A stretch of 64,000 bases of DNA, taken from positions 18,681 to 82,680 of the IMG/VR virus record IMGVR_UViG_3300027983_000009, one strand, 5' to 3'. Origin of the DNA: a virus. A model generated the notes under the pieces. That model saw nothing but the letters and a program-made list of their open reading frames with translations, had not been told where the DNA came from and searched no databases. This document shows positions 1 through 64,000 of this stretch, one piece after another; the first letter of the stretch is position 1; each line of letters opens with the position of its first letter. Made by a program: the position numbers and the translations under genes.

Positions 1-1
1 A

Positions 2-211
2 GCGTTTAATATCCGACCTCTGGAGGTAGCGATGCCGGAGCAGCTGCGGACCGAGCAGCAGGTGGAGGAGATAGCACAAGAGATTGTGCAGGGGATGCTG
101 GAGTTAGAGGACACAGAGTACGAGTCAAGCATGCTGGCATTACGCGCCGACGATGTGCTGGTGTACACAGCGGTGGCTGCGGCTATCGCTAAAATTGGTC
201 AAGAAGAGTAA
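2..211 (+). CDS. Partial hypothetical protein (5' end outside the window)
   Basis: Frame open from base 2 to TAA at 209-211 (…LRADDVLVYTAVAAAIAKIGQEE*). Confidence 0.6.
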   Translation, partial: AFNIRPLEVAMPEQLRTEQQVEEIAQEIVQGMLELEDTEYESSMLALRADDVLVYTAVAAAIAKIGQEE

Positions 212-240
212 ACCACAGACAATAGCTAACAGGAGGCCAG

Positions 241-633
241 ATGGTCACAACAACAAAAGACGAAGTATCTACGAAGGTGCAGATAGAGCAGGGCGAGTCG
301 ACTGAGGCTGCCCTGCGAGAGGTTGGTGTCGCAGCAGCTGCTGCTGGCGTACTCGGGAAGTTGATGCGAGGAATTGCTGATCTTGTGGATGACGCGGTTT
401 CCACGGCCAGCATCTCACCAGCAATTTCAGGGATCGTGCTGACGAGGGACCACAACACCGACTATTTTATGGTGACAATCCAGTTCGATCGCGAGGTCGA
501 ACCTGTTGCAATCAGTGCGCTTACAGACAGGTTGTCTGCTAGCGTTAATACCGGCAGGGGTAACGAAGGTGGTGAGAGCACCATGCTCGAGAGGCGAGCA
601 AAAGCGGTGGACGTCCACGGTGAGACACCGTAG
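241..633 (+). CDS. Hypothetical protein
   Basis: 130-aa ORF; GGAGG RBS just upstream. Confidence 0.75.
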   Translation: MVTTTKDEVSTKVQIEQGESTEAALREVGVAAAAAGVLGKLMRGIADLVDDAVSTASISPAISGIVLTRDHNTDYFMVTIQFDREVEPVAISALTDRLSASVNTGRGNEGGESTMLERRAKAVDVHGETP

Positions 634-688
634 TACCGGCCATTTTGTTTTTGCTGTTTTTTTTAACTGGTCAGTGGAGTTGCCAACC

Positions 689-1465
689 ATGATGGGTCGC
701 AGTATATTTGGCAGATTATTCGGAACATCAAAGCCAGTGGCACCAGCACCGGATATTGCGGCAGTTCTGTTAAAGGTGGCTGAGCTGCAGCAACTGGTGC
801 TGGTGCAAATGGACACGTTGCGAGAGCTGCGGCAGTTCACGTTCAGAGCGGCTGCGTCATTGCTGACGCAGTCAGAAGGTTTGAGGACGTCGCAAGAAAA
901 TTTGCGGAAACTAGTGTGGCGGCACCTTGTGGTACCGCCAAACATACCAGAGATTGACGTTATTTCGGAGAGCGAGTTTATGTCCTACATCAATAAGCAA
1001 CTGACGCTGGCTGACCCACGTCTGACGGACTCGGATGTGGTTATCCAGCAGGTGACTATCAGTCAGGCTAACGCTGAGCCACTCGTTGTTAAGGTGCCAG
1101 CCCTGGCAGACCAGGTTGTGCAATTCTCCGTGTTGCAAGACACGGTGTACACAATAACCTTGAGCTACATCGACGACGCAGGTAACAGCTCAAACCCGAG
1201 CATTACGGAGTTTGTGGCGATCGACGATGTTGCGCCGTTGGGTCCGGATGGTGTAGGCACGGTCAAGTCATTCAGCGAGACAGCAAGTCCGCTGTTTGCC
1301 ACGCTACCAGCAGCACCAGAGGCGGTTGAGCCTGTTGTGGTTGAGCCTACTGTGGTTGAGCCTACTGTGGTTGAGCCTACTGTGGTTGAGCCTACTGTGG
1401 TTGAGCCTGTGGCGCCAAGCAGTCCAGACGGGGCGACAGGACCGACTGGCCCGTATGGGGAATAG
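689..1465 (+). CDS. Hypothetical protein with a beta-rich (Fn3-like) segment and a VVEPT-repeat tail
   Basis: GGAG RBS before ATG at 689, within ORF 506-1465; YTITLSYIDDAGNSS resembles an Fn3 C-terminal strand. Confidence 0.65.
   Translation: MMGRSIFGRLFGTSKPVAPAPDIAAVLLKVAELQQLVLVQMDTLRELRQFTFRAAASLLTQSEGLRTSQENLRKLVWRHLVVPPNIPEIDVISESEFMSYINKQLTLADPRLTDSDVVIQQVTISQANAEPLVVKVPALADQVVQFSVLQDTVYTITLSYIDDAGNSSNPSITEFVAIDDVAPLGPDGVGTVKSFSETASPLFATLPAAPEAVEPVVVEPTVVEPTVVEPTVVEPTVVEPVAPSSPDGATGPTGPYGE
1323..1410 (+). repeat. 15-nt coding tandem repeat (VVEPT, 5-6 units)
   Basis: GTGGTTGAGCCTACT repeated in tandem. Confidence 0.9.
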
Positions 1466-1547
1466 TAGGTCTTTGTGCGAATTCGCGGGTCGCAGGTTTA
1501 GCTGATAAACCGTCTAGTCAGCGAAGATCTGTGGCCCTGCGCTCAGT

Positions 1548-1576
1548 AGAGGACCCTCGGTTTCCGAGGGTCCTCT
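1548..1576. terminator. Perfect 13-bp hairpin, possible terminator
   Basis: AGAGGACCCTCGG-TTT-CCGAGGGTCCTCT in an intergenic gap; no clear U-tract. Confidence 0.5.
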
Positions 1577-1634
1577 CACTCATAACACTCACAACCCTGC
1601 TGGCTCACAGCAGGACATCAACAGGTTCGCAGAT

Positions 1635-2096
1635 ATGCCTAATTCAGCTTCAGTGTGTCGTGTTAGTCGTGTGAAACGGGAAATCGCAGAGGCGTCGCGT
1701 CAGCAGGGTGTGCTGGAGATCCAGCAGGGTGGTAGCCACTACAAAGGCTGTGGTATTGAGCCTGTGACGTACTCGTTGGCAAACAACCTAGGAGGTATCG
1801 AGTTCGAGGTTGTCAAGTACATCACGAGGCACGGAAAGAAAGGCGGCGTAGAGGGTGGTATCACAGATCTCAAGAAGGTGATTCACTACACGCAGATATT
1901 GTTGCAGGAGTTTTACGGTGTACGGTCTACGTTCAATGTCATCGAGGTAGAGAAAGCAAAGCAGAAGCAGAAGCATGAGAAGCATGACACAGATAAACAG
2001 TTCGGCGACACAGCGAAACGACGAAGCGTCAGGAATAAGGTGTCGAGTACTGGCCGACAGTCGGCACCCAAACGGAAGCCGTCTAACAACACTTGA
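1635..2096 (+). CDS. DUF3310 (SaV-like) phage protein
   Basis: QQGGSHYK…IEP…KYITRHGKKGG…DLKK motifs; true start may be further downstream. Confidence 0.8.
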   Translation: MPNSASVCRVSRVKREIAEASRQQGVLEIQQGGSHYKGCGIEPVTYSLANNLGGIEFEVVKYITRHGKKGGVEGGITDLKKVIHYTQILLQEFYGVRSTFNVIEVEKAKQKQKHEKHDTDKQFGDTAKRRSVRNKVSSTGRQSAPKRKPSNNT

Positions 2097-2922
2097 GATC
2101 AGGTATAATCGGTTCATCCACAGCGAGCTGTTGACTCACCGCAGAAACTCACGTAACTCCGCATCGTCCCGAGCCATCCCTGTGCGGCAGATGCTTCGTG
2201 ACGTTTATAGGGATCCGGTTGTACCGGTTTATTGGGGGGCGGCTCAGCAAGGTATGCAGGCCTACTCCCAAGTTTCTGCACTGAGAATCTGGGTTTGCAG
2301 ACGGCTGTGGCTCACTCTGCGACTTTTCGTGATCGCTGTTGCGTGGGCGATGCTGAAGCTCGGCCTACACAAACAGATCCCTAACAGGCTGCTGGAGCCA
2401 TGGATGTGGATCACTGTTGTCCTCTCAGGAACCACCAGCTCATTTGCGAACCTGTTCGCATTACGCTGCCACGAGAAAGCAGAGCCGCATATCCAGATAC
2501 TGGCTGGGCTTATTCGCGAATGTATGTCTGCTAATCAGGCAGCGGGGAAGGTCTCGCAACTCCATATTGGTGACTGGCATCTACCGTTCATAGACAAGGT
2601 CGAGGACTGGGCCATAGACTATATCGACTTACCGAAGGTGGCCGCTGCGAGGTGCGCTCGTGTGTCGTATTTGACACATAACGGTAGCAGGGCGCCAGCG
2701 AAAGATCTGGATCTGTATGACAGACTTGTTGCCGATACACCTAAGCACGCAAGTGCGCTGGAGCATGCCGCCAAGTGCATCAATGTAGATTGTACTACGC
2801 TAGAAGGCTACAAAGCAGCGGCGGCAGCGTCAGGTAATTTCGAGCATGGTTGGCAGCAGTTAAGGAAGCTGATCTCTAATGAGGCGACTGACCGGCCTGT
2901 GACCGACGAGCTATGGTCGTAG
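1975..2922 (+). CDS. thyX: FAD-dependent thymidylate synthase (Thy1/ThyX family, phage type)
   Basis: RFIHSELLTHR-x-SRNSASSRAIP, LHKQ-x-NRLLEPW, AARCARVSY, HASALEH. Confidence 0.85.
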   Translation: MRSMTQINSSATQRNDEASGIRCRVLADSRHPNGSRLTTLEIRYNRFIHSELLTHRRNSRNSASSRAIPVRQMLRDVYRDPVVPVYWGAAQQGMQAYSQVSALRIWVCRRLWLTLRLFVIAVAWAMLKLGLHKQIPNRLLEPWMWITVVLSGTTSSFANLFALRCHEKAEPHIQILAGLIRECMSANQAAGKVSQLHIGDWHLPFIDKVEDWAIDYIDLPKVAAARCARVSYLTHNGSRAPAKDLDLYDRLVADTPKHASALEHAAKCINVDCTTLEGYKAAAAASGNFEHGWQQLRKLISNEATDRPVTDELWS

Positions 2923-2956
2923 TAGGGATCAGCTGATAGCTAAAGAAAAGAATTTG

Positions 2957-2988
2957 TAGCCCACACTCGTATGAGTGTGGGCTATTTG
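2957..2988 (+). terminator. Probable intrinsic terminator
   Basis: TAGCCCACACTC-GTAT-GAGTGTGGGCTA-TTTG downstream of thyX. Confidence 0.65.
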
Positions 2989-3032
2989 TGTTCTAAGGTT
3001 GTGCTCTTTTACACGTAGAGAGGGGGTGTGAT

Positions 3033-3938
3033 GTGCAGATAACGGGCAGCGTCAAGCCTGTAACGTACGCTACGCAAGTTAAGAGTGACCCTTTACGCAA
3101 AGGGTGGTCTGCCGACTGCAAAGGAGATCCTGTAGGTGTCGGCAGGTACAGCCGAATCACGGAGGAGGTCGAATCGTTGGTGTGTGGGGTCATGGTGTTT
3201 AGTAAATACAACGGGGAACATGTAACGTGTTACAACGTAGACCATAGACTCAGTAAGTCACAAAATTTAGACAGTGTAATAAGCACCGCATTAGAGTCCC
3301 ACGACTACCTGGTTCCTGAAGATGTTGGACGCATTGGGTCTCAGTTGTTACGTAACCTTTTCATGTTTGAAGACAAGTACTACCGAAGGGTCGAGTCACA
3401 GCGGCAGGAGTATAGCGATACCAGAAAAACACCTGCGTCGTTTCAGCAACTGCTTGCATGGCTGACTATGATGTCTGTAGTTGTAGTGCCTGTGCGGTTG
3501 CGTAACGGTGTATTCCACAAGGTAGACTGGATACGGATAAACAAGCGTCGCAAATTGGTAGAGCGAGATGTCTCTGCAATTTTCGTGGTGTCATGTGGAT
3601 CCGCTGCTGCCTGTATAAGTCAGCAGTACCACCGAGACCGCGGCTCGTTGGAGGGTAAAACACTGAATCGGGTGTTTAGGTGGGCGGATGAGGCGGTGAC
3701 CGCAGAGATCCGAATGTTCAATAGCTGGTTCAGTAACGAATTGTACGCAACCATTGTACTACCCGACGGTACCTCAAGGGAGCCATACAAGTTATTCGGG
3801 TATGGCCACCGATACGGTGCAGACCACCGAACGAATGGCACACTGCAGATACTTGCAATCACCAGGCCAGATTACAGGTTCAAATTCATTACAGGGGCAG
3901 ACGCATGCGATTTATTAGCCTCCCGGCCAAGCCACTGA
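3033..3938 (+). CDS. Hypothetical protein, paralog 1 of a tandem triplet
   Basis: C-terminal WA…FNSWFSNELY…YG motif shared with the next two ORFs. Confidence 0.7.
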   Translation: MQITGSVKPVTYATQVKSDPLRKGWSADCKGDPVGVGRYSRITEEVESLVCGVMVFSKYNGEHVTCYNVDHRLSKSQNLDSVISTALESHDYLVPEDVGRIGSQLLRNLFMFEDKYYRRVESQRQEYSDTRKTPASFQQLLAWLTMMSVVVVPVRLRNGVFHKVDWIRINKRRKLVERDVSAIFVVSCGSAAACISQQYHRDRGSLEGKTLNRVFRWADEAVTAEIRMFNSWFSNELYATIVLPDGTSREPYKLFGYGHRYGADHRTNGTLQILAITRPDYRFKFITGADACDLLASRPSH

Positions 3939-4984
3939 CGGTAGGAATTGTTAAGTTGAATTTTGTCGGCGAGATGGGGCCGCTGGGTAGCGCAGCCAGA
4001 ATGCACAACCCCAGAGCCAATATCAGGCCGCTGGTATACAGAAACTTCAAATCGAATAACGTAGATGAGGAGGCAACAGCAGAAGCTTTTATGCGAGACC
4101 CTACTTCTACTGGCTGCGTGTTGTTTGGGGCGAAATACGGCAGGTTGCTGCCGAGTGACAGCCAGACCTGGTTATTCCCTTCGGCTGGGTGGATCAGTAT
4201 ATCCTCAGTCAACTGTGTACGATTACGTGAGGCAGGTGCTAAGCGGTCTATGCTGTTTAGGATGTTATCAGAGCTGCTAAACGAGCCGTCGGTCAGGAAT
4301 ACTCGCTTTATTGCCGACGAGATGGAGCCGTACAACCTTGGGCCGTGGGGGGGTCGTGGTTACATGGACATTTTGTCTGAGTTGGACTGGCTGCGGGATG
4401 TGGTAGCAAGAGAGGCCCGCAACGCTTTTGTCACTACGCAGGATAGGCTTGGCGGTAAAGCGGATGCTGATGCTGTCAGCAGTGTGCCTTTCTACAAGCT
4501 GTGTGAGTGGGTAAAGAACCTGTGCGGTGCTTGCATCTTTGTGAGATACGATGGTAGAAAACTCACAGAATACCACGAACTGTCGCATTTCACACAGCCA
4601 CGGGATATCTCTGGCGTGTTCTTCATGCGGGCGCACGCGTTTAGGATACCGTTGCTGGGCTCGCAGTTGCTTGCGACGCCCAAGGAGGTGGCTGTAGATA
4701 CTGTTAAAGACTGGGCAGTTCGAGTACTTCGGAGAGATATTGATGAGTACAACGCGTATCTGGCGTCGGATGTCTACACGTGGTTTACGCAAGTCGACGG
4801 TGAAGACAAGGTGCTCGGTACACCGCTGTTTTATGGCAGCGACATAAGGAGGAACGGCCTACTTTGTTGTCTGGATCGTGTTATCAAAATTATGCATCCG
4901 TCAACAACGGTGAGATTAAGGCCAGACATCGCGACAGTAAAAATGGGAGAAGTTTATGCAAGTTACAATGCAGGCGACAGCTGA
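3905..4984 (+). CDS. Hypothetical protein, paralog 2
   Basis: WA…EYNAYLASDVYTW…FYGSDIRRNGLL. Confidence 0.7.
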   Translation: MRFISLPAKPLTVGIVKLNFVGEMGPLGSAARMHNPRANIRPLVYRNFKSNNVDEEATAEAFMRDPTSTGCVLFGAKYGRLLPSDSQTWLFPSAGWISISSVNCVRLREAGAKRSMLFRMLSELLNEPSVRNTRFIADEMEPYNLGPWGGRGYMDILSELDWLRDVVAREARNAFVTTQDRLGGKADADAVSSVPFYKLCEWVKNLCGACIFVRYDGRKLTEYHELSHFTQPRDISGVFFMRAHAFRIPLLGSQLLATPKEVAVDTVKDWAVRVLRRDIDEYNAYLASDVYTWFTQVDGEDKVLGTPLFYGSDIRRNGLLCCLDRVIKIMHPSTTVRLRPDIATVKMGEVYASYNAGDS

Positions 4985-6383
4985 GCGTTTGTTGATACCG
5001 GTGCGGTGCGACCCGGGTGATAAGTTATCGCCGAGCAGGCAGTGTAACCCTCGTTTCGATAACAGCAGGCACAGGGAACTTGTGTTTGCAGCTTCAGAGG
5101 GTGTGAGCGTACACGACCGTAATGTGGTTGATGGTGATGGCGGTGACTACCGGTATACAAAGTTTGTTTGTGTAGAAGCGGGGAGAAGAACACCTGACGC
5201 TGAGCGTTTTTATAGCTTGTTTTATACCGACAGCTGGCAAACGGGCGTTAGGCGTAACATGTTTAAGCCTACAGTTACCATGTACGGCTCATCTCCGCTG
5301 GGTGGAAGCCTGTCGTCGGTCGCACACGAGTTATTGGATCAGGCACTGCTGAGCGGGTCTATGCTATCGGCACACACTGGGGATGACGGTAGTGTGCCGA
5401 AGATACTCGAATACATGCTGAGGAGATGGCAGGTCAACACAAAGGGTGTAACTACCCAAATCTATGGAGAGCGGTCGACGATGCGTACACGTTACGCATG
5501 TATGACTAACCTGCGGCAGAAGATCCATTTATTGCAGAGCCTCACAGCTGCGGTGGTGTTTGTGAAATACAAGGACGGCCGCATGCAGCCTGTAGTAATA
5601 ACACCCACTGTAGTTGATGAGGCTATTGATGGGTACTTCTTTGTAACGTGGCGAGATGTTGCGAACAGGTTGGCCGATGCTTTCCCTGAGGATGACGTAT
5701 CCATTAGTGAGGCTATGCGTCGCGGTAAAGTGTGGGCAAATAAGATCTTGAATAAGGAGCTCCAGCAGTACAACCACTGGCTGGATTCCAATGTGCTCAC
5801 ATGGTGCGAAATACCAAGGCTATCGCCAGGGCGGTCGGCTGTGGTGCTGTGGCCCATGCAGCAACCTATGTTTTATGGCGAGAACATCCGCACCAGCGGC
5901 ATGTTGACGTATTTGACCCTACTGCGCAGTGCCAGCGGTTGGCGTAATGTGAAGGTAGCTACGGGCTGTGTCGAGGCAGCTATCAGCGATATTCCGTCTG
6001 GTGGGGTCTATTCGACGGCACCTGTGACGGTGCACGCAACGGGAATCGCTTTACTAGATCAGGCACTTTACAAACCTATCCTGAAGGAGAAGACCACAAT
6101 GGCAAAAGCTAAACCCGATCCACGAGAAGTGGAGGCGCTGCGAATGAAGCAGCTGGAGGAGATTAATGCGAATCCCCGCACACGGGAGGAGCTCGAGGCG
6201 TTGTTCGGGCAAGCATGGGACACCGCCCAGCTGACTGAGGATTTCGAGGTTAGGTCGTTTATAGCCCCGTACTGTGTGGTGACGCGTAAATCTGATGGTG
6301 CTGTTGGATCTCTGTGCTTCCAGCACAGACCACGGTTCTATTTTGATTTTGTCGAAGACACCAGCGCGATACCAAAGCTATGA
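4956..6383 (+). CDS. Hypothetical protein, paralog 3, fused in frame to a small conserved protein
   Basis: WA…QYNHWLDSNVLTW…FYGENIRTSGML; internal AAGGAG RBS plus ATG at 6099. Confidence 0.7.
   Translation: MQVTMQATAERLLIPVRCDPGDKLSPSRQCNPRFDNSRHRELVFAASEGVSVHDRNVVDGDGGDYRYTKFVCVEAGRRTPDAERFYSLFYTDSWQTGVRRNMFKPTVTMYGSSPLGGSLSSVAHELLDQALLSGSMLSAHTGDDGSVPKILEYMLRRWQVNTKGVTTQIYGERSTMRTRYACMTNLRQKIHLLQSLTAAVVFVKYKDGRMQPVVITPTVVDEAIDGYFFVTWRDVANRLADAFPEDDVSISEAMRRGKVWANKILNKELQQYNHWLDSNVLTWCEIPRLSPGRSAVVLWPMQQPMFYGENIRTSGMLTYLTLLRSASGWRNVKVATGCVEAAISDIPSGGVYSTAPVTVHATGIALLDQALYKPILKEKTTMAKAKPDPREVEALRMKQLEEINANPRTREELEALFGQAWDTAQLTEDFEVRSFIAPYCVVTRKSDGAVGSLCFQHRPRFYFDFVEDTSAIPKL
6099..6383 (+). 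CDS. Small conserved hypothetical protein (internal start)
   Basis: AAGGAGAAGACCACAATG; WDT..L..DFEV..F.AP..VV.RKSDG..GSL.FQH.PRFYF, a family I associate with Planctomycetes (unverified). Confidence 0.65.
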   Translation: MAKAKPDPREVEALRMKQLEEINANPRTREELEALFGQAWDTAQLTEDFEVRSFIAPYCVVTRKSDGAVGSLCFQHRPRFYFDFVEDTSAIPKL

Positions 6384-6553
6384 CAGCCAGGCGGGTCGTG
6401 ATACCTGGCTGGTACCAGCATTACTGGAAGTGCCGGGTCCGCAGTTGTCAGGCTGTGCACTGGTACAGGGCGGACAAGTGTCAGCGATGCGGCGCCCAGC
6501 TGTACCAGTTTGATAACCCCAGCTACACGCCAAGGAGCAAGAAGGTCGAGTAA
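6380..6553 (+). CDS. Small zinc-ribbon protein (57 aa, not in the ORF track)
   Basis: ATGA overlap with the previous stop; CRVRSC…CQRC. Confidence 0.55.
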   Translation: MTARRVVIPGWYQHYWKCRVRSCQAVHWYRADKCQRCGAQLYQFDNPSYTPRSKKVE

Positions 6554-6887
6554 CTGTGTTGTGAGGCTTACTCTGTGTTTGAATCTTCGACGATTTTGTG
6601 GTTGTAACCGGTTACAGCCACTCGTCGGTCGGTTTCGGTAGATATTCCGTACGACCATTTTGCGAGGGTTGAATTTCTGGAGAGGCTGCGACATGATACG
6701 CCCATCATTTGTGACGGATACATTTGACGAGTTTCTTGGGGCTGCCGCGTTGGCTAGCTGTTTTCTATTGCTGCCTGCAAGTTGCAGTGATACCGTTGCG
6801 TCAGTGCCTGTGAGTGGTCCTCGTATCTGTAAACCTTACACCCTACCGTCTCGGTGGGGCCTCGTTAACATGAAGGATGTTGAATTT

Positions 6888-7148
6888 ATGGTAGATGATA
6901 TGCCGGAACATGATGAGCCGCTCTACAGTGGTGCGGACAGTGATTTGCTGGTGGCCCCCGCAGAGGAGGATGCAGCAAAGGTCAATGGTTTCGTTAATGA
7001 CGACTTCGCCGAAGATGCCGACGATGATGCCGATGACGACGATGACGACGATGATGATGATGACGATGACGATGACGATGATGATGACGACGATGATGAC
7101 GACGATGATGACGACGAAGAAGACTACGACGACAATTTTGCAGGTTAG
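6888..7148 (+). CDS. Highly acidic poly-Asp protein
   Basis: AAGGA upstream of ATG at 6888; GAY run encoding ~30 consecutive Asp. Confidence 0.65.
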   Translation: MVDDMPEHDEPLYSGADSDLLVAPAEEDAAKVNGFVNDDFAEDADDDADDDDDDDDDDDDDDDDDDDDDDDDDDDDEEDYDDNFAG

Positions 7149-7196
7149 CCCAGCTTACAACGCAGCCTGCGTTGTTCTGGGGGCGAGTTGAGCGAG

Positions 7197-7229
7197 AGAG
7201 CGGGGGTTAATCCCCTCGCTCTTTTTTTG
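7197..7229 (+). terminator. Intrinsic terminator
   Basis: GAGCGGGGG-TTAAT-CCCCTCGCTC followed by a T-run. Confidence 0.7.
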
Positions 7230-7238
7230 TTTGGTCAC

Positions 7239-7265
7239 GCCTCTGTAGCGGCTTCATTTCTGCAG
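7239..7265 (+). repeat. Dispersed hairpin element, GCC/GGC class
   Basis: GCC TC TGTAGC GGCTTCATT TCTGCA G. Confidence 0.7.
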
Positions 7266-7292
7266 ACAAATATACAGAACTGGGTGTTCTTG

Positions 7293-7544
7293 ATGCGACA
7301 TGGTTTGGTACCGGGTCATAATGTTGACCAGCTGGATATCCGAGCAGGTCTGGAGGAGCTCAAGCTGTGCGGCTATACGGAGCTTGAAACTGTGCAGGTC
7401 ATCCAATATGCGATGCTGCGGTGGCGGCGAGGCGAGGAGGAGGCTGCAGAGCGGGGTGCAATCAATACTGAGTTCCATGGGATAAGTATGACATGTTGGA
7501 GACGTGTGCTGGCTGCAGCAATGGCTGCTGTGGCTGATAAGTAG
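7293..7544 (+). CDS. Hypothetical protein
   Basis: ATG at 7293 within ORF 7188-7544. Confidence 0.55.
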   Translation: MRHGLVPGHNVDQLDIRAGLEELKLCGYTELETVQVIQYAMLRWRRGEEEAAERGAINTEFHGISMTCWRRVLAAAMAAVADK

Positions 7545-7553
7545 TGTTCCAGT

Positions 7554-7579
7554 GCCTGTGCAGGGGCCTCGTATCTGTA
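7554..7579 (+). repeat. Dispersed hairpin element, GCC/GGC class
   Basis: GCC TG TGCAGG GGCCTCGTA TCTGTA, 18 nt before ATG 7598; a degenerate relative lies at 6806-6831. Confidence 0.7.
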
Positions 7580-7597
7580 AATGGGGAGAAGGGCGAT

Positions 7598-8317
7598 ATG
7601 AGCGATCTTGAGGTATTTGTGCTTTGCCACCCGAGAAAGGTGTGCACGACGACGCAACTCCTGCAGCGAGCAGGCGTTACACACACGATGTATGTGAATG
7701 AGGACAGTGATTTACCGTTTGACCATGCCGAATACTCGGTAGACCGGTCCTGGCGGCCATCTCAGCGGGATTACGCGGTTAGGCAGTACAGAGCGATGTA
7801 CGGGCACACCCAGATCCACAAACGCTCAAACGCGGCCATTACGCTGGTCTTTGAGGACGACGTGAAGCTCGGGTCGCTGACTAAGGCTTACTTGCGTAGG
7901 GCCATGGATGTGTGTCAGGATATTTTTGAGGTGTACCCTGATGTTCAGGCAATCAGCTTCCATGGCAGGAATCTGTCGCCTAATCGGCCGATCGTGTCGC
8001 TGCCTGGCATGCAGTTCAGTGCGTTGCAGACCAAGCCGCTCACAGAAGAAGCGCAGGTCAGGTTCCTGGAGCCGCTCTGGAAGGTTTCCATGGGTCTGAC
8101 TACTCCTCCTGCGCTCAAGTGGCACGAGGGTTGTTTGATGTACGCTGTTAATGAGTCAGGTCGCAAGATCTGGGCTGATACAGACTTGAGGCAAGGTTGG
8201 CCTTGCGACCTGTTCCTGGTGAATAAGCTGAACACGCTGGTTGTAACGAACTCGCCCGTTATGCATAACGAAACTGGCTCACTGATGACTCGTCCGCTCT
8301 ACGAGTCACCGGTATAG
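7598..8317 (+). CDS. Glycosyltransferase, GT25-like
   Basis: GHTQI…TLVFEDDV…CLMYAVN…PCD motif arrangement; GGAG RBS. Confidence 0.6.
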   Translation: MSDLEVFVLCHPRKVCTTTQLLQRAGVTHTMYVNEDSDLPFDHAEYSVDRSWRPSQRDYAVRQYRAMYGHTQIHKRSNAAITLVFEDDVKLGSLTKAYLRRAMDVCQDIFEVYPDVQAISFHGRNLSPNRPIVSLPGMQFSALQTKPLTEEAQVRFLEPLWKVSMGLTTPPALKWHEGCLMYAVNESGRKIWADTDLRQGWPCDLFLVNKLNTLVVTNSPVMHNETGSLMTRPLYESPV

Positions 8318-8323
8318 CGCTGT

Positions 8324-9604
8324 TTAGCTGGCCTTTGGTGCCAGGATGGCTAATCGCTGGAGCAGGGAGTGGATTTGGCCTCTGAGGTCCTGCTGCCCCT
8401 GCTCCAGACTGGCCACCCGTTCGGTGAGGAAGGTTAACCGTACTTCCGGGGCATCCATGTTGCAGACAGCATCTGAGTGCCGGCAGAAGATGTATTGGCG
8501 TAATCCGGGCTGATACCACAACTTTGGTGCCACAGGCTGCCAGATAAACGGTAATCGCTTCCCGGGAGCCAGTGTGAAGATGAGGTCCCCATCCTGACTG
8601 ACTTCGCCAGCGCTTAGTATTCTGTGTCTGGCCGGCATATCCTTCTCGGCTAGTGACAGCAGCCCGTTATGGGTTATTGGCTCTCCGAGGTAGACGGAGT
8701 ACTCCATGTTCCATCGGATAGACTCAGGGACAGCAGAATCCCCGATTGTTGCGATGGTGGGCGACATGTCCTGAGTGTTGACTGGTTTGTCGAAGACCTG
8801 CAACGCTGTACCGAACGTATCCCAGATAATCCCATAGCATGGTTGTCCTGTGTTATGCTGAATTTCCTGCATTTTCTTGCGAACAGCGATAATGTTACCC
8901 AGAGCAGTGCTCAGGGATGTCCCAGCGTTCGCATTAGCCCCGAAGCCCGGTCTGGTGTTCACGTACCAATTGACCCAATGCACAGGGATAGGGCGAATAA
9001 AGCGAGCGCTCTCTATGGTGACCCCTGTGATGGTAGTTCCGATCACTGGTGCGTTCACGTCAGCCCATTTATTGTTGTCTACAGCACTCGTACGCAGGTC
9101 TTTCTGTCTGACGACCTCACCGATCTGTAGATGTCTGTGTCCCGGAGGTGCGGATAACGTCCGCCACGTCGATCGAACAGGGTGTGCTACCATCGCACTC
9201 TGACGGTACATTGAATAGACAGCAGAGTTTCCTTTGACAGTCTGCTTTATGCTGCCAGGGTCGCTGTGCCAGTACTTGGAGACGCCAAGACCGTACCAGC
9301 AGACAGGAACAGGGATCCAGTGCCCCTGATGCCAGTACACAGCATCCTCAGAGATAACCTGATCCCCGTAGACGATCTTGTAGTCCTCAGGAGACGACGG
9401 AGCACAGAATAGCTGGAATGCTGTAGGAACAGCCTCAGAGTGCCAGAAAGCCGCAGTAGTGAGCTCCCACGTACCTGTGCTGGTATTACCAACGTAACAG
9501 CTGGGAAAGATGACCTCCCCTTCGGTCATCAGCCTGTATGGGGCCTTCATACTGTCAATTAACCGGTGTGTGTGAGTGGGGAAGGATTCTGCAGCTTCTG
9601 ACAT
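8324..9604 (-). CDS. Hypothetical protein with three internal [YH]R.L..GEV modules
   Basis: Long minus-strand ORF; GGAG RBS before MSEAAESF. Confidence 0.7.
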   Translation of the reverse strand: MSEAAESFPTHTHRLIDSMKAPYRLMTEGEVIFPSCYVGNTSTGTWELTTAAFWHSEAVPTAFQLFCAPSSPEDYKIVYGDQVISEDAVYWHQGHWIPVPVCWYGLGVSKYWHSDPGSIKQTVKGNSAVYSMYRQSAMVAHPVRSTWRTLSAPPGHRHLQIGEVVRQKDLRTSAVDNNKWADVNAPVIGTTITGVTIESARFIRPIPVHWVNWYVNTRPGFGANANAGTSLSTALGNIIAVRKKMQEIQHNTGQPCYGIIWDTFGTALQVFDKPVNTQDMSPTIATIGDSAVPESIRWNMEYSVYLGEPITHNGLLSLAEKDMPARHRILSAGEVSQDGDLIFTLAPGKRLPFIWQPVAPKLWYQPGLRQYIFCRHSDAVCNMDAPEVRLTFLTERVASLEQGQQDLRGQIHSLLQRLAILAPKAS

Positions 9605-9748
9605 CTGTTGTACTCCCTGTGTTTTGCGTTGCTGGCACGGATATGCCTCTGCGGTCTTGTGTTCTTCGCCTCTGTGTGGCAGACTATAACCCTGAACTCC
9701 ACCCCTTGCTACCAATCAAGTCAAACCAGCGGAAACAAAGGATTTATT

Positions 9749-11014
9749 ATGTCGGATGCACTTGCAGCGATCAGGGCGTGGAGAAAAAGTGCACTTGTTT
9801 CGCCAATGGTTGCACCGGGTAACACAGCACCAAGACAGCAGCCCGGGGCACGACATGTGATGGGGAGTGGAATACCGCAAACAGGGCTTTCGACGCAGCG
9901 AGGAAAGGCTCCAGCGTTTCCAGGGTTGCCAGGAAGTCCAGCAGGAAATCCCATAGAGACACACGGAGCGTTGGGGCCGGCTGGGACTGTGGATGGCAAC
10001 CACGCAGCAGGTGTAGCGAAAGGATTTAAGATTGGCAGGGCAAGGCTTGCGGAGAAGGGTATGCAGGCAACTTCTTCTGGGAAAATCAATGTTTTTAGTA
10101 AAGATTCATCCCAGCTCCGCGGGTTCGTAGCAGGGCAGAGGAAGACTGCAGGCATGTATGCGGCTCATATTGTCTCGGCAAACCTACCACCTGAGCAGCG
10201 CAAGCAACTACTTGCGATAGCGAAGAACGTGGCCAGGTTTCGCCAAGCTATCGCGACAGATATGTCATCGCAGGGTTATCAGTCGTACGCTGGTGGAAGC
10301 ACAAACTTCCGTGACGACATACTTGAGCAGTTTCTGGAAAAGAACAAGGATGCACAGGTGGAGGCTGGCGATTCTTATGAGATATCTGCGAGAGGTCCTC
10401 GTCGGTGGATGGGTTTGCGACAAGGTGCACGTATTCCGATTGGGGAGGGTTACGCGACGTTAATGGATCATTTTGATGAGGGTGGGCAGGGGTATGAGCG
10501 TGACGAGTCTCATGCTGTAACAGATTTTTACGGCGAGGTGGATCCCGCTATTCACAGCTTTTTAGGTCAGATGACAGGCGGCCGCTACAAAACACCGAAA
10601 CCTCCGAAGGCACCATCTGCTCCGAAGTTAGAGGGTGTACCGGCGATAAAGGCGGCATTCAGACAACCGACTGATGTGTCGCCATACGCAGGTATTCATC
10701 GACGGATTCGCCACACTCTGGCGGGTGGTGCGATGGGCGGGTTAGTTGGTGTTGGGGTTGGTGGTTTAACTGGGGCTGGCGGGGCTGCCGGTGCCACAAT
10801 TGGCGGGCTGCACGGCATGTTTAGCGATCCGGGTGTAGATGAGGAGGGCAAGAAGCGGAGCCGGATGATGGCTGCACTTCGTGGTTCTCTGGGTGGTGGG
10901 GCGTTGGGTGCAGCTGGCGGATTGGCAGCTGGTGTTGGCGGGCTGGCTGGTGGTGCAGCTGGCGGCACAGTCGGGGCCAGCATCGACGACTGGCCCGTGG
11001 CGCCGCAGCTGTGA
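9749..11014 (+). CDS. Hypothetical Gly/Ala-rich protein with a glycine-zipper C-terminus (possibly virion-associated; may be two fused genes)
   Basis: AAGGA RBS; GGxxG hydrophobic repeats; hairpin element inside the ORF at 10110. Confidence 0.65.
   Translation: MSDALAAIRAWRKSALVSPMVAPGNTAPRQQPGARHVMGSGIPQTGLSTQRGKAPAFPGLPGSPAGNPIETHGALGPAGTVDGNHAAGVAKGFKIGRARLAEKGMQATSSGKINVFSKDSSQLRGFVAGQRKTAGMYAAHIVSANLPPEQRKQLLAIAKNVARFRQAIATDMSSQGYQSYAGGSTNFRDDILEQFLEKNKDAQVEAGDSYEISARGPRRWMGLRQGARIPIGEGYATLMDHFDEGGQGYERDESHAVTDFYGEVDPAIHSFLGQMTGGRYKTPKPPKAPSAPKLEGVPAIKAAFRQPTDVSPYAGIHRRIRHTLAGGAMGGLVGVGVGGLTGAGGAAGATIGGLHGMFSDPGVDEEGKKRSRMMAALRGSLGGGALGAAGGLAAGVGGLAGGAAGGTVGASIDDWPVAPQL
10110..10136 (+). 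repeat. Dispersed hairpin element, CCC/GGG class
   Basis: CCC AG CTCCGC GGGTTCGTA GCAGGG C. Confidence 0.75.
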
Positions 11015-11388
11015 GCTCTCACATATACGCTCTCACATATACTCTCTCACAGCACATTTTGACAACAATCCCAGCCTTGCGGGTTCGTAGCAGGATAACA
11101 GGGGGCCAAAGTATACAGCTCCTCACATATACTCTCTCACGTATACGCTCTCACAGCAATCCCAGCCAGGCGGGTTCATAGCACGGCAACTGCACAAGTC
11201 CTCACATATACTCTCTCACAACAATCCCAGCTCTGCGGGTTCGAAGCAAGGCATGAACAGGGTTGTCACAGTGCACAATTCCTCACATATACGCTCTCAC
11301 AGCAATCCCAGCCAGGCGGGTTCATAGCACGGCAGCACAGTCCAGGATCCACAATAACAATCCCAGCCTTGCGGGTTCGAAGCAGGGC
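11015..11388 (+). repeat. Array of five hairpin repeats with variable intervening sequence (atypical, CRISPR-like)
   Basis: CAATCCCAGCYNNGCGGGTTCRWAGCANGG with CCC starting at 11070, 11161, 11226, 11307 and 11362; secondary CTCACATATAC[GT]CTCTCAC repeats between units. Confidence 0.85.
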
Positions 11389-11425
11389 ATCGCGTGCAGC
11401 CGGACAAACAAGCACAGGAGAAAAC

Positions 11426-12571
11426 ATGTTCAACAACCTCACGGATCTGCGGGCAGTCCACTGTCTATATGTGTTGACGCATCCGGATAGCCAGCTACAG
11501 AAGCAGGCCATCAACATGAAGGGTCTTTCCAAAGTCCTGTCCCGTACAGCCTCCAAAACAATGGGCAGGCCTGTGGCAGGACCTGGAGCTGCACCGATAC
11601 AGTCGCCGGTCAGGCAGATGCGTGTGCCTACACCGGCGCAGCAGAAATCAATCACCACATCAATGGCGACCAAGGTACCGCCGCCACCAGCCAAGTCGTT
11701 GGCGACCAGAGCTGTAGCAGCTGTGACACCTGCTGTGAAGGCTGTCGCGGCACCCAGATCGAGACCGGCACCAGCGTTGGTAGAAGCGAACATAGGCAAA
11801 CCTTTGCCGAGTCGTGCTGGTAGAGCCCTCAACACTGTCGCTAACGTGCCTGCAGGTGAGAGATTTCGCCAGAGGCCAGTCATGAACACAGCAAAACTGC
11901 TGTCCGCTGACGGTGTGCCGGGTATGCGTAGGCTGAATCAGGCCGCGGCTGCCGGCTTGGTGTATTCGGGAGCTCGGGGCCTCAGTGATGCGAATCAGGC
12001 TGTGAACGATTCGATCTACAACACGACCAGCGATTATGGTGTGCAGGCTGGGCTGACACCTAATCAGAGAAGGAGGCTGAGTGAGCAGGGGCAGAAGGTC
12101 AAGCAGTACACGTTGCAGGATGCAACCCTCGGGAGACTGAAACGAAATATTTTCGGTCATGGGGGTGACGAGGCTGCTGTAACCGCATCTAAATACAGAG
12201 ATGAGTTGTACGGCTTGGCGTTGAATGATGCGATGAAATATCAACTCTCTAAACCTGCTGTGGGTCGCGGTATGTTGGATTCCCTAATGCATTACAGAAG
12301 CCCGGCTGCTGCAGCTGTGTCAGGTGTGCAGCAGGCGGGTAAAAACTATCTGGGTGGTCATATGGAGTACAACGATCCAGCTGCGTACGCTGGGCCGATA
12401 CAGCAAATGTACTCTACTATGAGGCCAGAAAACGAGCAGGATGCTAAGGATATGGCAGCAGCTGCTGTTCAAGGCGGCTGGAAACACCTGACACCAGAGC
12501 AGCAGCGGAAGCTGATTGAGAAGGTTGGACCGGCTGCAATAGCAGCAATGACTGCAAGTGTCGGCAGGTGA
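11426..12571 (+). CDS. Hypothetical Ala/Pro-rich protein
   Basis: AGGAG RBS then ATG at 11426, directly after the array. Confidence 0.75.
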   Translation: MFNNLTDLRAVHCLYVLTHPDSQLQKQAINMKGLSKVLSRTASKTMGRPVAGPGAAPIQSPVRQMRVPTPAQQKSITTSMATKVPPPPAKSLATRAVAAVTPAVKAVAAPRSRPAPALVEANIGKPLPSRAGRALNTVANVPAGERFRQRPVMNTAKLLSADGVPGMRRLNQAAAAGLVYSGARGLSDANQAVNDSIYNTTSDYGVQAGLTPNQRRRLSEQGQKVKQYTLQDATLGRLKRNIFGHGGDEAAVTASKYRDELYGLALNDAMKYQLSKPAVGRGMLDSLMHYRSPAAAAVSGVQQAGKNYLGGHMEYNDPAAYAGPIQQMYSTMRPENEQDAKDMAAAAVQGGWKHLTPEQQRKLIEKVGPAAIAAMTASVGR

Positions 12572-12616
12572 CGCCAACGCATCACAGTAAACAGTAAACA
12601 GTATAGGAGGCAGAGT

Positions 12617-12847
12617 ATGCAGATAACACTGGCAGCCAGGTCGTCGACAACTGCGGTATCTCTTCGGCTGTACAGAGTGCTAGCACAGGACAGAGAGTGG
12701 TCTTCTGTGAATTATGTGCGGGCAGCTGACGAGGGTCACGCCGTCACGTGCGTCAGGAATACGAATCAGGATCTGTACAATAATAGCCGTGTGTGGTTCA
12801 GTGTGACCATACAGGATGATTCCAAAGGAGTCGTGTTCAGAAGATAG
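12617..12847 (+). CDS. Hypothetical protein
   Basis: AGGAGG RBS, 76 aa. Confidence 0.65.
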   Translation: MQITLAARSSTTAVSLRLYRVLAQDREWSSVNYVRAADEGHAVTCVRNTNQDLYNNSRVWFSVTIQDDSKGVVFRR

Positions 12848-12904
12848 TGTGCTGCGAGTTAGTATTGCAGCACTAAACCTCATTAAACAGAAAGCAGTAA
12901 ACAG

Positions 12905-15900
12905 ATGAAGCAGGTGAAGTTAGAAAAACTCACACAAGAACAGATCGCGCAGCTCCCGCTGCACACAGAGAAATGGTTGGAGATAGGGCTATCATGTGAG
13001 CCGTGCGATTTCGAGAAGGCCAAAGCGGCTGCAATCGAGTGCTACGTAGCAGCTGGGCTGGAGCCGCCCAAATTGTTTCTTCTTTTCGATTCGCCCATAG
13101 CGGCGGCTATGGGGGCGGTAGCACTGCAGTCTATTGCCTCGGATCAAGGTATGGAGCGGCTCCAGCACCAGCTCAGGAATAAAATCTTGGCGAAGGCCTG
13201 GGCGCAGGTCAGTGATCAGGTCGGTGCGAAGGTACGGGATCATGTCAAGGGACAGGTCGGCGATAGGATCGTGTATCAGATCTGGCAGACGGTCCGGGAT
13301 TCTCTCACTGCTCAGGTCGGTGATCGTGTCGATGCTCAGGTCAGCGAGCAGGTCACCGAGCAGGTCGGTAAGCAGATCAGGAATCAGCTCGCTGAGCAGG
13401 TCTTGGCTCAGCTCGACAACCAGGTCAGTGCTCAGGTCAGTTCTATGATCAACGATCGGGTCACGTGGTCGGTACGGGATATGGTCAACGGGGGGGTCAG
13501 TGATATGATCCGCGAGCAGGTCACGTGGCCGGTACGGGATATGGTCAACGAGGAGGTCTCGGATCAGGTCCGGAATCAGCTCACTGATCAGGTCTTGGAG
13601 CCGGTCGGTGATGCGATCCACTCGCAGGTCTCGGAGCTGCTACGGGAGCAGATCTGGGAGCAGGTCCGAGATCAGATCTGGGGTCGGATCGATACTCAGA
13701 TCCGTGATCATATCCGGGAACAGGTCGGCGATGATATCAGTGAGCAGATATGGGAGGCGGGCAATGCTACGCTCGCGGTTCGGGATCAGCTCTTGAGGCC
13801 GGTCCAGGATCAGGCCTGGGAGGTAGCCCAAGAGGCGATTGCGCATACTCCAGGCGAGAAAGTCAGCGATCAGGTACAGGTTAAGGTCTTGGGGCAGATC
13901 TGGGGTAAGCTCTGCGAGGAGCTCAGTAGTGAAGTCTTGGATCAGGTCATGAATCATGTCGTCGAGCCGGTCGAGCCGGTTATGTCGCAGATCCGGGACC
14001 GAATCCGGGAACAGGTCGGCGAGCAGGCCCAGGATCAGGCCAGTGCGGGGGTCCGCATTCAGGTCGATGCGCATGTCAGGTATGGGGTCACCGAGCCGGT
14101 CGGTGAGCAGGTTGGTACTCGTGTCTGGGGGCAGGTCTGGGCTGAGGCCAATAACCAGGTCAGTAATCAGGTCGCTGCACAAATCAGTGAGCTGATCAGT
14201 GGGCAGGTCGGTGAGCATGTCTGGGGTAAGGTCCGTGGTCCGGTCTCGGCTCAGGTACGCGAGAGCGTCGGTGAGCAGATCCAGGAGCAGGCTTGGAAGC
14301 AGGCCAGCGAGCAGACCCTTGAGGAGGTCGGTGATCAGGTCTCGGAGCCGCTCAGCGAGCCTGTCCGTGGGATGATCCGGGATCACGTCTTGGGTCAGGT
14401 TATTGATCAGATCCATGAGCAGATCAGCGAGACGGTCCGTAGGGTGATCCTGGGGCAGGTCAGCGGGCAGGTTCGGGAGCAAGTCTGGGAGCAGATCCGG
14501 ATGCGCGTCAGCGGTCAGGTCGGCGAGCAGGTCCGGGATACTGTCTCGGGTCAGGTCCATGAGCTGGTCAGCGAGACGACCATGGAGCAGGTCGGTGATC
14601 AGGTCTGGGGTCGGGTCATGAACACTGTAGGTGCACAGGCCCGGGCAGGGGGCCAGAATCAGGATTCGACTTGGGATCGGGTACAGGTTAAGGTCTTGGA
14701 GACTGTAGCGGATACGGTACGAGAGCAGGTCTTGAATCAGCTCAACGATCAGGTCTTGGAGCAGGTAGGTATGCCGGTATTGGCGCAGATCCAAAATCAG
14801 GCTCGGGAACAGGTCGGTGGTCAGGTCAGTGATCAGGTCAGTGATAGGGTCAGTGATCAGGTCAGTGATGAGGTTCGTGCGGAGGTCTCAGCCCGGGTCC
14901 GGAATTCGATCTGGGATCAGGTCATGGAGCAGGTCCGGCATCAGGTCGATGCGGATGTCAGGGATCTGGTCGGCGGGCAGATCCAAGAGCAGACCTCGGG
15001 GCAGGTCAGAAATCAGGTCTGGGCTCAGACCTGGGATAAGGCCTGGGAGAGTATCAACGCGACGATCCGGGAGAAAATCAGCGAGCAGGTCCGAGAGCAG
15101 CTCAAGGATCCGGTCAGGACTCAGGTCTGGGATCAGCTCCGGAGTCCGATCTGGGGGCAGGTCCGAGATCAGGTCGGCGAGCCGGCCATGGAGCAGGTCG
15201 TGGATCAGGTCTCGAATAAGGTCTCTGATCAGGTCAACACGGCGATCATGGATCAGGTCCGGGGGCAGGCCCGGAAGCAGACCCAGGAGCAGACCCCGGA
15301 GCAGTTACGAGAGCAGCTCCTGAATAAGGTCAGCGATCAAGTTTTTGGATCGCACGACGTAGGGTGGTTATCTTATTACGCATTTTTCCGCGAGCATTGC
15401 GGGTTAACGGAGGCTACAGATAAACTTTCCGGACTGCTTGAGCTGGCCAAGAACTGTGGCTGGTGGGCACCGTATAAGGGTGTGTGCATTTTTCAGCACC
15501 GGCACAGTGAGCTGCACCGAGATGAAGCGGGGCGACTGCACAACGAGACAGGGATGGCGTGTCGGTACCGTGATGGTTTTGGGGTCTGGTCGCTTCACGG
15601 CATACTAGTGGATGAGCAGATTGTTATGCGACCGGAGACACAAACGGTTGCGCAGATCAACGAGGAGACGAATCAAGACATCCGATCTATCCGAATCACC
15701 CGGTTTGGGTGGGCCAGGTATATTGAAGAGTCTGGTGCGGTGTGTGTGCACAGCATGATCAATCAGATCAGCAACACACCAGAAGCGTTGTACCGATTGG
15801 CAGACAATTCACAGAGGCTTGTTGCTGGCTGTGTGACTGGTAAGATGGTTACGATGGGTGTCCCATCTACCATCATGACGTGCGAGCAGGCTCAGCTGTG

Positions 15901-15943
15901 GCTTGCTGGCGACAAAAAGTTCAATCTGATAGCAGCTACATGA
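12905..15943 (+). CDS. DUF6745-type protein with a very long [DE]QVx repeat region
   Basis: N-terminal W..IGLSCEP.D…Y..AGL..P…DSP; C-terminal GSHDVGWLSYYAFF…CGWWAPY..VC…LHRDEAGRLH…Y.DGFGVWSLHG. Confidence 0.8.
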   Translation: MKQVKLEKLTQEQIAQLPLHTEKWLEIGLSCEPCDFEKAKAAAIECYVAAGLEPPKLFLLFDSPIAAAMGAVALQSIASDQGMERLQHQLRNKILAKAWAQVSDQVGAKVRDHVKGQVGDRIVYQIWQTVRDSLTAQVGDRVDAQVSEQVTEQVGKQIRNQLAEQVLAQLDNQVSAQVSSMINDRVTWSVRDMVNGGVSDMIREQVTWPVRDMVNEEVSDQVRNQLTDQVLEPVGDAIHSQVSELLREQIWEQVRDQIWGRIDTQIRDHIREQVGDDISEQIWEAGNATLAVRDQLLRPVQDQAWEVAQEAIAHTPGEKVSDQVQVKVLGQIWGKLCEELSSEVLDQVMNHVVEPVEPVMSQIRDRIREQVGEQAQDQASAGVRIQVDAHVRYGVTEPVGEQVGTRVWGQVWAEANNQVSNQVAAQISELISGQVGEHVWGKVRGPVSAQVRESVGEQIQEQAWKQASEQTLEEVGDQVSEPLSEPVRGMIRDHVLGQVIDQIHEQISETVRRVILGQVSGQVREQVWEQIRMRVSGQVGEQVRDTVSGQVHELVSETTMEQVGDQVWGRVMNTVGAQARAGGQNQDSTWDRVQVKVLETVADTVREQVLNQLNDQVLEQVGMPVLAQIQNQAREQVGGQVSDQVSDRVSDQVSDEVRAEVSARVRNSIWDQVMEQVRHQVDADVRDLVGGQIQEQTSGQVRNQVWAQTWDKAWESINATIREKISEQVREQLKDPVRTQVWDQLRSPIWGQVRDQVGEPAMEQVVDQVSNKVSDQVNTAIMDQVRGQARKQTQEQTPEQLREQLLNKVSDQVFGSHDVGWLSYYAFFREHCGLTEATDKLSGLLELAKNCGWWAPYKGVCIFQHRHSELHRDEAGRLHNETGMACRYRDGFGVWSLHGILVDEQIVMRPETQTVAQINEETNQDIRSIRITRFGWARYIEESGAVCVHSMINQISNTPEALYRLADNSQRLVAGCVTGKMVTMGVPSTIMTCEQAQLWLAGDKKFNLIAAT
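13140..15345 (+). repeat. Degenerate 12-nt-period coding repeat (GA[TG]CAGGTCNNN), about 2.2 kb
   Basis: Dense CAGGTC/GATCAG recurrence throughout. Confidence 0.9.
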
Positions 15944-15956
15944 AAGAGGTCGCATC

Positions 15957-16403
15957 ATGACAACAGTGATTCAGGAAATCGAGAGTACTATGTGTCGTGT
16001 GAGGGCAGGTGTGGACCCACTTGTTCAGCCGGGGAGGCCCGAGAGCTTTACAAGGGGTTGCGTCGCTGGCGACGCCATCAGGCAGGGTGATTTGTATTTA
16101 GTTATTGTGGATACAGTGCCTGCGCACTTTATCCGGGCCACTGACGACTCGTGTCAGCTTGTGCCGGGTAACACTGAAGGAGCCAAGCACTGTCTTGACT
16201 CGTTGGAGGGTGTCACAAAGTGGTATCCACCTAACTGGTCCAGCGAGTCGTTGGAGGGTCCAATGTTGGTGCTGACAAAAGATCGCGTGGTGCTGCACCC
16301 AACACATGGACCGGTTACGCTGTTGGCGGAAACGACAATTGCGTGTCACTACCAGCGAGAGTTCGACGCGATTGAGATGAGGGAGCGAAGAGCTCTCGAT
16401 TAG
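15957..16403 (+). CDS. Conserved partner of DUF6745-type proteins (RQGD…H..H…QRE)
   Basis: IRQGDLYL, LVPGNTEGAKH, LHPTHG, YQREFD. Confidence 0.7.
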   Translation: MTTVIQEIESTMCRVRAGVDPLVQPGRPESFTRGCVAGDAIRQGDLYLVIVDTVPAHFIRATDDSCQLVPGNTEGAKHCLDSLEGVTKWYPPNWSSESLEGPMLVLTKDRVVLHPTHGPVTLLAETTIACHYQREFDAIEMRERRALD

Positions 16404-16494
16404 TTGCTCATAAGCAGCAAGGTCCACTCTGTGCAGCCGGCTCATTGCGAGCCGGCTGCAGCAGGTGGCGGACAAAAAGAGAAGGGAGCGATAA

Positions 16495-16755
16495 GTGGAG
16501 GAACCCAGCAGCTTCAAACCAGTCGGTAGCAACCACATCGACGGCTACGGCAACCAGTGCGGCAACGGCTCCGGCTATGGCAACGGATACGGCTATGGCA
16601 ACGTCTACGGCTATGGCAACGGATACGGCTACGCCAGCGCCTACGCCAACGTCTACGCCAGCGGTTGCGGCAACGGCAGCTGTTCCGGTTACGGCGACGG
16701 CAACGGTTTCGGCAACGGCAGCAGCACAGTGTCGACATCTACCAGACGACGGTAA
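16495..16755 (+). CDS. Gly-rich peptide cassette 1
   Basis: SSFKPVG-(GX)n-TVSTSTRRR; GGGAG RBS. Confidence 0.7.
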   Translation: MEEPSSFKPVGSNHIDGYGNQCGNGSGYGNGYGYGNVYGYGNGYGYASAYANVYASGCGNGSCSGYGDGNGFGNGSSTVSTSTRRR

Positions 16756-16774
16756 CAGGAAGCAGGAAGGTAAA

Positions 16775-17071
16775 ATGCGCAGCTTAAAACTAGTAGGCTA
16801 CAGCTTAGGCTACGATCCAAGTTACGGCAACGGCAATGGCAATGGCTACGGCTATGGCAACGGCCACGGCAACAGCAACGGCTGCGACTACGGTAGCGGC
16901 TACGGTACCGGCAGCTGTTCCGGTTACGGCAACGGTTACAGCTATGGCAACCAATACGGCTCCGGCTCAGGCCCCGGCTCTGGCTTCGGGAACGGTTACA
17001 ACGGCTACAGCAACGGCGACGGCGGCGGTTACGGCGACACCACCATCTCAACGACTACCAGAAGACGGTAG
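16775..17071 (+). CDS. Gly-rich peptide cassette 2
   Basis: MRSLKLVG-(GX)n-TISTTTRRR. Confidence 0.75.
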   Translation: MRSLKLVGYSLGYDPSYGNGNGNGYGYGNGHGNSNGCDYGSGYGTGSCSGYGNGYSYGNQYGSGSGPGSGFGNGYNGYSNGDGGGYGDTTISTTTRRR

Positions 17072-17091
17072 CAGAAAGCAGGAAGGTAAAA

Positions 17092-17388
17092 ATGAGTAGT
17101 GTAAAACCAGTAGGTGGCGGTATTCGTTACGGTAGCGGACAAGGTTACGGCGCCGGTTACAGCTTCGTCAACGGTAACGGCCACGGCTTCGGCTTCGGCA
17201 ACAGCTGCAACCGCGGTACCGGCAATGGTTACATTAGCGGCCGCAGCTTCAGCAACGGCTACGGCAGCGGCTACAGTAACGGCGACGGCGACGGTTATGG
17301 CGACGGCAACGAGCGAGGCGGCCACAGTTACGGCGACGGCTACGGCTATGGCAACGGCACAGTCTCAACAGTTACCAGAAGACGGTAG
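17092..17388 (+). CDS. Gly-rich peptide cassette 3
   Basis: MSSVKPVG-(GX)n-TVSTVTRRR. Confidence 0.75.
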   Translation: MSSVKPVGGGIRYGSGQGYGAGYSFVNGNGHGFGFGNSCNRGTGNGYISGRSFSNGYGSGYSNGDGDGYGDGNERGGHSYGDGYGYGNGTVSTVTRRR

Positions 17389-17408
17389 CAGGAAGCAGAG
17401 AGGTAAAA

Positions 17409-17735
17409 ATGAGCAGTGTAAAACTAGTAGGTGGCGGCCTCCGTTACGGCGGAGGCCGCAGTTCCGGGCAGAACAGTGGCTGTGGTAGCGGCTGTGGCTA
17501 CGGTGACAGCTACGGCTGTGCCAGCGGCAGCGGTAGTGGCAGTGGTTACGGCAGCTACGGCAGCGACGGCGGCGGAGGCTACGGCGAAGGCTACTGCAAC
17601 GGCAGCGGCGCTGGCAACGGCGCCGGTTACCGTGGAGGAAACGGCGGCGGCTACGGTAACGGTACCGACAACAGCTTCGGCAACGGCTTCGGTCATGGCA
17701 TCAGCACAATCTCAACAGCCACCAGAAGACGTTAA
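17409..17735 (+). CDS. Gly-rich peptide cassette 4
   Basis: MSSVKLVG-(GX)n-TISTATRRR. Confidence 0.75.
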   Translation: MSSVKLVGGGLRYGGGRSSGQNSGCGSGCGYGDSYGCASGSGSGSGYGSYGSDGGGGYGEGYCNGSGAGNGAGYRGGNGGGYGNGTDNSFGNGFGHGISTISTATRRR

Positions 17736-17755
17736 TAGGAAGCAGGAAGGTAAAA

Positions 17756-18043
17756 ATGAGCAGCTTAAAACTAGTAGGTAGCGGCCACGGCCTGGGTTAC
17801 GGCTTCGGCAACGGCTTCGGATTCGGATACGGTTACAGCACCGGATACGGTAACGGCTTCGGCTTCGGCTTTGGCTTCGGCAACAACGGTCGATACGGCA
17901 GCACCAACGGCTCCGGCTCCGGTTCTGGCACTGGCTCCGGCGACTGCGACAGCTACAGCAGCAACGGCAACGGCTACAGCAGGAACGGCTTCGGCAACGG
18001 CAACGGTAACGGCACAGTGTCGACCTCTACCAGAAGACGATAA
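17756..18043 (+). CDS. Gly-rich peptide cassette 5
   Basis: MSSLKLVG-(GX)n-TVSTSTRRR. Confidence 0.75.
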   Translation: MSSLKLVGSGHGLGYGFGNGFGFGYGYSTGYGNGFGFGFGFGNNGRYGSTNGSGSGSGTGSGDCDSYSSNGNGYSRNGFGNGNGNGTVSTSTRRR

Positions 18044-18158
18044 TGTGTAGCAGGGTGTAAAGGGTGTAATCGGTTATTGATAACCGAGCTCATAGAGAGC
18101 TGACTCATTGTGAGGCAGCGACAGTAAGTGGTAAGCAATAATCAGAAAAAGAAACAGA

Positions 18159-18482
18159 ATGATCGATCAGACAGTAGTGATCAACGGTGTTAAGTATGTC
18201 CGAGAAGACTCAGTTCCAGTACCACGACCGACTGGAAGCAGGGCTGTAGTTGTGGTGGATCGCGGGTGGATCTTCGCTGGGGATGCTCGGCGGGAGGACG
18301 GCAGGATCTTCCTGAGCAGAGCGATCCTTGTCTTCAAATGGGAAGAAGTTGGGTTCGACGGGATGCTCTCAAATCCGCTGTCGACTAAAGTATTCCTGCG
18401 ACCGCTGCAGAATGATGTCGAGATCCCGGCAGGGTCGGAGATTTGCTCCGTTCCGGTATCGGAAAACTGGGGGCTGAAGTGA
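18159..18482 (+). CDS. DUF6948-type phage protein
   Basis: INGVKYVREDS, AVVVVDRGWIFAG, L.RA..VFKW. Confidence 0.65.
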   Translation: MIDQTVVINGVKYVREDSVPVPRPTGSRAVVVVDRGWIFAGDARREDGRIFLSRAILVFKWEEVGFDGMLSNPLSTKVFLRPLQNDVEIPAGSEICSVPVSENWGLK

Positions 18483-18688
18483 GCCCAGCCCCGAGCGGCA
18501 ACACCTTGAAACTTGTAGGCTACAGCTTAGGCCACTGTTACGGCGCCGGCTACGGTTACGGCAGCGGCAACAGCTACGGCTATGGCTACGGCTATGGCAG
18601 CGGCTATGGCAGCGGATTCGGCAGCGTCTATGCCAGCGGTGACGGTTTCGGCAACGACAGGCAATCAAACAGGAGGACTCAGTGGTAG
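18479..18688 (+). CDS. Gly-rich peptide cassette 6 (divergent tail)
   Basis: GTGA overlap with the preceding stop; LKLVGYSLG shared with cassette 2. Confidence 0.65.
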   Translation: MSPAPSGNTLKLVGYSLGHCYGAGYGYGSGNSYGYGYGYGSGYGSGFGSVYASGDGFGNDRQSNRRTQW

Positions 18689-19362
18689 TAGAGCAGCACC
18701 AAGAATCAGGCAAAACCGAACCAGCGGATCTGGTAACAATCACGATCAGCCGAGTTGTGGCACGTTGGCTGGATCTACATCTCCAGCAACAATTCAAAAT
18801 GCACGGGTTCCGACCGCACGATCCGGTACCTCCAGAGGTAGCGGTGGTGGGGCAGGCTGTACAGGAGGCGATGGAGCCCACACCAGCTTTCGCAGGTTTC
18901 TCACACGGTTCAGATGTTAATGTTTCGTGGGAAGAAGCCATCGTACTTGCGGGGATGTGCCGTCGAGCTCATAAGCAAGCGGGGATAGAGCTGGAAGCCA
19001 TGCGATCAACCGACCCGGATCGGCGACTGCTGCCAGAAAGTTTACGCGACGCGCCGCTAGAAGAGCTGCGTGATCAGGTTAACCCGTGGTGCAGCAGGTG
19101 TATGTTGCTGGAGCATCTGGTCAAGGTATTCACAGACGCAGTACCAGATAGTTACACGGATCGATTCAAGAGTGCGGGTGATCACCTAACGATCACACCA
19201 CAACCCACTCTGCTGGATCCTATCATGCGAAGAATGATAGCTGCTGAGGATAGCAGGATATTAGCTTCTATTGCGGCTCCTGCCGCTGGCTCGGAGGATG
19301 TGGCCCGCAGGGAGCGGCAGAAACTACATCGCGAGCCGGATAACCTAATCTACTTCCAGTAG
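18682..19362 (+). CDS. Hypothetical protein
   Basis: AGGAGG RBS plus GTG, 226 aa. Confidence 0.7.
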   Translation: MVVEQHQESGKTEPADLVTITISRVVARWLDLHLQQQFKMHGFRPHDPVPPEVAVVGQAVQEAMEPTPAFAGFSHGSDVNVSWEEAIVLAGMCRRAHKQAGIELEAMRSTDPDRRLLPESLRDAPLEELRDQVNPWCSRCMLLEHLVKVFTDAVPDSYTDRFKSAGDHLTITPQPTLLDPIMRRMIAAEDSRILASIAAPAAGSEDVARRERQKLHREPDNLIYFQ

Positions 19363-19402
19363 TAGTTCTGCAAACAGTGGAGACTAGATAAAGGAGCTAG
19401 AA

Positions 19403-19960
19403 GTGAAGAAAAAAGGTAAGGCTGCAGTTATCCGGCAGCGGTGGTCGTGTGTCCCGCGATGGGTGACTCGACAGATATCTGGACTACGGCAGATCGGCCG
19501 AATCGACCCATACTACGAAGTCCATCGCTGCGCGGTGTCTATTCGCATGCTAGCGCAGGAGCTTGATGACAAACACGAGTTTAGTCGACTGATGGATCAT
19601 TGGGGTAGTTGCGGCGATGTGTTTTACTGTGAGCCGTACTGGACGAAGGTCGAGGTGAAACCAATCGCAGACAGGCTTTCCAGGTTGCTGTGCTGCTCGT
19701 GGAGATTCGCTAAGCCTAGATGGAATGACTCGACAATTCGTGTCGAGTTCTATAGGTCACCAGAGGATCAGCTGCCGCTCAGCGGGTTGCGGCGGCAGCA
19801 GGTTTTTGCGGATATCGTCTCCCCAGCTATCGAGGCGAAAATTAAGGCATATATGGATACACCGTACAGGAAGCATAAGCGACTCGAAGATCTAAGAGTG
19901 ATCACCACTACAAAGGTCTGGGTGCGGGTAAGGAAGATGCTTGGAGTTCCGATGTTTTGA
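19403..19960 (+). CDS. Hypothetical protein
   Basis: AAGGAG RBS, 185 aa. Confidence 0.7.
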   Translation: MKKKGKAAVIRQRWSCVPRWVTRQISGLRQIGRIDPYYEVHRCAVSIRMLAQELDDKHEFSRLMDHWGSCGDVFYCEPYWTKVEVKPIADRLSRLLCCSWRFAKPRWNDSTIRVEFYRSPEDQLPLSGLRRQQVFADIVSPAIEAKIKAYMDTPYRKHKRLEDLRVITTTKVWVRVRKMLGVPMF

Positions 19961-20022
19961 CCGGCAACCAGGTAATTGCGTCGTAGTTGGTTATGAATAA
20001 CGAACCTTTGACCCGATAGTAT

Positions 20023-20048
20023 GCCTACTTGGGGGCTTCGTAGCCAAG
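20023..20048 (+). repeat. Dispersed hairpin element, CTTGG/CCAAG stem variant
   Basis: GCC TA CTTGGG GGCTTCGTA GCCAAG. Confidence 0.75.
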
Positions 20049-20122
20049 CGGAGGCACACATGGGTAGCCTGACACTGCATACACAACGGACAAAAACACA
20101 AAAGGAAGGTTAGAGTTAGAGT

Positions 20123-20308
20123 ATGGCTATTAACTTGAAAAAGTTGGCTGAGGCGTTGAGCAATCTAAACCCGGCTGCCGCGGCAGTCCTTCGCAGAGCT
20201 ACAGCGGATGCCCCCACGACAGATGCAGCGGATGAGGAGTGCGAGGTTAAGCTTGTGCTTATCATGATGGCTATGCGGATTGCGGAGAAAGAGGGGTTGA
20301 ACCCGTGA
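20123..20308 (+). CDS. Hypothetical protein
   Basis: Short ORF coupled to the next gene. Confidence 0.55.
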   Translation: MAINLKKLAEALSNLNPAAAAVLRRATADAPTTDAADEECEVKLVLIMMAMRIAEKEGLNP

Positions 20309-20565
20309 TGGTTAACGTGCAGCCCGGGGCGGCTAATAACCACCCGGCCACCCCTGAATCCGCGTCACAGATAGTCCGGCACATGAAAGCCGGGGGTCGG
20401 TGTATGGTGCAGATGCTGCCGCGTCGTGATGCAACGATAACCTACCCCAGAGTGGTAGAGCAGGCGAGAATGGATAAAAATGGTGAGTGGTACTTTGGTG
20501 TGTCGCTCTGGGCGTTCTCGTGGTTTACGTTCCCCTCGGCGGGGTTGGTGTGGACGCTGAATTAG
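20305..20565 (+). CDS. Hypothetical protein
   Basis: GTGA overlap. Confidence 0.55.
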   Translation: MMVNVQPGAANNHPATPESASQIVRHMKAGGRCMVQMLPRRDATITYPRVVEQARMDKNGEWYFGVSLWAFSWFTFPSAGLVWTLN

Positions 20566-20807
20566 GGTAAGCCCCGGGTCGGTGACGGTACAGCATTTGT
20601 ACGGGTGCGTAGCCCGTAGTTTTCAGAACAACCGTTGCCGCTGGGGTAGCACCCAGCGCCTACCAGCTGTACCTAAACGACGCTATTGGAGTGCGAAGAG
20701 CGTCAGGTTGATGATGTGCTGTACCGTCTGACAGAGAAAATCTGGAAGAAAGTTAAAATCGAGCTCAACATCCAAGACTGAGAGCGACGTGAGGAGAAAT
20801 ATTTCAA

Positions 20808-21152
20808 ATGTCAGACACTGAGCCCGGGCAACCAAGTGTGGATCATACTAGTATGCTGAAGGACCGCAAAATGACTGAAAACCAGCCAGTCCTGGCAGCA
20901 GAGGCCCTCTCTACAGAGGCTCACATGGTTTCCATGCTGTTAAGCGTGGGCTGGGTAATACACCTGACGGACTACCCAGCATTATCCGTGAAGATGTTTA
21001 AGTGCGTAACAACAGGTAATACCACAGCAGTGGAGCAGCTGGAGGTAGAAGTGGACACAATTCTGGAGTTGCAGAGAGCGGGTAAGTTAAAGCGGCACAA
21101 ACAGTTCAAATCACAGGGTGTAACAACAACAATTTTTACTGCAGGAGAGTAG
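20808..21152 (+). CDS. Hypothetical protein
   Basis: GAGGAG RBS; alternative start at 20871. Confidence 0.6.
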   Translation: MSDTEPGQPSVDHTSMLKDRKMTENQPVLAAEALSTEAHMVSMLLSVGWVIHLTDYPALSVKMFKCVTTGNTTAVEQLEVEVDTILELQRAGKLKRHKQFKSQGVTTTIFTAGE

Positions 21153-21153
21153 A

Positions 21154-22161
21154 GTGTTTACAACAGACAGCAGGACGGAAAACTTCCTGACGCAGATGGG
21201 TGTGCAATACTCGTATCGCAACGGATTGCGATTCCCGGAGGAGTTTGCACCGGGTTGGGATCAGGAGAACCTGGGAAGACCGGTGGCCGTCCGTGAGGAC
21301 GCTGTGTTGGAGTATGCGGCGCTGATGGAGGGAGGCTCAGCCGCCCCAGCCACGATACTATGTGCGACACGTGATGGTTTTCGTGTGTTGGATGGGGTCC
21401 AGCGTCTATCTGCAGAGCTTCTGCAGGAGACTACCAGGATTTCTGCCTACGTTGTGGAGACGGACTCGGAGGACTCACTTGCGGCAATCCGGGTGCTGGC
21501 GAATGCGAGAATGCAGGGCCGTGCAGAGCCGGCTGAGTGGACTCGTCGACGAGCTGTCGAGGTGTTGGTAATCGCCAGAAAAATGAGTTACGCAGAGGTC
21601 GCCAAGATGGGCGGCTGGAAGACAGCAGACGTGAAGAGGATAGCGGAGGCTATCGAGCTCCAGAGCTGGATTCGAGATGTTGGAGGACCGGCGGATCTCC
21701 CAGATTTGCTGCTGGCGGAGCTGCGACCACACCTTGAGACTGGTAACCTCCTGGAGAAGGCAACACTGCCAATAACAGCCTTCCTGCAGACTATCCGGAA
21801 GGCGAAGCTGTCTGTTCAGGACGCTGTACCATTTATTGACGAGTTCTTTGCCCCGCTACCGAAGGGGTCGAACCCGTATCAGGTGTACTCGAGCAGGCTT
21901 GATGATGTCCACAAAGAGACAGAGATCTCAACCAGGCTAACCGGCCGGCAGAGAATGGAGATACCCAAAGACGTTGTCTTGTTAAGGGCGCTGAAAACTG
22001 TCGAGACAGTTGTTGACAGCATCCTGACGCACGGCGAGCCGGTACCAAACGTGGACGAGTTTTTCCACATACTGAACAGGGTCACAAAAAAGCTGAAGGT
22101 GTTCTCTACGAACAAGAAAAATCAGAAGGGGCAGCCAGCAGTAGACAGGACGAGCAGATGA
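21154..22161 (+). CDS. ParB/Srx-like N-terminal domain protein with HTH
   Basis: V..YA..M..G…P..L…FRVLDGVQRLSA; MSYAEVAKMGG HTH-like segment. Confidence 0.65.
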   Translation: MFTTDSRTENFLTQMGVQYSYRNGLRFPEEFAPGWDQENLGRPVAVREDAVLEYAALMEGGSAAPATILCATRDGFRVLDGVQRLSAELLQETTRISAYVVETDSEDSLAAIRVLANARMQGRAEPAEWTRRRAVEVLVIARKMSYAEVAKMGGWKTADVKRIAEAIELQSWIRDVGGPADLPDLLLAELRPHLETGNLLEKATLPITAFLQTIRKAKLSVQDAVPFIDEFFAPLPKGSNPYQVYSSRLDDVHKETEISTRLTGRQRMEIPKDVVLLRALKTVETVVDSILTHGEPVPNVDEFFHILNRVTKKLKVFSTNKKNQKGQPAVDRTSR

Positions 22162-22892
22162 TTTCGCAGATAAAGCGGAGGTTTGAGGATTTATCCTCAT
22201 ACCTCAACAAGGACACAGAGGGTCTGAAAAGATTGAAGGCGCTTAAAGACGATGTGAATGTGTTGCGGAAGGCGTTAGCCGTCGCGGAAGATAGCACCAG
22301 ACGAGCAGAGGAGACCAAGAATGCTGCCAGGGCGAGGGCCGACAGTGCAGAGGCGGCTAACTACGCAGCACAGCTGGAGAGTATGCAGCTGCTGGTCAGG
22401 GTTGATGCTTTAACCAGAGAAGTGGCATCGCTAACACCTGCAGAGGTCATCGAGGAGGGTGATCACGCAGAGTCAGCTGGTGGTGATATGCAGGAACACG
22501 TTGTTAGGGCCGTATTGAAAAAACTCAGGAAGGAAGTACGCTGCTGCCCTAAAGCTATAATGCGGGAAAAAGAAACCGGCCGTACAAGATCGGCCGCTTC
22601 AACAACTCGTGCTGATACCTATGTGCGAGAGGAGTTTGCGACAGGTTGGTCGCATAAAGACCTGTGGACGCTAGGTGCAGCAGTTGCAGTTATCGCAAGC
22701 ATGAACGGTGGTGTGACAATTGTGACGGATAAACTGTTCAAGCAGATGGCTGTTAAAGGAGACGAGGGGCCAGTGGAGCGACATATGTGGCAATGGTTCG
22801 CCCCGAAAAACGTTGAACAGTTCTCTGCTGCTTCTTCTAAGCTGTATGAGGCGGCGGATTCAGGACAACATCCAAGTCACGACTATATTTAG
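22158..22892 (+). CDS. Coiled-coil hypothetical protein, paralog A
   Basis: N-terminal ~40 aa nearly identical to the next ORF. Confidence 0.75.
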   Translation: MISQIKRRFEDLSSYLNKDTEGLKRLKALKDDVNVLRKALAVAEDSTRRAEETKNAARARADSAEAANYAAQLESMQLLVRVDALTREVASLTPAEVIEEGDHAESAGGDMQEHVVRAVLKKLRKEVRCCPKAIMREKETGRTRSAASTTRADTYVREEFATGWSHKDLWTLGAAVAVIASMNGGVTIVTDKLFKQMAVKGDEGPVERHMWQWFAPKNVEQFSAASSKLYEAADSGQHPSHDYI

Positions 22893-22901
22893 GGGCGCAC
22901 G

Positions 22902-23690
22902 ATGATTTCGCAGATAAAGCGGAGGTTTGAGGAGCTCTCGGAATACCTGAACAACGATACCGCGGGGCAGAAGAGACTGAAGGCCCTTAAAGACGATGTG
23001 AATGTGTTGCGGAAGGCGATGGCTGCAGCGGTGGAGGACACAAAGCGAGCAGAGGAGATCAAGCACACAACCAGAGTGCGGGCCGATTCGGCCGAGCTGC
23101 AAGTTGAGAAGGCCGAGCAGGTCGCCACACAATTGAAGGATCAGGTTGCCAGTCTTCGTCGCGAGGTGACAGAGCTTGAGCGAAAGCTGCGACCAGATTT
23201 GGTGACTGCTGAAAGCATACCGGGCGATAAATCGCACAGACTGCGCGAGGCTATTTTGGAGGCGCTGTTGCACCTCCGTAAAACCAACCCTATTTGTCCT
23301 ACCTATATAGCGACAGTAAGTGCGACAGGGTTTTCACCTGGGTATAACGGGAAGGTGAGGACCGTCGCTGAGGTTTATGATCTCGACGAGTTTGAGAATG
23401 ACTGGTCACCGGCCAGTCTTTGTCGACTAGGTACAGCGATGGCGCTGATAGTTCAAATGACAGGAGAGGTTACGTTTATTGGCGATGCATCTTTAGCCAG
23501 GAAGGACTATTTAGGGGGTCATGTTAGTAAAGTCCTGGAGATAGGGTTGCACAGCTGGTTTTCTGCAAATCTCGATCAGATGGTTGCTGAGGATCAGCAA
23601 GAGGTAGTCGCACACAGGGAGCTGATGCGAGGTCCATCTACCAAGAAGCAGTTCAACAGAGCAAAAAAAGAAGAAAAGGGGACTACATGA
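22902..23690 (+). CDS. Coiled-coil hypothetical protein, paralog B
   Basis: MISQIKRRFE.LS.YLN.DT.G.KRLKALKDDVNVLRKA. Confidence 0.75.
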   Translation: MISQIKRRFEELSEYLNNDTAGQKRLKALKDDVNVLRKAMAAAVEDTKRAEEIKHTTRVRADSAELQVEKAEQVATQLKDQVASLRREVTELERKLRPDLVTAESIPGDKSHRLREAILEALLHLRKTNPICPTYIATVSATGFSPGYNGKVRTVAEVYDLDEFENDWSPASLCRLGTAMALIVQMTGEVTFIGDASLARKDYLGGHVSKVLEIGLHSWFSANLDQMVAEDQQEVVAHRELMRGPSTKKQFNRAKKEEKGTT

Positions 23691-23974
23691 AGATCTGCGA
23701 TAACTGTAGGCTGGAGAAAAACATACTTATCCTACTAGACAGCGAGTTTGGCGGCGGAGGTGTGGAGCTGTGTGTGCACTGCCACGACAAGCTGGCGAAG
23801 CAGGTCGAGAAGATAAATAGCCGATTGGCAGCAATTCGGGACAGGGCTCGGCAGCGGGCCTTCAAAGAGTTAATGAGTGAGAACCCTCTACCTATCCGGG
23901 TTCAGCGAGCCCGGTGGGCTATCACAGCGTTACTGTTGACTCTGTTTAGCTCCTCCACAAAGGGCGAACCGTGA
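23687..23974 (+). CDS. Zinc-finger hypothetical protein
   Basis: CDNC…LCVHC; ATGA overlap. Confidence 0.65.
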   Translation: MKICDNCRLEKNILILLDSEFGGGGVELCVHCHDKLAKQVEKINSRLAAIRDRARQRAFKELMSENPLPIRVQRARWAITALLLTLFSSSTKGEP

Positions 23975-24261
23975 GCACAGGGAAGCAGATGTGTGATCGC
24001 GAGCAAACGCCACTTTACTCGATAGGTACGTGGGATACGCACAGACAGGCCTTCACGCCGCATCGGGGGCTGTCTGTGCCGTCTTTCAACATTACTATCC
24101 TCCAGTTGAGGGTAGCTATGCGGGAGCTGCAAGAGACGGGCTATAGGTGCCACAGGTACCGAGGCCTAAACGGCGGAGAGGAGGACAATGACACGAGTGT
24201 GCTCATTGAAAGAACAGACGGGCAACCCTGGCGGGATATCCGTCGGGGTTGGAACAGATAA
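23971..24261 (+). CDS. Hypothetical protein
   Basis: GTGA overlap, 96 aa. Confidence 0.6.
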   Translation: MSTGKQMCDREQTPLYSIGTWDTHRQAFTPHRGLSVPSFNITILQLRVAMRELQETGYRCHRYRGLNGGEEDNDTSVLIERTDGQPWRDIRRGWNR

Positions 24262-24292
24262 CGAGCACCTAACACGCGAAGGGTTGAGAATT

Positions 24293-24739
24293 ATGATGCT
24301 TGAAGAGGGTAAATACTACAAGAGCAGAGATGGGTATATAGTAGGCCCGGTAAGGCTAAGACTGCCGGTCGAGCGATATACTACTTTCCCATTCACGAGC
24401 CAGCTCGGAATAACGTACACGAATAACGGGGTGGTTTATCGCACGCACGAGACAGGCGACGATTTGGTAAGCACGTGGGACCCTGTTGTGGCTCTAGCAG
24501 CACAGGCAGCACCGGTAGCACCGGTAGCACCCGTTTCAGACAGTTGTGCGATCACGGGCATACCGTGGGTAGACTGGTTTAATCTGCAGAGCGATACCGA
24601 TAGGCGGGTGATTGCGATAGAAGCACTTGCGGAGCTGCTCAGCCAGGCCACAATACTTGTCCGCACAGTTGGGGATACTGATGAAGTGGAATCTCTGTGT
24701 TGGGACAGCGGCGGAGAGAGTTTGAGTATACCCCTCTAG
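24293..24739 (+). CDS. Hypothetical phage protein (LEEGKYYKSRDG..VGP…DLV domain)
   Basis: Typical small phage domain at the N-terminus. Confidence 0.65.
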   Translation: MMLEEGKYYKSRDGYIVGPVRLRLPVERYTTFPFTSQLGITYTNNGVVYRTHETGDDLVSTWDPVVALAAQAAPVAPVAPVSDSCAITGIPWVDWFNLQSDTDRRVIAIEALAELLSQATILVRTVGDTDEVESLCWDSGGESLSIPL

Positions 24740-24761
24740 AGTGGTGAGTATGTTTGGTTAT

Positions 24762-24862
24762 TCTGCAGAAATGAAGCCGCTGCAGAGGCATGCCTACCAC
24801 TGTACGCTGAACTTGAGGCAGGTCAACTTCACAGGTAAAAAATTGTGTAACAGCACCACGGA
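24762..24862 (-). promoter_or_regulatory. Antisense promoter+hairpin mini-cassette, copy 1
   Basis: Minus strand: TTGACC-N16-TACAGT, then GCC TC TGCAGC GGCTTCATT TCTGCAG. Confidence 0.65.
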
Positions 24863-24896
24863 ATTACGAGATAACGAGAAACAGAGGGGACTAGAC

Positions 24897-25211
24897 ATGC
24901 AGATTTTTGGATCAAAACTCTGGCGGTTCTTTGGCGGAGAGAGGATTGAGGATGGGTTCAGACAGCTGTCCGACAGCATTATCAGTAACCGCAAGTTGAT
25001 TTCAGAACTGCGCACAGAGATCCTGTTGTTGCAGCGGAGAGTGTGGGCATTAGAATCGCACACTATTGAGGAGTCCGTGGCAGAGTGCGAGAAGAAGCTT
25101 GCGTCGTTTGAGGCGAGTGTAATAGCGTGGGCACCGATAGCACCAGATGAGCCGGACGCGCCGGATGTGGCAGTTGAGCCGGACGCGCCGGATGTGGCAG
25201 TTGAGCCGTGA
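24897..25211 (+). CDS. Hypothetical coiled-coil protein with a duplicated EPDAPDVAV tail
   Basis: GAGGGG RBS; 27-nt tandem duplication near the 3' end. Confidence 0.65.
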   Translation: MQIFGSKLWRFFGGERIEDGFRQLSDSIISNRKLISELRTEILLLQRRVWALESHTIEESVAECEKKLASFEASVIAWAPIAPDEPDAPDVAVEPDAPDVAVEP

Positions 25212-25259
25212 CAGTTTCCTCACACCAGCAACTCAAGGAGTGCCGCCATCAAAAATCTA

Positions 25260-25781
25260 GTGTTAATGTTCACTTTGTTTGATCCTGCGAAGCACATGTT
25301 CTCCGTACTGAGGTTGGAGAAAGAGCTGGCCCCGTATCCGCTACCGCAACACGAGATTCTGGCTATGCACAGGTGTTCCAACATAATGCATATGGTGATC
25401 GAGGCGGATCATGGGGTGATCGGTCACTATGCGTTGCTATTCGCCAAGAAGAAGCAACCAGAGCTGTTACTGATTGCGATCACAGCCGAGTACCAGCGAA
25501 GGGGTATTGGGGCGGCTGTGTTGCACAGGATCGTGCTGCGTACTCTTCTGGGTAGGCAGAAGGGGGAGGACCTGATTGTCCGTGTGGCTGAGATCAACAC
25601 ACCTGCGCAACTCTTTTTCAGTAAGTGTGGGCTAAAGTGTGTGAGCATGGTCCCAGAATACTATCCCAGCGGTGAGACAGCCTACAGTTTCAGGGGGGAC
25701 GCGTTGGGTATTGTGGGCAACACGGTAGATAGGCTGCCGGAAGGCTACCCCAAGGAGCGAAGCAGCCGGGTGTCTGGCTGA
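25260..25781 (+). CDS. GNAT (RimI-like) N-acetyltransferase
   Basis: IAITAEYQRRGIG, VAEINTPAQLFF.K.G, YY.SGE.AY. Confidence 0.85.
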   Translation: MLMFTLFDPAKHMFSVLRLEKELAPYPLPQHEILAMHRCSNIMHMVIEADHGVIGHYALLFAKKKQPELLLIAITAEYQRRGIGAAVLHRIVLRTLLGRQKGEDLIVRVAEINTPAQLFFSKCGLKCVSMVPEYYPSGETAYSFRGDALGIVGNTVDRLPEGYPKERSSRVSG

Positions 25782-25825
25782 GGCAGGATCCAAAAACAGA
25801 AAGTAGACAAAGTGGGGCAAGAACA

Positions 25826-26290
25826 GTGCGGATTGGCAGAAGGGTTACAGGGCTGCCCTGTTTGAGTGTGCTCTCAATTCCTGTGAAGCAGGTAGTTGCA
25901 CCGAAAGAAACTGAGCAGCCAGCGGAGAGCTTAGCGACGGCCAGTGAAGACTGGGCTGAACTAACCGACCCGTTGCACCTTCTGCGGGTAGATGTAGACT
26001 GGGTGCTCGAACCTACCGACACGGGCGAGCGACCAGAGCCGTGGGTAGTGGTTACATCGGTGTTGGAGGGTTATTGCCTAGGCAACATGCGAAAAGACCT
26101 CAAGTTCCGGTGCCTGCATAAAGACTTACCATTACCACTTCGAAAAATTGTGCTAACCAAGTGGCTCGTAGAGCACCCGGACTTGCGGTATACCGTGCAG
26201 TTTAGCACCTGCAGGCCAACCCCTAGACGACATTACATCCGTATTACAGCAATCGGTACAGAGACAGTGGAGATACCACAATCAAAGTAA
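25826..26290 (+). CDS. Hypothetical protein
   Basis: 154-aa ORF in the co-oriented run. Confidence 0.5.
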   Translation: MRIGRRVTGLPCLSVLSIPVKQVVAPKETEQPAESLATASEDWAELTDPLHLLRVDVDWVLEPTDTGERPEPWVVVTSVLEGYCLGNMRKDLKFRCLHKDLPLPLRKIVLTKWLVEHPDLRYTVQFSTCRPTPRRHYIRITAIGTETVEIPQSK

Positions 26291-26347
26291 GGACCTGCAT
26301 TGTGTAGGTACCTGCAGTAAACAATTAATTCGCAGAGAGGCAGAGAG

Positions 26348-26597
26348 ATGACTCGTGAGACTATGAGACTGCAGCTGACAGCTGCAGCACTTGAGCGGCT
26401 AATAGGCGAGGATGTAGAGCTCGAGCTGGAGCTCAAAAATTGACCGGAAGGTGCGAGACGCTGTAGCACTAGCTACCCGTGCGATGGTAGACACAGCTGT
26501 TGCCGCAGCGGTCAAAGTAGCAGTAGAAGAAGCGCAGAAGTCGATGCCTCCGATCCAGCTGAAACTGGTTCAAGAAAACACCGTAACTACAAGCTAA
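26348..26597 (+). pseudogene. Frameshifted small gene (break at an A5 run near 26435-26439)
   Basis: MTRETMRLQL…LELKN* continues in another frame as IDRKVRDAVALATRAM…TTS*. Confidence 0.45.
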
Positions 26598-26619
26598 CAG
26601 AAACAGTGGAGATACCCCT

Positions 26620-27027
26620 ATGATTGATGAGGCGGCACCAGATACACCCTATGTCAGAGCAATCCAGAAAAGGTTGGAGTTGCTCCAGCATATGCTAGGC
26701 GCCACCAGCCAGAAGAGACCAGCAACGTGGGGTGAGAGAAATTACTTCTGTGCCGAGATAGGCAGCGAAGACCACACTGTGCTGGTCAGTATGGTTGAAG
26801 AGGATCTCGTGCAGGCTGGCGGCACTATCAACGAGGGTACCGACCAGTATTTTTTCGCCACCAGGGCGGGGGCGCAAGCCATAGGGATGAGCAAAGCTGC
26901 TATCGGCAGAATGATCGATCGGCAGAGGGCGAGGACTAAGGCCCGGCAGGACGCTGCCGCTGTTGCAGCCGCTGTCGCTGCAGCTGCTGAGGGTAGTGTA
27001 GAGCCCACTGAGGGCGACGCTGTGTAA
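26620..27027 (+). CDS. Hypothetical phage protein (H.LG…RNYFC…F.AT..G)
   Basis: GGAG RBS, 135 aa. Confidence 0.7.
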   Translation: MIDEAAPDTPYVRAIQKRLELLQHMLGATSQKRPATWGERNYFCAEIGSEDHTVLVSMVEEDLVQAGGTINEGTDQYFFATRAGAQAIGMSKAAIGRMIDRQRARTKARQDAAAVAAAVAAAAEGSVEPTEGDAV

Positions 27028-27057
27028 CTCAGATACTTATTTTTCGCGGGAGCAGAG

Positions 27058-27357
27058 ATGCCAATTTACAGGGTTATAGTACGCACGATGTTCGAGATTG
27101 ATGCAGAGTCAGAACACGCAGCTAGAGTGCAGGCGTTTGAGGCTGCCGATAACTGTCTGGAGGAGACCCACGACACATTCCAACGATGTCGAAAGCGTGA
27201 CCAGTTGTACGGACGCATCCACAGCGCCAATGACGGCAATCGTACGCTGTGCGGATTACCGATGGACGAGCGGTGGTGGATCCTGACCACAGACGGCAAA
27301 CACGCTCCAGAGTGTGACCAGTGTGCCGTATACGGACTAACAGAGAGCAGCAAATAG
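27058..27357 (+). CDS. Hypothetical zinc-binding protein
   Basis: H…TLCG…CDQC. Confidence 0.65.
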   Translation: MPIYRVIVRTMFEIDAESEHAARVQAFEAADNCLEETHDTFQRCRKRDQLYGRIHSANDGNRTLCGLPMDERWWILTTDGKHAPECDQCAVYGLTESSK

Positions 27358-27363
27358 GAGACG

Positions 27364-27756
27364 ATGATGTTCAAAGTAATGATCAACCCGAAGCCGGAAG
27401 AGCAAGGCACCGGCATCACCAGTGTGCGAAGGTGGGAAGACCCGGAGGTACTGGACAGCCTGCGTAAACTGTTCGACATGACCAGCAACGAAGTTCTGCT
27501 ACAGCTGGAGATCAGCAAGGCAGGCATCGTAGGGAGGTTTGGTCGCACCGCGGTTACGCCCAAACAGAAAGACAGCTGGATCTACACCAGCGAAAAGATG
27601 CCCCAACCGGGCGAGCGTGTGCTGGGTATGACTGAAGATGGTATGTGGGCTGTGGTAATATGGACGACCAAGTACGTACCTATGCTGTACGTGCCGTCTG
27701 TTGACACTACCACGCAGTGTAAACCAGTCGTGAAATGGAAACGCGTAACACTATAG
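27364..27756 (+). CDS. Protein with a C-terminal DUF551-like domain
   Basis: WIYTSEKMPQPGERVL…VVKW; AGGAG RBS. Confidence 0.65.
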   Translation: MMFKVMINPKPEEQGTGITSVRRWEDPEVLDSLRKLFDMTSNEVLLQLEISKAGIVGRFGRTAVTPKQKDSWIYTSEKMPQPGERVLGMTEDGMWAVVIWTTKYVPMLYVPSVDTTTQCKPVVKWKRVTL

Positions 27757-27814
27757 TGTCCGCGTTGTGACTCTGGTTATTAGTAACAGACACTACAACT
27801 GAAAGAGAGTATAC

Positions 27815-28135
27815 ATGACCACAGAATTGCCGAAGTACGTTTGTCACAAAGAGGTGCGAGCGCTAAAGATCGCAAGAGTGGCGAAGCACGCTCACTCAGA
27901 CCCTAACGTAGATGACGCGACGTTTGAGGCGTCATCTGTATTCCAGGGGGCGCACCTGATGCCGGAGCGAAAGGACTTCCTGCCGGTCCCGGTCGACCCA
28001 GCGTGGTATCGGAAACACAAACCGTCAGGTGAGGGCTACTACGTTGTGTACGCTGACGGTTACACGTCGTGGTCACCGGTTGAGGCGTTTGAGCAGGGTT
28101 ACGTATTGGCAGATGAGCCGAAGACAGGAGAATGA
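27815..28135 (+). CDS. Conserved small phage protein (Y..HK.V.ALKI…GYYVVY.DGY.SWSP..AFE.GY)
   Basis: Recognisable widespread phage family motif. Confidence 0.8.
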   Translation: MTTELPKYVCHKEVRALKIARVAKHAHSDPNVDDATFEASSVFQGAHLMPERKDFLPVPVDPAWYRKHKPSGEGYYVVYADGYTSWSPVEAFEQGYVLADEPKTGE

Positions 28136-28413
28136 CCGTGAGCAGCGACTCTACGTGCCCATACTGTCAGCAGGATGGTATGGTCACAGAGTCAATGTCT
28201 GAAGACGAGGAGGTCGAGGTAGAGTGTGGAGGTTGCAGTGAGACGTTCATAGTCACAGCCTCGGTTCGTGTGCTGTATAATGTATCCTGTGCACCGGGTA
28301 AGCACGACCTGCGGCCAAACAAAAAACACGACGGCTGGTACAACTGCAGCAAATGTGACTCATTCTTGAATGAGGTGATCCACCAAGACGAGTTCACCAA
28401 ACCAGCCAGCTAG
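28132..28413 (+). CDS. Zinc-ribbon protein
   Basis: CPYC…CGGC…CSKC. Confidence 0.7.
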   Translation: MTVSSDSTCPYCQQDGMVTESMSEDEEVEVECGGCSETFIVTASVRVLYNVSCAPGKHDLRPNKKHDGWYNCSKCDSFLNEVIHQDEFTKPAS

Positions 28414-28468
28414 GTAGCGTATTTTAACGCAGCGGAGTAGACCCGTGTACGAAGAACGGAGAAGACCT

Positions 28469-28666
28469 ATGCATATCGATGAGGTGCAGGCAGACGTGGA
28501 TGACGTCACCAAAGCTGCAAATGAGCTTGTAGAGCACCTGACCACCGCGGAGTGTTGTGAGACTATAGAGGACCTTCAGGTGAACCTCGAGAATGCTGTG
28601 CGTACAGCTGGCGAGATTCAGGCAGCCGCAAAGAGGCTGCATAAATTGGCAATGCGACTACGGTAG
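28469..28666 (+). CDS. Hypothetical helical protein
   Basis: GGAG RBS then ATG at 28469. Confidence 0.6.
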   Translation: MHIDEVQADVDDVTKAANELVEHLTTAECCETIEDLQVNLENAVRTAGEIQAAAKRLHKLAMRLR

Positions 28667-28691
28667 TCGCGAGCGTGATAGTGTTTAGTAT

Positions 28692-28717
28692 GCCTACTTG
28701 GGGGCTTCGTATCCAAG
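28692..28717 (+). repeat. Dispersed hairpin element, CTTGG/CCAAG stem variant
   Basis: GCC TA CTTGGG GGCTTCGTA TCCAAG; near-identical to 20023. Confidence 0.75.
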
Positions 28718-28746
28718 CTGCTCCGGTTGAAAGGGATGTGGCTACT

Positions 28747-29046
28747 ATGTCTAAATCATCTGAAGCTCTACAGCGTGCGTTCATAGCAGACCCCGGAGCT
28801 ATCCGGTCGCTGATGTTGAACAGAGCGCCGTGCAATGCGGCTCTGGTTGACCATGAATTTGTTCCGGTTGAAAGAGATATGTGTATGCCGGGGGCGCATT
28901 TCACAATCAGCGCTATTGGGCTGGTCAACGCAGTACTTGCAGCGAACGGCCTGCCGCTGGTTGCAGGTATGTGGGAGGATGGCGAAAAGGTAGGGTGTGA
29001 CAATTTTGTAGGGTTCTGTGAGTGCACACCAACTGTAGAGATCTAA
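28747..29046 (+). CDS. Hypothetical phage protein (AF.ADP.AI..L…R.PCN..L..H)
   Basis: ATG 28747 downstream of the hairpin element. Confidence 0.65.
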   Translation: MSKSSEALQRAFIADPGAIRSLMLNRAPCNAALVDHEFVPVERDMCMPGAHFTISAIGLVNAVLAANGLPLVAGMWEDGEKVGCDNFVGFCECTPTVEI

Positions 29047-29062
29047 TCTAAGGAGGTGAGCC

Positions 29063-29278
29063 GTGGATGCAGATAACCTAATAGCGAGAGCCAGAAGGCA
29101 GCAAGTTGTCGGCAATGGCAAGGCGCAGATTGCGGCCCTCGTGTACGAACTGGAGATGCGGGAGGCTCAGGTGGGCGGTATGACAATCCGCTTGCATGAA
29201 GCTGAGTCACAGTTAGCGAACTACATCAAACTTATTAAGGAAGGCGCAGCTAGGCGTCTTAAGCAAGGGGGTGTATAA
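29063..29278 (+). CDS. Hypothetical protein
   Basis: AAGGAGGT RBS plus GTG. Confidence 0.65.
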   Translation: MDADNLIARARRQQVVGNGKAQIAALVYELEMREAQVGGMTIRLHEAESQLANYIKLIKEGAARRLKQGGV

Positions 29279-29568
29279 TGTTCAATAGACACAATAATAT
29301 GGATGGGATGGCGGCACTAGCCAGTTCCGGTTGGGGTGGTGTTACTTCGTGTGGATATCCCAGTGATAGTGCGGGTTACTGCGAGTAGGGCTACCCAAGA
29401 CGGGTTGCCAGCCCAGCTCGTTGTTGTGTTTCCGCAAGGTAGGCTGTGTGTCGAGGATATGAGTGGCGACTGGCAAGCTGTGCGGACCCCGCCAAAGATG
29501 TTGAAGACAGTCGCGATGAGAGAGCAAGCAGCGGTAAGCCCCGTAGCAAACACCAGACAGGAGTAGAT

Positions 29569-29928
29569 GTGGGAGAATTTGAAAAGTCAAAACTGCCAGT
29601 AACCTTCGAAGAGTGGGCCACACACCCCAGACCCAAACCGCTAGACGCAGACGCCCTGGAGCTGTGGCTAGCTGCGCAGGGGCGTTGTAAACCGTGCCCA
29701 TTTTGCGGCACAAGCCGTACGCTAGTGTCTAGCGAGCTGAACGCTCAGACTAATATTTACATCACACACATTGCCTGCAGTAACTTCAAGTGCTTCGTTG
29801 TAGTAGCAGGTAATTCGAGATACAGCCGATTGCAGGCACAGCAGGAGGCGTTTAACAAGTGGCAACGCAGACCGGCAGGAGTAACAGAAACAGGAGACAA
29901 TAACCCACCCCTCAAGCAGCTACCGTAG
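29569..29928 (+). CDS. Lar-like (restriction alleviation) zinc-ribbon protein
   Basis: KPCPFCG…C.NFKC…A..KWQRR; AGGAG RBS plus GTG. Confidence 0.6.
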   Translation: MGEFEKSKLPVTFEEWATHPRPKPLDADALELWLAAQGRCKPCPFCGTSRTLVSSELNAQTNIYITHIACSNFKCFVVVAGNSRYSRLQAQQEAFNKWQRRPAGVTETGDNNPPLKQLP

Positions 29929-29959
29929 CTGCTTTCATTATTAATAACCAACTTTACAT

Positions 29960-29986
29960 GCCGTTGCAGAGGCTTCGTGGCTGCGA
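29960..29986 (+). repeat. Dispersed hairpin element
   Basis: GCC GT TGCAGA GGCTTCGTG GCTGCG A, immediately before the RBS of 30003. Confidence 0.7.
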
Positions 29987-30002
29987 GAGAGGGTAGTGAA
30001 CA

Positions 30003-30311
30003 ATGACAAAAAACCAGCAATCTCTACCTGTGGGCGAGCGTCGGGTTCGTTGGGTAGCAGCTGAACGAGATGACTCTTCGTTCGTAACGGAGTACAGGCT
30101 TATCGTTGGCAAGCTTATTAGACGCGGCAAGATGCGGTGTGTAGCGACAGTCTGGGTTAAACCGGAATGCAACTATGCAACGTGGCACACGTGGGACATT
30201 CAAGGGACAGGTGGCGAGAATAGTGTTGAGTACGCCGACAGCTGCGAGGCAGCTACGCTGCAGGCTAAAGGTATGGCGTCATTAGCGGCAATTACTCAGG
30301 GTTTCGTGTAG
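30003..30311 (+). CDS. Hypothetical protein
   Basis: 102 aa, GAGGG RBS. Confidence 0.65.
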   Translation: MTKNQQSLPVGERRVRWVAAERDDSSFVTEYRLIVGKLIRRGKMRCVATVWVKPECNYATWHTWDIQGTGGENSVEYADSCEAATLQAKGMASLAAITQGFV

Positions 30312-30331
30312 GTAATCAGCAGGAGAGTAAT

Positions 30332-30544
30332 ATGACAGAGCCGTGCTATATGTTGAAGATAGCAGACAGGCTGACAGGGCATGCGCACTGTGGAGCGAGC
30401 GACGCAGAGGCTGCGGCAGACATCATCAGACAGGTGCACGGTATTCTGGTGCAGGTGCGGCAGCAGTATTTACTCCCGACAGAGGCCGGATACCGTGGAG
30501 GGCTGAGTCAGGAAGTGCGAGCACAGATCATGACACTACTTTGA
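30332..30544 (+). CDS. Hypothetical protein
   Basis: AGGAG RBS. Confidence 0.55.
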   Translation: MTEPCYMLKIADRLTGHAHCGASDAEAAADIIRQVHGILVQVRQQYLLPTEAGYRGGLSQEVRAQIMTLL

Positions 30545-30560
30545 AGAGGAGCAGAGAGAA

Positions 30561-30998
30561 GTGAAGAAACAGAAAGCAGCACTAACTGAGGCGCAGCAAC
30601 CACCAAAAACACTACGCGACTTAAAGGTCGGTGACAGCGTGTTTGTTGTGCATCAGCGTGGGAGGTGGGATCCTGCAGAGTATAGGACAGCGGTTGCCAC
30701 TGTGGTAAAGGTGGGTAGGTTGTACGCATACATTGAGCAGGGTGTGTACAGTGACCTGTCACCGTTCTGTCGCGACACTGGGTCTAGCGTCCACCCGGGT
30801 GATGGTAATGTGAGATCTAATAACCGCGGGTTTGATGTGCACCTGTCACAGCAAGGCTACCATGAATCCGGGCAGAGAAGCGCGGAGATGGCCAGGCTGA
30901 CCAGACGGATCATCGCGAGGATGGGTGATCTGATACAGCTACCGCCAGAAGTTGTGACAGCGATACACAAGCTGTTGGACGACGCCAAGCTGGATTAG
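30561..30998 (+). CDS. Small beta-barrel (SH3-like) phage protein
   Basis: LKVGDSVFVV…ATVVKVGRLYAYI. Confidence 0.65.
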   Translation: MKKQKAALTEAQQPPKTLRDLKVGDSVFVVHQRGRWDPAEYRTAVATVVKVGRLYAYIEQGVYSDLSPFCRDTGSSVHPGDGNVRSNNRGFDVHLSQQGYHESGQRSAEMARLTRRIIARMGDLIQLPPEVVTAIHKLLDDAKLD

Positions 30999-31018
30999 CA
31001 ACCCAGCCAATGTGTAGT

Positions 31019-31045
31019 GCCGCTGCAGAGGCGTAATATCTGCAG
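31019..31045 (+). repeat. Dispersed hairpin element upstream of the Cas12m-like gene
   Basis: GCC GC TGCAGA GGCGTAATA TCTGCA G; a second, unrelated hairpin lies at 31063-31089. Confidence 0.8.
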
Positions 31046-31129
31046 AGCCCAGAATATGGTGACAACCCTGCCGACGTTCGGCGGGGTTGGCAGCAAGCAG
31101 CAAACATCAAACAGAGAGCAGGAATCAGA

Positions 31130-33121
31130 ATGACTGAAGTAACACGTAACTGGTGTTATGGAGCCAAGGCGCCAACGTTGAATGCCGACATGGTGGACCA
31201 CCAGCTTTGGCTGGCCCACAATTACAAGAACCGGCACATCGAGCTGGAGCGGAACAGGCGAATTACTGCGGATGCGTTCGCCAGATCTCTTCACCCACAG
31301 TTCGAACTGGATGCCGCAGAATATGAGGTTGCAGACGCTGCAGTGGATGCAGCGTTCGACCTACTTAAAGCTGAGCGGATTGCGGCACGGAGCCGTGTAG
31401 ACGCGACGCCGGCGGTTGCTGCAGCAATCAGGGAAGCTAAGCGGATCCGGTGTGATGTAGGTGCTCGCAAGAAAATAAGCTCGAGAGCTGCATACAAGCT
31501 GGTCAATGAGTCGCAGGAGCCGTACAAAGAGAGAGCTGCGGCTGAGACAGTTATTCCGGAGGGGACAACCCCTGCAGCTCGTGATCAGCTGATTTATCGC
31601 AATAGGTTGGCGATGATGGAGGCGGCTGGCGTAGATGCCGGCGCCAAGGTGATGTACGACGCCAGACTCGCAGCCCGCGAAGAGTTCCGCGATCTTGGGC
31701 TGAATTGGGGCACCTACCTGACGGTGGAGGCTGCGACAAAGGACTACCACAAAGGAGCACCCCCGGAATTTCGCAGATTTGATGGTCGCGGGTCCATCGG
31801 TGTGCAGATACAGGTAGGCGGAGGATTAACGTATGCTGCTGCTGTTGCCTGCGCGAATACGTTTTTGAGAATTCAGTTGCCACCACTATCTGAGCGGTTG
31901 GCAACAACAGGCTCGGACAGCGGCGTGCAGGCTCACGGGGTGGCGTGGTTAAGGATCGGCTCAGTCGGACACCAACCGATCTGGGCGACAGTCCCTTTTG
32001 TGTACAGTCGCGAGATTCCGCACGATGCTGTAATCAAGTGGGCGTACCTGGACAGGGTTCGTGTCGGCCAGAAGTATCACTGGAAGCTGCGGCTTAACCT
32101 GAAGACTTCGCAGGTCAGGAGGCCGGCAGAGAACAGAGATATGGTTGCAGCCCATCTCGGGTACAGGCTGGTAGGCGAAGAAATCCGTGTGCTGACAACC
32201 TTGGATACCAGCGGAGAAGTAAGCACCCTCTCCATCTCGCGGGAAGAGGTGGCAGCGTTCGGTTACATGCGCAAGCTGGAGTCGATCCGAGAGAATGCCT
32301 CGAATCTGGTGACAGCAGCTCTCGGTCGCTGGTCGCGTGTAGCTAATATCTCAGAGTGGTTCCAGGAACATTCGGACAACATCTCAAGGTGGCGAGGCCC
32401 TGAGAGGATGAGTCGACTTGCCCGGTCTTGGCGTGATAACAGGTTCGACGCAGACCAATCTTCGTCTGCAGAGATTCCTGAGTTTTTGGAGTGGGCGCAG
32501 CTCAAGCTGGAGGAGTACCGGAGACAGCCGCACTATCGGCCGACCAACCCGGATGATTTGACTACAGTTTTCGGGGTGGTAGAGTTCTGGAGGAAGTACG
32601 ACAAGCACCTGTGTGAATGGTCGGCGAATCAGTCGCGGAAATGTATCGCAAGGCGTGAGCAGCTCTACAGGACATATGCTGCTAATTTGGCCAGGCGGTA
32701 CAACGCGTTGGCGATTCCGGATGTTGACTGGGCCGAGCTTCGAGAAAAGCCAGCGGTCGACGAGACAGATGCGCAGAGCAAGGAATTGCGGAGATTGGCA
32801 TCTATCGTCTCACCGGGCAGACTATCGGCAATCCTGGTCGAGGTGTTCAGCGACCGAGCTCACAAGACAGCCGCTCAGGGGATGACTATCATCTGCAATG
32901 CGTGCGGTAAGGTCCATGAGTTCGACAAGAAGCAGCGTGTGACAACTTGTGTCCACTGCGGGGCAACGTGGGACCAGGATGAGAATGCTGTCCGCAACAC
33001 GTTGGCAAATGGCCTGGTAAAGCGGGCGAGGGTAGAGTCCAGAAACGGGGCACCAGATCCGGACGCCCCTGTGAAAGTGCGAGCGGTCAGACGGGACCGG
33101 AGGAGACCTGCTACGACGTAG
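31130..33121 (+). CDS. Cas12m (type V-M/V-U1)-like TnpB-derived RNA-guided effector with inactivated RuvC
   Basis: QLWLAHNYKN…ER; L.WGTY..VE; F.RFDG.G.IGVQIQ; RuvC-I VAAHLGYR (His in place of Asp); RuvC-II LAIPDVD; SPG.L; CNAC/CVHC zinc ribbon; RuvC-III WDQDENA. Confidence 0.85.
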   Translation: MTEVTRNWCYGAKAPTLNADMVDHQLWLAHNYKNRHIELERNRRITADAFARSLHPQFELDAAEYEVADAAVDAAFDLLKAERIAARSRVDATPAVAAAIREAKRIRCDVGARKKISSRAAYKLVNESQEPYKERAAAETVIPEGTTPAARDQLIYRNRLAMMEAAGVDAGAKVMYDARLAAREEFRDLGLNWGTYLTVEAATKDYHKGAPPEFRRFDGRGSIGVQIQVGGGLTYAAAVACANTFLRIQLPPLSERLATTGSDSGVQAHGVAWLRIGSVGHQPIWATVPFVYSREIPHDAVIKWAYLDRVRVGQKYHWKLRLNLKTSQVRRPAENRDMVAAHLGYRLVGEEIRVLTTLDTSGEVSTLSISREEVAAFGYMRKLESIRENASNLVTAALGRWSRVANISEWFQEHSDNISRWRGPERMSRLARSWRDNRFDADQSSSAEIPEFLEWAQLKLEEYRRQPHYRPTNPDDLTTVFGVVEFWRKYDKHLCEWSANQSRKCIARREQLYRTYAANLARRYNALAIPDVDWAELREKPAVDETDAQSKELRRLASIVSPGRLSAILVEVFSDRAHKTAAQGMTIICNACGKVHEFDKKQRVTTCVHCGATWDQDENAVRNTLANGLVKRARVESRNGAPDPDAPVKVRAVRRDRRRPATT

Positions 33122-33139
33122 TCGGTTTGCAGTGCACGT

Positions 33140-33166
33140 GCCAGCTCTGCGGCTTCATGGCAGAGC
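33140..33166 (+). repeat. Hairpin element 18 nt after the effector stop codon (candidate guide scaffold)
   Basis: GCC AG CTCTGC GGCTTCATG GCAGAG C, perfect 7-bp stem; shares CCAGCTCTGCGG with the array repeat at 11226. Confidence 0.8.
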
Positions 33167-33210
33167 AAAGAGATGAAGAGCGAATATATGCCTCACACAG
33201 GAGATAGCTA

Positions 33211-33414
33211 GTGGTAGATCTGGGGAAAAGTAAACCAACCTCTCTCGGCACAACGTTGCGACAACTTGGATTTGACGAGACTGCGTATGACCGTACGACG
33301 AAGTATTACACACCGAAGTGCTCGAGCTGTCAGGCGGTGGTTGTAAACGGTACCGCGTGTCATGAACAGGGGTGCCCTAACGCGAGGCGGCCGACCGACG
33401 ACTATGATGATTGA
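33211..33414 (+). CDS. Small phage protein (CSSCQA.VVNG.ACHE.GCPN)
   Basis: AGGAG RBS; conserved Cys/His motif. Confidence 0.65.
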   Translation: MVDLGKSKPTSLGTTLRQLGFDETAYDRTTKYYTPKCSSCQAVVVNGTACHEQGCPNARRPTDDYDD

Positions 33415-33471
33415 TGTATGTGTTCTGCAGACACGAAGCTGCAGAGGCAGTAAACAGAAAGAGGGAAAACC

Positions 33472-33786
33472 ATGGGAAGAAGAAAAAGCAATAACAACTC
33501 GCAGCCTATTCAGGTTGCGACCAACGGTAAAGCGATAGCAGGCTACCGCCAAGGTATGTATTGGTTCGGCTGCAATGGCCGAACCGTTTATGGGCTGTGC
33601 AGTGCCTCGTTCAAAGATGAGCGAGACCTGCTACAGCAATACGACTCGGCGTTCGGGCACCGCGGGGCTGCAGGCGGCTTGATTCGCGTGTACGAAGACG
33701 GTGAGACTTTAGTTTTGCGTAAAGACCCGAAGCAGATTGCACAAGACGAGGAGACACAGCAACATGAGTCAGAGCTTCCAAATTAA
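33472..33786 (+). CDS. Hypothetical protein
   Basis: GAGGG RBS; a degenerate minus-strand element lies upstream at 33425-33448. Confidence 0.6.
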   Translation: MGRRKSNNNSQPIQVATNGKAIAGYRQGMYWFGCNGRTVYGLCSASFKDERDLLQQYDSAFGHRGAAGGLIRVYEDGETLVLRKDPKQIAQDEETQQHESELPN

Positions 33787-34090
33787 CTGCGAGTACAACG
33801 CAGCAACAGATGCGACTATCACACTTCCGGAGGGTCGACGAATTGAGGACATCAAGAGTTCGCACGTGGCGTATGATACGTTGTATATCCGTTTTAAGGA
33901 TGGCGAAGCTTGGGAGACCCGGCTCGACTCTGACAGTGAAGACAATATCGACTGGAATAGTCCGACAGCTGTATCAGTGCATGCGGTGTCAGATGACGGC
34001 GATGTAGACTACGACAGCGACCTGGCTAGCGAGTTCGGTATGGGTGACGTAGAGACTGACCAAAGCAGAGGGGGTATCCATGGCAGATAG
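33764..34090 (+). CDS. Acidic hypothetical protein
   Basis: GAGGAG RBS then ATG at 33764. Confidence 0.65.
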   Translation: MSQSFQINCEYNAATDATITLPEGRRIEDIKSSHVAYDTLYIRFKDGEAWETRLDSDSEDNIDWNSPTAVSVHAVSDDGDVDYDSDLASEFGMGDVETDQSRGGIHGR

Positions 34091-34520
34091 GTTCTATCAA
34101 CGTCTGACTATTGGCGGAAATCCGGGTGACGACTACATCAAGATCATGGACCTGCTCATAGACGAGACAGGTCTGGAATTTGAGGAGGAGTCATCCGAAG
34201 GCCTGGTAGTCGGGTGCAGCGATGCAGCCCCAGGGGATTTTGAGGAAGCTAAGACGGCCCTGCGAGAGGCAGGCCTGTCGTACGATCACTTCTGCGAGGC
34301 AAAGTGGGATCACGAAGGTGAGATCTGGTACTGGCGACCGGGACTGAACCCAGACGGAGAAACTGAGTGCCACGCGTGGTCGAGGCAGGGTGGGGTGCAG
34401 ACCGTTACCGTGGAAGACCTGCAAGAGTTTCTGGAGAGCGCCCAGACATTGCAGGAGGTGATCGATATGATTCGGATACCACCACTACCAGAGTGGGTAC
34501 AACCAAAGGAGGTCAGCTGA
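34080..34520 (+). CDS. Acidic hypothetical protein
   Basis: 146 aa, GAGGGG RBS. Confidence 0.7.
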   Translation: MADRFYQRLTIGGNPGDDYIKIMDLLIDETGLEFEEESSEGLVVGCSDAAPGDFEEAKTALREAGLSYDHFCEAKWDHEGEIWYWRPGLNPDGETECHAWSRQGGVQTVTVEDLQEFLESAQTLQEVIDMIRIPPLPEWVQPKEVS

Positions 34521-34723
34521 TGCCGGAGCACACGATTTGGCGAGATGGGAGTCTCTTCGATAAGATGGACCCGACTACACACGCGATCAAGCAGATTGCG
34601 GCCAGCTATTCGGATGATATGCACGGAAGTGTGTTTGAGGTAAGAGACGAGAACAGCGAGTCGTATTACTCTGCAGGACCTGTCACAGTACATCACGCTA
34701 AGCCGAAGGTACCTAAGAACTAG
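34520..34723 (+). CDS. Hypothetical protein
   Basis: AAGGAGG RBS, TGATG overlap. Confidence 0.6.
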   Translation: MPEHTIWRDGSLFDKMDPTTHAIKQIAASYSDDMHGSVFEVRDENSESYYSAGPVTVHHAKPKVPKN

Positions 34724-34752
34724 ATTCTTTAATGTTCTTCAACCCGTTAAGT

Positions 34753-34778
34753 GCCTACGCAGGGGCGACATATCTGCG
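34753..34778 (+). repeat. Dispersed hairpin element
   Basis: GCC TA CGCAGG GGCGACATA TCTGCG. Confidence 0.75.
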
Positions 34779-34994
34779 AATAGAAAGAGGTCAATATGCA
34801 GTACGTGGAATACATCGTAGCGATTCTGTTCACAGCGGCCCCGGGTTTGGCTGCTGTGTGCGCCTTTTGTGGCAACACAGTTGACGCAGGAGAGAAGCAG
34901 CAGCGGAGAGCTGGTGCCAGGTGTGTAGCAGCTCGCTGCGCAGCACGAGCTAAGTACCTGAGAACGCTGGATGAGTGAGCCTGAGCAATGCATC

Positions 34995-35020
34995 GCCCAC
35001 GCAGAGGCGTTATATCTGCG
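34995..35020 (+). repeat. Dispersed hairpin element
   Basis: GCC CA CGCAGA GGCGTTATA TCTGCG. Confidence 0.75.
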
Positions 35021-35067
35021 ACGTTGGCAAATAGCAGCAAACTAAAACCCACAACGGAGTATGCAAG

Positions 35068-35343
35068 ATGCAACTAAGCACAATTAAGTACACCGACAAA
35101 GTAACCTTAACAGACCACGAAGTGACAGGTGCGGCAGCACGGAGGTGCCGCAGGCGATTCATGTTGAGTGTGAAAGAGGTTGCAGTAGCGGCTGGCTTAT
35201 CACCCGTCTACCTCGCACAGCTGGAGGCGGGAGATATAGTCTGGACGCAGCCTGTGTTGGACGCCGTTACTAATGCGATCTACAGCCAACATAACAGCTC
35301 GCTCCCGCGTAAGCGCTTTGAACATCTATCCGGACAGTACTGA
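35068..35343 (+). CDS. XRE-family HTH protein
   Basis: R…LSVKEVA.AAGLSPVYLAQLEAG. Confidence 0.75.
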   Translation: MQLSTIKYTDKVTLTDHEVTGAAARRCRRRFMLSVKEVAVAAGLSPVYLAQLEAGDIVWTQPVLDAVTNAIYSQHNSSLPRKRFEHLSGQY

Positions 35344-35378
35344 CCGCGGATTACATTCCACAAATAGGAGTACCAGAT

Positions 35379-35708
35379 ATGCGAGTAGATGTTAGTGAGC
35401 TCAGTGAGCAACCAAGCGGCGGCACGGCCGCACCACGTGTAGAGGTTATGCCCGTCTTCAGCGGCGAGTCGTTCATCAGAACGCTGTCCTATCCGGTGAT
35501 TGTTGAGGCATGGAAGAAGAAAAACAGCGGTAGAGGTAAGCGAGCCTGGCTCGTGGAATTCACCGAGAAGGAGCGAGACCTCCTGTGTAAATGGCACGCC
35601 AGGTTCCACGACTGGCACTTGGTCTCCGGCACACCGGGTCGGGTTGTAATGAAATTGACAACGCTCGAGCTGCTGCAGCGAGCTGTTAACTTCTTTGCGG
35701 CTATTTGA
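35379..35708 (+). CDS. Hypothetical protein
   Basis: AGGAG RBS. Confidence 0.65.
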   Translation: MRVDVSELSEQPSGGTAAPRVEVMPVFSGESFIRTLSYPVIVEAWKKKNSGRGKRAWLVEFTEKERDLLCKWHARFHDWHLVSGTPGRVVMKLTTLELLQRAVNFFAAI

Positions 35709-35801
35709 ATCGCACACCAGCAACCTCCTCCGTTATGCATAACGGAGGCTTCGTATCTGCGGACGGCCGCAGCATCACATTCCACAAATAGGAGACATAA
35801 A

Positions 35802-36101
35802 TTGAAACCGTACACAGTGATCGGGCATTATAAGGACACCGGGTTGTTGTATTGCAGCATAAACCTCCACGCCGAGACCCCGGATGCTGCCGCTGCGTTG
35901 GTGGCAGAGCTGTACCCCGATGAGGACATTGCTATCAGCGCAGTGATTGCGGGGGAGCACGAGAGTGTGCTGGAGGGTGAATACCTGTTAGACACATCAA
36001 CCATAAGATCGTGGGGTACAGACGATGAAGGAAACGGTCCCAGTGTTTCAGCTGTTGTGCGGGTGCCCGACAACAGCAACAACGAAGTACAGAGCGGGTA
36101 G
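35802..36101 (+). CDS. Hypothetical protein
   Basis: AGGAG RBS plus TTG; leader ACATTCCACAAATAGGAG shared with 35379; degenerate element/palindrome at 35727-35761. Confidence 0.6.
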   Translation: MKPYTVIGHYKDTGLLYCSINLHAETPDAAAALVAELYPDEDIAISAVIAGEHESVLEGEYLLDTSTIRSWGTDDEGNGPSVSAVVRVPDNSNNEVQSG

Positions 36102-36298
36102 CAGGTGCTATCTGGACTTTATCTTCAGCGGACTTGTCCCAGCTAAAGTCCTGCGTGTGCTTGTATCCGGTCGCGGGTTCGTTAGCACAGAGGGTAGAGT
36201 CGAGGTTGAAGTCACAGAGTCCCGTGGTCCGTATAAAAAGGGTGAAGTTTCAAAGTAGGTCAGCTGATGCTTCTTTAATGTTCTTCAACCAGTTAAGT

Positions 36299-36326
36299 GC
36301 CTACGCAGGGGCGTCATATCTGCGTA
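36299..36326 (+). repeat. Dispersed hairpin element
   Basis: GCC TA CGCAGG GGCGTCATA TCTGCG TA. Confidence 0.75.
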
Positions 36327-36420
36327 TTGGAGCCGGCCAGCGTGGTCGTGCCGCCTAAGCACGTTATTCGTAGGCAGTATTCCACCAGTATCAACACAGC
36401 GTATGAATGGGAGAAAGACG

Positions 36421-36693
36421 ATGACAGAAAATAATCCAGGTGCGTGTGGCGGGGGTCAGTGCAGCCCGAAACGCGTACCGTACAAACCACCGCAAGCAAC
36501 GGTTATTAAGCGGCACACATTTTTCACAGCTGAAGAACTGGCGACGGAATTGGAAATGGATGCAGTCGAGATGCCGGGTAGGCAGCCCACCGTATTGTAT
36601 CTGGCACAAGACGTACAGAGTGGTGTGGCTGGTGAGGCGGTTGTAGCGTGGGTTCTTTGCGACGCGGTTAAACTATTCGGAAGACGGTCCTAG
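36421..36693 (+). CDS. Hypothetical protein
   Basis: GGGAG RBS then ATG at 36421. Confidence 0.55.
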   Translation: MTENNPGACGGGQCSPKRVPYKPPQATVIKRHTFFTAEELATELEMDAVEMPGRQPTVLYLAQDVQSGVAGEAVVAWVLCDAVKLFGRRS

Positions 36694-36731
36694 TGTTTCA
36701 GCACTAAATGAGTGAGCCCGAGAAACGTAGT

Positions 36732-36757
36732 GCCCCCGCAGAGGCGTTATATCTGCG
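36732..36757 (+). repeat. Dispersed hairpin element
   Basis: GCC CC CGCAGA GGCGTTATA TCTGCG, directly followed by a GGAGG RBS. Confidence 0.75.
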
Positions 36758-36770
36758 AAGGGAGGCGCTG

Positions 36771-36983
36771 ATGCTGAGGAAAGACACATTTCGAACGTCC
36801 CGGTACAAGGGTTACTGGATTCACACACACTACGAGTACGAGCGGGGCAGCCTGTTTGGCCACGAAGTTGTGAAAGTGCAGGATCCTGAAAACCTCTCTA
36901 GTAGGTTGGTGGTATCGGTCCGAGCTGCTAAGCTGCTAATCACCAAACTGATTAGTGCGAGCTCAGATACAGTTGCAGTGTAG
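36771..36983 (+). CDS. Hypothetical protein
   Basis: GGAGG RBS then ATG at 36771. Confidence 0.6.
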   Translation: MLRKDTFRTSRYKGYWIHTHYEYERGSLFGHEVVKVQDPENLSSRLVVSVRAAKLLITKLISASSDTVAV

Positions 36984-37086
36984 GCACACTACCGGAATAC
37001 ATTTGCGTAAACTGACCGTTGTTGAGATACTATCGACGGCAGCGTGTCAGTTACGCAGGCGTATTCGATGCGTAGGAGTATCTATC

Positions 37087-37254
37087 ATGAAAAACTGGAA
37101 AACGACAGCAGCTGGTATTTTGAGTGCGATTGTGCTGATAGCCCCACAGCTGTTAGCTCTGATTGACAACAACCCGTCTACACACTTTGATCTGTCCGTG
37201 GTACTTGCAGCGTTGAGTGTTCTCGGCATCGGCTGGAGCGCTAAAGACAAATAG
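37087..37254 (+). CDS. Small two-TM membrane protein (holin-like)
   Basis: MKNWKTTAAGIL…G..AKD; AGGAG RBS. Confidence 0.7.
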   Translation: MKNWKTTAAGILSAIVLIAPQLLALIDNNPSTHFDLSVVLAALSVLGIGWSAKDK

Positions 37255-37275
37255 GTTTATGTTTTACACAGTACC

Positions 37276-37301
37276 CCCAGCTCAGCGGGTTAGTAGCTGA
37301 A
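37276..37301 (+). repeat. Dispersed hairpin element, CCC/GGG class
   Basis: CCC AG CTCAGC GGGTTAGTA GCTGAA. Confidence 0.7.
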
Positions 37302-37324
37302 CAGAGAGTAGAAAAGGTGTTTGT

Positions 37325-37846
37325 ATGAACAGGCTAATCTCAGCAATCGTTGCGGTACTACTTGGCGCTGCCGGCTCCGCAGTTGGAGGGTACTGGAACC
37401 CGCAGGGGGTTGTCCCTGTTGGCGACGCGAGGATCCCGGCCCAGCTTGTCGGCTGGCTGATTACTGGGCTGACTGGCATTAGCGGCCTGTTCGGCGGGGC
37501 TGCGGTCCCGTGGAAAACCTGGATGGCTGCGGCTACGGCTAAGCTGAAAGCTGGGTTTGCTACCACTACACTGCCAGGTGCATTGTCGCGATTGCAAATC
37601 GACGCAGTACCCTATAACGGGTCGCATAAATCCTCGGTGTCGGCTGTACCGATTGCGGTAGAGCACCTGCAAGGGTGTGTCTACCACCTGAGGGTTGCAC
37701 TGAGAGATGACCGACCGGCGCAGGATCTGCTGGACCAGATTGCCGTCAAGGTTGGTAGAGTCACGGCAGAGGTCGGGCAGCATCCAGTTGCTCCAATTGC
37801 TGAGGTAGAGACATTTGCGACGCTGACGAAAGGTGGTGTAATTTGA
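37325..37846 (+). CDS. Membrane protein
   Basis: N-terminal signal/TM segment plus a second TM. Confidence 0.7.
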   Translation: MNRLISAIVAVLLGAAGSAVGGYWNPQGVVPVGDARIPAQLVGWLITGLTGISGLFGGAAVPWKTWMAAATAKLKAGFATTTLPGALSRLQIDAVPYNGSHKSSVSAVPIAVEHLQGCVYHLRVALRDDRPAQDLLDQIAVKVGRVTAEVGQHPVAPIAEVETFATLTKGGVI

Positions 37847-38295
37847 AGTACCTAATCTTATCCCTGTGTGTTCTGCTGTCCGGGTGCGTACAAGTACCTG
37901 GCGACACATCTAAACCCGCGTTACCGAACCTGCCATCCCCGTCGACGCCTGACGCGCAATTCGGGGGTGTCGATGAGACACTGGTGGCGAGAATCCTGCA
38001 GTCACCAGAATTGCAGGACGCCGCCAGACTGCGTCGCTATGCCGCTCTATACCGTGGGTTATCTGAGACGGTACAGCAGCCAGAGCTGCTACCTATGCAG
38101 GTACTGCAAGGCGGTATCAAAGCCACGGAGCAGTTTATAAAGCCCAGAAGCGCCGCCATGCAGGCTATCTTGGTGTCCCACCTACCCAAGCCGCCTCTGA
38201 GCGATAGCGACAGGCAGCGAATAGTGGACGCGTTTGGCAGCTTGTCTTTGGCGTGCCACGCTGCTGCTCACCGACTCGAAACTGGGGGTAAGTGA
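37843..38295 (+). CDS. Putative lipoprotein
   Basis: Lipobox LLSG-C followed by a Pro-rich linker. Confidence 0.7.
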   Translation: MKYLILSLCVLLSGCVQVPGDTSKPALPNLPSPSTPDAQFGGVDETLVARILQSPELQDAARLRRYAALYRGLSETVQQPELLPMQVLQGGIKATEQFIKPRSAAMQAILVSHLPKPPLSDSDRQRIVDAFGSLSLACHAAAHRLETGGK

Positions 38296-38296
38296 T

Positions 38297-39253
38297 ATGA
38301 CAATCACCACGGCAAATCTGAACGATTATTGTGGGTGGGGTCGTGTCGACTCCGTAACACCCAGAGAGCGAGTACTGGAAGCGCAGCGTATGGCTGACGA
38401 GACGGCGGCTGCGTTTGCCAAGCCGTTCTTCGTTGCTGGGCAGGTTGAGAGCGGGGCCGGGAAATGCGCAAGGCTGCATAAGGTTGTAGAGAAGGTGACA
38501 GGGAAGTCACTGTACATAGGGCCGCAACTCACAGGGGACTGCGTTTCGACCTCCAGTTTCATGACTGCACAAATACGCTCGTGCATAGAAATAGCGAAGG
38601 GGGACTTTGCAAACTACAAAAAGCTCTTTACCCCTTTCCATTACGCGACCGGTCGCGTACTGGTGGGCAAGAACCGACTTCGCGGCGGTGCTGGGTCTAT
38701 CGGCGGCTGGCAGGCGGAGGCGAACGCAACGTATGGCTGGCTCGCAGAGGAAGATAACGGAGGCTTGGTCTACTCGAAGGCTATAGCCGACGCGTGGGGC
38801 GACGACAAGAAGTCCCAGGGCAAGTCGTTCCGTGACTTCATGGTGGTCGCAAAAGACTCAAACCTCGAGCAGTGGAGCCGCGTCCAGTCGTGGAACGAGG
38901 CTCGCGACGGCATGTGGCACGGCTACCCACTTACGATTGGTAGTAATCGTGGGTATACGATGAAGCCCGACAAGGACGGCTTCCACAGACCATCCGGAAC
39001 ATGGTCTCACCAGCTCACACTTTTCGCATTCTGGGAGAATGTAAAGGTCCCAGCTGTAGCTATAGGTAACACCTGGGGAGGCGTACACGGGGAGGTTAAA
39101 GACCCTGAGACCGGCGAACCTCTGCCGAAAGGTGTACTACTTGTGCGGTTGGAGGATTTCGTTAAGTACCACTTGACGAGTTCCGCTGAGTGCATTGCTT
39201 ACAGTGACGTTAACGGATTCGGTGCTACGTTTGACTGGTCGGCGTTCGGCTAG
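38297..39253 (+). CDS. Papain-like (C1-type) cysteine peptidase
   Basis: Q..GDCVS, WSHQL and IGNTWG give the Cys/His/Asn triad. Confidence 0.75.
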   Translation: MTITTANLNDYCGWGRVDSVTPRERVLEAQRMADETAAAFAKPFFVAGQVESGAGKCARLHKVVEKVTGKSLYIGPQLTGDCVSTSSFMTAQIRSCIEIAKGDFANYKKLFTPFHYATGRVLVGKNRLRGGAGSIGGWQAEANATYGWLAEEDNGGLVYSKAIADAWGDDKKSQGKSFRDFMVVAKDSNLEQWSRVQSWNEARDGMWHGYPLTIGSNRGYTMKPDKDGFHRPSGTWSHQLTLFAFWENVKVPAVAIGNTWGGVHGEVKDPETGEPLPKGVLLVRLEDFVKYHLTSSAECIAYSDVNGFGATFDWSAFG

Positions 39254-39288
39254 GCTGCGGCCCGATAGTGACCATATGGAGAATTGGC

Positions 39289-40524
39289 ATGAAGAGAATT
39301 TTGGGATTGGTAGCAGTACTGCTGCTTACAGTTGGTTGCGGGCAGCTGCAGCTACCAAAAGTTATAATTGTGACACCGCTCAGCGAGCAGGATGTCCTTG
39401 ACGCGAGAGCGTTAGCCTTGATCGGTGCAAATGCAGACCTGGGCGCCACCATTGAGGAGGATGACAAGCCGCAGGCGTGCCCATGCGGAGGGACCGGCCG
39501 TAGCGGTGACGGTCTAGGGCCGTGCGAGTGTGCAGGCGGCTGCAAGTGTAAAGCTAGAAGTGCGGCACCGATCAGCGACCCTGACCCAGAGCCATCCCCG
39601 GTCGACGAGCTCGAACCCGAGGTGGCAGAGGACCCAGAACCTGTCAGTAGCGCCGCCGCAGTAGGTAGCGTGTCGGCAGAGGCGGAGCTGTTTCAGCAGC
39701 TCGCAGATACGCTGAAACAGTTGAGTGAGATTGATAAGTCGACTGCTACGGTTGTCTCAGCTTTGGATAAGCGAATTACTGCACTCGAAGCAAGCAGGCA
39801 GACTGCTACCACTGCTACGGTTACGAAAGCAGTGAACGACAGCCCTGAGCGGCAGCTGATCATCCTGTATACGGATAAAGACATTGATGCGATCGATACG
39901 TGGGAGACAGAGCAGGGATCCCAGTTGGTTGATGTTGGGTGGTCGGTGGGCACGGACTCTAGTTATCAAGTGGTGAAGCTCAGGATTGAAGCACCAGATG
40001 CCGGTCAGTATCAGCAGGCCTTGGAGCTCGCCACAAAGAACGGTACACCATACTGGGCTGTATTCACTGCAGCTAAATTTCAGAAAGGCGGCGTCGGCCT
40101 GCCGGCTGCTTCCGTTGTGTCGACGATGCTGAACACTAAGCTCGCACCAGCAACCAGTCAGCTGGAGCCTTGGAAGGCTATCCCTGAAACGTGGCCAGCG
40201 CGTGTCCCTATCAACGGTACGACAACACCATCCAAGCGGACGTTCGTGTCGCATTTGCGTGGCGGTGGGAAGGGTGGTGAAAAACATGTAACCAAGTACT
40301 TCCAGAGCTGGCCTCTAGAAAGTATGACGATCGGACAGCTTGCCACGCTGCACGATCAGGACCATTCGGCTAGCACTGTTACCAGCAACCAAGGGACCAC
40401 AACGCAGCCGACTGTGAAATACACACAGCCGACTGTGCAGTACATGCAGCCTACCCAGAGCAATCGGCGACGAGGTGGTCTCTTTCAATCTCGCGGCAAT
40501 TGCGCAAACGGGAAGTGCTTTTAA
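39289..40524 (+). CDS. Putative lipoprotein with a Cys-rich motif and C-terminal CxNGxC
   Basis: LTVG-C lipobox; CPCGGTG..GDG…CEC; terminal GNCANGKCF. Confidence 0.7.
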   Translation: MKRILGLVAVLLLTVGCGQLQLPKVIIVTPLSEQDVLDARALALIGANADLGATIEEDDKPQACPCGGTGRSGDGLGPCECAGGCKCKARSAAPISDPDPEPSPVDELEPEVAEDPEPVSSAAAVGSVSAEAELFQQLADTLKQLSEIDKSTATVVSALDKRITALEASRQTATTATVTKAVNDSPERQLIILYTDKDIDAIDTWETEQGSQLVDVGWSVGTDSSYQVVKLRIEAPDAGQYQQALELATKNGTPYWAVFTAAKFQKGGVGLPAASVVSTMLNTKLAPATSQLEPWKAIPETWPARVPINGTTTPSKRTFVSHLRGGGKGGEKHVTKYFQSWPLESMTIGQLATLHDQDHSASTVTSNQGTTTQPTVKYTQPTVQYMQPTQSNRRRGGLFQSRGNCANGKCF

Positions 40525-41288
40525 TGTCAGACTCTGCAGTATTCGTAACGCAGCTCCTGGGATTGCAGGTAGTGCAAGCCGGGCTGCTTGAGTGTGCCCA
40601 CAGCAGCGGTCCGCCGGTAGGTCAGACTGCTGACGGCCCTGTTGTGGGATTATTCCGTGTGCGGAGAGAGCTGGATGTGTCTCCGCAGGTTCAGAAGATT
40701 GCGGAGTCTGTATTGGACGGGGATAAGGATATCCGTATCGGCGGAATCCGCATTGTGATACCGGTTAGCAGGCAATACGTGTTTGCTACACCGCTGCCAG
40801 TATTCGTAGCAGCGGTAGGTACTGAGTTCAACGTATCGATTAGTAAGCTGGAGCTGATCCGGGACGAGCAAACCTCACAACCTGCGATCCTGGTTACGAC
40901 AGCTTCCAGCATCAAGCCAGACTTGGTTGTGGTGCTGGCGGTGTTGCCGGAAAATAAACCGGATACTGAGCCGTCGGGTTTTGATATCTCACTGATCACC
41001 ACCAAGTTGCTGCAAACCAACCGTGTCCCTGCGCAGCATACTGCTGCAATCATTAAAGCGACCCAGCACGCCTGGCGGACAGGGATGGCAACCCAAACAG
41101 CTTCGAGGATGCTGCCCAAGACAGGCAAGAAGGCATCACAGCACCAGCTTGAGGCTGCGGCTCGAGAGATAGTGAAACAGCTGGTAGATCAGCAGGTTGT
41201 CACGATGGGCCTATTTTTCTGGATGCGGCTGGGTTATTGGCTTCTCACTATTATCATGCTCCTTCTGGAGCAACCAGACAGCGACTAG
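40524..41288 (+). CDS. Hypothetical protein with a C-terminal TM
   Basis: TAATG overlap with the previous gene. Confidence 0.65.
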   Translation: MSDSAVFVTQLLGLQVVQAGLLECAHSSGPPVGQTADGPVVGLFRVRRELDVSPQVQKIAESVLDGDKDIRIGGIRIVIPVSRQYVFATPLPVFVAAVGTEFNVSISKLELIRDEQTSQPAILVTTASSIKPDLVVVLAVLPENKPDTEPSGFDISLITTKLLQTNRVPAQHTAAIIKATQHAWRTGMATQTASRMLPKTGKKASQHQLEAAAREIVKQLVDQQVVTMGLFFWMRLGYWLLTIIMLLLEQPDSD

Positions 41289-41331
41289 ACCGTTGTGGTC
41301 TTGCAGTCGTTTTTGTTTTTTTGGCTGTTAC

Positions 41332-41398
41332 GCCTCTGCAGAGGCTTCGTGTCTGCAGCTGAAGAAATGAAGCCTCTGCAGAGGCTTTGTGTCTGCAG
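41332..41398 (+). repeat. Two tandem hairpin elements plus an overlapping antisense copy
   Basis: GCC TC TGCAGA GGCTT[CT]GTG TCTGCAG at 41332 and 41372. Confidence 0.8.
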
Positions 41399-41462
41399 AG
41401 GCAGAGATACTGCGCCTGCGAATGGTGCATCATCAGTTCACTGTAGCTATGTAGGGAGTAAC

Positions 41463-41942
41463 ATGCAGCCACGACTGGACCGTATAGGTGATATCACCAG
41501 AGCAGCTGTCACGCAGCTGTTTATGCAACTGCTCAACCCGCAGCGGCGATACAGAGTGGCAGAGTTTGACTTTACTACGTACGACATTGCTAAGCCTGTA
41601 GTAGAGGCTGCGCAGTTCATGCTATCTCAAACACTGACTCCGACAGAGATCGATACTGTGCGTAAGAAGTCAGTAGAGCTGTGGAAGAGATATGTGAGCA
41701 TGACCGGAGTGGCTGAGTGGTGCGGAGAAGGAGCTGACGGCTCTACCCCGGAGAAGCTGATGATGCGGTGGGCTACAGACGCCCAGCAGCTGCTGGAAGC
41801 TGGCACACGCGAAGACTTAGCGGAAGCTAAGACGCACATGACACTGATACAGAACACGATTAAAGAGCTACAGCAGCAACGTGGTATTTCGGGCACACCA
41901 GTCAGCAGGCCACCAGCTATACAGCAGAGAAAGAGGAAGTAG
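41463..41942 (+). CDS. Hypothetical protein
   Basis: GGGAG RBS then ATG at 41463. Confidence 0.65.
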   Translation: MQPRLDRIGDITRAAVTQLFMQLLNPQRRYRVAEFDFTTYDIAKPVVEAAQFMLSQTLTPTEIDTVRKKSVELWKRYVSMTGVAEWCGEGADGSTPEKLMMRWATDAQQLLEAGTREDLAEAKTHMTLIQNTIKELQQQRGISGTPVSRPPAIQQRKRK

Positions 41943-41988
41943 TGTGAGCAGGCTTGTGCAACTACAGTCGGTGATTGGAGACTAAGCT

Positions 41989-42183
41989 ATGTTAGCGTAC
42001 GGAGCTAGAGTTATTGAGTTCATGGACGGCCCATTACAGGGCGAGTTTCACGAAGTAGAGAACGGCTTCCCGTGCCCGGATAGGATGTCCGTACCAGATG
42101 CGACAGCGAAGTGGGAATACATATACGACATAGATAGCAGTACAGGCAGAGCGACCTTCGTCAGCGAGGGTGTGCGCAGATAG
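41989..42183 (+). CDS. Small phage protein (F.DGPL.G)
   Basis: GGAG RBS. Confidence 0.6.
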   Translation: MLAYGARVIEFMDGPLQGEFHEVENGFPCPDRMSVPDATAKWEYIYDIDSSTGRATFVSEGVRR

Positions 42184-42194
42184 CAGGAGACACA

Positions 42195-42509
42195 ATGAGC
42201 GTCAAATACATCCGATACACAGACGAGAAAACAGAGCCGGTAGCTCGCAAACCTATCAGCGTAGGTAAAGACCCGGCAGCACAGGGTTTCCTGAGGATGT
42301 TTGGTCAGCCGACCAAGCTACCAGGTCAGGACGACGAGGGTTACGGCGGCAAGATCACCACAGACAAGATGGTCTACGTCAACCGTAGTGATACTAGCAC
42401 CAATGGCAACGCTAGAGGCGGTCGCTGGTACCGCGTGTATGCAACTTGCTACGGCAATGCGACATCCTCTTGGGTGCTCATAGGAAAAACTCGGTACCAC
42501 TTACGTTGA
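42195..42509 (+). CDS. Conserved phage protein (GYG.KI.T..MV…RWYRVY..CYGN..S)
   Basis: AGGAG RBS; recognisable small phage family. Confidence 0.7.
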   Translation: MSVKYIRYTDEKTEPVARKPISVGKDPAAQGFLRMFGQPTKLPGQDDEGYGGKITTDKMVYVNRSDTSTNGNARGGRWYRVYATCYGNATSSWVLIGKTRYHLR

Positions 42510-42538
42510 CCGCAGAGGCAGCAAACAGGACGTAGCGA

Positions 42539-42642
42539 TCTGCAGAAATGAAGCCTCTGCAGGGGCATGACTAGCACTGTACGCTGAACCTGTGGCGAGT
42601 CAACTGCACAGGTAAAAAATTGTGTAACAGCACCACGGAATT
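42539..42642 (-). promoter_or_regulatory. Antisense promoter+hairpin mini-cassette, copy 2
   Basis: Minus strand: TTGACT-N16-TACAGT, then GCC CC TGCAGA GGCTTCATT TCTGCAG. Confidence 0.65.
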
Positions 42643-42735
42643 TGAAGAGACAGCAAACAGAAAGCAGGAAAATCATGAAAGACCAGGACTACTACAAAGA
42701 GCTCTACCCAGTGATCCTAGACCGTTGGTTTTTAC

Positions 42736-42762
42736 GCCTCTGCAGGGGCTTCGTGTCTGCAG
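42736..42762 (+). repeat. Dispersed hairpin element at a duplication junction
   Basis: GCC TC TGCAGG GGCTTCGTG TCTGCA G. Confidence 0.75.
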
Positions 42763-42999
42763 CTTACGGCAATGCGACATCCTCTTGGGTGCTCATTGGA
42801 AACATTCAGTACCACTTACGTTGACCGCAGAGGCAGCAACAATGGTTACGGGAAATAAGGTGACGGTTAAAGAAGAGCACAAGAAGACCAAACAGCCAGC
42901 AGCTGGATACAGTCGACCACTTGGGGAGTCTTGTGCTGAGTGCGGGTTAATATTTGGACAGCACCGCCATAATTGCAGTAAACAGAAAGCAGGAAAATC

Positions 43000-43626
43000 A
43001 TGAAAGACTGGGACTACTACACCGAAACGGACGTTCGATTTTACGGATTCAAGGAAGAGAGTACTCTGTTTAGTGAGCGATTGCAGGCGATAGACGCAGC
43101 AAAACTAACAGCAGAGGAGCGAGAGACGGCCAAGAGAGAGCTGAAGCCGACGATTCGCCGAGAGTTTCGGGAATTAAATGCTCCGCACAGGGCGGCATTA
43201 AGACGCAAGCAAGACGAGTTCTGGGCAGACGCCCGGGAAGATTTGGGGTATACCGAGACCTTGTCGAAGGAAGCTGTAGCAGCCATGGAGAGCGAAGCCT
43301 GGGAGCAGGAGCACTCTGATGGTTTCTCTGAAGTGTACATCGCACTGCAAGACTTGTGGGCTGTTGTTGAGGCGGCAGCGGCAGCGGCAGTTAAAGTCGC
43401 TACCGTGCCGGCTGAGACGGCAACCAAAAAACCGGAAAAGAATACGAGACAGATCCGCCAATTGCAAGACCTGACAACAGCGGTGATGATCTCGCTGAAT
43501 CACAGTTCGTCGCCTAGGGTCGTTGGGATTGCTAGGGACACTGCTAGCAACACGCCGAATGTACTGCTCGCTACAGCTCAGGATGTACCTATCCGTATTA
43601 CTGTAGATCTGCAGGTGGGGCTCTAA
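43000..43626 (+). CDS. Hypothetical phage protein
   Basis: 208 aa; AWEQEHSDGFSEVY motif. Confidence 0.7.
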   Translation: MKDWDYYTETDVRFYGFKEESTLFSERLQAIDAAKLTAEERETAKRELKPTIRREFRELNAPHRAALRRKQDEFWADAREDLGYTETLSKEAVAAMESEAWEQEHSDGFSEVYIALQDLWAVVEAAAAAAVKVATVPAETATKKPEKNTRQIRQLQDLTTAVMISLNHSSSPRVVGIARDTASNTPNVLLATAQDVPIRITVDLQVGL

Positions 43627-43627
43627 G

Positions 43628-43846
43628 ATGGCCAGATTCACAATCGCAGAGCTGAAGGCTGGTACGTGCAGCATGACAGAGCTGGCTCGCGTGATAGATT
43701 TGAAATTGAGTAGATGGCCGGGGAATTGCGACTTTGTGGCGACGAAGCTGGTAGAGTACGGCCAATTACCGGGCCGCGTAGTGCGAGGTCACTACCATGG
43801 CCGAATATCATCTGCAGAAATGAAGCCTCTGCAGAGGCATGCCTAG
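43628..43846 (+). CDS. Hypothetical protein whose 3' end runs into the mini-cassette
   Basis: Ends in the element-derived SAEMKPLQRHA. Confidence 0.45.
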   Translation: MARFTIAELKAGTCSMTELARVIDLKLSRWPGNCDFVATKLVEYGQLPGRVVRGHYHGRISSAEMKPLQRHA

Positions 43847-43899
43847 CACTGTACGCTGAACTTGAGGCGAGTCAACTGCACAGGTAAAAAATTGTGTAA
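43811..43899 (-). promoter_or_regulatory. Antisense promoter+hairpin mini-cassette, copy 3
   Basis: Minus strand: TTGACT-N16-TACAGT, then GCC TC TGCAGA GGCTTCATT TCTGCAG. Confidence 0.65.
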
Positions 43900-43947
43900 A
43901 ATCCCCCTAAACGCCTCAATAGAGGCTGCTCGAACGAAAGGATAACT

Positions 43948-44193
43948 ATGACCAAGCAGGCGCCAGTATGGTTTGCGTTAATTGGAGGGGCCTATGAGAT
44001 CTGCATTGCGTGCAGCGAGACGCTGGCTGAAATAGAGAGTGCCCAGAAGGATGTTGTGACGGCCACCAGGATCGTCGAGACAACCCGAGAGTACGAGCGT
44101 GGTGAGAAAGTCACCCAGTACACGTACACTGAAAAAGTGAGCAAACTACAGGCCGAGCCCGACGCCGTACCGAACCCGCCAGAGGAAGGGTAG
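43948..44193 (+). CDS. Hypothetical protein
   Basis: AAGGA RBS. Confidence 0.6.
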   Translation: MTKQAPVWFALIGGAYEICIACSETLAEIESAQKDVVTATRIVETTREYERGEKVTQYTYTEKVSKLQAEPDAVPNPPEEG

Positions 44194-44414
44194 TAAACTG
44201 TGCTGTGCCGTAACCAGCAGTGCGAAAGACTGCAACCAGATGCAATATACCGAGATGGTATGCTGCACACACCTATCCCCGAGGCTAGACGAGTTACGGG
44301 GGTAGTTGCTTATTTTCGGGAGATTGTTCGTCAGCACCAACAGTCAGCCAAGTGGGGTCGTACGGACTCCGCTGGCAGACTGGTGCACCTCATTTACCCA
44401 GATGGAGCCGACAC

Positions 44415-45257
44415 ATGAGTACAGAGCAGCGATACGCAGAGATCCTCGGGACCAACGTTATCGAGATTCCGACCCACCCGAAGAGGGAGATACCAAGTTG
44501 GGTGACCCCCATCAGCAGCATGGGGTACATTATGGCGAGACTCGCCGTGGTGCAGCAGCTTATCGCCGCACTGAGGAAACTGTTGCCGGATACAAGTATG
44601 GATTACGTTACACCAATCTGGGTACACCCTATTGATGAGGCCGTGGCCACACCAGAATTCCGACCTGTTGTGTGGGGCAACTGCAGCCATCCACTGTTGG
44701 CTATCCCTGATGTCAGGGTACTGACGCACCACATACAGAGAGCACCACAATTCCAAGCAGAGATAGCGGCAGTGTACAGCGAGTTGTGGGGGAGCGTGCT
44801 GCAGCTAAACTCCGAGGCTTTTACTCATCGAGACATTGTCGCGGACTGTGTTAAAACAGTTATGTCAATCCGCATGGGCCGCACGCAGGTCAGGCCGGTC
44901 AGGTTGTCATCCTCCCGCTGGGTGTTCGATTGCCACAGTCCCGACCTGGAGTGTCAGTTAACGGAGTTTCTGCTGTTTGCAGTGATCGGAATGTCGCGGG
45001 AGATAAATAAGGTAATGCGTGACAAGCTGCGGTCAGCGGAGCCCGGCGACGTTGCGCATGTCAGCTACGAGGTGCCGCAGCTTGAGTTTCAGCTATCGCA
45101 GCACATGTTGTCTATAGTCAGCACCACCCACCTTGTTGTAGTCGTTGTGCCGGAAGACGTCCCGTCGCCGCTGTATGTGTACGCTCCAGACTCTACGCCA
45201 GACGGCACGCTGCATTTCTTCAGTATCGACGGCAATAGCATCGACTACGACAAGTAG
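44415..45257 (+). CDS. Hypothetical protein
   Basis: GGAG RBS then ATG at 44415. Confidence 0.7.
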   Translation: MSTEQRYAEILGTNVIEIPTHPKREIPSWVTPISSMGYIMARLAVVQQLIAALRKLLPDTSMDYVTPIWVHPIDEAVATPEFRPVVWGNCSHPLLAIPDVRVLTHHIQRAPQFQAEIAAVYSELWGSVLQLNSEAFTHRDIVADCVKTVMSIRMGRTQVRPVRLSSSRWVFDCHSPDLECQLTEFLLFAVIGMSREINKVMRDKLRSAEPGDVAHVSYEVPQLEFQLSQHMLSIVSTTHLVVVVVPEDVPSPLYVYAPDSTPDGTLHFFSIDGNSIDYDK

Positions 45258-45277
45258 GACCTTGTGAGGTGAGCCGT

Positions 45278-45310
45278 ACTGCCGTAGTCATCTGCGGCAG
45301 TTTTTTATTT
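45278..45310 (+). terminator. Intrinsic terminator
   Basis: ACTGCCGTAG-TCAT-CTGCGGCAGT-TTTTTATTT. Confidence 0.7.
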
Positions 45311-45335
45311 ATACTGCCACTGCGGTGGCGTATCT

Positions 45336-45791
45336 GTGAGGGGGATAAACGTGGCGATCAGAGTAACTCCGCAACAGCGGGACAGTATGGCTGAGCATGT
45401 TTACCAGACAGCCAGGAGCTGGCTGGAGGTGAACTACGGCGAGCGGTGCGACGAGTACGAGTTAGGCTGCGAAAGTTGCCTGCGGTATGAGCTGCTGGAT
45501 AAACTATTGGCAGGTACTACTACTGTGGCAACACTCATAAAGGAGGTTGAGCGGCTGGATACAGCCCTGGCGTGGCGGTGGGCTATGTTGGAGAGTATGG
45601 AAGACACTAAGCAGCCAGAGGCGGACAGGACGCGTGTGTTACGGCTAGTGGAGCAGGTGTTCGGCGTAGCCGAGCAGGCAGTTAAGCAGTTGGACGACTC
45701 GCTAGAGTCGGCTGCAATCAAGAAAGAGCTGGAAAAAGTAACAGCAGCGAGGGAAGTGTTATGCCAAGACAGGGTGTGCCCGCCGAAGTAA
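45336..45791 (+). CDS. Hypothetical protein (YGERC.EY..GC..C)
   Basis: Likely start is GTG at 45351, after GAGGGGG. Confidence 0.65.
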   Translation: MRGINVAIRVTPQQRDSMAEHVYQTARSWLEVNYGERCDEYELGCESCLRYELLDKLLAGTTTVATLIKEVERLDTALAWRWAMLESMEDTKQPEADRTRVLRLVEQVFGVAEQAVKQLDDSLESAAIKKELEKVTAAREVLCQDRVCPPK

Positions 45792-46204
45792 GTGGGACGT
45801 TGCGAATGTCAAGCCTGCCAGAGGACATGCATAAACTGGTAGGAGATTTGCTTGAGGAGGTGCAGACTATAGAACTCGTAGGTAGTGGTGTAAACGTATA
45901 CGCAGACTTGGATCTGTGCGTGGTCCATACATCGCTTGAGCCGTACAGGCAGGATGCTGTAAATATGCTGGTAGAGTGGGGGCTGCCCGATCTTCGTAAA
46001 CTCTCGCAGTACTGTCAGGCTATGCAGGGAGGGGATGTATTCCCGCCGTTAGTTTTAATGTGCGAGTACGGACAGCTAGCAGACGGTTTTCACAGACTGG
46101 CTGCTATGTTGCTCCTCGGTATTACAACGCATCCGGCTATCTTGTTACAGGAGTCGCTGCAGATGAACAGCAACCAACAAAATGAAAGAGAGAAGCATGA
46201 GTAG
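45761..46204 (+). CDS. ParB/Srx-like N-terminal domain protein
   Basis: Y..AM..GDVFPPLVL…LADGFHRLAA. Confidence 0.65.
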   Translation: MPRQGVPAEVSGTLRMSSLPEDMHKLVGDLLEEVQTIELVGSGVNVYADLDLCVVHTSLEPYRQDAVNMLVEWGLPDLRKLSQYCQAMQGGDVFPPLVLMCEYGQLADGFHRLAAMLLLGITTHPAILLQESLQMNSNQQNEREKHE

Positions 46205-46556
46205 CGTCGTAAAACCAAAAGAGCTCACGTGGGTAGAGTGCGTAGGGTTGTTCTGTGGGACCCAGGATTGTACTCCGCTGCAGCTAGCAGGGGATCTGGA
46301 CAGACAGCGAAAAAAGTTTAACCCGACAGGGTGGGTACTGCTGGAATGTCAGCAGCTTGACTCCCGCTACATGGGCACACACACAATGGCTCCGTTCGGC
46401 CCAACCAACACATTCAAAGAGCCGCCTACCCGACCAGTCAGTCCGCGAGGGTTGTCTTCTGATATGAGTGTAGTGATCGGTATCTTGCTGGTGAAGGAAC
46501 TACCGATGCTGGCCACCACCACAGGAGCGGCCAGTGCCGAAGAACAAAAACCGTAA
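46197..46556 (+). CDS. Hypothetical protein
   Basis: ATG 46197 overlapping the previous gene. Confidence 0.6.
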   Translation: MSSVVKPKELTWVECVGLFCGTQDCTPLQLAGDLDRQRKKFNPTGWVLLECQQLDSRYMGTHTMAPFGPTNTFKEPPTRPVSPRGLSSDMSVVIGILLVKELPMLATTTGAASAEEQKP

Positions 46557-47085
46557 TAAGCCTCGTAAGAATTCGCACCACCGAAGATTTGTAAAACAGC
46601 GAGAGCCAGACAAGCGTAGAAATTCACTATTCCGGGTAGTGATCTACAAAGCTGACCTTAGTGTCATTACTGTAGGTACGGCTAACAATCTGGAGGTTGT
46701 ACTGCGACTGGCGGAGAGTCGGGATGTGTTTCGGCAAGTAGGCCCTGCCGAAGATCTCGTGGTAGAGCGGCAGGTCCACACACTAACCGCGGGGTTGCAG
46801 TGGCGACTGGATCGTGTAGTGAAGTACGCCACGGACAGACCCAGGTCTGCAGAGATCCTGAACGGTAGTCGGGTACGGGTGTACGATGGCCTGGATTTCA
46901 AAGACGACGTGAGTACTCCGGTAGGTATGCTGATGCGGCCGGCTACTGTCGTTTGCCGTTACGGCTGTAAGCGAGAGCTGGGCGGGGAGGTCTTTATGTA
47001 CCCAGATAATCTGGATGTCGTGTTTGACCACAGACCTAAACAGGTTTCACATGGCCACTTCACTGAAGGGGCTGAGTTACTTTAA
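46534..47085 (+). CDS. Hypothetical protein
   Basis: AGGAG RBS plus GTG. Confidence 0.6.
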   Translation: MPKNKNRNKPRKNSHHRRFVKQREPDKRRNSLFRVVIYKADLSVITVGTANNLEVVLRLAESRDVFRQVGPAEDLVVERQVHTLTAGLQWRLDRVVKYATDRPRSAEILNGSRVRVYDGLDFKDDVSTPVGMLMRPATVVCRYGCKRELGGEVFMYPDNLDVVFDHRPKQVSHGHFTEGAELL

Positions 47086-47097
47086 CTGGGAGCAGCC

Positions 47098-47283
47098 GTG
47101 GACATTGAAGCTAACTTGCGAGAGCAGCTAGAGCTTGCGGAAGAGATTACAGCGTTGTGGGATGTATGCCCGGAGAGTGGCGAACCCACAGCAGCACAGG
47201 TCGATAAAGTGTATCAAGCGGGAATAAGGTTGGCCGAGCTGGTCATAGCGGCCGACCTGTTTAATAACACGATTAAAGTTTAG
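47098..47283 (+). CDS. Hypothetical protein (MD..ANL.EQ)
   Basis: GGGAG RBS. Confidence 0.6.
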   Translation: MDIEANLREQLELAEEITALWDVCPESGEPTAAQVDKVYQAGIRLAELVIAADLFNNTIKV

Positions 47284-47297
47284 CGAGAAGGGTCACG

Positions 47298-47546
47298 ATG
47301 CTTATAAGGTACGTACACACTACTCGAGACAATGAGGATCACCGCCGGACACGAGACTTTGACAGGTGGCTGCATGAAAGTATTAACGCTGGCGGTATAG
47401 AGTGGCGGTTAAGGCAGCTGACAGCTGTTGTAGCCATACTGGTTACAACGCACCTGGAGCAGCACCCGCAGGATATTGGTAAGGTGGCTGACGCACTTGG
47501 TGACGACGGCCGAGATCACGAATTGTTACAAGACGAGCAAGGTTAA
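47298..47546 (+). CDS. Hypothetical protein
   Basis: 82-aa ORF in the co-oriented run. Confidence 0.55.
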   Translation: MLIRYVHTTRDNEDHRRTRDFDRWLHESINAGGIEWRLRQLTAVVAILVTTHLEQHPQDIGKVADALGDDGRDHELLQDEQG

Positions 47547-47726
47547 TAATCATGCAGGCAGTTTATATAAGTTTAGCTATTGCAGCCGCGATGCTGGCAG
47601 GCCTGGTCGCTCTCAGCTCCGGGGGTGTAGTGCAGATCGTTGTGTGTGTAACGATAGCGGCGTATCTGCTTGGTGTTCGTGACGTGCATCCGCGAAGACG
47701 CGATTAATTGTAGGGAGTGAGTTCTT

Positions 47727-48041
47727 ATGGCTTCTAAGCCAGAGTGGTGTTACCAAGGTGTTGTGTATGCGTCTATGGACGCTGTAAAACTAGGTAGTCG
47801 CTATACAGTGAGTGGCACTACATCAACGGGGGGAAAAGTAACTACAGTTCTCCCTGTTACGTCCCCGGCAGCTCGTGCACCCGGTGTAGAGTATAAGGCT
47901 GGTGTTATGCTTCAGCCAAAGTCTATCCAGTTTGTGGACGACTACGGCAACACGCATACCATCACGACAAGAAGGGTACCTCCGGCGTGGTGGCGGAAAT
48001 TTCGAGCATCATTACACGCGTCCGGTTTTCAGCAGGAGTAA
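47727..48041 (+). CDS. Hypothetical protein
   Basis: GGGAG RBS. Confidence 0.6.
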   Translation: MASKPEWCYQGVVYASMDAVKLGSRYTVSGTTSTGGKVTTVLPVTSPAARAPGVEYKAGVMLQPKSIQFVDDYGNTHTITTRRVPPAWWRKFRASLHASGFQQE

Positions 48042-48047
48042 AAAAAC

Positions 48048-48371
48048 ATGAAGACAAAGAAGCCAGTTACGGCGGTTAGAGCTCCAGCACGGCGCCTGCA
48101 ATCCATGCACCCAAGTGCAGCTGCAGCGGTAGCTAATCGGGCGGCCTACGAGTTGCGGGAAATAGTGCAACGAATGACGAGAGATTGTGACGCACCAGCT
48201 GGTGGCGAGCTGGAATCAGCGGAACGGGAAAGCATGATGGCTGCTGTCTATCTGCTGGTTCAGATTATCCACGAGGCAGACGGACCTTGGCAAAGTAAAA
48301 CTGTGCTACACTTAGCGGCAGCACTGTCGGGCAAGGATGTCGCTACCCAATCGGAATACATGTACAGCTAA
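48048..48371 (+). CDS. Hypothetical protein
   Basis: AGGAG RBS. Confidence 0.6.
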   Translation: MKTKKPVTAVRAPARRLQSMHPSAAAAVANRAAYELREIVQRMTRDCDAPAGGELESAERESMMAAVYLLVQIIHEADGPWQSKTVLHLAAALSGKDVATQSEYMYS

Positions 48372-48383
48372 CGGGAGATTACC

Positions 48384-48977
48384 GTGGCAAGTCGCAGCCC
48401 CAGATCGAGACGGAGACGTCACCGCCGCAGAGCCGGTGTCAAACCTGCCTGTTGTGTGAGTACTGCCAGGCTTGTCCGAGTGTGGTGTGATGCGTCCTTC
48501 TGCAGTGTGGGGTCGCTTAGTGTTGGGGCAATCAGTATCGATGGGCAACCTGTGCAACTAGTTAGGTTCTTTGCAGGGTCCAGCGTGCAGGCGGAGGTGT
48601 TAACCCTACTGTTTGCTGCATTGTTCGCCCCGCACGGCAGCCTGATTTACTCAGACCTGCGGGACGTTACAAACATTATCCGCAAAAAGCACTGTGTGTA
48701 TGTGATGCTAACTAAGGTGCTGACTGCGAGACAGCATATTTTGCGGTACTGTAAACCGAACCTCCGCGCAGCTGTGTACGAGGAGTGCCACCTGTCTGCG
48801 AGCTCGGAAGCTAGACGGTTAATTCAAATAGCTAGAGGGTTATGGCGAGTCAAACATGCAGATCACGTTGAGAGCCAAGAGGGGGAGGGTGGGTGTATTT
48901 GCGAGGTTCGCAGCACCGTGGAAGGAGATTTATCTGCGGCCGGGTCAACCAGATTGTACTGCAGCGATAGTAGATGA
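48384..48977 (+). CDS. Divergent RNase H-like protein
   Basis: VWCDASF…SSVQAEVLTL…IYSD match RNase HI acidic-site spacing. Confidence 0.5.
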   Translation: MASRSPRSRRRRHRRRAGVKPACCVSTARLVRVWCDASFCSVGSLSVGAISIDGQPVQLVRFFAGSSVQAEVLTLLFAALFAPHGSLIYSDLRDVTNIIRKKHCVYVMLTKVLTARQHILRYCKPNLRAAVYEECHLSASSEARRLIQIARGLWRVKHADHVESQEGEGGCICEVRSTVEGDLSAAGSTRLYCSDSR

Positions 48978-49121
48978 CCGAGGTATGGTGATTGTCGAAG
49001 AGTTAAAAAATAGGCAGCTATACCAAGTCACCTTGACGCTATACAACGCATCTGTAGTGGGAATACTAGGGAACGATCGTTGGGCTATAGCTGACCGTGC
49101 AGGCTTACCAGGGGAGACACA

Positions 49122-49535
49122 GTGACAGAGAAGTACCTCAGGGTGATACCCCGAGACCTATTTAACGAGGCGACACTATTGAAGTGTCTAGGTCAGCTGA
49201 CCTTGTGTATTTATGACGAGTGGTGCCAGCACAGCAACGTAGGTCTGGTACGCTTCAAGCTTGAGGTCGTGCAACGAGCACCGAAGTCTGGGTTCCGAAT
49301 AGCTCAGAACAGCAGTGATGGCAGCATCTATTGCAGCAACCTGATGATACGCAGTCACGGCATAGTGCTGTCTATTAGGTGCCCACTGAATGCTCGTGGT
49401 AGGTATCCGTTATTCGTAACGGCAGAAGACATCGAGGAGTTCACAGAGGAAGACGTAGATGTGTTCGCCTATGATTCGCCAGCCATCAGCCAAGAGTTCG
49501 TACGGCTGCTTGCTAGGATTGCGGTAGATAAATAA
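49122..49535 (+). CDS. Conserved phage protein (Y.RVIPRDLFNEA.LLKCLGQL)
   Basis: GGGGAG RBS; recognisable motif. Confidence 0.7.
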   Translation: MTEKYLRVIPRDLFNEATLLKCLGQLTLCIYDEWCQHSNVGLVRFKLEVVQRAPKSGFRIAQNSSDGSIYCSNLMIRSHGIVLSIRCPLNARGRYPLFVTAEDIEEFTEEDVDVFAYDSPAISQEFVRLLARIAVDK

Positions 49536-49575
49536 GGGGGGTACACTCCTGTATTCTACTCACAGGAGATAGCCC

Positions 49576-49866
49576 ATGACTGAGTTTGAGCGGATAGGTA
49601 AGCAGTTAGGTAAAACAGCCGGAGAAGCGATTGCAGCGACAGTGATGCCGGTGCGGTCGACTGTTCGCACATATGCCAAACCCGGCAAGAAGCCTATGCC
49701 GCAACCGGCTTATCGTAAGCAGGCATCGGGTGTGTTTGATTCGTTACTGTACCCAGACAGGCCGCCGGCACCTAAAGCATCAACCAAGGGTAGGCAGCAG
49801 CCCGCTAAAGCGAGCGGACCGGTGCAGGTTGTGAAAAAAATAAACACAAAAGGTGGTGAAAAGTGA
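49576..49866 (+). CDS. Basic hypothetical protein (F..IGKQLGKTA)
   Basis: AGGAG RBS. Confidence 0.6.
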   Translation: MTEFERIGKQLGKTAGEAIAATVMPVRSTVRTYAKPGKKPMPQPAYRKQASGVFDSLLYPDRPPAPKASTKGRQQPAKASGPVQVVKKINTKGGEK

Positions 49867-50072
49867 GTTCGGAGATCGTAGCAATACAAGGTACGACTAC
49901 AGTGGTGCGCAGCACGGCGAAAGCCGGCTGTTTCAGATTGAGCACAGGTAGAGAAGTGTGGCTACCGTGGTCTGCTGTAGATGATGGCAGTGTAGACAAA
50001 GACGGGGCAACCGGTACGCTGTACGCGAAGCAGTGGTTGGCAGATAAGGAGAGTCTACCATATGGGGACTAA
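49863..50072 (+). CDS. Small phage protein (T.KA…EVWLP.S…WLA.K)
   Basis: GTGA overlap. Confidence 0.65.
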   Translation: MSSEIVAIQGTTTVVRSTAKAGCFRLSTGREVWLPWSAVDDGSVDKDGATGTLYAKQWLADKESLPYGD

Positions 50073-50246
50073 AGGGCGGCACAGGAGAGCGGCAGGCTCC
50101 CCGCTAGCTGCAGGTCAGAAGGTTATGCTGGGTCTTGGCGTGACGCCCAGCATCAAGAAGCTGGAAGCAAAGTTAGGTATCAGTGTTTTCACGGTGGCCA
50201 GCACATTCAAGGCAATCGCCCCGCACAACAAGAGTGGGTGGTGTGC

Positions 50247-50702
50247 TCACCTGAGCGAGCTGTCAGCTATATCGCTCGAGAGTGTAGTGCTTGATGTCGC
50301 AGATCTTGTGCTTTCTGACATGTGATATCGTTTAATCTCAGTGAATTCCGGCTGTTGCACGTGTGCCGAGATAGCATTCTTGATCGCGACACGTCGGAAG
50401 TTCACTTCGCGAATGTGTAGAGCCCGCCGACCGATGGCGTCCAGTGTAGCTCCATCATCAACTCCGGCTTTAAGTGCAGCTTCTGCATCCCAGCCTGATG
50501 AGTTGATTTCAAGCAAGGTGGCCAGCAGGTGCTGCAACACTGCATCATCTGCTGCAACACCCTTTTCATAGTAAGAGATCTGCGCACGTAGCAGGTCATA
50601 TTCTGCCGAGGTGAGAGACAACTTCTTCAGGCGGATCTTTGCAATTGTAAGTCGGTCACACAATTCTGCGACCGGCATTGGTATAGGTACGCAATTTGAC
50701 AT
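50247..50702 (-). CDS. DUF6165-like protein
   Basis: P.AEL.DRLTI..I…L.EIN…WD.E…N.RR..IKN.I. Confidence 0.65.
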   Translation of the reverse strand: MSNCVPIPMPVAELCDRLTIAKIRLKKLSLTSAEYDLLRAQISYYEKGVAADDAVLQHLLATLLEINSSGWDAEAALKAGVDDGATLDAIGRRALHIREVNFRRVAIKNAISAHVQQPEFTEIKRYHMSESTRSATSSTTLSSDIADSSLR

Positions 50703-50713
50703 GAGGGGTCCCT

Positions 50714-52162
50714 ATGAGTGATTCAGTTTTTGTAGATGGCAATCTCCCTGTACAGTATTCGTCTGCAGAGGAGCTTGCAACCCTGCTTGAGCGGGCGGTA
50801 CCGGAGATAGAGTCTCTGCAGCGGCAGCTTCGTGAGCTGCTCCAGCGACTCAGTGATGGGTTTAATACGACGAGCTTTCATGGGGGTATTCAAGTCTGTG
50901 GAGTGGGTGACCCGATACAGATTCGCCGAGAGCTAAAGCGGGCAGCGTGGCGGGTTATTTTTGACAAGCTGGATATACAGCCATATTACAGCCTGAAGAG
51001 GCTGAAGAAGATGCACGAGGCACTGTCTGCGGACGTCGACAAGCGTGGCCCTGATAGCGAGGGAATAGATACGATGCCGGATATCACCGCAGAGAGTATG
51101 CGGCAGATTGTCAGCGGCATCCGGGTAGACCGGGACATGTACATCACAGAAAAAGTCTGCGAGGTCTACCAGAAGATGAAGCCATCGCTTCGGGATCAGT
51201 ACAAGACGAATATCCGCAACCGGTGGAAGCTGAGCGACAAGGTGCTGTTCTCGAACATGGTTAGCCTGCACTCCGGCTCCCAGTTCAGTATAAGCTGCAC
51301 CACCAATACCAGCATGTTGCACGGGCTGGATATTGCGATGCATTATTTTGACGGTAAACCCGTTCCGACCGGGTACAGATCCCCCCTGATGGAGGAGCTG
51401 CACATGAATAACGGGAAAGGTGAGACAGAGTACTTCTCGTTCAGATGCTTTAAGAATAGAGCACTACACCTGAAGTTACTGCGGTCGGATCTTGTTGCTT
51501 TGTTTAACCAACGCTGCGGGCACCCTAGGGCGCTACCAGGTCGAACAGAAGATCCGTATCAGGCTGGTGATTTGGAGTACGACTTCACTCACATCGCACC
51601 AGGTACAGATTACGAGCTGTTTGAGACACCTCAAGAGCTGGCTGAGGAGATGTGCGACATCGCAGATGTCAGCCGACACGACAGGGTACTCGAACCGTCC
51701 TGCGGTAAGTTACGGATTGCGTTTGCGGCAGCAAAGCGGGGTGCGCTGGTGCACGGCTACGAGTTGCAGCAACAACTTACGACGACGAGTAAGGTGTACG
51801 AAATGTGCTATAAAGCTGGTTACGATGAGCTGTATACCAGCATCTGTGTGCAGAAGGCGGATTTCCTGAAAACGGTATCGTCGGAGTACATGGAGTACGA
51901 CAGCGTGTTGATGAACCCGCCGTTTTCTCGCGGGAGAGCTGCAGCCCATATCCGGCATGCCTGGTCGTTCCTGAAGACTGGCGGTGTGTTGGTGGCCATA
52001 GCGGACGCCGGTATCACATTCCGGCAACGGTCTGCAGACACGGAGTTCCGAGCGTGGCTGGACAGCATTAACTCCGAGGTGCTAGAGCTACCAGCTGGGG
52101 CATTCAAGGAATCTGGCACAAGTGTTAACGCTGTGCTGCTGATACTAAGAAAGTACACATGA
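50714..52162 (+). CDS. DUF4942 domain plus amino-type (N6-adenine-like) SAM DNA methyltransferase
   Basis: ETEYFSFRCFKNRALHL; FETP…VLEPSCG, DFL, VLMNPPF, LPAGAFKESGTSV. Confidence 0.85.
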   Translation: MSDSVFVDGNLPVQYSSAEELATLLERAVPEIESLQRQLRELLQRLSDGFNTTSFHGGIQVCGVGDPIQIRRELKRAAWRVIFDKLDIQPYYSLKRLKKMHEALSADVDKRGPDSEGIDTMPDITAESMRQIVSGIRVDRDMYITEKVCEVYQKMKPSLRDQYKTNIRNRWKLSDKVLFSNMVSLHSGSQFSISCTTNTSMLHGLDIAMHYFDGKPVPTGYRSPLMEELHMNNGKGETEYFSFRCFKNRALHLKLLRSDLVALFNQRCGHPRALPGRTEDPYQAGDLEYDFTHIAPGTDYELFETPQELAEEMCDIADVSRHDRVLEPSCGKLRIAFAAAKRGALVHGYELQQQLTTTSKVYEMCYKAGYDELYTSICVQKADFLKTVSSEYMEYDSVLMNPPFSRGRAAAHIRHAWSFLKTGGVLVAIADAGITFRQRSADTEFRAWLDSINSEVLELPAGAFKESGTSVNAVLLILRKYT

Positions 52163-52944
52163 CTAATAGACCGGCAGTTAAATTGGCAGATAGGAAATAC
52201 CTTCAGAAACTAAAAAAGGAGGGCCGGCTTCGCGGCACGGTAGACGAAGCACTACAAAAGCGAGGAGGTAGAGCTAGAAGACGATCGGATTACGAAATCT
52301 GGTGCGAAAAGCGGAGCCTGCGGCTACCTAGAGTTGTGTTAGCTGTTGGCGACGATACATCAGCGAGGTTGAGTAGCCTCGCACGTGCTATGTACCCCCG
52401 CAGACAGCGATGGGTTCACAACGTTGTAGCTACAAACAACCATAAAGATAAGCAGCTGGATATCACAGCAGAGTCTGATGGTAGGTACTCCAGCAGATGT
52501 ACCTATAAGAAAGTTAACTATGTGTTGTCTATCCGGTCGTTTTGTGTAGTGGGCAGACACAGACTTCTCTACTTCCATGGTGACGGACATACAGCAATCA
52601 GGCTACCTAAAGGGTTCTACTTCACCGCTTTTGGGGGGTTCTTGAATGTTCGCAGCGAGTTAAAGAAGTACGCTGCACAGTTCTTGCGCATACCGACTGG
52701 GGATAGACTTCTCCACATCGGCAGATGTAGTAAGACAGTTTTACGGAACGCATTTGAAGTAAAGCTGATGGACGCGGAGGAGGAGCGCAACAAGGGGCGA
52801 CTAGAGAGGAAAATGAAGAAGACGATGCTCAGACTCAGCAAAACAAAGATATCTGTGCGGTGTGTGTTTGCTGGTACAAGTGTTACACTCGTACGCGTAC
52901 CAACGCAGCCAGACAAGAGTTGCGTGATCATCGAGGGGCTATAG
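52159..52944 (+). CDS. Basic hypothetical protein
   Basis: 261 aa, ATGA overlap. Confidence 0.6.
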   Translation: MTNRPAVKLADRKYLQKLKKEGRLRGTVDEALQKRGGRARRRSDYEIWCEKRSLRLPRVVLAVGDDTSARLSSLARAMYPRRQRWVHNVVATNNHKDKQLDITAESDGRYSSRCTYKKVNYVLSIRSFCVVGRHRLLYFHGDGHTAIRLPKGFYFTAFGGFLNVRSELKKYAAQFLRIPTGDRLLHIGRCSKTVLRNAFEVKLMDAEEERNKGRLERKMKKTMLRLSKTKISVRCVFAGTSVTLVRVPTQPDKSCVIIEGL

Positions 52945-53246
52945 TATGCAAATAACACTACAGCCTCCTGTACTACCAAGAACCGCACTAGGTGATAAAA
53001 ATCAGTTAGTGCGACTGGCTGGGATACCGCAGCACGATAAGAGCTATAACCGCATTGCTGTTCTGACTAGAAGAACAGAAGACGGTACTAGCTACGGTAC
53101 ATGGGTGTTTATGGGGTGGAGCTACGGCATGCGTAACATATCGTGGGGTGAGTGGATGCATGTTTTTCTAGTTATGCGTGGGGAGTTATCTAAAAACCTT
53201 CCGGTTTACTATTACGCAACCGAAGCAGAGGATGAAAGAAGTACAA

Positions 53247-54098
53247 ATGACTACGAAAAAGAAAACGAAACGAACTACCAAAAAGGCGACCCTGCCGACA
53301 GGTATCGGTCCGCACGAGATCGTGCAGCCCTTTAACGAGCAGTTCAAGTTCCCCGGTGGCGGCAAAAGCATTACGTTTGACGCAGAGAGTTACACAGCTT
53401 GGCTGCATACCGTGTTACCGGTAGTAAAAGATTTGACGCCGTGCAGCGGACTAACCATGGAGGTGATTGCAGAGAACGGTGTCCCTGTAGGCGACTACTT
53501 GTTGTATGCTCGCGAGATGCCGTTGTGGTACTGGGGCTCTTATTGGGGTGGTATTGGTTTCGCTACGTTGCCTAGTGAAAACCAGTACGCGAAAAGGTTA
53601 ACGCTGCAGATCTACCGTGGCACAACGTCTGCGAATATTGGGTTCTCGGCCCCTGTGGTGATACCTGTGTTGTGCGAGAAGCGGTACGGTATGCCGGAAG
53701 TGTGGATGTCGCTGACACCTAATGAGATCCTAACTCTTCGTGGGCAGGTTCGCCGAGCTCGTGGTATTGTGGGTGTGGCAGGGCTGGGACTTGGTTGGGT
53801 GGTTCGCAGGATACTGGAGAGGCCAACAGTCAAGAAAGTGACTGTGGTAGAGCGTAATTCTGCGGTTATTGAGATGTTCGGTACACCGCTACTGCGGGAG
53901 TTCGGTGATCGGCTGCAGATTGTTAATGAGGACGCTTACGCGCACGACTGGCACCAGTATGATGTCTCACTGTGGGATATCTGGCCAGGGTACGGTGACG
54001 CAGATTTTGACAACCTGTTCACTGAGATTCGCAACAGCCTTCGCAAGGCCGGTAAGGTGTGTGTGGGTTGGGGTGACAAACTTCACGGAGTGAGCTGA
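53247..54098 (+). CDS. Class I SAM methyltransferase-like protein (spermidine synthase-like fold)
   Basis: VWMS.TP.E…G.VGVAGLGLG…VTVVE…DAY…DIW. Confidence 0.75.
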   Translation: MTTKKKTKRTTKKATLPTGIGPHEIVQPFNEQFKFPGGGKSITFDAESYTAWLHTVLPVVKDLTPCSGLTMEVIAENGVPVGDYLLYAREMPLWYWGSYWGGIGFATLPSENQYAKRLTLQIYRGTTSANIGFSAPVVIPVLCEKRYGMPEVWMSLTPNEILTLRGQVRRARGIVGVAGLGLGWVVRRILERPTVKKVTVVERNSAVIEMFGTPLLREFGDRLQIVNEDAYAHDWHQYDVSLWDIWPGYGDADFDNLFTEIRNSLRKAGKVCVGWGDKLHGVS

Positions 54099-54751
54099 TG
54101 CGAGTTCTAGTGAGTTGCGAATGTTCGGGAATAGTGAGGGATGCGTTTATCGCCAACGGGCACGACGCCTGGAGCTGCGACTTCAAACCGAGCGAGCGAT
54201 CAGGTCCTCACTTGCAGTGCGACGTCTTAACTGTGTTGGATCAGGGTTGGGATCTGTGCATTAACCACCCAGACTGCACCTTTCTGACGATATCTGCGGC
54301 GTGGGCCTACACAGACGGCCCATACCATCAGAAGGTCAAACCGGGTACGCTGGTTGGGGAGCCGAGACGGCAAGCTCGTCGAGAGGCGATTCAGTTTGTG
54401 CGACAATTGTGGAATGCCCCAATTCCTCACATAGTCATCGAGAACCCTATCGGTGTACTGTCTGCGGAGTTGGGCAAGCCGCAGATAGTGCAGCCGTGGC
54501 AATTCGGTGACGACGCCAGCAAGGCGACATGTTTGTGGCTGAAAGGCGTACCACCACTACAGCTGGACCCGGCGGCAGCATGCCTGCCCAGGTTCGTTAT
54601 GCATAACGGGAAGCTGTGCAAGCGATGGGCGAATCAAACTGACTCCGGCCAGAATAGGTTAGCACCGTCAGCGAACAGGTCAGCAGATCGGGCGAGGACG
54701 TACCCGAGTCTGGCTAGAGCTATGGCAGAACAGTGGGGGCGGTTGCAGTAA
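54098..54751 (+). CDS. Phage DNA cytosine methyltransferase-like protein
   Basis: VLVSCECSG.VRDAF, HPDCT, IENP, QPWQFG…K.TCLWL, R..TYP..A.AMAEQWG. Confidence 0.8.
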   Translation: MRVLVSCECSGIVRDAFIANGHDAWSCDFKPSERSGPHLQCDVLTVLDQGWDLCINHPDCTFLTISAAWAYTDGPYHQKVKPGTLVGEPRRQARREAIQFVRQLWNAPIPHIVIENPIGVLSAELGKPQIVQPWQFGDDASKATCLWLKGVPPLQLDPAAACLPRFVMHNGKLCKRWANQTDSGQNRLAPSANRSADRARTYPSLARAMAEQWGRLQ

Positions 54752-54775
54752 TGTAGTGCGACATGCTACAGTGTC

Positions 54776-54829
54776 AGGATCTCAGCTGGGTCGGGTGTAA
54801 TACCTGACCAGCTGTTATCCTTTTTTTTT
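54776..54829 (+). terminator. Intrinsic terminator
   Basis: Long stem CAGCTGGGTCGGGT/ACCTGACCAGCTG followed by T9. Confidence 0.75.
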
Positions 54830-54854
54830 AGCTATCAGAGATCCGAGAGTACTT

Positions 54855-55856
54855 ATGACTACTGAAGATCAAGCGATCGCCAAGATGATCGCACCCGGGA
54901 CCAAGCGTAAGAAGATTTGGCGAAATGGTGTGTTGCAGATTTTCATAACTAGAGCCTGCGATAAGAAGTGCTTTCACTGCACACAGAACTCGCAGATGGC
55001 CGGAGCCGCGGCAAAGATAACCCCAGAACAGTTGCGGCAGGCGTTAGAGTCGCTGAACTTCAAAGACGGCACCAGACCTTACTTCGGTGTCGTAGGCGCA
55101 TTTGGCGGAAATCCCCCCCTTCACCCACAGTTCGAAGAGCTCTGCAGCATTTTTCGGGAGTATGTACCCTTTGAGCAGCGAGGGATCTGGAGCAATCACC
55201 CACGCGGTCAGGGTGCGATTATGCGGCAGACCTTCAACCCGAAGGTCTCTAACTTGAATGTCCACGAGAGTAAAGAAGCTTACGACGAATTCGCCGCATC
55301 GTGGCCTGAGTGCAAGTCTGAGCTCAAGGGGTTAAAGGCGGACTCGCGACACACCCCGGCACTGGTAGCTATGCAGGATCTGGATGTGCTCCCTGGTGGT
55401 GTAGAGAACACAGAAGCTAACCGGCTTACGCTGATTGCAGACTGTGATATCAACAAGTACTGGTCTGCAATGATCTGCCCTGTGCGGAACGAGCTGCGAG
55501 CCTTTTTCTGCGAGTTAGCAGCCGCGCAAGCCATGCTGCACCAGAATAATCAGAACTGGATGGGTACAGGGCAGCCTATGCCAGATACCGGCCTGCCAGT
55601 TACCCCAGGTTGGTGGCGAGAGCCGATGGAGAGCTTCCGGCAGCAGGTAAGAGTGCACTGTCATGCGTGCGGTATCCCGTTGCGTGGTTACGGAGCACTA
55701 GCGAATGCTGGACCGCACGAGCAGATCAGCGAGACGCACATGGGTGTTTCTCGTATGAAAGACAGCCGGCAGATCATGCAGATCACCCAGCTCGTACAGC
55801 TGGGTGCTGACTATCTGGGAAAAGCAACAGACTACATCGAGAACGGGGGAGTTTAG
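54855..55856 (+). CDS. Radical SAM protein
   Basis: ITRACDKKCFHC (CxxxCxxC), FGGNPPLHP, C-terminal HCHACG. Confidence 0.85.
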   Translation: MTTEDQAIAKMIAPGTKRKKIWRNGVLQIFITRACDKKCFHCTQNSQMAGAAAKITPEQLRQALESLNFKDGTRPYFGVVGAFGGNPPLHPQFEELCSIFREYVPFEQRGIWSNHPRGQGAIMRQTFNPKVSNLNVHESKEAYDEFAASWPECKSELKGLKADSRHTPALVAMQDLDVLPGGVENTEANRLTLIADCDINKYWSAMICPVRNELRAFFCELAAAQAMLHQNNQNWMGTGQPMPDTGLPVTPGWWREPMESFRQQVRVHCHACGIPLRGYGALANAGPHEQISETHMGVSRMKDSRQIMQITQLVQLGADYLGKATDYIENGGV

Positions 55857-56444
55857 ATGACACCGGATAAGGTAAATGTCAAAGATATACACTATCTACC
55901 TCGCACATATAGTGGCCTTCTGGGGTACTCGTGGCTCGGACACCCCGAGCTGCTTTCGGTTATCCCGCAGTTACCACACACAGGTACGCTGGTCGAGGTG
56001 GGTACAGCTTCTGGTGTTACAGCAGCATTATTCTCAGCGTCGCGACCAGAGTTGCAACTTGTTTGTCTGGATACTTTCGTAGAGGCTCCCGCCCACTTAC
56101 CGACAGATAGGCCAGACTGTCGCAGCGGCGCAGACAGACGCAATGACTGGCGGCATAATGCAACCCCTCGCATGGTGTTGCTGGAGCAGACATTAGCAGA
56201 CTTTGCAAAAAGTATCCGGATAGCTGACATGGCTGTCTTCATTGATGGAGACCACTCTTATGAGGGTGTAGTAGCCGACCTGGCCGTGTGTGAGGAGTAT
56301 CTTCCAGAAGTTATCTTCTGCCACGATTACGGCGACCCACACTGGACTGGCGTGAAGCGAGCCGTAGATGAGTTCCTGATACGGTGCCCAGTTTACGGCC
56401 TCACTAACAAGTGCAATTCTGCCATCACACTGAGAAAAAAATGA
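55857..56444 (+). CDS. Class I SAM methyltransferase (Methyltransf_24-like)
   Basis: VEVGTASGVT, VFIDGDHSYEGV..D, HDY. Confidence 0.85.
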   Translation: MTPDKVNVKDIHYLPRTYSGLLGYSWLGHPELLSVIPQLPHTGTLVEVGTASGVTAALFSASRPELQLVCLDTFVEAPAHLPTDRPDCRSGADRRNDWRHNATPRMVLLEQTLADFAKSIRIADMAVFIDGDHSYEGVVADLAVCEEYLPEVIFCHDYGDPHWTGVKRAVDEFLIRCPVYGLTNKCNSAITLRKK

Positions 56445-57277
56445 ATCCTCGTGGCATCACCGTGTGTGTAGACTACGACGACTTATTGCAACTAACACTA
56501 CCGCAGAACCTGCAGTTTGTGTCAGAGCAGTGGGTCGTCACGTCGCCAACAGACGACAGGACACAAAAATTACTGCGGGACAAATTCCCTGCTGTTAAGG
56601 TATTTGTAACGGATGCGTTTACTCGCTACGGGGCCAGTTTTAACAAAGGCCTGGCCATGGAAGAAGCATTTACTGCCATGGGTCGCGACGGCTGGATCCT
56701 GATATGGGACGCAGACACGGTGTTCGAGAGTCGCCTGTTTTCCGGGTTCGCGGGGGTAGCTAGATTCAGTAAGGACATCCTGTACGGCTGTCGCAGACTG
56801 ATACTGACAGACCCGACTATTTACGAGGCGGACCCAGCAGCAGCGTGGCGGCAAGCGGTGAGGACAGATGACACCGACATCCCGGGCTACTTTCAGCTAT
56901 TCAACGCAGCAGCTCCGCAGCTCAAAGGTAGAGAATTTTGGTACGACCCGACTTTCGCCCACGCTGGGGGTGGGGACGCGTACTTTCACAGCCTGTGGTC
57001 GGTCAGGCGTAAACGGAGGCTGCCTATACTCGTCTTGCATTTAGGCCCTCGAGACTGCAACTGGTTCGGGAGGGTCTCCGCTCGTGTCGATGGCGGTGAC
57101 GTGGCGGGCGAGGGGCGGCAGGAGGTTGAGCTAGCTGCGCTGCGTAAATTTCAAGGGTGGAGGGATATACACAGAGGCAAGCACAAGAACGCAGACGGGA
57201 AAGTGCTGGACAGGGTAAGTGTACCGGGTGTTAAATCTACATATGTTTGGGGAAGATCCAAGCCGCCGGAGCAGTGA
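56441..57277 (+). CDS. GT-A fold glycosyltransferase
   Basis: ITVCVDYDDLL..TL, FNKG, WIL.WDAD, GYFQLF. Confidence 0.75.
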   Translation: MNPRGITVCVDYDDLLQLTLPQNLQFVSEQWVVTSPTDDRTQKLLRDKFPAVKVFVTDAFTRYGASFNKGLAMEEAFTAMGRDGWILIWDADTVFESRLFSGFAGVARFSKDILYGCRRLILTDPTIYEADPAAAWRQAVRTDDTDIPGYFQLFNAAAPQLKGREFWYDPTFAHAGGGDAYFHSLWSVRRKRRLPILVLHLGPRDCNWFGRVSARVDGGDVAGEGRQEVELAALRKFQGWRDIHRGKHKNADGKVLDRVSVPGVKSTYVWGRSKPPEQ

Positions 57278-57281
57278 TTCG

Positions 57282-58025
57282 ATGCAGTGTATTACCGTAG
57301 CAGTAGGGTACGCAGACATACTAGCAATTACATTACCAAGGAATCGACAGCACTTCAGCTGCATGCACCTTGTGACCTCAGAGGACACCCAAGACGACGC
57401 GGTAGTCGAGCTAGGTAAGCAGTTCAACTGTAGCGTGACCCGCACACCCGCCTTTTATCGTGACGGTGCATCCTTCAATAAGTTTCTGGCTGTAAATGCG
57501 GCGCTGGCAGCGGTGCGACCACGCGGCTGGTTGTGTTTCATGGATGCCGACGTTGTGTTACCGCCAACGCTACCTGTGAACGATTTCGATGCAGGTAACA
57601 TCTACAGCCCGCCACGCCGAATGCTTGTAGATACTTTTGCTGAGATACCGCCGCACACAGAGTGGGGCAGGTTACCACTCGGCCCGCCTGCGCCGCGTGG
57701 TAAAATTATGGCCGGATACACGCAAATTTTCCACACAGCGGACGTTGTGCTGCAGGCGTTACCGTGGTACGGGTCGGACTACAAGAATGCATCTGACGGG
57801 GATACGCAGTTTGCAAGGCGGTGGCCCAAAGCAAACCGGCTAAGACCAGCTTTTGACGTTTGCCATCTTGGGCGGGACTCTGTAAACTGGTGCGGCCGCG
57901 TCGCAGAATATGCGGACGGTAGCTTACCGCCGCAGGCAGGTGAGCGACTGATTCAGGTGCAGGCTTTTCTTGCTGGTAGGCGAGCGGCAGCCCGCAAAGC
58001 ACCTGAGAAGCCAAAGCGTAAGTAG
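57282..58025 (+). CDS. GT-A fold glycosyltransferase (paralog of the previous gene)
   Basis: ITVAVGYADIL..TL, FNK, WLCFMDAD, GYTQIF, HLG…NWCGRV. Confidence 0.75.
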   Translation: MQCITVAVGYADILAITLPRNRQHFSCMHLVTSEDTQDDAVVELGKQFNCSVTRTPAFYRDGASFNKFLAVNAALAAVRPRGWLCFMDADVVLPPTLPVNDFDAGNIYSPPRRMLVDTFAEIPPHTEWGRLPLGPPAPRGKIMAGYTQIFHTADVVLQALPWYGSDYKNASDGDTQFARRWPKANRLRPAFDVCHLGRDSVNWCGRVAEYADGSLPPQAGERLIQVQAFLAGRRAAARKAPEKPKRK

Positions 58026-58099
58026 AAGATCGACAACGTAGTCGATCTCAGTGCGACAGTCCGGTGGTTATGCGTAGCCACCCAGCAGGAGTAGAGAAG

Positions 58100-58684
58100 A
58101 TGGAAGAGAGTACAACAACCAGCGTCGTCCCGTACAGTGAATTCGTACGAGCACTGTCTAAACCTGGTGAGGTTATGCTGGCGGAGATGACGCCGGAAAA
58201 GCTACACCTGTGGCACATGTCGAGTGCGTTGCTGGATGAGGTGGCCGAGCTTGCCGAGTGCATGGTAGACTACGACCACGGCAAGAAGACAAACGCGATT
58301 GAAGAGTTTGGCGATATGCGATTCTTTTTGCAGGGTATCTGCAACGTGATCGACGAAAACCTCAACTATACGTTTGCAGCCTGCCACGGGGTGCGAATCC
58401 GTAACAGTGATACGACTGAGACACTGATGCTGCTCATTGCTGCGGGTAAGCTGTTTGATGCAGTGAAACGCTATGTTATTTACAACGGGCAACTGGATAG
58501 AGTCAAACTCGTTGACTCGCTGGTGGAGGTTGTCCGCAGCATTACGCGGCTGTATCTGGTTGTCGAGGTGAGTGATGAGATCGTAGAGCGATCTAACCGC
58601 GTCAAGCTGGGTTTGCGGTACGCGAAGCTGACCTACGGCGACCAGGCCGCCCAGCAGCGAGCAGATAAACCTGCTGGCGAGTAA
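58100..58684 (+). CDS. MazG-like nucleotide pyrophosphohydrolase with a degenerate second repeat
   Basis: EVAEL…EEFGDMRFFL; AGKLFDAVKR; N..KL..RY. Confidence 0.7.
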   Translation: MEESTTTSVVPYSEFVRALSKPGEVMLAEMTPEKLHLWHMSSALLDEVAELAECMVDYDHGKKTNAIEEFGDMRFFLQGICNVIDENLNYTFAACHGVRIRNSDTTETLMLLIAAGKLFDAVKRYVIYNGQLDRVKLVDSLVEVVRSITRLYLVVEVSDEIVERSNRVKLGLRYAKLTYGDQAAQQRADKPAGE

Positions 58685-58728
58685 CTCACTGACCGGATCT
58701 GGAATATCACACCGTGGGACGATAGGTA

Positions 58729-59502
58729 ATGGCTCATACGAAGTTTGTTTTGCAGAGTATACACAGATCCGGTGCCGGGATGTTGATGAGTGCGTTAAAC
58801 GGGCACCCCCAGTGTGCGATGCACGGGTGCCCGTTTAACGACTACAGCGAAGACCTCACTGTAGCAACCGCATGGAAGTCGCTGTTTGACGAGACTACAG
58901 AAGTCTGTGAGTACGCAGACCCAGCAGAGAATACAGCTTCCGGGTTTACCAGCTACAGATTCCCACCCGCTGCCGCTGGCGGTCGGTCTGTCAGGTGGGA
59001 GTTGACCAACTCGCTGTGGCAGTACCTGACAGATAAAGGTGCGGATACGGCAAAGGTTATTAGGCTGCACAGGAAAGACGCGATCGCCCGCGCGATCAGT
59101 GAATTCTTCGCAATCGTTACAGACATACGATCTGCACGGCTCTGTACAGACGCACTGAGGCTCTACAAAAGCAACAAACTTAAACCACGGGCCGTACCGC
59201 CGTACCTGTTTCGCACCCTTCTGGATGACTGGCTGCTCGAGCGATCACTACAATTCGGCCGGGCTGAGGTTCTTGAAGTAACCTACGAACAGTTGGAGCA
59301 GGACTGGTCTGGCAGCATTGCGACTATTCAGGAATACCTCGGGCTGCCGTGGTCTGACCTGCAACCTACGCTTGCCAAGCTCAGTGTCCCGCAACCGCAC
59401 ACCTTGGTAACTAACTGGGAAGAGATAGTACTGGCGTTCAGGAATACAGGGTACGAGCACCTGTTCGTAGACTATGCTATTAAGTGTAAAGAGGGAAGGT
59501 AG
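58729..59502 (+). CDS. Sulfotransferase (Stf0-like)
   Basis: HRSGAGML…L.GHP; VIRLHRKD…RAIS; VTYEQL…YLG. Confidence 0.75.
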   Translation: MAHTKFVLQSIHRSGAGMLMSALNGHPQCAMHGCPFNDYSEDLTVATAWKSLFDETTEVCEYADPAENTASGFTSYRFPPAAAGGRSVRWELTNSLWQYLTDKGADTAKVIRLHRKDAIARAISEFFAIVTDIRSARLCTDALRLYKSNKLKPRAVPPYLFRTLLDDWLLERSLQFGRAEVLEVTYEQLEQDWSGSIATIQEYLGLPWSDLQPTLAKLSVPQPHTLVTNWEEIVLAFRNTGYEHLFVDYAIKCKEGR

Positions 59503-59504
59503 CT

Positions 59505-60209
59505 GTGTTTGTTCTGCGAGGCTACACCCGCTCAGGTACAGAGATGCTGCGGTCCGCCCTGGATCAGCACCCTGACATAATATGCCACGGCCCAATATTT
59601 ACAGATAAGAACAAAGACGAGTTAGCCAAAGGTGACCCTCAGCGGCTACTCCTGGCTAAGAACCTTCGACCAACTGACGGGTTCGTGATGGGTGCCGGGC
59701 CTCCGCGTGGTGATGATGTAGTGCGGCTGGCCGTAAGCGAAATGTGGGGGTACGTAGCTTCCCAGAGTATGGCTGTAGTAGCTATCCAGCGAAGAGATAT
59801 ACTGAGGATGGTTGTATCTGACGCTATACAGCGTACTGGTCGGCCCCGCACGGTCAAGTTAAGCGACAAGCCGAACAAGACTAAACAGACACTGCTGATA
59901 AGACCGGAACAACTATTGCGAGCGGCCGCTGCAGCTCAGCAAGTTGCGGATATAACGGCAAGCCAGTTCCCCTGGGCTAAAGTGGTCTACTATGAAGATA
60001 TGCTTGCAAACTGGAATACCAAGATAGATGAGATCCTGTCTTACATAGGTGCGACTCGTATGTATCTCGGTGCCATGACCCGCCGACAGGAGGTCCGCAA
60101 GATCCGAAAAATAGTCCAGAATTACGAAGAGCTTAAAACAGAGCTGTACGGCTCGAGGCCAGAGTTGTTTGATATAGCGGAGCACACAGATGGTATCTTC
60201 AGTTACTAA
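59505..60209 (+). CDS. Sulfotransferase (Stf0-like)
   Basis: TRSGTEML..ALDQHP; RRDIL.M.VS; YYEDM; VQNYEEL. Confidence 0.75.
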   Translation: MFVLRGYTRSGTEMLRSALDQHPDIICHGPIFTDKNKDELAKGDPQRLLLAKNLRPTDGFVMGAGPPRGDDVVRLAVSEMWGYVASQSMAVVAIQRRDILRMVVSDAIQRTGRPRTVKLSDKPNKTKQTLLIRPEQLLRAAAAAQQVADITASQFPWAKVVYYEDMLANWNTKIDEILSYIGATRMYLGAMTRRQEVRKIRKIVQNYEELKTELYGSRPELFDIAEHTDGIFSY

Positions 60210-61383
60210 ACAGGTTAAAATACAACTTAAAACAACAACACCAGCATCACCTATGCTGGACAGGTACCATTTCAGTTATGTGGCTGGGTGGGTTAGACGT
60301 GTGCTGGTGACAGACCACACGGACATAGAGTTAATAGACGCACTGCTGAGCTATTCCTGCGCGGTGACAGTTATTATACCACCATCTGCAACCCTACAGA
60401 GTCTGCAGGCTGTTGCGACCGCCGCAGGCAGACCGCTGGCGGCAACTGTCGTAGTGTGTGACTTACGGGCATTCTTGTCGGCCTGCGAGCTGCAGCAATT
60501 CTTTGCTATATTTGCGACCCAGGAGACGGTTGTCGAGCTTCCCGGCTTGGCAGACCTGGCGAGGAGAGCAATAGCGTGGAACGGCACACTCCATGTGACA
60601 GGTATGAAACATGACGAGCTAACTGCCGGATCTCTACAGTGTATATCCACAGCAAGCTCGCCGATTGTGTCACTCAGAAAGGATGTAGGCTGGTTGTTGG
60701 CTACGTACCCACGTTGCGGGACCCACATGCTACTATCGGCACTGCAGCAACACTCAAAACTACAGGTTGGTACCGAGCTATTTAACCACAACACAGCGAC
60801 AGGGTCCCACAGGTTTAACACCGTTAGGCAGTCGCTGGAGGTAGGGTGGCCCAAGGCGAGCAGCGGTTTTGCAGTACACAGTTCGATAGAGGGGCCGCAG
60901 CACGCCCTCAGCATGCAGGAGACAATGCAGGGCACAGCTAATTTCTGGGAGACTATACCGGACTACACGCCGACGATACTGTTACAGCGGGATAATCTGC
61001 TGGAGCGGTATGTCTCACAAAAAGTAGCCATGGCTACACGGTCGTGGAACAGCACCGACAGCGGTAAGACGGCCAGCTCGTACGCCTCAGTGTATGTGGG
61101 CTTGGGTGAGCTAGCTGCAGACATAGCGTACGTGCGACGCTGCTACGACAAAGCCGCCGCTTATTTCAAGTACTCGCTGGTTGTGCGATATGAGGATATG
61201 TGCGAGGATCCTGTAAGAGAGTTGCGGCGGGCGCAGGAATTCCTTCGAGTAGACTGGGAGGATGTGCGGCCGCTAACCGTGAAACTGACAGCAAACACTC
61301 TCGAGATTGTAGAGAACTACACACAAGTGAAAGCTTGGTGTCGTAGAAATGGGTATGGTAATTTTCTTGTAGAGGAACAGTAA
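60190..61383 (+). CDS. Sulfotransferase (Stf0-like) with an N-terminal extension
   Basis: PRCGTHML.SALQQH…ELFN; RDNLLERYVS; RYEDM; VENY. Confidence 0.75.
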   Translation: MVSSVTKQVKIQLKTTTPASPMLDRYHFSYVAGWVRRVLVTDHTDIELIDALLSYSCAVTVIIPPSATLQSLQAVATAAGRPLAATVVVCDLRAFLSACELQQFFAIFATQETVVELPGLADLARRAIAWNGTLHVTGMKHDELTAGSLQCISTASSPIVSLRKDVGWLLATYPRCGTHMLLSALQQHSKLQVGTELFNHNTATGSHRFNTVRQSLEVGWPKASSGFAVHSSIEGPQHALSMQETMQGTANFWETIPDYTPTILLQRDNLLERYVSQKVAMATRSWNSTDSGKTASSYASVYVGLGELAADIAYVRRCYDKAAAYFKYSLVVRYEDMCEDPVRELRRAQEFLRVDWEDVRPLTVKLTANTLEIVENYTQVKAWCRRNGYGNFLVEEQ

Positions 61384-62111
61384 TGCAGGGTGCACCACCA
61401 ATTGCAGCTATAATGGTGACAGGAAAAACAGTAGCCCGTTACGCACTAGCTAGAGCAGCTATGCAATCGTTTTTGTCACAAGACTATAACGGTAAGACGC
61501 ACCTGTTTATCATCAACGACAACCCTGCCCCTCTATTGGAAGAGGCAACGTCATATGCCAACGTCACGGAGGTCCGTGTCCCGTTAAGGGCCACACCCTG
61601 CACCCTCGGAGAGCTTAGAAATGTAGGCTTGGACATGGCAGCCGACGGCTTCGACTACGTTGTGCAGTGGGACGATGACGACTTCTCGTTGCCGCACAGG
61701 CTGAGTTACCAGATAAAAGAGACCACGCGAGGCACGGCCTCTATATTCAGATGGCAGACACAGTACAACCTGGCTACCGGTGCGTGTTTTGCTGGTTGCG
61801 GTAACGTGTCTACAGTTAAAGGCTTCGCAGGGACTATGTTGTTCCCAGCAACCACAAAAGCCCGGTTTCAATCAGTGGCTCGCGGTGAGGACACTTACTT
61901 TTTGCAGGCTGTAAAGCAAAAGACAACACTGCATGTGATATCAAACAGGCCAGAGATATACCTACGGCTATACCACGGTCACAACACTTGGCCAGAGTCG
62001 CACGTGATGAGGCGAAGGGCCGGCTCACGCCAGCTGCACGACAACGAGCTGGCGATTGTGCGGCAGATAGTAGAGACCAACTACCCGTGGGCGGCTAGCG
62101 GGGCTGAGTAA
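61383..62111 (+). CDS. Glycosyltransferase family 2-like
   Basis: SFLSQDY, LGELRN.G, QWDDDD…RL..Q, GED. Confidence 0.8.
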   Translation: MQGAPPIAAIMVTGKTVARYALARAAMQSFLSQDYNGKTHLFIINDNPAPLLEEATSYANVTEVRVPLRATPCTLGELRNVGLDMAADGFDYVVQWDDDDFSLPHRLSYQIKETTRGTASIFRWQTQYNLATGACFAGCGNVSTVKGFAGTMLFPATTKARFQSVARGEDTYFLQAVKQKTTLHVISNRPEIYLRLYHGHNTWPESHVMRRRAGSRQLHDNELAIVRQIVETNYPWAASGAE

Positions 62112-63103
62112 TGTTCAAAAAACACCCACACAGGTCAGCCTGTGTCGGAGAGCACCGAAGTGGTTGGGATTATGTGCGGTCGCATTTAGCGGCAGCGTAC
62201 ACAGCTGATGGTATAATCCTGGACGACTTTGTAGAGCGTACCTTCCTGTACGACGATAGCTGGCACAACAACCACGTGTACACGGAGCCGTGGGTTGGCA
62301 TAGCTCATCATGCCCCAGATATCCCGTCATGGTACATGGACAAGCTGCAGCTGTGGGACATGGTCCAGTCGCATAGATGGTTAGAGAGTCTGCCGCAGCT
62401 CAAGATGCTGGTCACCATGGCTCCCAATCTGCAGCGGTGGTTCAAGACGCACTACCCGCAACTCCCTGTAGTCTGCATTAAGCACCCGACAGGTAGACCG
62501 TTATTGGAGTGGACCCCAGCCAGGTTTACCCACAATCAGGAGAAGTTACTGCTGCAAGTAGGTTGGTTCTGTAGAAACACTGGCGCAATCTATCAGGTGG
62601 ACACACCTGCTGATTTTTTTCTGCGTAAGGGCCACTTGCGGCAAGCGGCCAGATGGATAGGTTACACTGAGCTGCTGTGCCAGACGAGTTTCAGGACAGC
62701 TGACTATAACCGCGGCAGGACGATAGTCCTGGAACCGCAGGGGAATGCAGACTACGACCACCTGCTGGCTAAAAACGTAGTGTTTATTGAGGTAATTACA
62801 GCAGTAGCGAACAATACAGTGGTGGAGTGTATTGCCAGGAATACACCCATTGTGATAAACAGACACCCGGGGCCTGCGTTTTATCTTGGGGAAGAGTATC
62901 CTCTGTTCTATGATGACATTCAGGATGTCCCTAAATTGTTAACACTGGAAAGAATACTTGAAGCACATTACTATTTGCGTCAGCTGGATAAGACATGGAT
63001 TCGCGGGAGGTGTTTTGTGGAGTCGCTGCTCAGCAGTTGCGAACTTCACGGAATACCGACTCGCGACAGGTTGTCGACAGATGACGCACTTGTGTGTGTT
63101 TAG
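62111..63103 (+). CDS. Putative GT-B-like glycosyltransferase
   Basis: HRSGW, PWVG..H, HPT, YD.LL..NVVF…ANNTVVECIARNTP…YLG..YPL. Confidence 0.6.
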   Translation: MFKKHPHRSACVGEHRSGWDYVRSHLAAAYTADGIILDDFVERTFLYDDSWHNNHVYTEPWVGIAHHAPDIPSWYMDKLQLWDMVQSHRWLESLPQLKMLVTMAPNLQRWFKTHYPQLPVVCIKHPTGRPLLEWTPARFTHNQEKLLLQVGWFCRNTGAIYQVDTPADFFLRKGHLRQAARWIGYTELLCQTSFRTADYNRGRTIVLEPQGNADYDHLLAKNVVFIEVITAVANNTVVECIARNTPIVINRHPGPAFYLGEEYPLFYDDIQDVPKLLTLERILEAHYYLRQLDKTWIRGRCFVESLLSSCELHGIPTRDRLSTDDALVCV

Positions 63104-63117
63104 ATGAGGGTGCAGGG

Positions 63118-63417
63118 ATGGCAGCTAATGTAGCGGAAGAGATCAGAGCCGGGGCTATCAGTAAAGTGGTAGCAGATAAAGGATTCGGATTCATACAACC
63201 AGACATGCCGATAGGGTCGCAGCCCGTGGCGGACCTGTTCTTTCATGCCGCGTCGGTAGTACCTCGAGAGTTATTCGACCTACTTAAAGCTGGCGTGCGG
63301 GTGGTCTACAGACTGCAGATTTCAGAGCGAGACAATAAGCTGAGAGCTGGCGACGTGCGGCTGCCTACTCTGGAGATCCGTGTAAATGAAAAGCCAGAAA
63401 TCATCTCGGCCGATTAA
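63118..63417 (+). CDS. Cold-shock domain (CSD) protein
   Basis: RNP1 KGFGFI and RNP2 DLFFH. Confidence 0.85.
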   Translation: MAANVAEEIRAGAISKVVADKGFGFIQPDMPIGSQPVADLFFHAASVVPRELFDLLKAGVRVVYRLQISERDNKLRAGDVRLPTLEIRVNEKPEIISAD

Positions 63418-64000
63418 ACAAGCAGCGATAGCACCAGCGATGCCTGCTGCCCCGGCGGCAACAGCAGCCCCACCGGCGCCGAAGCCTGCAGTACCAGTAC
63501 CAACACCAGCTACAGCCGGTGCGGACGCCGGTAATGCTCGCTGGGACTTTTTCGACGATGCCGGCAAATCCTCTATACGGGATGCATCACTGGCGACATC
63601 AGCCGGCGCAGCCGCTGGTAATCGGGCTGCACAACTGGCGACAGCAGCAGGCGCTGGTAGTCGACTAGCGCCGGCAGCGGCAGCGGCAGCGGCAGCGGCT
63701 ACCGGTACAGCTCAACGACAACCGGCCACACATTCGCAGTTTTCGGCAGCCTTGCAGACACCCGGCTTACGGTCTGGTAGCACTAGCGGTCAAGCCCTTG
63801 ACCCAAATAGTCGCGACGCTCAGCAATACTGGGCTCGTCGGAGACAGGCTAGTCAGGAGCGGGGTGCTCAGCCGCTTAACCCGAAGAGCGTTGCTCGCGA
63901 CTATGTCATGGAGACGGACGCCAGTCGACAAGCTGAGACCTCAGCAGACAATCGCGGCTCGTTGATGGGGCGGCTGGCTGGATTCAACAGGGTGGACCCC
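63386..64000 (+). CDS. Partial Ala/Pro-rich hypothetical protein (runs off the window)
   Basis: GGAG RBS; MKSQKSSRPIKQAA… appears open to the window end. Confidence 0.55.
   Translation, partial: MKSQKSSRPIKQAAIAPAMPAAPAATAAPPAPKPAVPVPTPATAGADAGNARWDFFDDAGKSSIRDASLATSAGAAAGNRAAQLATAAGAGSRLAPAAAAAAAAATGTAQRQPATHSQFSAALQTPGLRSGSTSGQALDPNSRDAQQYWARRRQASQERGAQPLNPKSVARDYVMETDASRQAETSADNRGSLMGRLAGFNRVDP

Follow-up and report, generated by a model that had tools for sequence, protein, structure and literature searches.

A tandem, partly degenerate cluster of Cas12m-repeat-like units in an intergenic gap of a phage genome

The locus and its repeated units

The window analysed here, a stretch of 64,000 nt, is part of an 82.7-kb viral record, and the source of the cluster described below is a freshwater phage carrying a non-cutting Cas12m. 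Two genes on the same strand of this window are separated by a gap of 411 nt, which is filled by five tandem copies of a unit of ~36 nt (11062-11389, + strand) interleaved with a 14-nt repeat (Table 1). No Pfam or PHROG family is matched by the two flanking ORFs (9749-11014 and 11426-12571) or by ORF 8324-9715, and the ESM Atlas scores of the flanking proteins (≤0.79) provide leads only. For the product of ORF 11426, homologues amount to two proteins, itself (recorded also on a contig of 143 kb) and one at 34% identity, and the ORF was matched in none of five related viral records.

A repeat search placed the starts of a 35-nt unit at 11064, 11155, 11220, 11301 and 11356, giving the spacings of 91, 65, 81 and 55 nt that a preliminary description of this DNA had reported. 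The core of the unit, ATCCCAGCNNNGCGGGTTC, has six exact matches in the 64-kb window, i.e. the five units and a sixth, previously unlisted copy at 10108. When up to three mismatches were allowed, eight matches were obtained (the six exact ones included), compared with a mean of 0.55 and a maximum of 2 in 100 shuffled sequences, none of which reached eight. The 14-nt repeat, CTCACATATACKCTCTCAC, is matched six times in the window where 0.03 matches would be expected by chance, and all six fall within 11018-11300; units 1-4 are preceded by 2, 2, 1 and 1 copies, respectively, and unit 5 by none, in line with the earlier observation of a second repeat before most units.

Other features noticed at the outset were recovered as well. 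Units 2 and 4 lie in an identical stretch of 47 nt (11142-11188 equals 11288-11334), leaving four distinct repeat versions among the five units, and CCAGCTCTGCGG is common to unit 3 and the repeat that begins shortly behind the cas12m stop codon, at 33140. The start of cas12m (31130) lies 19.7 kb beyond the end of the cluster, close to the ~20 kb given previously. The intervening stretches (55, 29, 45 and 19 nt), which had been called unique, proved not to be fully so: they have segments and the 14-nt repeat in common, with (A)GTGCACAAnTC-like ends recurring after units 1, 2 and 3 and ACAGGG after units 1 and 3. Unit 5 ends 36 nt ahead of the start codon of the next gene.

Table 1. Features of the cluster and related elements (positions in the 64-kb window; stem 2 entries give paired positions out of six)
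Feature	Position	Strand	Support or remark
Upstream gene, 421 aa, Gly-rich C-terminus, no family	9749..11014	+	
Sixth unit copy, in frame within ORF 9749-11014	10102..10137	+	stem 2 5/6
14-nt repeat CTCACATATAC[G/T]CT, 2 full copies and CTCAC start, before unit 1	11018..11050	+	TRF period 14, 2.6 copies
Unit 1, 36 nt, ACAACAAT CCC AG CCTTGC GGG TTCGTA GCAGGA TA	11062..11097	+	stem 2 5/6
Variable stretch 1, 24 nt; last 12 nt resemble ends of stretches 2 and 3	11098..11121	+	
14-nt repeat, 2 copies and CTC, before unit 2	11122..11152	+	
Unit 2, 36 nt, same as unit 4	11153..11188	+	stem 2 4/6, two central mismatches
Variable stretch 2, 12 nt, homologous to end of stretch 3	11189..11200	+	site at 11270 differs at 2/20
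14-nt repeat, 1 copy and CTC, before unit 3	11201..11217	+	
Unit 3, 36 nt; stem 2 5′ half CTCTGC as in post-cas12m repeat	11218..11253	+	stem 2 5/6
Variable stretch 3, 28 nt	11254..11281	+	
14-nt repeat, 1 copy and CTC, before unit 4	11282..11298	+	
Unit 4, 36 nt, same as unit 2	11299..11334	+	stem 2 4/6
Variable stretch 4, 19 nt, no 14-nt repeat after it	11335..11353	+	
Unit 5, 36 nt, ATAACAAT CCC AG CCTTGC GGG TTCGAA GCAGGG CA	11354..11389	+	stem 2 6/6
Leader of next gene, AGGAG at 11416-11420	11390..11425	+	
Downstream gene, 381 aa, no family	11426..12571	+	
cas12m, 663 aa	31130..33121	+	PDB 23vw_A, E 3.1e-44
Solitary Cas12m repeat just past cas12m stop codon (33121); closest sequence relative of all cluster units	33132..33167	+	R2 34.9 bits
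Another solitary CCC/GGG-class unit, 21 nt ahead of start codon	37268..37303	+	layout

Pseudoknot layout and family membership

A single pseudoknot layout (8-3-2-6-3-6-6-2) accommodates all five units without gaps and also describes the ORF-internal copy and that at 37276, namely 8 nt, stem 1 (3), 2 nt, the 5′ half of stem 2 (6), the 3′ half of stem 1 (3), a loop (6), the 3′ half of stem 2 (6) and 2 nt. The Cas12m2 crRNA scaffold likewise consists of a 6-bp pseudoknot helix and 2 further nt, after which the guide begins (PMC10442227). The same layout recurs in the repeats of arrays that lie beside Cas12m homologues at other loci: 99.2% of cells pair (98.8% in stem 2) and nine of nine pairs covary in 14 canonical repeats, which were chosen from 19 rows passed by a filter that itself demanded pairing. 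Two duplicates (L017 and L023) as well as L038:12423, L039:12095 and L041 were dropped from this set, and the arrays of L018 and of L024, whose loop measures 7 nt, failed the pairing filter.

Stem 1 pairs as CCC/GGG, instead of GCC/GGC, in 5/5 units. CCC/GGG stems are present in real Cas12m arrays, too (L040 and L058); at L058, a single array of eight repeats adjoins Cas12m (E 2e-71), with six GCC/GGC repeats followed by two of the CCC/GGG type. Pairing of stem 2 amounts to 5/6, 4/6, 5/6, 4/6 and 6/6 in units 1-5 and is complete in unit 5 only; the 5′ and 3′ halves of this stem look chimeric in units 1-4. For the CCC class, 88.9% of cells pair (83.3% in stem 2), and as 65 of 500 shuffles reach this overall pairing, covariation support is absent within the class. 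At the 3′ end, AC is found in 14/14 canonical repeats, instead of which four units have CA and one has TA; according to PMC10442227, Cas12m2 reads this AC (A-2, C-1) base-specifically.

The CCC/GGG hairpins of the preliminary description survive as the 3-bp stem 1 of the pseudoknot layout, yet as a stable plain hairpin only in unit 5 (-12.3 kcal/mol, z -1.85). For units 1-4, the folding energies (-6.5 to -6.9 kcal/mol, z about 0) are no lower than those of shuffled sequences, and folding the region in its entirety revealed no excess of structure over shuffles either (z +0.35).

Covariance models were built from the canonical repeats (R1) and from 17 repeats of the GCC class carried by the phage itself (R2). 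With R1, unit 5 scored 13.1 bits (E 0.33), unit 1 scored 8.4 bits (E 6.2) and units 2 and 4 had E 6.5 (8.4 bits for unit 2); unit 3 was absent from the matches at E ≤ 10. With R2, none of the five units and no ORF-internal copy appeared at E ≤ 10, meaning that Cas12m-family membership at profile significance is not reached by any unit in R1 or R2. In direct comparison with 31 reference repeats, the best match of every unit is the solitary repeat after cas12m, at 19-22 of 28 bases, a score of at least 19 being attained by 0.055% of 20,000 randomly drawn 28-mers.

By layout and closest sequence relative, the units descend from the Cas12m repeat family. The term CRISPR-like, used for them at first sight, is borne out by the type V-M repeat layout together with a phage-encoded Cas12m, and the qualification 'non-canonical or decayed' fits the repeat versions, the irregular periods and the imperfect stem 2. 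Standard finders would indeed be expected to miss a cluster with four repeat versions and periods of 55-91 nt that has no Rfam match (zero families at gathering score over the window). ARAGORN reported no tRNA or tmRNA gene, and two further candidates were rejected, i.e. GGGTTCGAA as a tRNA T-arm (its flanks do not pair) and the ORF-internal copy as a frameshift signal (a slippery heptamer in frame is missing at the usual distances).

cas12m and the other repeats of the phage

The cas12m product matches Cas12m2 at E 2.9e-14 and carries a His at the RuvC-I position, where 23vw_A has an Asp. Approximately 20 solitary GCC-class repeats, among them one at 31011-31046, are present in the phage. A set of 17, from which 33424-33456(-) and the antisense member of a palindromic pair, 41385(-), were excluded, pairs in 97.4% of cells (96.1% in stem 2) and shows covariation; a 3′ AC is found in 1/17 of these repeats. 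Unit 5 and the unit at 37276 are both located just ahead of a ribosome-binding site, a placement in which they resemble the GCC-class repeats; for unit 5, it is shared with ~9 other solitary repeats in the phage. Searches for cas1/cas2 (PF01867, PF09827) returned no match in the record, which CheckV rates as 57% complete, while positive controls were found. Neither does the 82.7-kb record contain a canonical array, and at this completeness a canonical array elsewhere in the phage is possible.

Variation between populations and relatives elsewhere

Unit number and content vary among related populations, a comparison that had been proposed as a check for unit turnover. None of the 13 runs listed for the stretch is an RNA run. 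One contig (X4, at least 99% identity) joins 11141 to 11288, skipping exactly 146 nt and thereby losing units 2-3 or 3-4. With a depth of 3.5, this skip could be an assembly collapse over the 47-nt identical stretch. Two other relatives, X5 and X9, have an altered unit order with 58 new letters, and stretch 1 is replaced or expanded. In ~95%-identical relatives, the cores persist and stretch 1 is heavily changed, and in the ORF-internal copy of relatives, three adjacent substitutions at 10116-10118 bring stem 2 to 6/6. The intervening stretches are partly homologous, which argues that the cluster is a product of duplication rather than of spacer acquisition. A small ORF over the cluster (11011-11181) was rejected, the indels of the relatives not being multiples of 3.

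Beyond these populations, neither flanking protein led to related loci in viral or metagenome contigs. A blastn search with 9000-13000 against phage records and one with 11015-11425 against plasmid records gave no match; 11015-11425 against phage records gave two records at E 5 (one phage filed twice), both matching the repeat itself. The core pattern yielded 12 single-copy matches in viral contigs, none of which has a second copy and 10 of which lack stem-2 pairing, and these were therefore treated as chance. A two-core scan of genome contigs returned six loci, of which L058 alone represents a Cas12m array; L056 turned out to be a coding repeat of 39 nt and L061 a simple tandem repeat of 55 nt, and L057, L059 and L060 are other repeats without stem-2 pairing.

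Origin and possible function of the cluster

The reading that we favour, and to which we give about an even chance, is that elements derived from Cas12m repeats were duplicated locally and partly degenerated, forming a cluster that is carried on an operon transcript; unit 5 would be the likely working copy, and guide function is unproven. The five units would have arisen from the Cas12m repeat family of the phage as a variant with CCC/GGG instead of GCC/GGC in stem 1, and units and 14-nt repeat would have gained copies on the spot through tandem duplications and unequal recombination, without the acquisition of spacers. Since neither a terminator (none within 11015-11425) nor a promoter (no sigma-70-type promoter on the + strand in 9000-13000) was detected inside it, the cluster is probably part of the operon transcript. 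Unit 5, an intact handle ahead of the ribosome-binding site of the next gene, would be the likely working site: by analogy with published Cas12m pre-crRNA processing, Cas12m may bind or cut the RNA upstream of this handle and so uncouple or tune the downstream message. Units 1-4, with their chimeric, mismatched stem-2 halves, would then represent weaker or decaying copies whose number shifts by recombination between populations.

Could the entire cluster instead be a decayed remnant, left over from an older array or from duplicated solitary repeats and subject to neutral drift and recombination without present function? We regard this as rather unlikely. It would account for the imperfect stem 2 in 4/5 units, in which compensatory changes are absent, for the chimeric appearance of the stem 2 halves, for covariance-model scores that are weak or absent and for the variable copy number and content; moreover, some mini-arrays were considered by Shmakov et al. 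to consist of degraded repeats without function (10.1101/2023.03.03.530964). Neutral drift is difficult to reconcile, however, with cores that are highly conserved among copies outside the stem 2 centre and the loop (19/36 columns are invariant across seven copies) and that persist in the ~95%-identical relatives while stretch 1 changes. Nor would it predict an ORF-internal copy that is kept in frame and whose pairing improves in relatives, or an intact unit 5 in the position, ahead of a gene start, that other solitary repeats occupy.

One of the options named in the preliminary description is a guide array. In its working form, Cas12m would cut the operon RNA ahead of each unit to produce four to five crRNA-like RNAs, whose 17-20-nt 3′ guides would silence genes of the host or of rival phages. 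The Cas12m handle layout is in place, the variable stretch is on the 3′ side as with Cas12 guides (PMC10442227), units 1, 3, 4 and 5 are each followed by 20 nt that differ from those behind the others, and content varies between related populations. In addition, the close Cas12m relatives L015 and L037 have ordinary arrays beside the gene, virus arrays lacking cas1 or cas2 are known (10.64898/2026.09.14.751636), and the cluster is the only array-like locus in the 82.7-kb record because no ordinary array is found there.

We consider a working guide array unlikely. A second site for the 20 nt after each unit (up to five mismatches, 82.7-kb record) was limited to the paralogous 11270 and to chance-level matches, exact 20-21-mers of the stretches after units 1, 3 and 4 (three of five) had no match in IMG/VR viral contigs, and blastn against phage and plasmid records revealed no target. 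A self-target search with all 25 guides did give 45 non-self matches compared with 8-27 per shuffled set, and most of the 45 come from the palindromic 41332/41385 repeats. The handles speak against guide production as well, with stem 2 mismatched in 4/5 units and the 3′ AC missing. Besides, the stretches are partly homologous to one another and contain the 14-nt repeat, into which the 'guide' of unit 2 runs, and the most intact unit is the last, whose 'guide' coincides with the leader of the downstream gene. We see a similarly small chance for a broader variant, in which a guide array varies by whole-unit duplication or recombination without Cas1-Cas2 and Cas12m makes four to five crRNA-like RNAs with relaxed handles that either repress transcription of host or rival-phage genes or draw Cas12m off the other ~20 solitary repeats of the phage and thus act as a timer.

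Viral solitary repeats that mimic host repeats can act as RNA anti-CRISPRs (PMC10651486), raising the idea of a Racr-like RNA decoy whose tandem variant repeats would mimic the repeat of a host Cas12m and soak up the host protein. Tandem copies would raise the dose, and a bacterial Cas12m array with CCC AG C....C GGG TTCG.. repeats exists in a Brocadiaceae MAG (L058), although this match is partly forced by the search pattern. Such a role is very unlikely, given that the phage has its own Cas12m, that the units resemble a repeat of the phage itself most closely and that the scan of 9000-13000 found no + strand promoter directly upstream. Finally, a DNA-level element unrelated to Cas12m (regulator binding sites, origin iterons or a row of promoters) would suit two interleaved direct-repeat families in a noncoding gap and the -10 box-like TATACT within the 14-nt repeat, but is highly improbable: the 14-nt period is off helical phase, the origin region suggested earlier is without support because the cumulative GC skew climbs steadily across the site with no turn, no sigma-70-type promoter was found on the + strand in 9000-13000 for the multiple promoter-type starts envisaged as another option, and the reading would leave unexplained why the pseudoknot layout is matched exactly, why the units are tied in sequence to the repeat beside cas12m and why one copy lies in a coding region.

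Comparison with known systems

Type V-M repeats such as those of MmCas12m2 and GoCas12m (PMC10442227, PMC11013384) measure 36 nt, comprising a 3-bp stem, a 6-bp pseudoknot helix that interleaves with it and 2 further nt, and are followed by a 3′ guide, a plan with which the units agree; as with these repeats, a cognate cas12m is present in the same genome. The linker (A/T/C)G before stem 2, the CAAT-like 5′ flank and the TTCGTA-type loop in units are reminiscent of the L019 and L037 arrays. In contrast to type V-M repeats, the units have CA/TA for AC, lack the 5′ GT and are mismatched in stem 2 in 4/5 cases, and in contrast to type V-M arrays, the cluster contains four repeat versions at periods of 55-91 rather than ~72 nt and lies 20 kb from cas12m. 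From a canonical CRISPR array it differs by its unequal repeats, irregular period, related stretches of non-uniform length and lack of cas1/cas2.

Viral mini-arrays and solitary units offer another point of reference, since they, too, comprise repeat-like units away from a full CRISPR-cas locus and without cas1 or cas2. Degenerate repeats are common in them, and repeat recombination has been proposed as their source (PMC10651486; PMC11656645; 10.1101/2023.03.03.530964). Unlike these mini-arrays, the cluster resides in a phage with its own effector, consists of five tandem units with related 'spacers' and an extra 14-nt repeat, and comes without a promoter found directly upstream or a target found. 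A phage Cas12m unaccompanied by adaptation genes, and spacers that have no identifiable targets, are shared with the MvCas12m locus of MV-1 (10.64898/2026.09.14.751636) and with L037 and L015. These three, however, have one consensus repeat with regular spacers beside the gene, where the phage studied here has a single repeat, its only multi-unit cluster being the irregular one 20 kb away.

In the literature considered, we found no account of Cas12m acting on a phage's own transcripts through solitary repeats. If Cas12m binds unit 5 or the whole cluster, a tandem locus with variant handles would complement the picture of phages directing a DNA-binding CRISPR effector at transcripts of their own. 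The cluster also illustrates how, where adaptation genes are missing, units resembling repeats gain copies and degenerate, and its natural series of handles (stem 2 at 6/6, 5/6 and 4/6; CA versus AC at the 3′ end) could serve to map the RNA needs of this Cas12m. Taken alone, the cluster carries modest weight, the well-paired dispersed GCC-class repeats being the stronger signal of this genome; from these, the cluster differs in being tandem, of a variant class and mostly imperfect.

The phage and its repeat cluster

There is a single virus record, of 82,680 bases, of which the window covers bases 18681-82680 and which CheckV rates as linear and 57% complete. The + strand carries nearly all long ORFs, and the cluster lies in a 411-nt gap separating ORF 9749-11014 from ORF 11426-12571; a protein identical to the product of the latter is also recorded on a 143-kb contig. 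Two repeat families interleave in this gap, a 36-nt unit and a 14-nt repeat, CTCACATATAC[G/T]CT. The preliminary description had proposed an array of five units, and five 36-nt copies do follow one another at the periods it gave (91, 65, 81 and 55 nt). The second repeat that it placed ahead of most units is found 2, 2, 1, 1 and 0 times ahead of units 1-5, and the identity it had seen between units 2 and 4 spans 47 nt.

Features of the cluster and its flanking genes (window positions)
Feature	Position	Strand	Remarks
Upstream gene ORF	9749-11014	+	421 aa; no Pfam or PHROG family
Unit 1	11062-11097	+	36 nt
Unit 2	11153-11188	+	36 nt
Unit 3	11218-11253	+	36 nt
Unit 4	11299-11334	+	36 nt
Unit 5	11354-11389	+	36 nt; ATAACAAT CCC AG CCTTGC GGG TTCGAA GCAGGG CA
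Downstream gene ORF	11426-12571	+	381 aa; no Pfam or PHROG family

A 19-nt core of the unit has 6 exact occurrences in the window, against 0.55 matches on average in 100 shuffles (3 mismatches allowed), the sixth copy lying at 10108, in frame within the upstream gene; the 14-nt pattern also occurs 6 times (0.03 expected), always within the gap. Searches with Rfam and ARAGORN gave no match, and the 82.7-kb record, 57% complete, holds neither cas1 nor cas2 nor a further CRISPR-like array. The record itself opens, ahead of the window, with 8 copies of a 15-nt tandem repeat (genome bases 1-117).

Probable descent from the Cas12m repeat family

ORF 31130-33121 encodes a Cas12m (PDB 23vw_A, E 3.1e-44; Cas12m2, E 2.9e-14) with a His opposite the RuvC-I Asp of 23vw_A, a residue invariant in 8/8 aligned homologues. 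Homologues were retrieved from 24 metagenome loci and from 11 loci of viral collections, and CRISPR arrays adjoin many of them. The 36-nt repeats beside these genes consist of 8 nt, stem 1 (3), 2 nt, the 5′ half of stem 2 (6), the 3′ half of stem 1 (3), a loop (6), the 3′ half of stem 2 (6) and AC. In 14 distinct canonical repeats, selected through a filter that itself used pairing, 99.2% of cells pair, with compensatory changes in all 9 pairs, which was equalled by 0/500 shuffles. This layout agrees with the solved crRNA of Cas12m2, in which a 6-bp pseudoknot helix (-22..-17 with -8..-3) is followed by A-2, C-1 and the guide (PMC10442227), and with the triplex-pseudoknot handle of GoCas12m (PMC11013384). 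A 2026 preprint reports, as a first, a Cas12m of a phage that has an array next to it (10.64898/2026.09.14.751636). L037, whose Cas12m is 47% identical, is the nearest phage relative found; its 39 kb carry a conventional array (9-10 repeats) next to the gene and a single leader repeat, without dispersed copies. A full-text literature search for Cas12m together with a solitary repeat found no paper.

Units 1-5 align to the canonical layout without gaps and have in common with canonical repeats (e.g. those of loci L019 and L037) the CAAT-type 5′ flank, the AG linker and the TTCGTA-type loop. Among 31 reference repeats, each unit is best matched (19-22/28 bases) by the solitary repeat 33132-33167, directly 3′ of the cas12m stop codon, whereas a score of at least 19 was reached by 0.055% of 20,000 random genome 28-mers. 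The step from GCC/GGC to CCC/GGG in stem 1 is a compensatory double change; CCC/GGG is used by the Cas12m array of locus L040, and a Brocadiaceae MAG (L058) carries beside its Cas12m (E 2e-71) an 8-repeat array of six GCC/GGC repeats, then two CCC/GGG. Layout, similarity to 33132-33167 and natural CCC/GGG arrays together support descent well, and the units very probably derive from the Cas12m repeat family. The L058 array (2843-3364) shifts its repeat version along its length as 4 + 2 GCC/GGC, then 2 CCC/GGG, and its last spacers are short (15 and 32 nt).

Departures from a working handle

The cluster would work like a type V-M repeat, from which it very probably derives. It differs from a working handle in several respects, and from a canonical CRISPR array in its four repeat versions, irregular periods and related intervening stretches and in the absence of cas1 and cas2 from the record. 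Stem 2 pairs fully (6/6) in unit 5 only; units 1 and 3 reach 5/6, and units 2 and 4, with two central mismatches, 4/6. The CCC class (7 rows, of which 6 are distinct) has 88.9% of its cells paired, a value equalled by 65/500 shuffles, so that covariation lends this class no support; for the phage's GCC-class solitary repeats (n=17) the value is 97.4%, 5/6 stem-2 pairs covary and 0/500 shuffles do as well. In the cluster, stem 2 appears homogenised on its 3′ side (GCAnGG) but varies on its 5′ side, the expected product of recombination between units. The 3′ AC, invariant in 14/14 canonical repeats and present in 1/17 GCC-class repeats, is replaced by CA in four units and by TA in one.

Under a covariance model of the canonical repeats, the highest score of a GCC-class repeat is 26.2 bits (E 7e-5), unit 5 scores 13.1 bits (E 0.33) and units 1, 2 and 4 score 8.4 bits (E 6.2-6.5), unit 3 being absent from the matches; the model built from the phage's own 17 GCC-class repeats (R2) returns none of the five at E<=10. 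A stable stem 2 is predicted for unit 5 alone (-12.3 kcal/mol, z -1.85); the folds of units 1-4 are at shuffle level, and the whole cluster region has z +0.35. The cluster is thus not an ordinary array, and it may work only in part; that it is a remnant without function is unlikely. Its nearest counterparts are the degenerate mini-arrays and solitary repeat units that three sources describe in viruses and CRISPR loci (10.1101/2023.03.03.530964, PMC10651486, PMC11656645).

Duplication and variation among populations

With the 14-nt repeats set aside, the stretches between the units (stretches 1-4) measure 24, 12, 28 and 19 nt. Each unit had been thought to be followed by a unique stretch; stretches 1-3 share segments, stretch 2 matching the end of stretch 3 at 18/20 positions, the end of stretch 1 resembling both, and ACAGGG being common to stretches 1 and 3.

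The stretch 9000-13000 was compared with contigs from four further public DNA runs (X4, X5, X9, X10). An X4 contig (836 nt, 0 other letters) joins 11141 to 11288 and skips exactly 146 nt, the distance from unit 2 to unit 4, the joint being ambiguous over 47 letters; at a depth of 3.5 this could be an assembly collapse. A 259-nt contig of X5/X9, a rearrangement present in two studies, runs from a unit-3-like core through 58 letters foreign to this phage into a unit-1-like segment with 19 substitutions and 13 inserted letters, most of the insertions falling within stretch 1 or the 14-nt repeats; the flanking genes of X5, X9 and X10 diverge by a few per cent. Cores thus persist while unit number, order and intervening sequence change, which is the turnover between related genomes that the preliminary description had suggested looking for, and the cluster is likely to have arisen by duplication.

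In X5, X9 and X10, three adjacent substitutions (10116-10118) raise stem 2 of the ORF-internal copy from 5/6 to 6/6 and give it the stem-2 half found in units 1 and 5, while changing two amino acids of the protein; the cause would be either selection for the helix in the RNA or gene conversion by the cluster. The same runs have 49 letters in place of 10157-10670 (514 nt of the upstream gene; net -465, frame kept), and the junction lies 19 nt past the ORF-internal copy, about one guide length.

Guides, transcription and replication

For the 20 nt past each unit, the 82.7-kb record offers no second site except the stretch-3 paralogue and chance-level matches; an exact search of IMG/VR with three of the stretches found no match, and blastn of the cluster against phage and plasmid records gave nothing useful. 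The idea of a non-canonical or decayed CRISPR-like guide array stands as regards layout, similarity to Cas12m repeats and imperfect stem 2, but not as regards guides, for which none of these limited searches found a target in viral or plasmid records; a working guide array is quite unlikely. Units with a Cas12m repeat layout might also form a decoy against a host Cas12m, which we consider very improbable.

Since no sigma-70-type promoter was found on the + strand over 9000-13000 and no terminator-like site within the gap, the cluster is most simply assumed to be co-transcribed with the flanking genes; no RNA run containing the stretch was found. Cumulative GC skew climbs steadily across the cluster without a turn, giving no hint of the origin region once suggested, and a DNA-level element of any kind is the most improbable reading of all.

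Possible action of Cas12m at unit 5

Unit 5 lies 36 nt ahead of the start codon of ORF 11426, with AGGAG at 11416-11420, and about nine other solitary repeats end 9-45 nt ahead of a start codon, including those at 7554, 20023, 28692, 29960, 34753, 36732 and 37276. The intact state of unit 5 and this shared placement suggest that the cluster would be transcribed as part of an operon RNA and that Cas12m would bind unit 5 and probably cut ahead of it, units 1-4 being weaker sites or decaying duplicates. Action of Cas12m at this putative site is a tentative proposal, somewhat short of an even chance; the package of repeat-family descent, duplication and Cas12m action at unit 5 we hold to be evenly balanced.

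The solitary repeat at 7239 stands directly 3′ of a terminator-like hairpin and T run (7170-7266), so that some repeats lie at transcript ends rather than gene starts. At 41324-41399, two GCC-class repeats 40 nt apart have a palindromic stem 2 (TGCAGA/TCTGCA), owing to which a repeat is scored on the minus strand as well, and R2 finds an additional repeat-like match at 33424-33456 on the - strand (24 bits, E 7.5e-4). The 18 nt past the solitary repeat at 42736 (42764-42781) match 42449-42466, 315 nt upstream, with 1 mismatch; this site is preceded by acTTG, which is TTN-PAM-like, and the match could reflect a guide directed at the phage itself or else a duplication nearby. Past the solitary repeat at 34995, 18 nt (35023-35040) match, with 3 mismatches, a site (31086-31103) in the cas12m leader that lies past the leader repeat and ahead of the start codon, and are a possible autoregulatory guide.

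Follow-up and report, generated by a model that had tools for sequence, protein, structure and literature searches.

The three blocks and their promoter-like sites

The window, that is the whole stretch of 64,000 nucleotides that was analysed, belongs to a phage record of 82,680 bp and harbours three near-identical blocks (cassettes). Their cores are located as follows:

24762-24850, minus strand: core of cassette 1, 89 nt
42539-42627, minus strand: core of cassette 2, 89 nt
43811-43899, minus strand: core of cassette 3, 89 nt

A 53-nt probe allowing up to three mismatches hit exactly three sites (24798-24850, 42575-42627 and 43847-43899), compared to 0/100 for shuffles, which confirms the three near-identical copies of the original prediction. 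The entire record contains no block beyond these three. When the cores were aligned on the minus strand, nine of the 89 columns were variable. None of the variable columns lies in the six positions of the −10 hexamer or in bases 1–5 of the −35; the 16-nt promoter spacer has three of them and the 9-nt stretch behind the −10 has two. Conservation among the three blocks stops 1 nt past the repeat that is described below. At the right, copies 1 and 2 have 15 further identical bases, CAGCACCACGGAATT. As this stretch recurs in a paralogous spacer that has no cassette (42958-42978), it was counted as flank, outside the cassette. The three blocks descend from one block, and the link between promoter and repeat is therefore one evolutionary event that was retained, not three.

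Read on the minus strand, each block has the layout that had been claimed for it: the A/T-rich TTACACAATTTTTTACC is followed by TTGAC[CT]-N16-TACAGT and, after 9 nt, by a structured element, the handle (3/3). The promoter parts and predicted transcription starts are:

24834-24850, 24821-24826 and 24799-24804, minus strand: UP-like A/T tract, −35 TTGACC and −10 TACAGT of cassette 1
24791-24793, minus strand: predicted transcription start of cassette 1
42598-42603 and 42576-42581, minus strand: −35 TTGACT and −10 TACAGT of cassette 2
42568-42570, minus strand: predicted transcription start of cassette 2
43870-43875 and 43848-43853, minus strand: −35 TTGACT and −10 TACAGT of cassette 3
43840-43842, minus strand: predicted transcription start of cassette 3

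These sites match the sigma70 consensus at 9 of 12 positions, keep A2 and T6 of the −10 and have a spacer within 16–18 nt. In every cassette, 9 nt separate the end of the −10 from the handle's pseudoknot arm, and a promoter at such spacing is expected by chance about 0.002 times per handle (8-nt window). Of the 26 handles in the record, just the three of the cassettes are preceded by a sigma70-like site at a distance of 150 nt or less. The promoter-half 14-mer had 346 matches of at least 11/14 outside the blocks, compared to 192–318 for shuffled queries, and none of the matches listed reached 13/14. In total, the record holds 48 sigma70-like sites, which are not commoner on the coding strand (26 on the plus and 22 on the minus strand) and are nearly absent between genes. 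Since these matches do not favour the coding strand and hardly occur between genes, the phage's own promoters may be of a type other than sigma70. As originally proposed, no credible minus-strand gene lies downstream: none of the seven minus-strand ORFs tested, four of them directly downstream of a block, matched a PHROG family. The plus-strand neighbours matched in 3/3 cases, weakly.

The repeat handle and its presumed protein partner

Judged by its sequence, the structured element is the 3′ part of a type V-M (Cas12m) CRISPR repeat. It is composed of a 3-bp pseudoknot arm (GCC:GGC), a 7-bp stem and a 9-nt GGCTTC loop, a layout that agrees with the Cas12m2 scaffold as presented in PMC10442227. 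The handles and their scores with the models R1 and R2 are:

24762-24789, minus strand: handle of cassette 1 (R1 41 bits; R2 E 8e-4)
42539-42566, minus strand: handle of cassette 2 (R1 42.7 bits; R2 E 1e-6)
43811-43838, minus strand: handle of cassette 3 (R1 44 bits; R2 E 4.9e-7)

Model R2 is free of circularity, as it was derived from 36 repeats adjoining distant cas12m homologues on other contigs only, most of them in arrays with a period of 72–73 nt. R2 matched all three blocks, each on the minus strand and not on the plus strand, with ranks 3, 5 and 9 of 22, which puts their handles close to the top in likeness to true array repeats. The element after the promoter, originally given as a hairpin, is by this match a repeat handle of the kind that goes with the phage's own Cas12m homologue, and it is complete in the minus orientation alone. 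The R2 repeat family forms long arrays in bacterial MAGs, for instance about 25 repeats in L037, and the repeats in the L007 and L011 arrays extend 1 nt beyond the stem, as those of the cassettes do. Both helices show covariation among 19 phage copies, with 93% of cells paired versus 30–44% with a slid partner; for the pseudoknot pair, 12 copies have GC, seven have CG and none is unpaired. The hairpin as it was first drawn did not hold. Its 14-nt palindrome GCCTCTGCAGAGGC is perfect in copy 3 alone, the same pair being broken and uncompensated in copies 1 and 2, and the minimum-energy fold of all three RNAs forms a CTGCAG(A/C)...TCTGCAG stem instead.

In the record, we found 26 solitary repeats, 21 on the plus and five on the minus strand. 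They do not form a regular array with unique spacers, since 26/26 copies are solitary or irregularly clustered, and no second repeat follows any of the three cassettes. Besides the cassette handles, these are:

41355-41389, minus strand: fourth intact minus-strand handle, without promoter
33421-33452, minus strand: degenerate handle that lacks 3 nt of the loop's pseudoknot arm, without promoter
41328-41362 and 41368-41402, plus strand: two handles of the CTGCAG subtype found in the cassettes (R2 ranks 2 and 1)
42732-42766, plus strand: handle in the mosaic separating cassettes 2 and 3
7235, 7550, 10106, 11066, 11157, 11222, 11303, 11358 and 20019, plus strand: starts of nine of 18 other handles, 35 nt each
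28688, 29956, 31015, 33136, 34749, 34991, 36295, 36728 and 37272, plus strand: starts of the other nine, 35 nt each

These 18 handles (7235-37306) are mostly located 10–60 nt upstream of a start codon, and the 150 nt that precede them contain a sigma70-like site in 0/18 cases. The minus handle 41355-41389 and the plus handle 41368-41402 have a palindromic core in common. A 75-nt copy of 42450-42524 starts 2 nt past the stem of the plus handle 42732-42766.

The presumed protein partner of the handles is encoded by the phage itself, 6.3–10.7 kb from the cassettes:

31130-33121, plus strand: Cas12m homologue, 663 aa (PDB 23vw_A Cas12m, E 3.1e-44; Cas12m2 8hhl, E 2.9e-14)

His342 at RuvC-I of this homologue is invariant in eight homologues, and its Pfam match to the Cas12f1-like TNB domain scores under the cut-off. 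Its C-terminal zinc ribbon is the only transposase-like signal among the scanned proteins. Cas12m is described as binding DNA and blocking transcription without cutting, with no need for a tracrRNA (PMC10442227, PMC11013384).

Flanking DNA at the guide position

Because conservation ends 1 nt after the repeat, neighbouring DNA occupies the guide position:

24742-24761, minus strand: flank at the guide position of cassette 1, within the 22-nt spacer behind ORF 24188-24739 (stop at 24739)
42519-42538, minus strand: flank at the guide position of cassette 2, in the spacer behind ORF 42195-42509 (stop at 42509)
43791-43810, minus strand: flank at the guide position of cassette 3, antisense to codons ~55–61 of ORF 43628-43846

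This abrupt end of conservation is what would be expected if, as proposed, each unit took its guide from the insertion site, whereas a search with the ~20 nt after each repeat gave no target. In the record, no second match of the three flanks exceeded the controls; the best one for cassette 1 (15/20) equalled them. A seed of at least 9 nt within the phage was absent for cassettes 1 and 3, and cassette 2 had a single 9-nt seed, at chance level. In IMG/VR, one exact 18-mer match to the cassette 2 flank and one exact 19-mer match to the cassette 3 flank were found, both in unrelated context and without a TTN flank. If cassettes 1 and 2 arose by simple insertion, their empty sites would have CTG, not TTN, at the place of the PAM.

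Cassette 3 codes for the last 11–12 codons and the stop of the gene that ends in it, and thus supplies its C-terminus as originally noted:

43628-43846, plus strand: 72-aa ORF, a truncated N-terminal fragment with cassette 3 as its tail

The 23 homologues of this ORF (118–369 aa) extend far past the break, and no C-terminal remainder was found anywhere in the record. A strain variant has the identical cassette-coded tail. Around cassette 2 there is a duplication mosaic. The view that the units are portable is thus in keeping with three copies in unrelated flanks, with the truncated gene and with one locus that has a cassette-free paralogue; however, no target-site duplication or terminal repeats were seen at the cassettes, and a search for empty sites in related genomes gave no cassette-free relative.

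Interpretation and comparison with known systems

The phage has Cas12m and no array, and its three units probably make stand-alone guide-like RNAs. We lean towards the reading that each block is a small minus-strand gene for a CRISPR-RNA-like transcript which guides the phage Cas12m; transcription, Cas12m binding, use of the flank as guide and the target are what we infer from the sequence. The sigma70-type promoter (A/T-rich tract, TTGAC[CT], 16 nt, TACAGT) would start an RNA 2–4 nt before the single V-M repeat. This repeat would fold as a Cas12m handle, with its 3-bp GCC:GGC pseudoknot, 7-bp stem and GGCTTCATT loop, and would be bound by the phage's own Cas12m homologue (31130-33121). The ~20 nt after the handle, plain neighbouring phage DNA that is different in each copy, would stand in the guide position, in antisense orientation to the upstream gene's end or to the spacer that follows this gene. 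As Cas12m proteins bind DNA without cutting, the complex would act as a programmable roadblock, and it would leave its own locus alone, since there the repeat stands at the place of the PAM. The most plausible targets would be the corresponding loci of co-infecting relatives that have no cassette there.

It is possible, although unlikely, that the RNAs are handle-only decoys which soak up the Cas12m of the host or of the phage, the flank being irrelevant; if the phage's own protein were the target, the 21 handles in mRNA leaders would be freed from it. What is conserved is precisely the promoter with its handle and nothing beyond, the three copies have arbitrary flanks without detectable target, and viral solitary repeats just past a promoter are described as working in this way for other CRISPR types (PMC10651486). 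However, the cognate effector is carried by the phage itself, decoys would not require every copy to be oriented against the genes, and the repeat variant occurs in 0/185,579 species genomes, so that there is no known host array to mimic.

We are more doubtful still about a cleavage-free drive or exclusion device directed against the cassette-less locus in co-infecting relatives. Wherever the promoter-plus-repeat unit landed, the adjoining phage DNA would become the guide, and Cas12m on the rival allele would either silence it or trigger recombination that copies the cassette together with neighbouring accessory genes. If this were so, the cassettes and the 21 sense-strand handles in mRNA leaders would form a phage-wide Cas12m network without array or spacer acquisition.

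It seems to us improbable that arrays which decayed or became inverted left the blocks behind as leader-plus-first-repeat stumps, which illegitimate recombination scattered and which are now either neutral or active as recombination hot spots only. The duplication mosaic around cassette 2, the gene cut short at cassette 3 and another minus-strand handle that is decaying (33421-33452) would fit such an origin, as would a palindromic core that permits inversion (compare the overlapping plus/minus pair 41355-41402). On the other hand, the three copies have all preserved the −10, bases 1–5 of the −35, the pseudoknot and the stem, the strain variant retains the cassette-coded tail, and the handles still rank 3, 5 and 9 of 22 against true array repeats.

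Little weight can be given to regulation of the upstream gene by antisense RNA or convergent transcription, with the handle stabilising or marking the 5′ end. The predicted transcripts do run into ORFs 24188-24739, 42195-42509 and 43628-43846 without a nearby terminator, and that of cassette 2 is complementary to the 75 nt at 42765-42839. On the minus strand, no terminator was found within 1.7 kb after cassette 1, the nearest one after cassette 2 is ~290 nt away, and no terminator yielding a short RNA was found for either copy; for cassette 3, the sole terminator-like site is the palindrome within the handle. However, the first ~20 nt after the handle are intergenic in cassettes 1 and 2, and a precise Cas12m repeat at the 5′ end would be left unexplained.

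A plus-strand function as leaders, phage-specific promoters or ‘anti-handle’ mRNA sequences, with the minus-strand promoter as a chance match, is very improbable: every block sits 30–50 nt upstream of a ribosome-binding site and ATG, plus-strand transcription has to cross it and the plus-strand RNA folds into a stem too, but the plus strand has no sigma70-like site in any of the three blocks and no match to R1 or R2 there, its TTGAGG box is gone in copy 2, and no motif common to the blocks and other intergenic regions was found in the record.

Among known elements, the PeSL cassettes of T4-type phages resemble ours as short repeated promoter-plus-hairpin modules that lie between genes at recombination junctions, but they point with the genes and are not known to have a CRISPR link. 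Structurally, Cas12m stands close to TnpB, whose omega-RNA in IS200/IS605 elements takes as guide whatever DNA flanks the element, so that each insertion makes its own guide; this RNA is ~150 nt, overlaps the tnpB 3′ end and is not known to be self-promoted in the manner of the cassettes. An identity with IS200/IS605 omega-RNA was rejected, as the 89-nt units lie 6.3–10.7 kb from the protein gene, without a transposase among the scanned proteins and without TnpA-type or other transposon ends.

The reading as guide-like RNAs brings the cassettes closest to CRISPR-derived systems. Type V-M CRISPR-Cas12m, as described in PMC10442227 and PMC11013384, is alike in protein family, repeat sequence and fold, whereas the phage has no array, regular spacers or adaptation genes, and its repeats are solitary and dispersed, three of them with private promoters. 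The GenBank phage collection has a single Cas12m-like phage, KX853510.1, in which 13/13 detected repeats lie in one array. Cracr RNAs, viral Cas-repressing crRNA-like RNAs such as CracrVA1 (bioRxiv 10.1101/2024.10.29.618823), likewise combine a guide with a single repeat-like handle under a native promoter, and are presented there as phage-made RNAs that steer a type V effector to bind, not cut. The spacer of CracrVA1 has 10 nt matching the host cas12a promoter beside a PAM, and a rho-independent terminator is described (10.1101/2024.10.29.618823). In contrast, no such target was found in our search of the phage sequence, no rho-independent terminator follows the spacer, and the effector is phage-encoded.

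The viral solitary repeat units (SRUs) or Racrs are similar in that a single repeat outside an array has a predicted promoter just upstream (3/3 cassettes). Racrs are described as mimics of host repeats that are unassociated with cas genes (PMC10651486), and among the SRUs and Racrs presented there we found no V-M example. Unlike these, our phage encodes the matching effector in a cas12m gene of its own, its variant mimics no repeat in the 185,579 species genomes, most of its 26 repeats lie within mRNA leaders, and the three promoter-bearing copies are all oriented against the genes. The blocks are predicted self-promoted solitary Cas12m repeat units, a form that is new among viral solitary repeat units.

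Cassette architecture and the Cas12m repeat family

The original prediction described three near-identical antisense blocks, and these were confirmed: a 53-nt probe with at most 3 mismatches found exactly three sites, and none in 100 shuffles. No further copy was found in the whole virus record (82,680 bp; CheckV completeness 57%), of which the window spans 18681-82680. The aligned copies share a core of 89 nt with 9 variable columns:

24762-24850, minus strand, cassette 1
42539-42627, minus strand, cassette 2
43811-43899, minus strand, cassette 3

Read on the minus strand, the core consists of TTACACAATTTTTTACC, 7 nt, TTGAC[CT], 16 nt, TACAGT, 9 nt and a structured element ending in TCTGCAGA. 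Identity among the copies is bounded by TCTGCAGA at one end and TTGTGTAA at the other. Copies 1 and 2 have 15 further bases in common, which were counted as flank since they recur in a cassette-free paralogous spacer. A short minus-strand ATG frame varies in length between copies, so it was rejected as coding for a peptide. The hairpin as first drawn did not hold, as its palindrome GCCTCTGCAGAGGC is perfect in copy 3 only and its bases belong to a larger recurring element. This element, here called the handle, opens with [A/T]GCC and a single base, followed by a stem of 7 bp whose two strands enclose a 9-nt loop that starts with GGC (or GGG). Across 19 aligned copies, 93% of cells pair vs 30-44% with the partners slid, and both sides have changed in six of the seven stem pairs, figures that are inflated because part of the copies was chosen by a stem filter. 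Outside that filter, 12 copies have G-C and 7 have C-G as the first pseudoknot pair, which is broken in none. Fold energies of the cassette transcripts were not unusual (z −1.8 to +0.4). A short terminated RNA was dismissed as a general feature: at cassette 3, what was called as terminator-like is the handle palindrome, and it is missing in cassettes 1 and 2.

A covariance model of the 19 copies (R1) detected 26 elements at E <0.05, all within 7235-43842, 21 on the plus and 5 on the minus strand. R1 also picked up regular arrays (period 72-73 nt) near distant cas12m genes, and these arrays always run in the direction of the gene. Among these loci from outside sequence, ten repeats were counted at L011 and nine at L013; at L007, where the protein shares 50% identity with the phage Cas12m homologue, at least nine were counted by eye. 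The phage homologue is ORF 31130-33121 (663 aa), which matches Cas12m (23vw_A, E 3.1e-44) and Cas12m2 (8hhl, E 2.9e-14); 24 loci came from a metagenome scan that used an alignment of its homologues. To avoid circularity, a second model (R2) was built solely from 36 foreign repeats found beside those distant cas12m genes. R2 detected 15 of the 26 phage elements at E <0.05, and the cassettes with E values of 4.9e-7, 1e-6 and 8e-4, all of them minus-strand matches with no plus-strand counterpart. It also matched long arrays in MAGs from bacteria of several phyla. Array repeats stop one base past the 7-bp stem, exactly where the likeness among the cassettes ends.

In PMC10442227, the Cas12m2 scaffold has a six-pair helix with a G:A closing pair, then a loop and a pseudoknot, followed by A(-2), C(-1) and the guide; the handle fold agrees with this description. 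The GoCas12m handle is given as a triplex-pseudoknot of ~30 nt in PMC11013384. Subtype V-M is plasmid-enriched and occurs in some prophages (PMC11656645). The exact phage repeat variant was absent from the searched genome contigs, and a looser pattern gave 8 loci in unrelated phyla, with no host indicated.

Several further handles were observed. A solitary repeat (31015-31049) lies 81 nt ahead of the cas12m ATG, and two distant relatives that have arrays likewise carry a solitary repeat upstream of the gene, at L010 (188-222) and L011 (7531-7565); it may be a conserved crRNA-like RNA with a self-regulating role. At 10106-11392, six handles of a second subtype (CCC/GGG pseudoknot) form a cluster with CTCACATATAC-type repeats in between, irregularly spaced by 55-91 nt, and R2 detected none of these six. 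In the regions 7175-7269, 29900-29990 and 41288-41362, three plus-strand handles directly follow terminator-like hairpins with T runs and are just ahead of the next gene; handles seem to lie at the joints between operons. A lone V-M-type handle whose loop is likewise GGCTTCGTG occurs in a deltaproteobacterial MAG (L038, 4686-4720), ~25 nt ahead of a ribosome-binding site and ATG; it resembles the sense-strand handles of the phage.

Promoter-like sites and genome layout

By the usual consensus rule, which may not be that of the phage or its host, the record holds 48 sigma70-like sites, 26 plus and 22 minus; they are not enriched on the coding strand, and hardly any fall between genes. Such a site was found at most 150 nt upstream and on the same strand for 0/21 plus-strand handles and 3/5 minus-strand handles, so that among the 26 only the three cassettes have one. 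The distance from the end of the −10 element to the pseudoknot arm is 9 nt in each cassette, where chance predicts ~0.002 per handle (8-nt window). The variable columns avoid the −10 and the first five −35 bases, and cluster in the spacer and right after the −10. The three copies are one inherited design and not three independent events. The remaining two minus-strand handles are promoterless: that at 41355-41389 has a palindromic core in common with a plus-strand handle, and that at 33421-33452 is decaying, with a 3-nt deletion. The free-standing intact antisense handles are only those with their own promoter-like site.

The plus strand carries 118/137 ORFs (greedy ORF call), GC skew is positive throughout, and 0/7 minus-strand ORFs tested had a PHROG match; the record amounts to a one-strand genome. 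Sense-strand handles would be transcribed along with the genes, and an antisense handle would need its own promoter. Transcription beginning 6-8 nt past the −10 would put the first base of the RNA 2-4 nt ahead of the pseudoknot arm, with predicted starts at 24791-24793, 42568-42570 and 43840-43842. By our own mapping onto PMC10442227, the predicted start is at about −31 to −29 in Cas12m2 numbering, where the ordered scaffold begins.

Proteins of this region are also carried by a 143,180-bp contig. Within the window, Rfam gave no matches at gathering thresholds and ARAGORN no tRNA genes. The 85 copies of CTGCAG in the window were rejected as a special signal: they are due to a GCAG-rich general composition, and the hexamer is one among many equally common ones. 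The regions 12905-15943, 6979-7140 and 16445-18688 hold a 1012-aa ORF (12905-15943 region) made of 12-nt-periodic repeats, an Asp-rich 9-nt repeat run and a ~320-nt unit in four to five paralogous copies. A 482-aa ORF (50714-52162) matches phage DNA methyltransferase families (PHROG, best E 4.9e-39). At 410 nt from cassette 1 lies a GNAT acetyltransferase gene (25260-25781), whose product matches Pfam Acetyltransf_7 and Acetyltransf_1 and is closest to RimI-like solved structures. AcrVA5 is an anti-Cas12a acetyltransferase; no sequence link between the two was seen.

Cassette flanks and the interrupted gene

The flanks of the three cassettes are unrelated. The original prediction has each unit take its guide from the insertion site. 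The 20 nt after each cassette handle gave no second match in the record above 15/20, which is also the most frequent score among 300 random controls. In a comparison with random controls of 20-mers and seeds of at least 9 nt, taken at all 26 guide positions, duplications alone stood out in the genome. Seeds of at least 9 nt were absent from the record for cassettes 1 and 3, and the one for cassette 2 is at chance level. Three exact 18-19-mers from the cassette flanks had one IMG/VR match each, in unrelated AT-rich or GC-rich contexts flanked by GTA, CCG and ATT; they were read as chance and not as targets. Since no target beyond chance was found in the record or in IMG/VR, it is from the anatomy that we infer that the flank works as a guide.

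Cassette 2 lies in a tandem mosaic (42450-43021), in which 42450-42524 is repeated at 42765-42839 (95%) and 42651-42696 at 42976-43021 (93%); the second unit has a 53-aa zinc-ribbon-like ORF (42842-43003) in the place of the cassette. The copy of 42450-42524 starts 2 nt past the stem of plus-strand handle 42732-42766, and therefore the guide position of this handle matches 42450-42469 at 20/20, preceded by TTGC. The guide position of the plus-strand handle at 28688-28722 has a 17/20 match lying 140 nt downstream (28862-28881), with TTTG just before it. A score of 17/20 or more is reached in this record by ~4% of random 20-mers, and with 26 guides tested this match alone is not significant.

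The proposed insertion of copy 3 was upheld in part. ORF 43628-43846 does receive 11-12 codons and its stop from cassette 3, and a clean insertion was not borne out. An exhaustive HMMER search matched 24 proteins at E <=0.001, one being a 99% strain variant (P0015) with the same cassette-coded tail. The other 23 homologues (118-369 aa) match query residues ~8-72 only, after which their conserved region goes on. In tblastn, 22/23 of these queries found the N-terminal piece, and the C-terminal remainder was found nowhere in the record, the sole other match having an E value of 0.044. As the C-terminal two thirds of the family are missing from the record, simple insertion was rejected in favour of replacement or deletion. 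Cassette 3 therefore marks the break in a formerly longer gene. No Pfam domain was found in the four scanned members of the interrupted family (43628-43810; P0021-P0043 set). Members have the motifs WPGNC...GHYHGP...HSW...DPTRW in common, and the family could be a Cys-His-Asp enzyme.

No target-site duplications or terminal repeats were seen at the cassettes. The search for an empty site came back without one, because no close relatives were found: megablast with two segments as queries found nothing among 50,697 phage records, exact block patterns had 0 matches in IMG/VR, and IMG/VR scans guided by the Cas12m homologue and by ORF 43000-43626 gave 0 relatives.

Proposed function and known systems

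The anatomy proposed originally, a promoter-like site, a hairpin and a flank serving as guide, was retained, with the hairpin recast as a Cas12m repeat handle, and the function is proposed from that anatomy. We consider it fairly probable that the cassettes are self-promoted genes for Cas12m guide-like RNAs, with the flank in the guide position. The main rival reading, that the promoter and handle unit acts solely as a decoy, we regard as unlikely. If the guide-like RNAs are made and loaded, guides would come from insertion of an 89-nt unit and not from spacer acquisition, and the virus would turn a DNA-binding Cas protein on sequences like its own. For Cas12m tools, the unit would offer a natural and very compact means of expressing a single guide.

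Full-text literature searches gave no account of V-M repeats in phages that are dispersed or carry their own promoters. A 2026 preprint calls its own phage Cas12m the first, and the array there is ordinary. In Rctr197k (GenBank KX853510.1, L032, 109498-116739), a Cas12m-like gene annotated as 'similar to transposase' adjoins a 1.5-kb annotated CRISPR array. This genome was rejected as a parallel for dispersed repeats, as 13/13 repeat matches lie in one array; R2 had no matches in it.

Phage solitary repeats with their own promoters are described in PMC10651486 as tools against host CRISPR systems (RNA anti-CRISPRs, Racrs). According to bioRxiv 10.1101/2024.10.29.618823, host Cas12a is reprogrammed by a phage unit that combines a promoter, one repeat, a spacer and a terminator. 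In anatomy, the cassettes agree with these viral solitary repeat units and with the Cas12a-reprogramming unit. In contrast to them, the effector here is phage-encoded, no array is present and the repeats are dispersed over the genome, and three copies with different flanks point against the genes.

Follow-up and report, generated by a model that had tools for sequence, protein, structure and literature searches.

A phage Cas12m homologue with dispersed repeat-like hairpins, many of them ahead of phage genes

A phage genome encodes a homologue of the CRISPR effector Cas12m together with 23 solitary hairpin elements. Homology of the protein, likeness of the hairpins to the crRNA scaffold with covariation, their placement among the genes and their coincidence with strain breakpoints were all observed directly. 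The placement of elements before start codons suggests that Cas12m has been turned to transcripts of the phage itself. The elements may serve as cis-acting binding or processing sites for Cas12m in mRNA leaders, a reading that we favour tentatively and rate slightly short of an even chance. The stretch analysed, here called the window, comprises 64,000 nucleotides (positions 18,681 to 82,680 of the IMG/VR record IMGVR_UViG_3300027983_000009).

The cas12m-like gene P0001 (31130-33121, + strand) encodes a protein of 663 amino acids with a CCCC zinc ribbon. The reading frame and every motif quoted in an initial annotation of this DNA were recovered: VAAHLGYR holds H342, LAIPDVD holds P530 and DQDENA holds D615 and D617. 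In a phmmer comparison with the PDB the best match was the Cas12m chain 23vw_A (E 3e-44), with two aligned stretches (residues 208-443 and 479-626). UnCas12m4a and Cas12m2 (8hio) scored 2.7e-15 and 2.9e-14, and TnpB 0.25. This comparison, which had been proposed as a check, places the protein with Cas12m, and the proposal of a dead Cas12m with an altered RuvC site held up. Of Pfam, NCBIfam and PHROGs, all recognised the TNB end alone, under their cut-offs. A split RuvC domain with an inserted zinc-finger TNB domain is present. Counting of residues along the phmmer alignment with Cas12m2 (8hio) gave H342/P530/D617 as the RuvC triad, aligned with H317, D485 and D579 in the numbering of PMC10442227. 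The available text of that paper gives the triads of four Cas12m clades (HEK/HQK, HDD, DED/NED and DED/DND/NED), and H-P-D lies outside this list. The second triad position is Ala or Pro in near relatives, and C589, C592, C607, C610, D615 and D617 are invariant across 13 relatives. The His-Arg pair of the Cas12m WED is replaced by Ser293-Arg294. H269 of Cas12m2, which reads the repeat end at C(-1), is His in 12 of 13 aligned relatives; Ser293 is found in both P0001 and its 99% twin P0002. Between strains pN/pS of cas12m is 0.12-0.14, and the gene is therefore under purifying selection. P0001 is a genuine homologue of type V-M Cas12m whose RuvC triad is degenerate.

Cas1 and Cas2 profiles had no match in the 82,680-bp phage record (57% complete) and did match control genomes, and a Pfam scan revealed no transposase family among 22 neighbouring ORFs, in agreement with the annotated lack of adjoining cas1/cas2 or transposase genes. 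A regular CRISPR array was likewise not found in the record (82.7 kb, 57% complete). The claim that there is no array thus stands for a regular one but not for an irregular cluster of five copies (11062-11389), the sole array-like feature in 82.7 kb. The remaining 43% of the phage genome could contain a regular array. Among 27 distinct, near-complete homologue loci, 21 carry an array of 36-nt repeats 3' of the gene (scored within 600 nt downstream). The P0001 gene is followed by one repeat-like unit (33132-33167, +, 16.6 bits), at the place of the homologues' first array repeat; relative to the cas12m stop, the model starts at +10 nt, the pseudoknot triplet at +18 nt and the stem at +23 nt. 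Another element lies in the cas12m leader (31011-31046, +) and is identical in strain L010; its 3' arm stops 83 nt short of the ATG, and an unrelated 10-bp hairpin (31063-31089, +) separates it from the start. The two hairpins previously described as flanking the gene were hence found again. Megablast of 29000-35000 against GenBank phages gave no match. A single-protein scan of IMG/VR for P0001 homologues confirmed none; alignment-based scans succeeded. The flanks of the closest homologue, L013, have no genes in common with the phage, and the elements were therefore not inherited along with a common backbone.

The 25 distinct 36-nt array repeats found beside homologues have a common stem, a 9-nt loop and a 5' pseudoknot. 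In stem and pseudoknot 88% of cells were paired compared to 58% in shuffled repeats (0 of 500 shuffles were as high), and all 9 pairs vary on both sides. The fold agrees with the solved Cas12m2 crRNA as presented in the available text of PMC10442227. At the AC terminus of these repeats, A is present in 25/25 and C in at least 90%. A covariance model built from these external repeats only was searched against the window plus L090, and its top matches were the elements; single-element matches were weak (best E 0.0095, many >0.1). A 15-nt core pattern matched 24 times where 6.0 matches would be expected, and none of 100 shuffles attained 24. The 23 solitary elements of the window, chosen by eye from several element searches, extend from 7231 to 43846, 20 on the + strand and 3 on the - strand; none was found in the 18.7 kb of the record preceding the window. 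The scatter of repeats described initially was thereby retained, with 23 copies over 36.6 kb in place of ~25 over 40 kb. In a fixed register the pseudoknot triplet pairs in 23/23 elements (16 GCC:GGC, 7 CCC:GGG), a figure that is partly a product of selection because the elements were chosen by eye. The stems have on average 5.5 of 6 pairs in this register, with several pair types at each position. The hairpins thus resemble type V-M repeats, with stem, 9-nt loop and pseudoknot in register; this likeness had been noted in the initial annotation, and the fold common to the 25 external repeats, which 23/23 elements fit, bears it out. Diversification has produced at least three kinds of element, and only 1/23 retains the AC end. 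Loss of AC and the Ser293 exchange may reflect an alteration of protein and RNA together, a co-change that we propose. The loss may just as well indicate that Cas12m has ceased to bind these copies.

Most elements (18/23) are intergenic, being clear of rough gene calls, in DNA of which ~14% is non-coding (binomial 1e-11, a test in which the clustered copies are not independent). Nearly all genes are on the + strand, and 20/23 elements lie in gene sense, so that the copies are probably transcribed within phage mRNAs. The distance to the next start is non-uniform: for six elements the start codon begins at position 12, 16, 16, 17, 17 or 22 downstream, with Shine-Dalgarno-like stretches in between, and for the others 28-104 nt away. 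These six, all on the + strand, are 36724-36759 (ATG at positions 12-14), 29952-29987 (19.2 bits; 16-18), 34745-34780 (16-18), 7546-7581 (17.9 bits; 17-19), 10102-10137 (17-19; within the long open frame 9608/9749-11014) and 37268-37303 (22-24; of the CCC:GGG kind). Further solitary elements on the + strand are located at 7231-7266, 28684-28719, 34987-35022 (the sole copy with terminal AC) and 36291-36326. The top match to the external repeat model, 41324-41359 (+, 21.2 bits, E 0.0095), stands in tandem with 41364-41399 (+), whose palindromic core is also an element on the - strand. The element at 42728-42763 (+, 20.6 bits) marks the point where a small chimeric ORF changes over from a start like the gene at 43000 to an end like the gene 42195-42509. 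Of a decayed element-like stretch (35725-35765, +) the 3' half can still be recognised, and in variant strains a complete copy is inserted at 35694/35701. The region of the elements also contains a Lar-like restriction-alleviation gene.

The five-element cluster (11062-11389, +) is intergenic and located ahead of an ATG at 11426/11427. Model starts at 11062, 11153, 11218, 11299 and 11354 are spaced by 91, 65, 81 and 55, and a 19-nt motif absent from the rest of the window is interspersed among them in six copies (11018-11300). In blastn of 10990-11430 against GenBank phages only two chance-level matches (E 5) were obtained. The three units on the - strand (24762-24865 with element 24762-24797, 42539-42642 with element 42539-42574, and 43811-43914 with element 43811-43846) share a common build: ~68 nt of conserved sequence with a promoter-like -35/-10, then the element, then unrelated sequence. 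The conserved promoter-like stretch occurs in 3/3 units and stops exactly at the element. A sigma-70 promoter and terminator scan of 27000-44500 stayed at chance level overall (11 found, 10.3 expected) and placed a promoter-like pair before 2/3 of the units.

Copies of the scaffold ahead of start codons also occur independently elsewhere. L002, the closest array-bearing homologue (47% identity to P0001), has two scaffold copies in its own cas12m leader (9906-9975). The second ends 14 nt before the start, and the gene's own ribosome-binding site occupies the "guide" position. When three IUPAC patterns of the element kinds were run against IMG/VR, they matched 0, 0 and 1 stretch, and the single match led to phage G007, where clusters of seven and of four copies precede genes; in the first of these, the final copy ends 16 nt ahead of an ATG. 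At E up to 1-2, no dispersed set of this kind was found in six further phage records with Cas12m (G001-G006). The matches there comprised arrays or array-adjacent stretches, both leader copies of L002, a single weak solitary copy (G004) and four scattered ones (G006). The cas12m gene of G006 is truncated.

Comparison of strains connected the elements with recombination, a role that the initial annotation had not foreseen. Of 7 contig joints in variant strains, 5 have one end within or directly at an element. Blocks colinear between the window and strains L009/L010 end at or flank elements at 28718, 29976 and 34987/35020; the breakpoint at 28684-28719 lies at its 3' end, and 36291-36326 has strain joints at 36271 and 36325. 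In L009 the 3' half of element 29952-29987 is swapped along with the downstream gene. In L010 element 34987-35022 is missing before the same gene, with 767-771 other bases instead, and is therefore dispensable there. Homing into an empty site in the style of TnpB was considered and dropped; in the empty site of L010 the guide match is preceded by GAC and by no T-rich PAM. Over 254 nt in three element-plus-leader stretches, strains differ at 2 positions, each within the unstructured 5' part; for cas12m the synonymous sites differ by ~4.7%. From these comparisons, the elements are break-and-join points of gene cassettes between strains.

Cas12m silences via DNA binding and matures its crRNA from repeat plus guide, as described in the available portions of PMC10442227 and 10.64898/2026.03.26.714355. 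Each scaffold with the next 17-20 nt might thus be a distributed crRNA which guides the dead Cas12m to host, rival-phage or own DNA and silences transcription there. A single repeat with downstream sequence formally suffices, promoter plus element plus variable tail is the expected look of a stand-alone guide gene, and cr-like RNAs control distant promoters in other CRISPR types (10.1101/2024.12.27.630466, in its accessible part). However, a search of the 82.7-kb record with the 17-20 nt behind each element yielded no match next to a T-rich PAM at any other site (4 mismatches or fewer in 18 nt, or 10-12-nt seeds), and the G007 guides found only duplications and no target in G007. The one good guide match (42728) is an 80-nt duplication. 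A 2-mismatch match of the 28719 guide at 28861, behind TTT, was set aside and is not relied on because of a mismatch in the seed and a possible internal duplication. At each locus the scaffold end, never YTN, fills the PAM position; many "guides" are the ribosome-binding site of the next gene, and the cluster "spacers" are irregular in length (~19-55 nt). The 359 spacers from homologues' arrays gave only 12-18-nt chance matches to the phage (37; best E 0.06). We consider this explanation unlikely. The genome-wide guide regulon proposed initially, acting in trans, is unsupported because no guide target was found, and the elements lack the AC end. The other option of the initial annotation, sites of mRNA processing or binding, accords better with sense orientation and a position in leaders, often 12-22 nt before starts.

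The elements could also be anti-defence RNAs of the Racr/Cracr type that soak up or reprogramme a host type V-M Cas12m, the clusters being multiplexed, dose-raising forms. Intergenic solitary repeat units of phages, often preceded by promoters, act as RNA anti-CRISPRs according to the available text of PMC10651486; the promoter-like stretch of the minus-strand units, which ends exactly at the element, the multiplex-like irregular clusters (11062-11389 and G007) and the Lar-like gene of the region would agree with such a function. Yet a decoy would titrate the phage's own matching effector too, which is under purifying selection. The elements are of at least three kinds without the AC end, whereas the screen described in the available text of PMC10651486 accepted as mimics only units with at least 90% identity to known repeats, and the Ser293 change is in the phage protein. 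This also seems improbable to us. Still less probable is that the hairpins act without Cas12m, as ordinary stem-loops (RNase sites, stabilisers or cassette boundaries) descended from a dispersed array, with the effector working elsewhere or idle. The joints and colinear block ends at elements, the chimeric copy, the gain and loss of copies between strains and the lost AC end would all be expected of such hairpins. Against this, the pseudoknot triplet, relevant only to a Cas12m-type fold, covaries in 23/23 elements with two triplet kinds, cas12m is under purifying selection, scaffold copies also occur in the L002 cas12m leader, and the six other Cas12m phage records (G001-G006) have no such dispersed set.

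Under the favoured reading of cis-acting sites in mRNA leaders, P0001 would be a functional, DNA-cleavage-dead phage Cas12m whose lineage lost its regular array, while the crRNA scaffold (triplet, 6-bp stem, 9-nt loop) would persist as ~23 diversified intergenic copies in a small-gene region. Cas12m would bind the mRNA-borne elements as if they were repeats and, by analogy with characterised Cas12m, probably cut close to the scaffold's 5' edge and ~17-18 nt downstream; PmCas12m cleaves the repeat after nt 2-3 and the guide at nt 17-18 (10.64898/2026.03.26.714355, available text). A scaffold end 12-22 nt before a start would put the ribosome-binding site into the "guide" slot of the protein. 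Cas12m might then be a post-transcriptional regulator or processing factor of these genes, including its own leader, and not a DNA-targeting immune effector, and the dispersed elements may in addition provide the crossovers by which cassettes of genes are shuffled among strains. A post-transcriptional operator system spanning the genome, in which the 17-nt guide slot engulfs the ribosome-binding site or trimming removes it, ~twenty small genes and cas12m are controlled and the same repeats shuffle the cassettes, is conceivable but doubtful. A cis role on mRNA leaves the three minus-strand copies with promoter-like sequence unexplained.

If true, a natural CRISPR effector would have been re-used on its carrier's transcripts, with the guide slot placed on mRNA leaders and not on foreign DNA, and recent work on dead Cas12m, on solitary repeats of viruses and on regulatory cr-like RNAs would be linked. 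The analysis also shows phage-borne Cas12m to be common among metagenomic phage records and CRISPR repeats to be capable of acting as crossover points of gene cassettes. The short leaders with defined hairpin/start spacing and the natural His-to-Ser change in the reader of the repeat-guide junction offer direct test objects.

TldR proteins are reportedly nuclease-dead, TnpB-descended and TnpB-like RNA-guided repressors with one adjacent guide RNA. The phage system would resemble them as a dead RuvC-family protein turned to gene control; it differs in that P0001 sides with Cas12m and not TnpB (E 3e-44 and 0.25) and in its many dispersed scaffolds. In T4-type phages, promoter-stem-loop cassettes shuffle small genes. 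Repeated intergenic stem-loops bordering variable small-gene cassettes are common to both, but those of T4-type phages do not belong to the CRISPR repeats, and no phage protein is known to be dedicated to binding them. With type V-M Cas12m (Cas12m2 of Mycolicibacterium mucogenicum; PmCas12m) the phage shares sequence homology, the TNB zinc finger, the RuvC-I His of the HDD clade and a 36-nt repeat-type stem with pseudoknot. Unlike these, the protein is phage-borne and comes without a regular array, has an H-P-D triad and Ser in place of the His reading C(-1), and its scaffolds are solitary, diversified and without the AC end. The myxophage MV-1 also encodes Cas12m without cas1, cas2 or cas4, but has an adjoining array with eight spacers and a reported DED triad (10.64898/2026.09.14.751636, available text). 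The claim made there of a first phage Cas12m holds by publication only, as several IMG/VR phage records contain Cas12m and an array. CreR/crlRNA mini-arrays and standalone repeats before cas genes such as cas12a (10.1101/2023.03.03.530964) are alike in having a unit ahead of the effector (31011-31046; L002, 9906-9975). They need, by the accessible text of that report, a partly matching, PAM-flanked promoter target, while none is found here in 82.7 kb. Racr/Cracr solitary units are likewise single, repeat-like and intergenic, some preceded by promoters and some multiplexed, but those described in the available text of PMC10651486 and 10.1101/2024.10.29.618823 come without cas genes and mimic host repeats; the phage elements have a cognate effector in the genome and ~23 diverged copies, mostly in gene sense within operons. 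The phage system is a variant on known systems of solitary repeats and cr-like RNAs.

The ORF at 31130-33121 (+ strand) encodes a 663-aa protein, P0001. In profile libraries its C-terminal zinc-ribbon/TNB end alone was detected, with scores under the cut-offs. A search against solved structures matched the Cas12m chain 23vw_A over two long stretches (E 3e-44), UnCas12m4a (2.7e-15) and Cas12m2 (2.9e-14); TnpB chains scored no better than 0.25. This search was decisive for assigning the predicted protein to Cas12m. Counting residues along the Cas12m2 alignment placed H342, P530 and D617 opposite H317, D485 and D579, the HDD triad described in the accessible text of PMC10442227, with which Cas12m2 binds DNA and cutting is impossible. 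Among 13 aligned relatives, His at RuvC position 1 is common to the closer ones, the closest have Ala or Pro at position 2, and all 13 share the DQD motif and the four zinc-finger Cys. The initial annotation, which had described a nuclease-dead Cas12m-like effector, was thus borne out by the structure matches, the triad alignment and the zinc-finger Cys and DQD residues. Judged from its sequence, the cas12m gene is alive, because pN/pS against contigs of two related strains (L009 and L010) is 0.12-0.14, with 32 of 1989 bases differing, and the key residues are all kept in P0002, its 99%-identical database twin.

Alignment-based scans yielded 7 homologue loci from viral contigs, 80 retained from metagenomes and 1 from a genome, a Polyangiaceae MAG. 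A regular array lies within 600 nt 3' of the stop in 21 of the 27 distinct loci where the gene is near-complete and no less than 450 nt of downstream sequence is available. Among the other six, L045 carries arrays ~940 nt downstream, and one or two single repeat matches lie 3' of the gene in three (L089, 11443-11478; L032, 2814-2849; L046, 12220-12727), one of them from the Polyangiaceae MAG. The array repeats are 36 nt long with a period of ~72, and the 25 distinct ones align without gaps. Their alignment supports a 6-bp stem and a 9-nt loop, bases 1-3 of the loop pairing with a triplet that lies 5' to the stem. Paired cells reach 88% compared to 58% in shuffles (0/500 as high), both sides vary at 9/9 pairs, and pairing falls to 28-44% when the partner is shifted by 1-3 columns. 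The solved Cas12m2 scaffold has this same stem-plus-pseudoknot fold, down to its closing G:A pair and final C. In L012, a 20-nt match of one array spacer lies within the locus's own cas12m gene (11525-11544).

A covariance model built from these 25 external repeats alone was run unfiltered on the window and the preceding 18.7 kb. The best matches were intergenic + strand hairpins at 41324, 42728, 29952, 7546, 33132, 34995 and others. Single E-values were weak (best 0.0095) because the model is short; a fixed 36-column register was therefore applied to every candidate, and 23 elements were picked by eye. The pseudoknot triplet pairs with the loop start in 23/23 (16 GCC:GGC, 7 CCC:GGG, no mixed cases), a count that follows a by-eye choice and is not an unbiased rate. 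In this register the stems average 5.5 of 6 pairs, most positions showing several pair types. A looser hairpin scan of both strands found 28 hairpins compared to 9.7 (maximum 18) over 100 shuffles, and 16/16 of its + strand hits fall within the 23 elements. On sequence grounds, the window hairpins are the scaffold of the homologue-array repeats. They occupy 7231-43846, 20 on the + and 3 on the - strand, and fall into three kinds by triplet, stem and loop; the 18.7 kb of the record ahead of the window and the sequence beyond 44 kb yielded none.

In a region that is ~86% coding according to a rough gene caller, 18/23 elements lie outside gene calls. The remaining five comprise three that overlap either a predicted start or a weak small ORF, one within a chimeric small ORF and one within a long open frame. 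One element sits directly 3' of the cas12m stop, at the site of the relatives' first array repeat, and another within the cas12m leader. For six elements the next start codon is found at position 12, 16, 16, 17, 17 or 22 behind the element, with a Shine-Dalgarno-like stretch between; for the remainder the next start codon is 28-104 nt away. An irregular five-copy cluster (spacing 91, 65, 81 and 55) precedes the gene at 11426, and no other array-like structure was found in the record. Interleaved with it, six copies of a 19-nt motif (11018-11300) each lie just 5' of a scaffold copy and occur nowhere else in the window (0.05 expected by chance); the motif could be a promoter or protein-binding site.

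The Cas12m enzymes described in the literature mature their own RNA and bind the scaffold of the repeat, so a scaffold embedded in mRNA would be expected to be bound by Cas12m and probably cut on either side. According to the available part of a preprint, PmCas12m cuts the repeat after nt 2-3 and the guide at nt 17-18 (10.64898/2026.03.26.714355), and the guide-target duplex of Cas12m2 is given as 17 bp (PMC10442227). Where a start codon follows a scaffold at 12-22 nt, the guide slot would hold the ribosome-binding site, or cutting would separate that site from the coding sequence. We infer that the elements most likely act in cis within leaders, as operators to which Cas12m would bind or as sites of processing, and that the copy in the cas12m leader would provide autoregulation.

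The initial annotation had instead proposed a trans-acting regulon in which scaffolds and downstream guides direct dead Cas12m to DNA. This is unlikely: the guides were searched against the 82.7-kb record and no target was found in this genome. We consider it similarly improbable that the solitary scaffolds are RNA anti-CRISPRs or viral cr-like RNAs, a reading that would suit the clusters and the three units with promoter-like sequence on the minus strand. In the portions of the sources available, solitary viral repeats act as RNA anti-CRISPRs (PMC10651486) and multiplexed viral cr-like RNAs hijack host Cas proteins (preprint).

The WED domain of Cas12m2 reads the final C through His269 and Arg270, as far as described in PMC10442227. 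Homologue-array repeats end in AC (A in 25/25, C in at least 90%), an end found in only 1/23 window elements. The His that reads the repeat end, kept in 12/13 aligned relatives, is Ser293 in P0001; Arg294 is retained. In the phage record G007, array and dispersed copies both end in G, not C, and its Cas12m has Asp at the presumed same position as Ser293, placed by eye from a conserved motif. The repeat-guide junction is, by these comparisons, altered in both partners, RNA and protein.

The elements also mark strain crossover points. In L009 and L010, ~97% identical to the window, colinear blocks end at 28718 (the 3' end of one element), at 29976 (inside another) and at 34987 and 35020, flanking a third. 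In L009, element 29952 is kept only in its 5' half, and other sequence replaces the rest of the element together with the gene downstream; L010 lacks element 34987-35022 and has ~770 other bases in its place. Contigs from three further runs (three studies), aligned at 88% likeness, gave seven joints, 5/7 with an end in or at an element, although assemblers break at repeats too. One of these is an extra element copy inserted at 35694/35701, and loose contig ends accumulate at both edges of element 28684-28719. Elements shared between strains are conserved: 254 nt of element and leader contain 2 differences, and these fall within the unstructured 5' part. Shuffling of cassettes would follow as a by-product from the repeats being dispersed. 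An 80-nt duplication (42449-42530, 42763-42845) repeats the 3' end of gene 42195-42509 behind element 42728. The resulting chimeric ORF (49 aa) has a start copied from the gene at 43000.

The IMG/VR virus record (82,680 bp, completeness rating 57%; the window is its bases 18681-82680) has predicted window genes almost all on the + strand, by the rough gene caller. The few identifiable genes are of phage type (thymidylate synthase, a nucleotide kinase, several DNA methyltransferases and MazG); Cas1 and Cas2 profiles had no match in the record. Immediately 5' of cas12m, the gene at 30561-30998 scores over the cut-off for the Pfam 'Phage ProQ C-terminal-like domain' (44.8 bits, E 2e-11). Since proteins of the ProQ type bind structured RNA, the gene may be part of the same RNA-level system. 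Amid element-flanked small genes lie one for a small HTH protein (35068-35343) and one for a Lar-like restriction-alleviation protein (29569-29928), the latter scoring 32.4 bits, over its cut-off. Repetitive sequence comprises a 1012-aa ORF (12905-15943) of mostly 12-nt, four-residue periodic repeats (families D1, D4-D7, D9); ~5 tandem paralogous short genes (16500-18700) whose starts and ends are conserved and which abound in 6- to 18-nt repeats of Gly/Tyr type (D2, D3, D10, D12, D18); and a long acidic Asp-rich coding repeat (6970-7146) and a six-copy 15-nt tandem repeat (1309-1423).

Whole-record searches (E up to 1-2) covered five further phage records with Cas12m. In four (G001, G002, G003, G005) every match lies in or beside the gene-adjacent array. 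G004, which holds the closest array-bearing homologue locus (L002, 47% identity), has two extra tandem copies in its own cas12m leader, with 14 nt between the second copy and the start codon, and direct search found a third solitary copy 7 kb downstream. G007 encodes a DED-type Cas12m with a regular array spanning contig ends. Two of its genes are directly preceded by scaffold clusters, of seven and four copies, in which the spacers are short and irregular (L091, 2900-3240 and 5160-5360); the last copy of the first cluster ends 16 nt before an ATG, and the record holds three more small groups. The genes beside the closest homologue (L013) are unrelated to those of the window phage, so the order scaffold, ribosome-binding site, start codon has arisen in at least three unrelated Cas12m phages. 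In G006 cas12m is truncated and four scattered repeat-model matches lie on the opposite strand; its locus L007 (9986-10459) encodes only a 157-aa N-terminal fragment.

The H-P-D triad of P0001 is absent from the triads given for four Cas12m clades in the accessible text of PMC10442227. Within the available literature on Cas12m and viral solitary repeats, we found no description of dispersed cognate solitary repeats with Cas12m; bioRxiv supplements may list such loci. A preprint (10.64898/2026.09.14.751636), in its available part, claims a first for a phage Cas12m that has an array beside it. Among the Cas12m phages compared here, the window holds by far the largest dispersed scaffold set.
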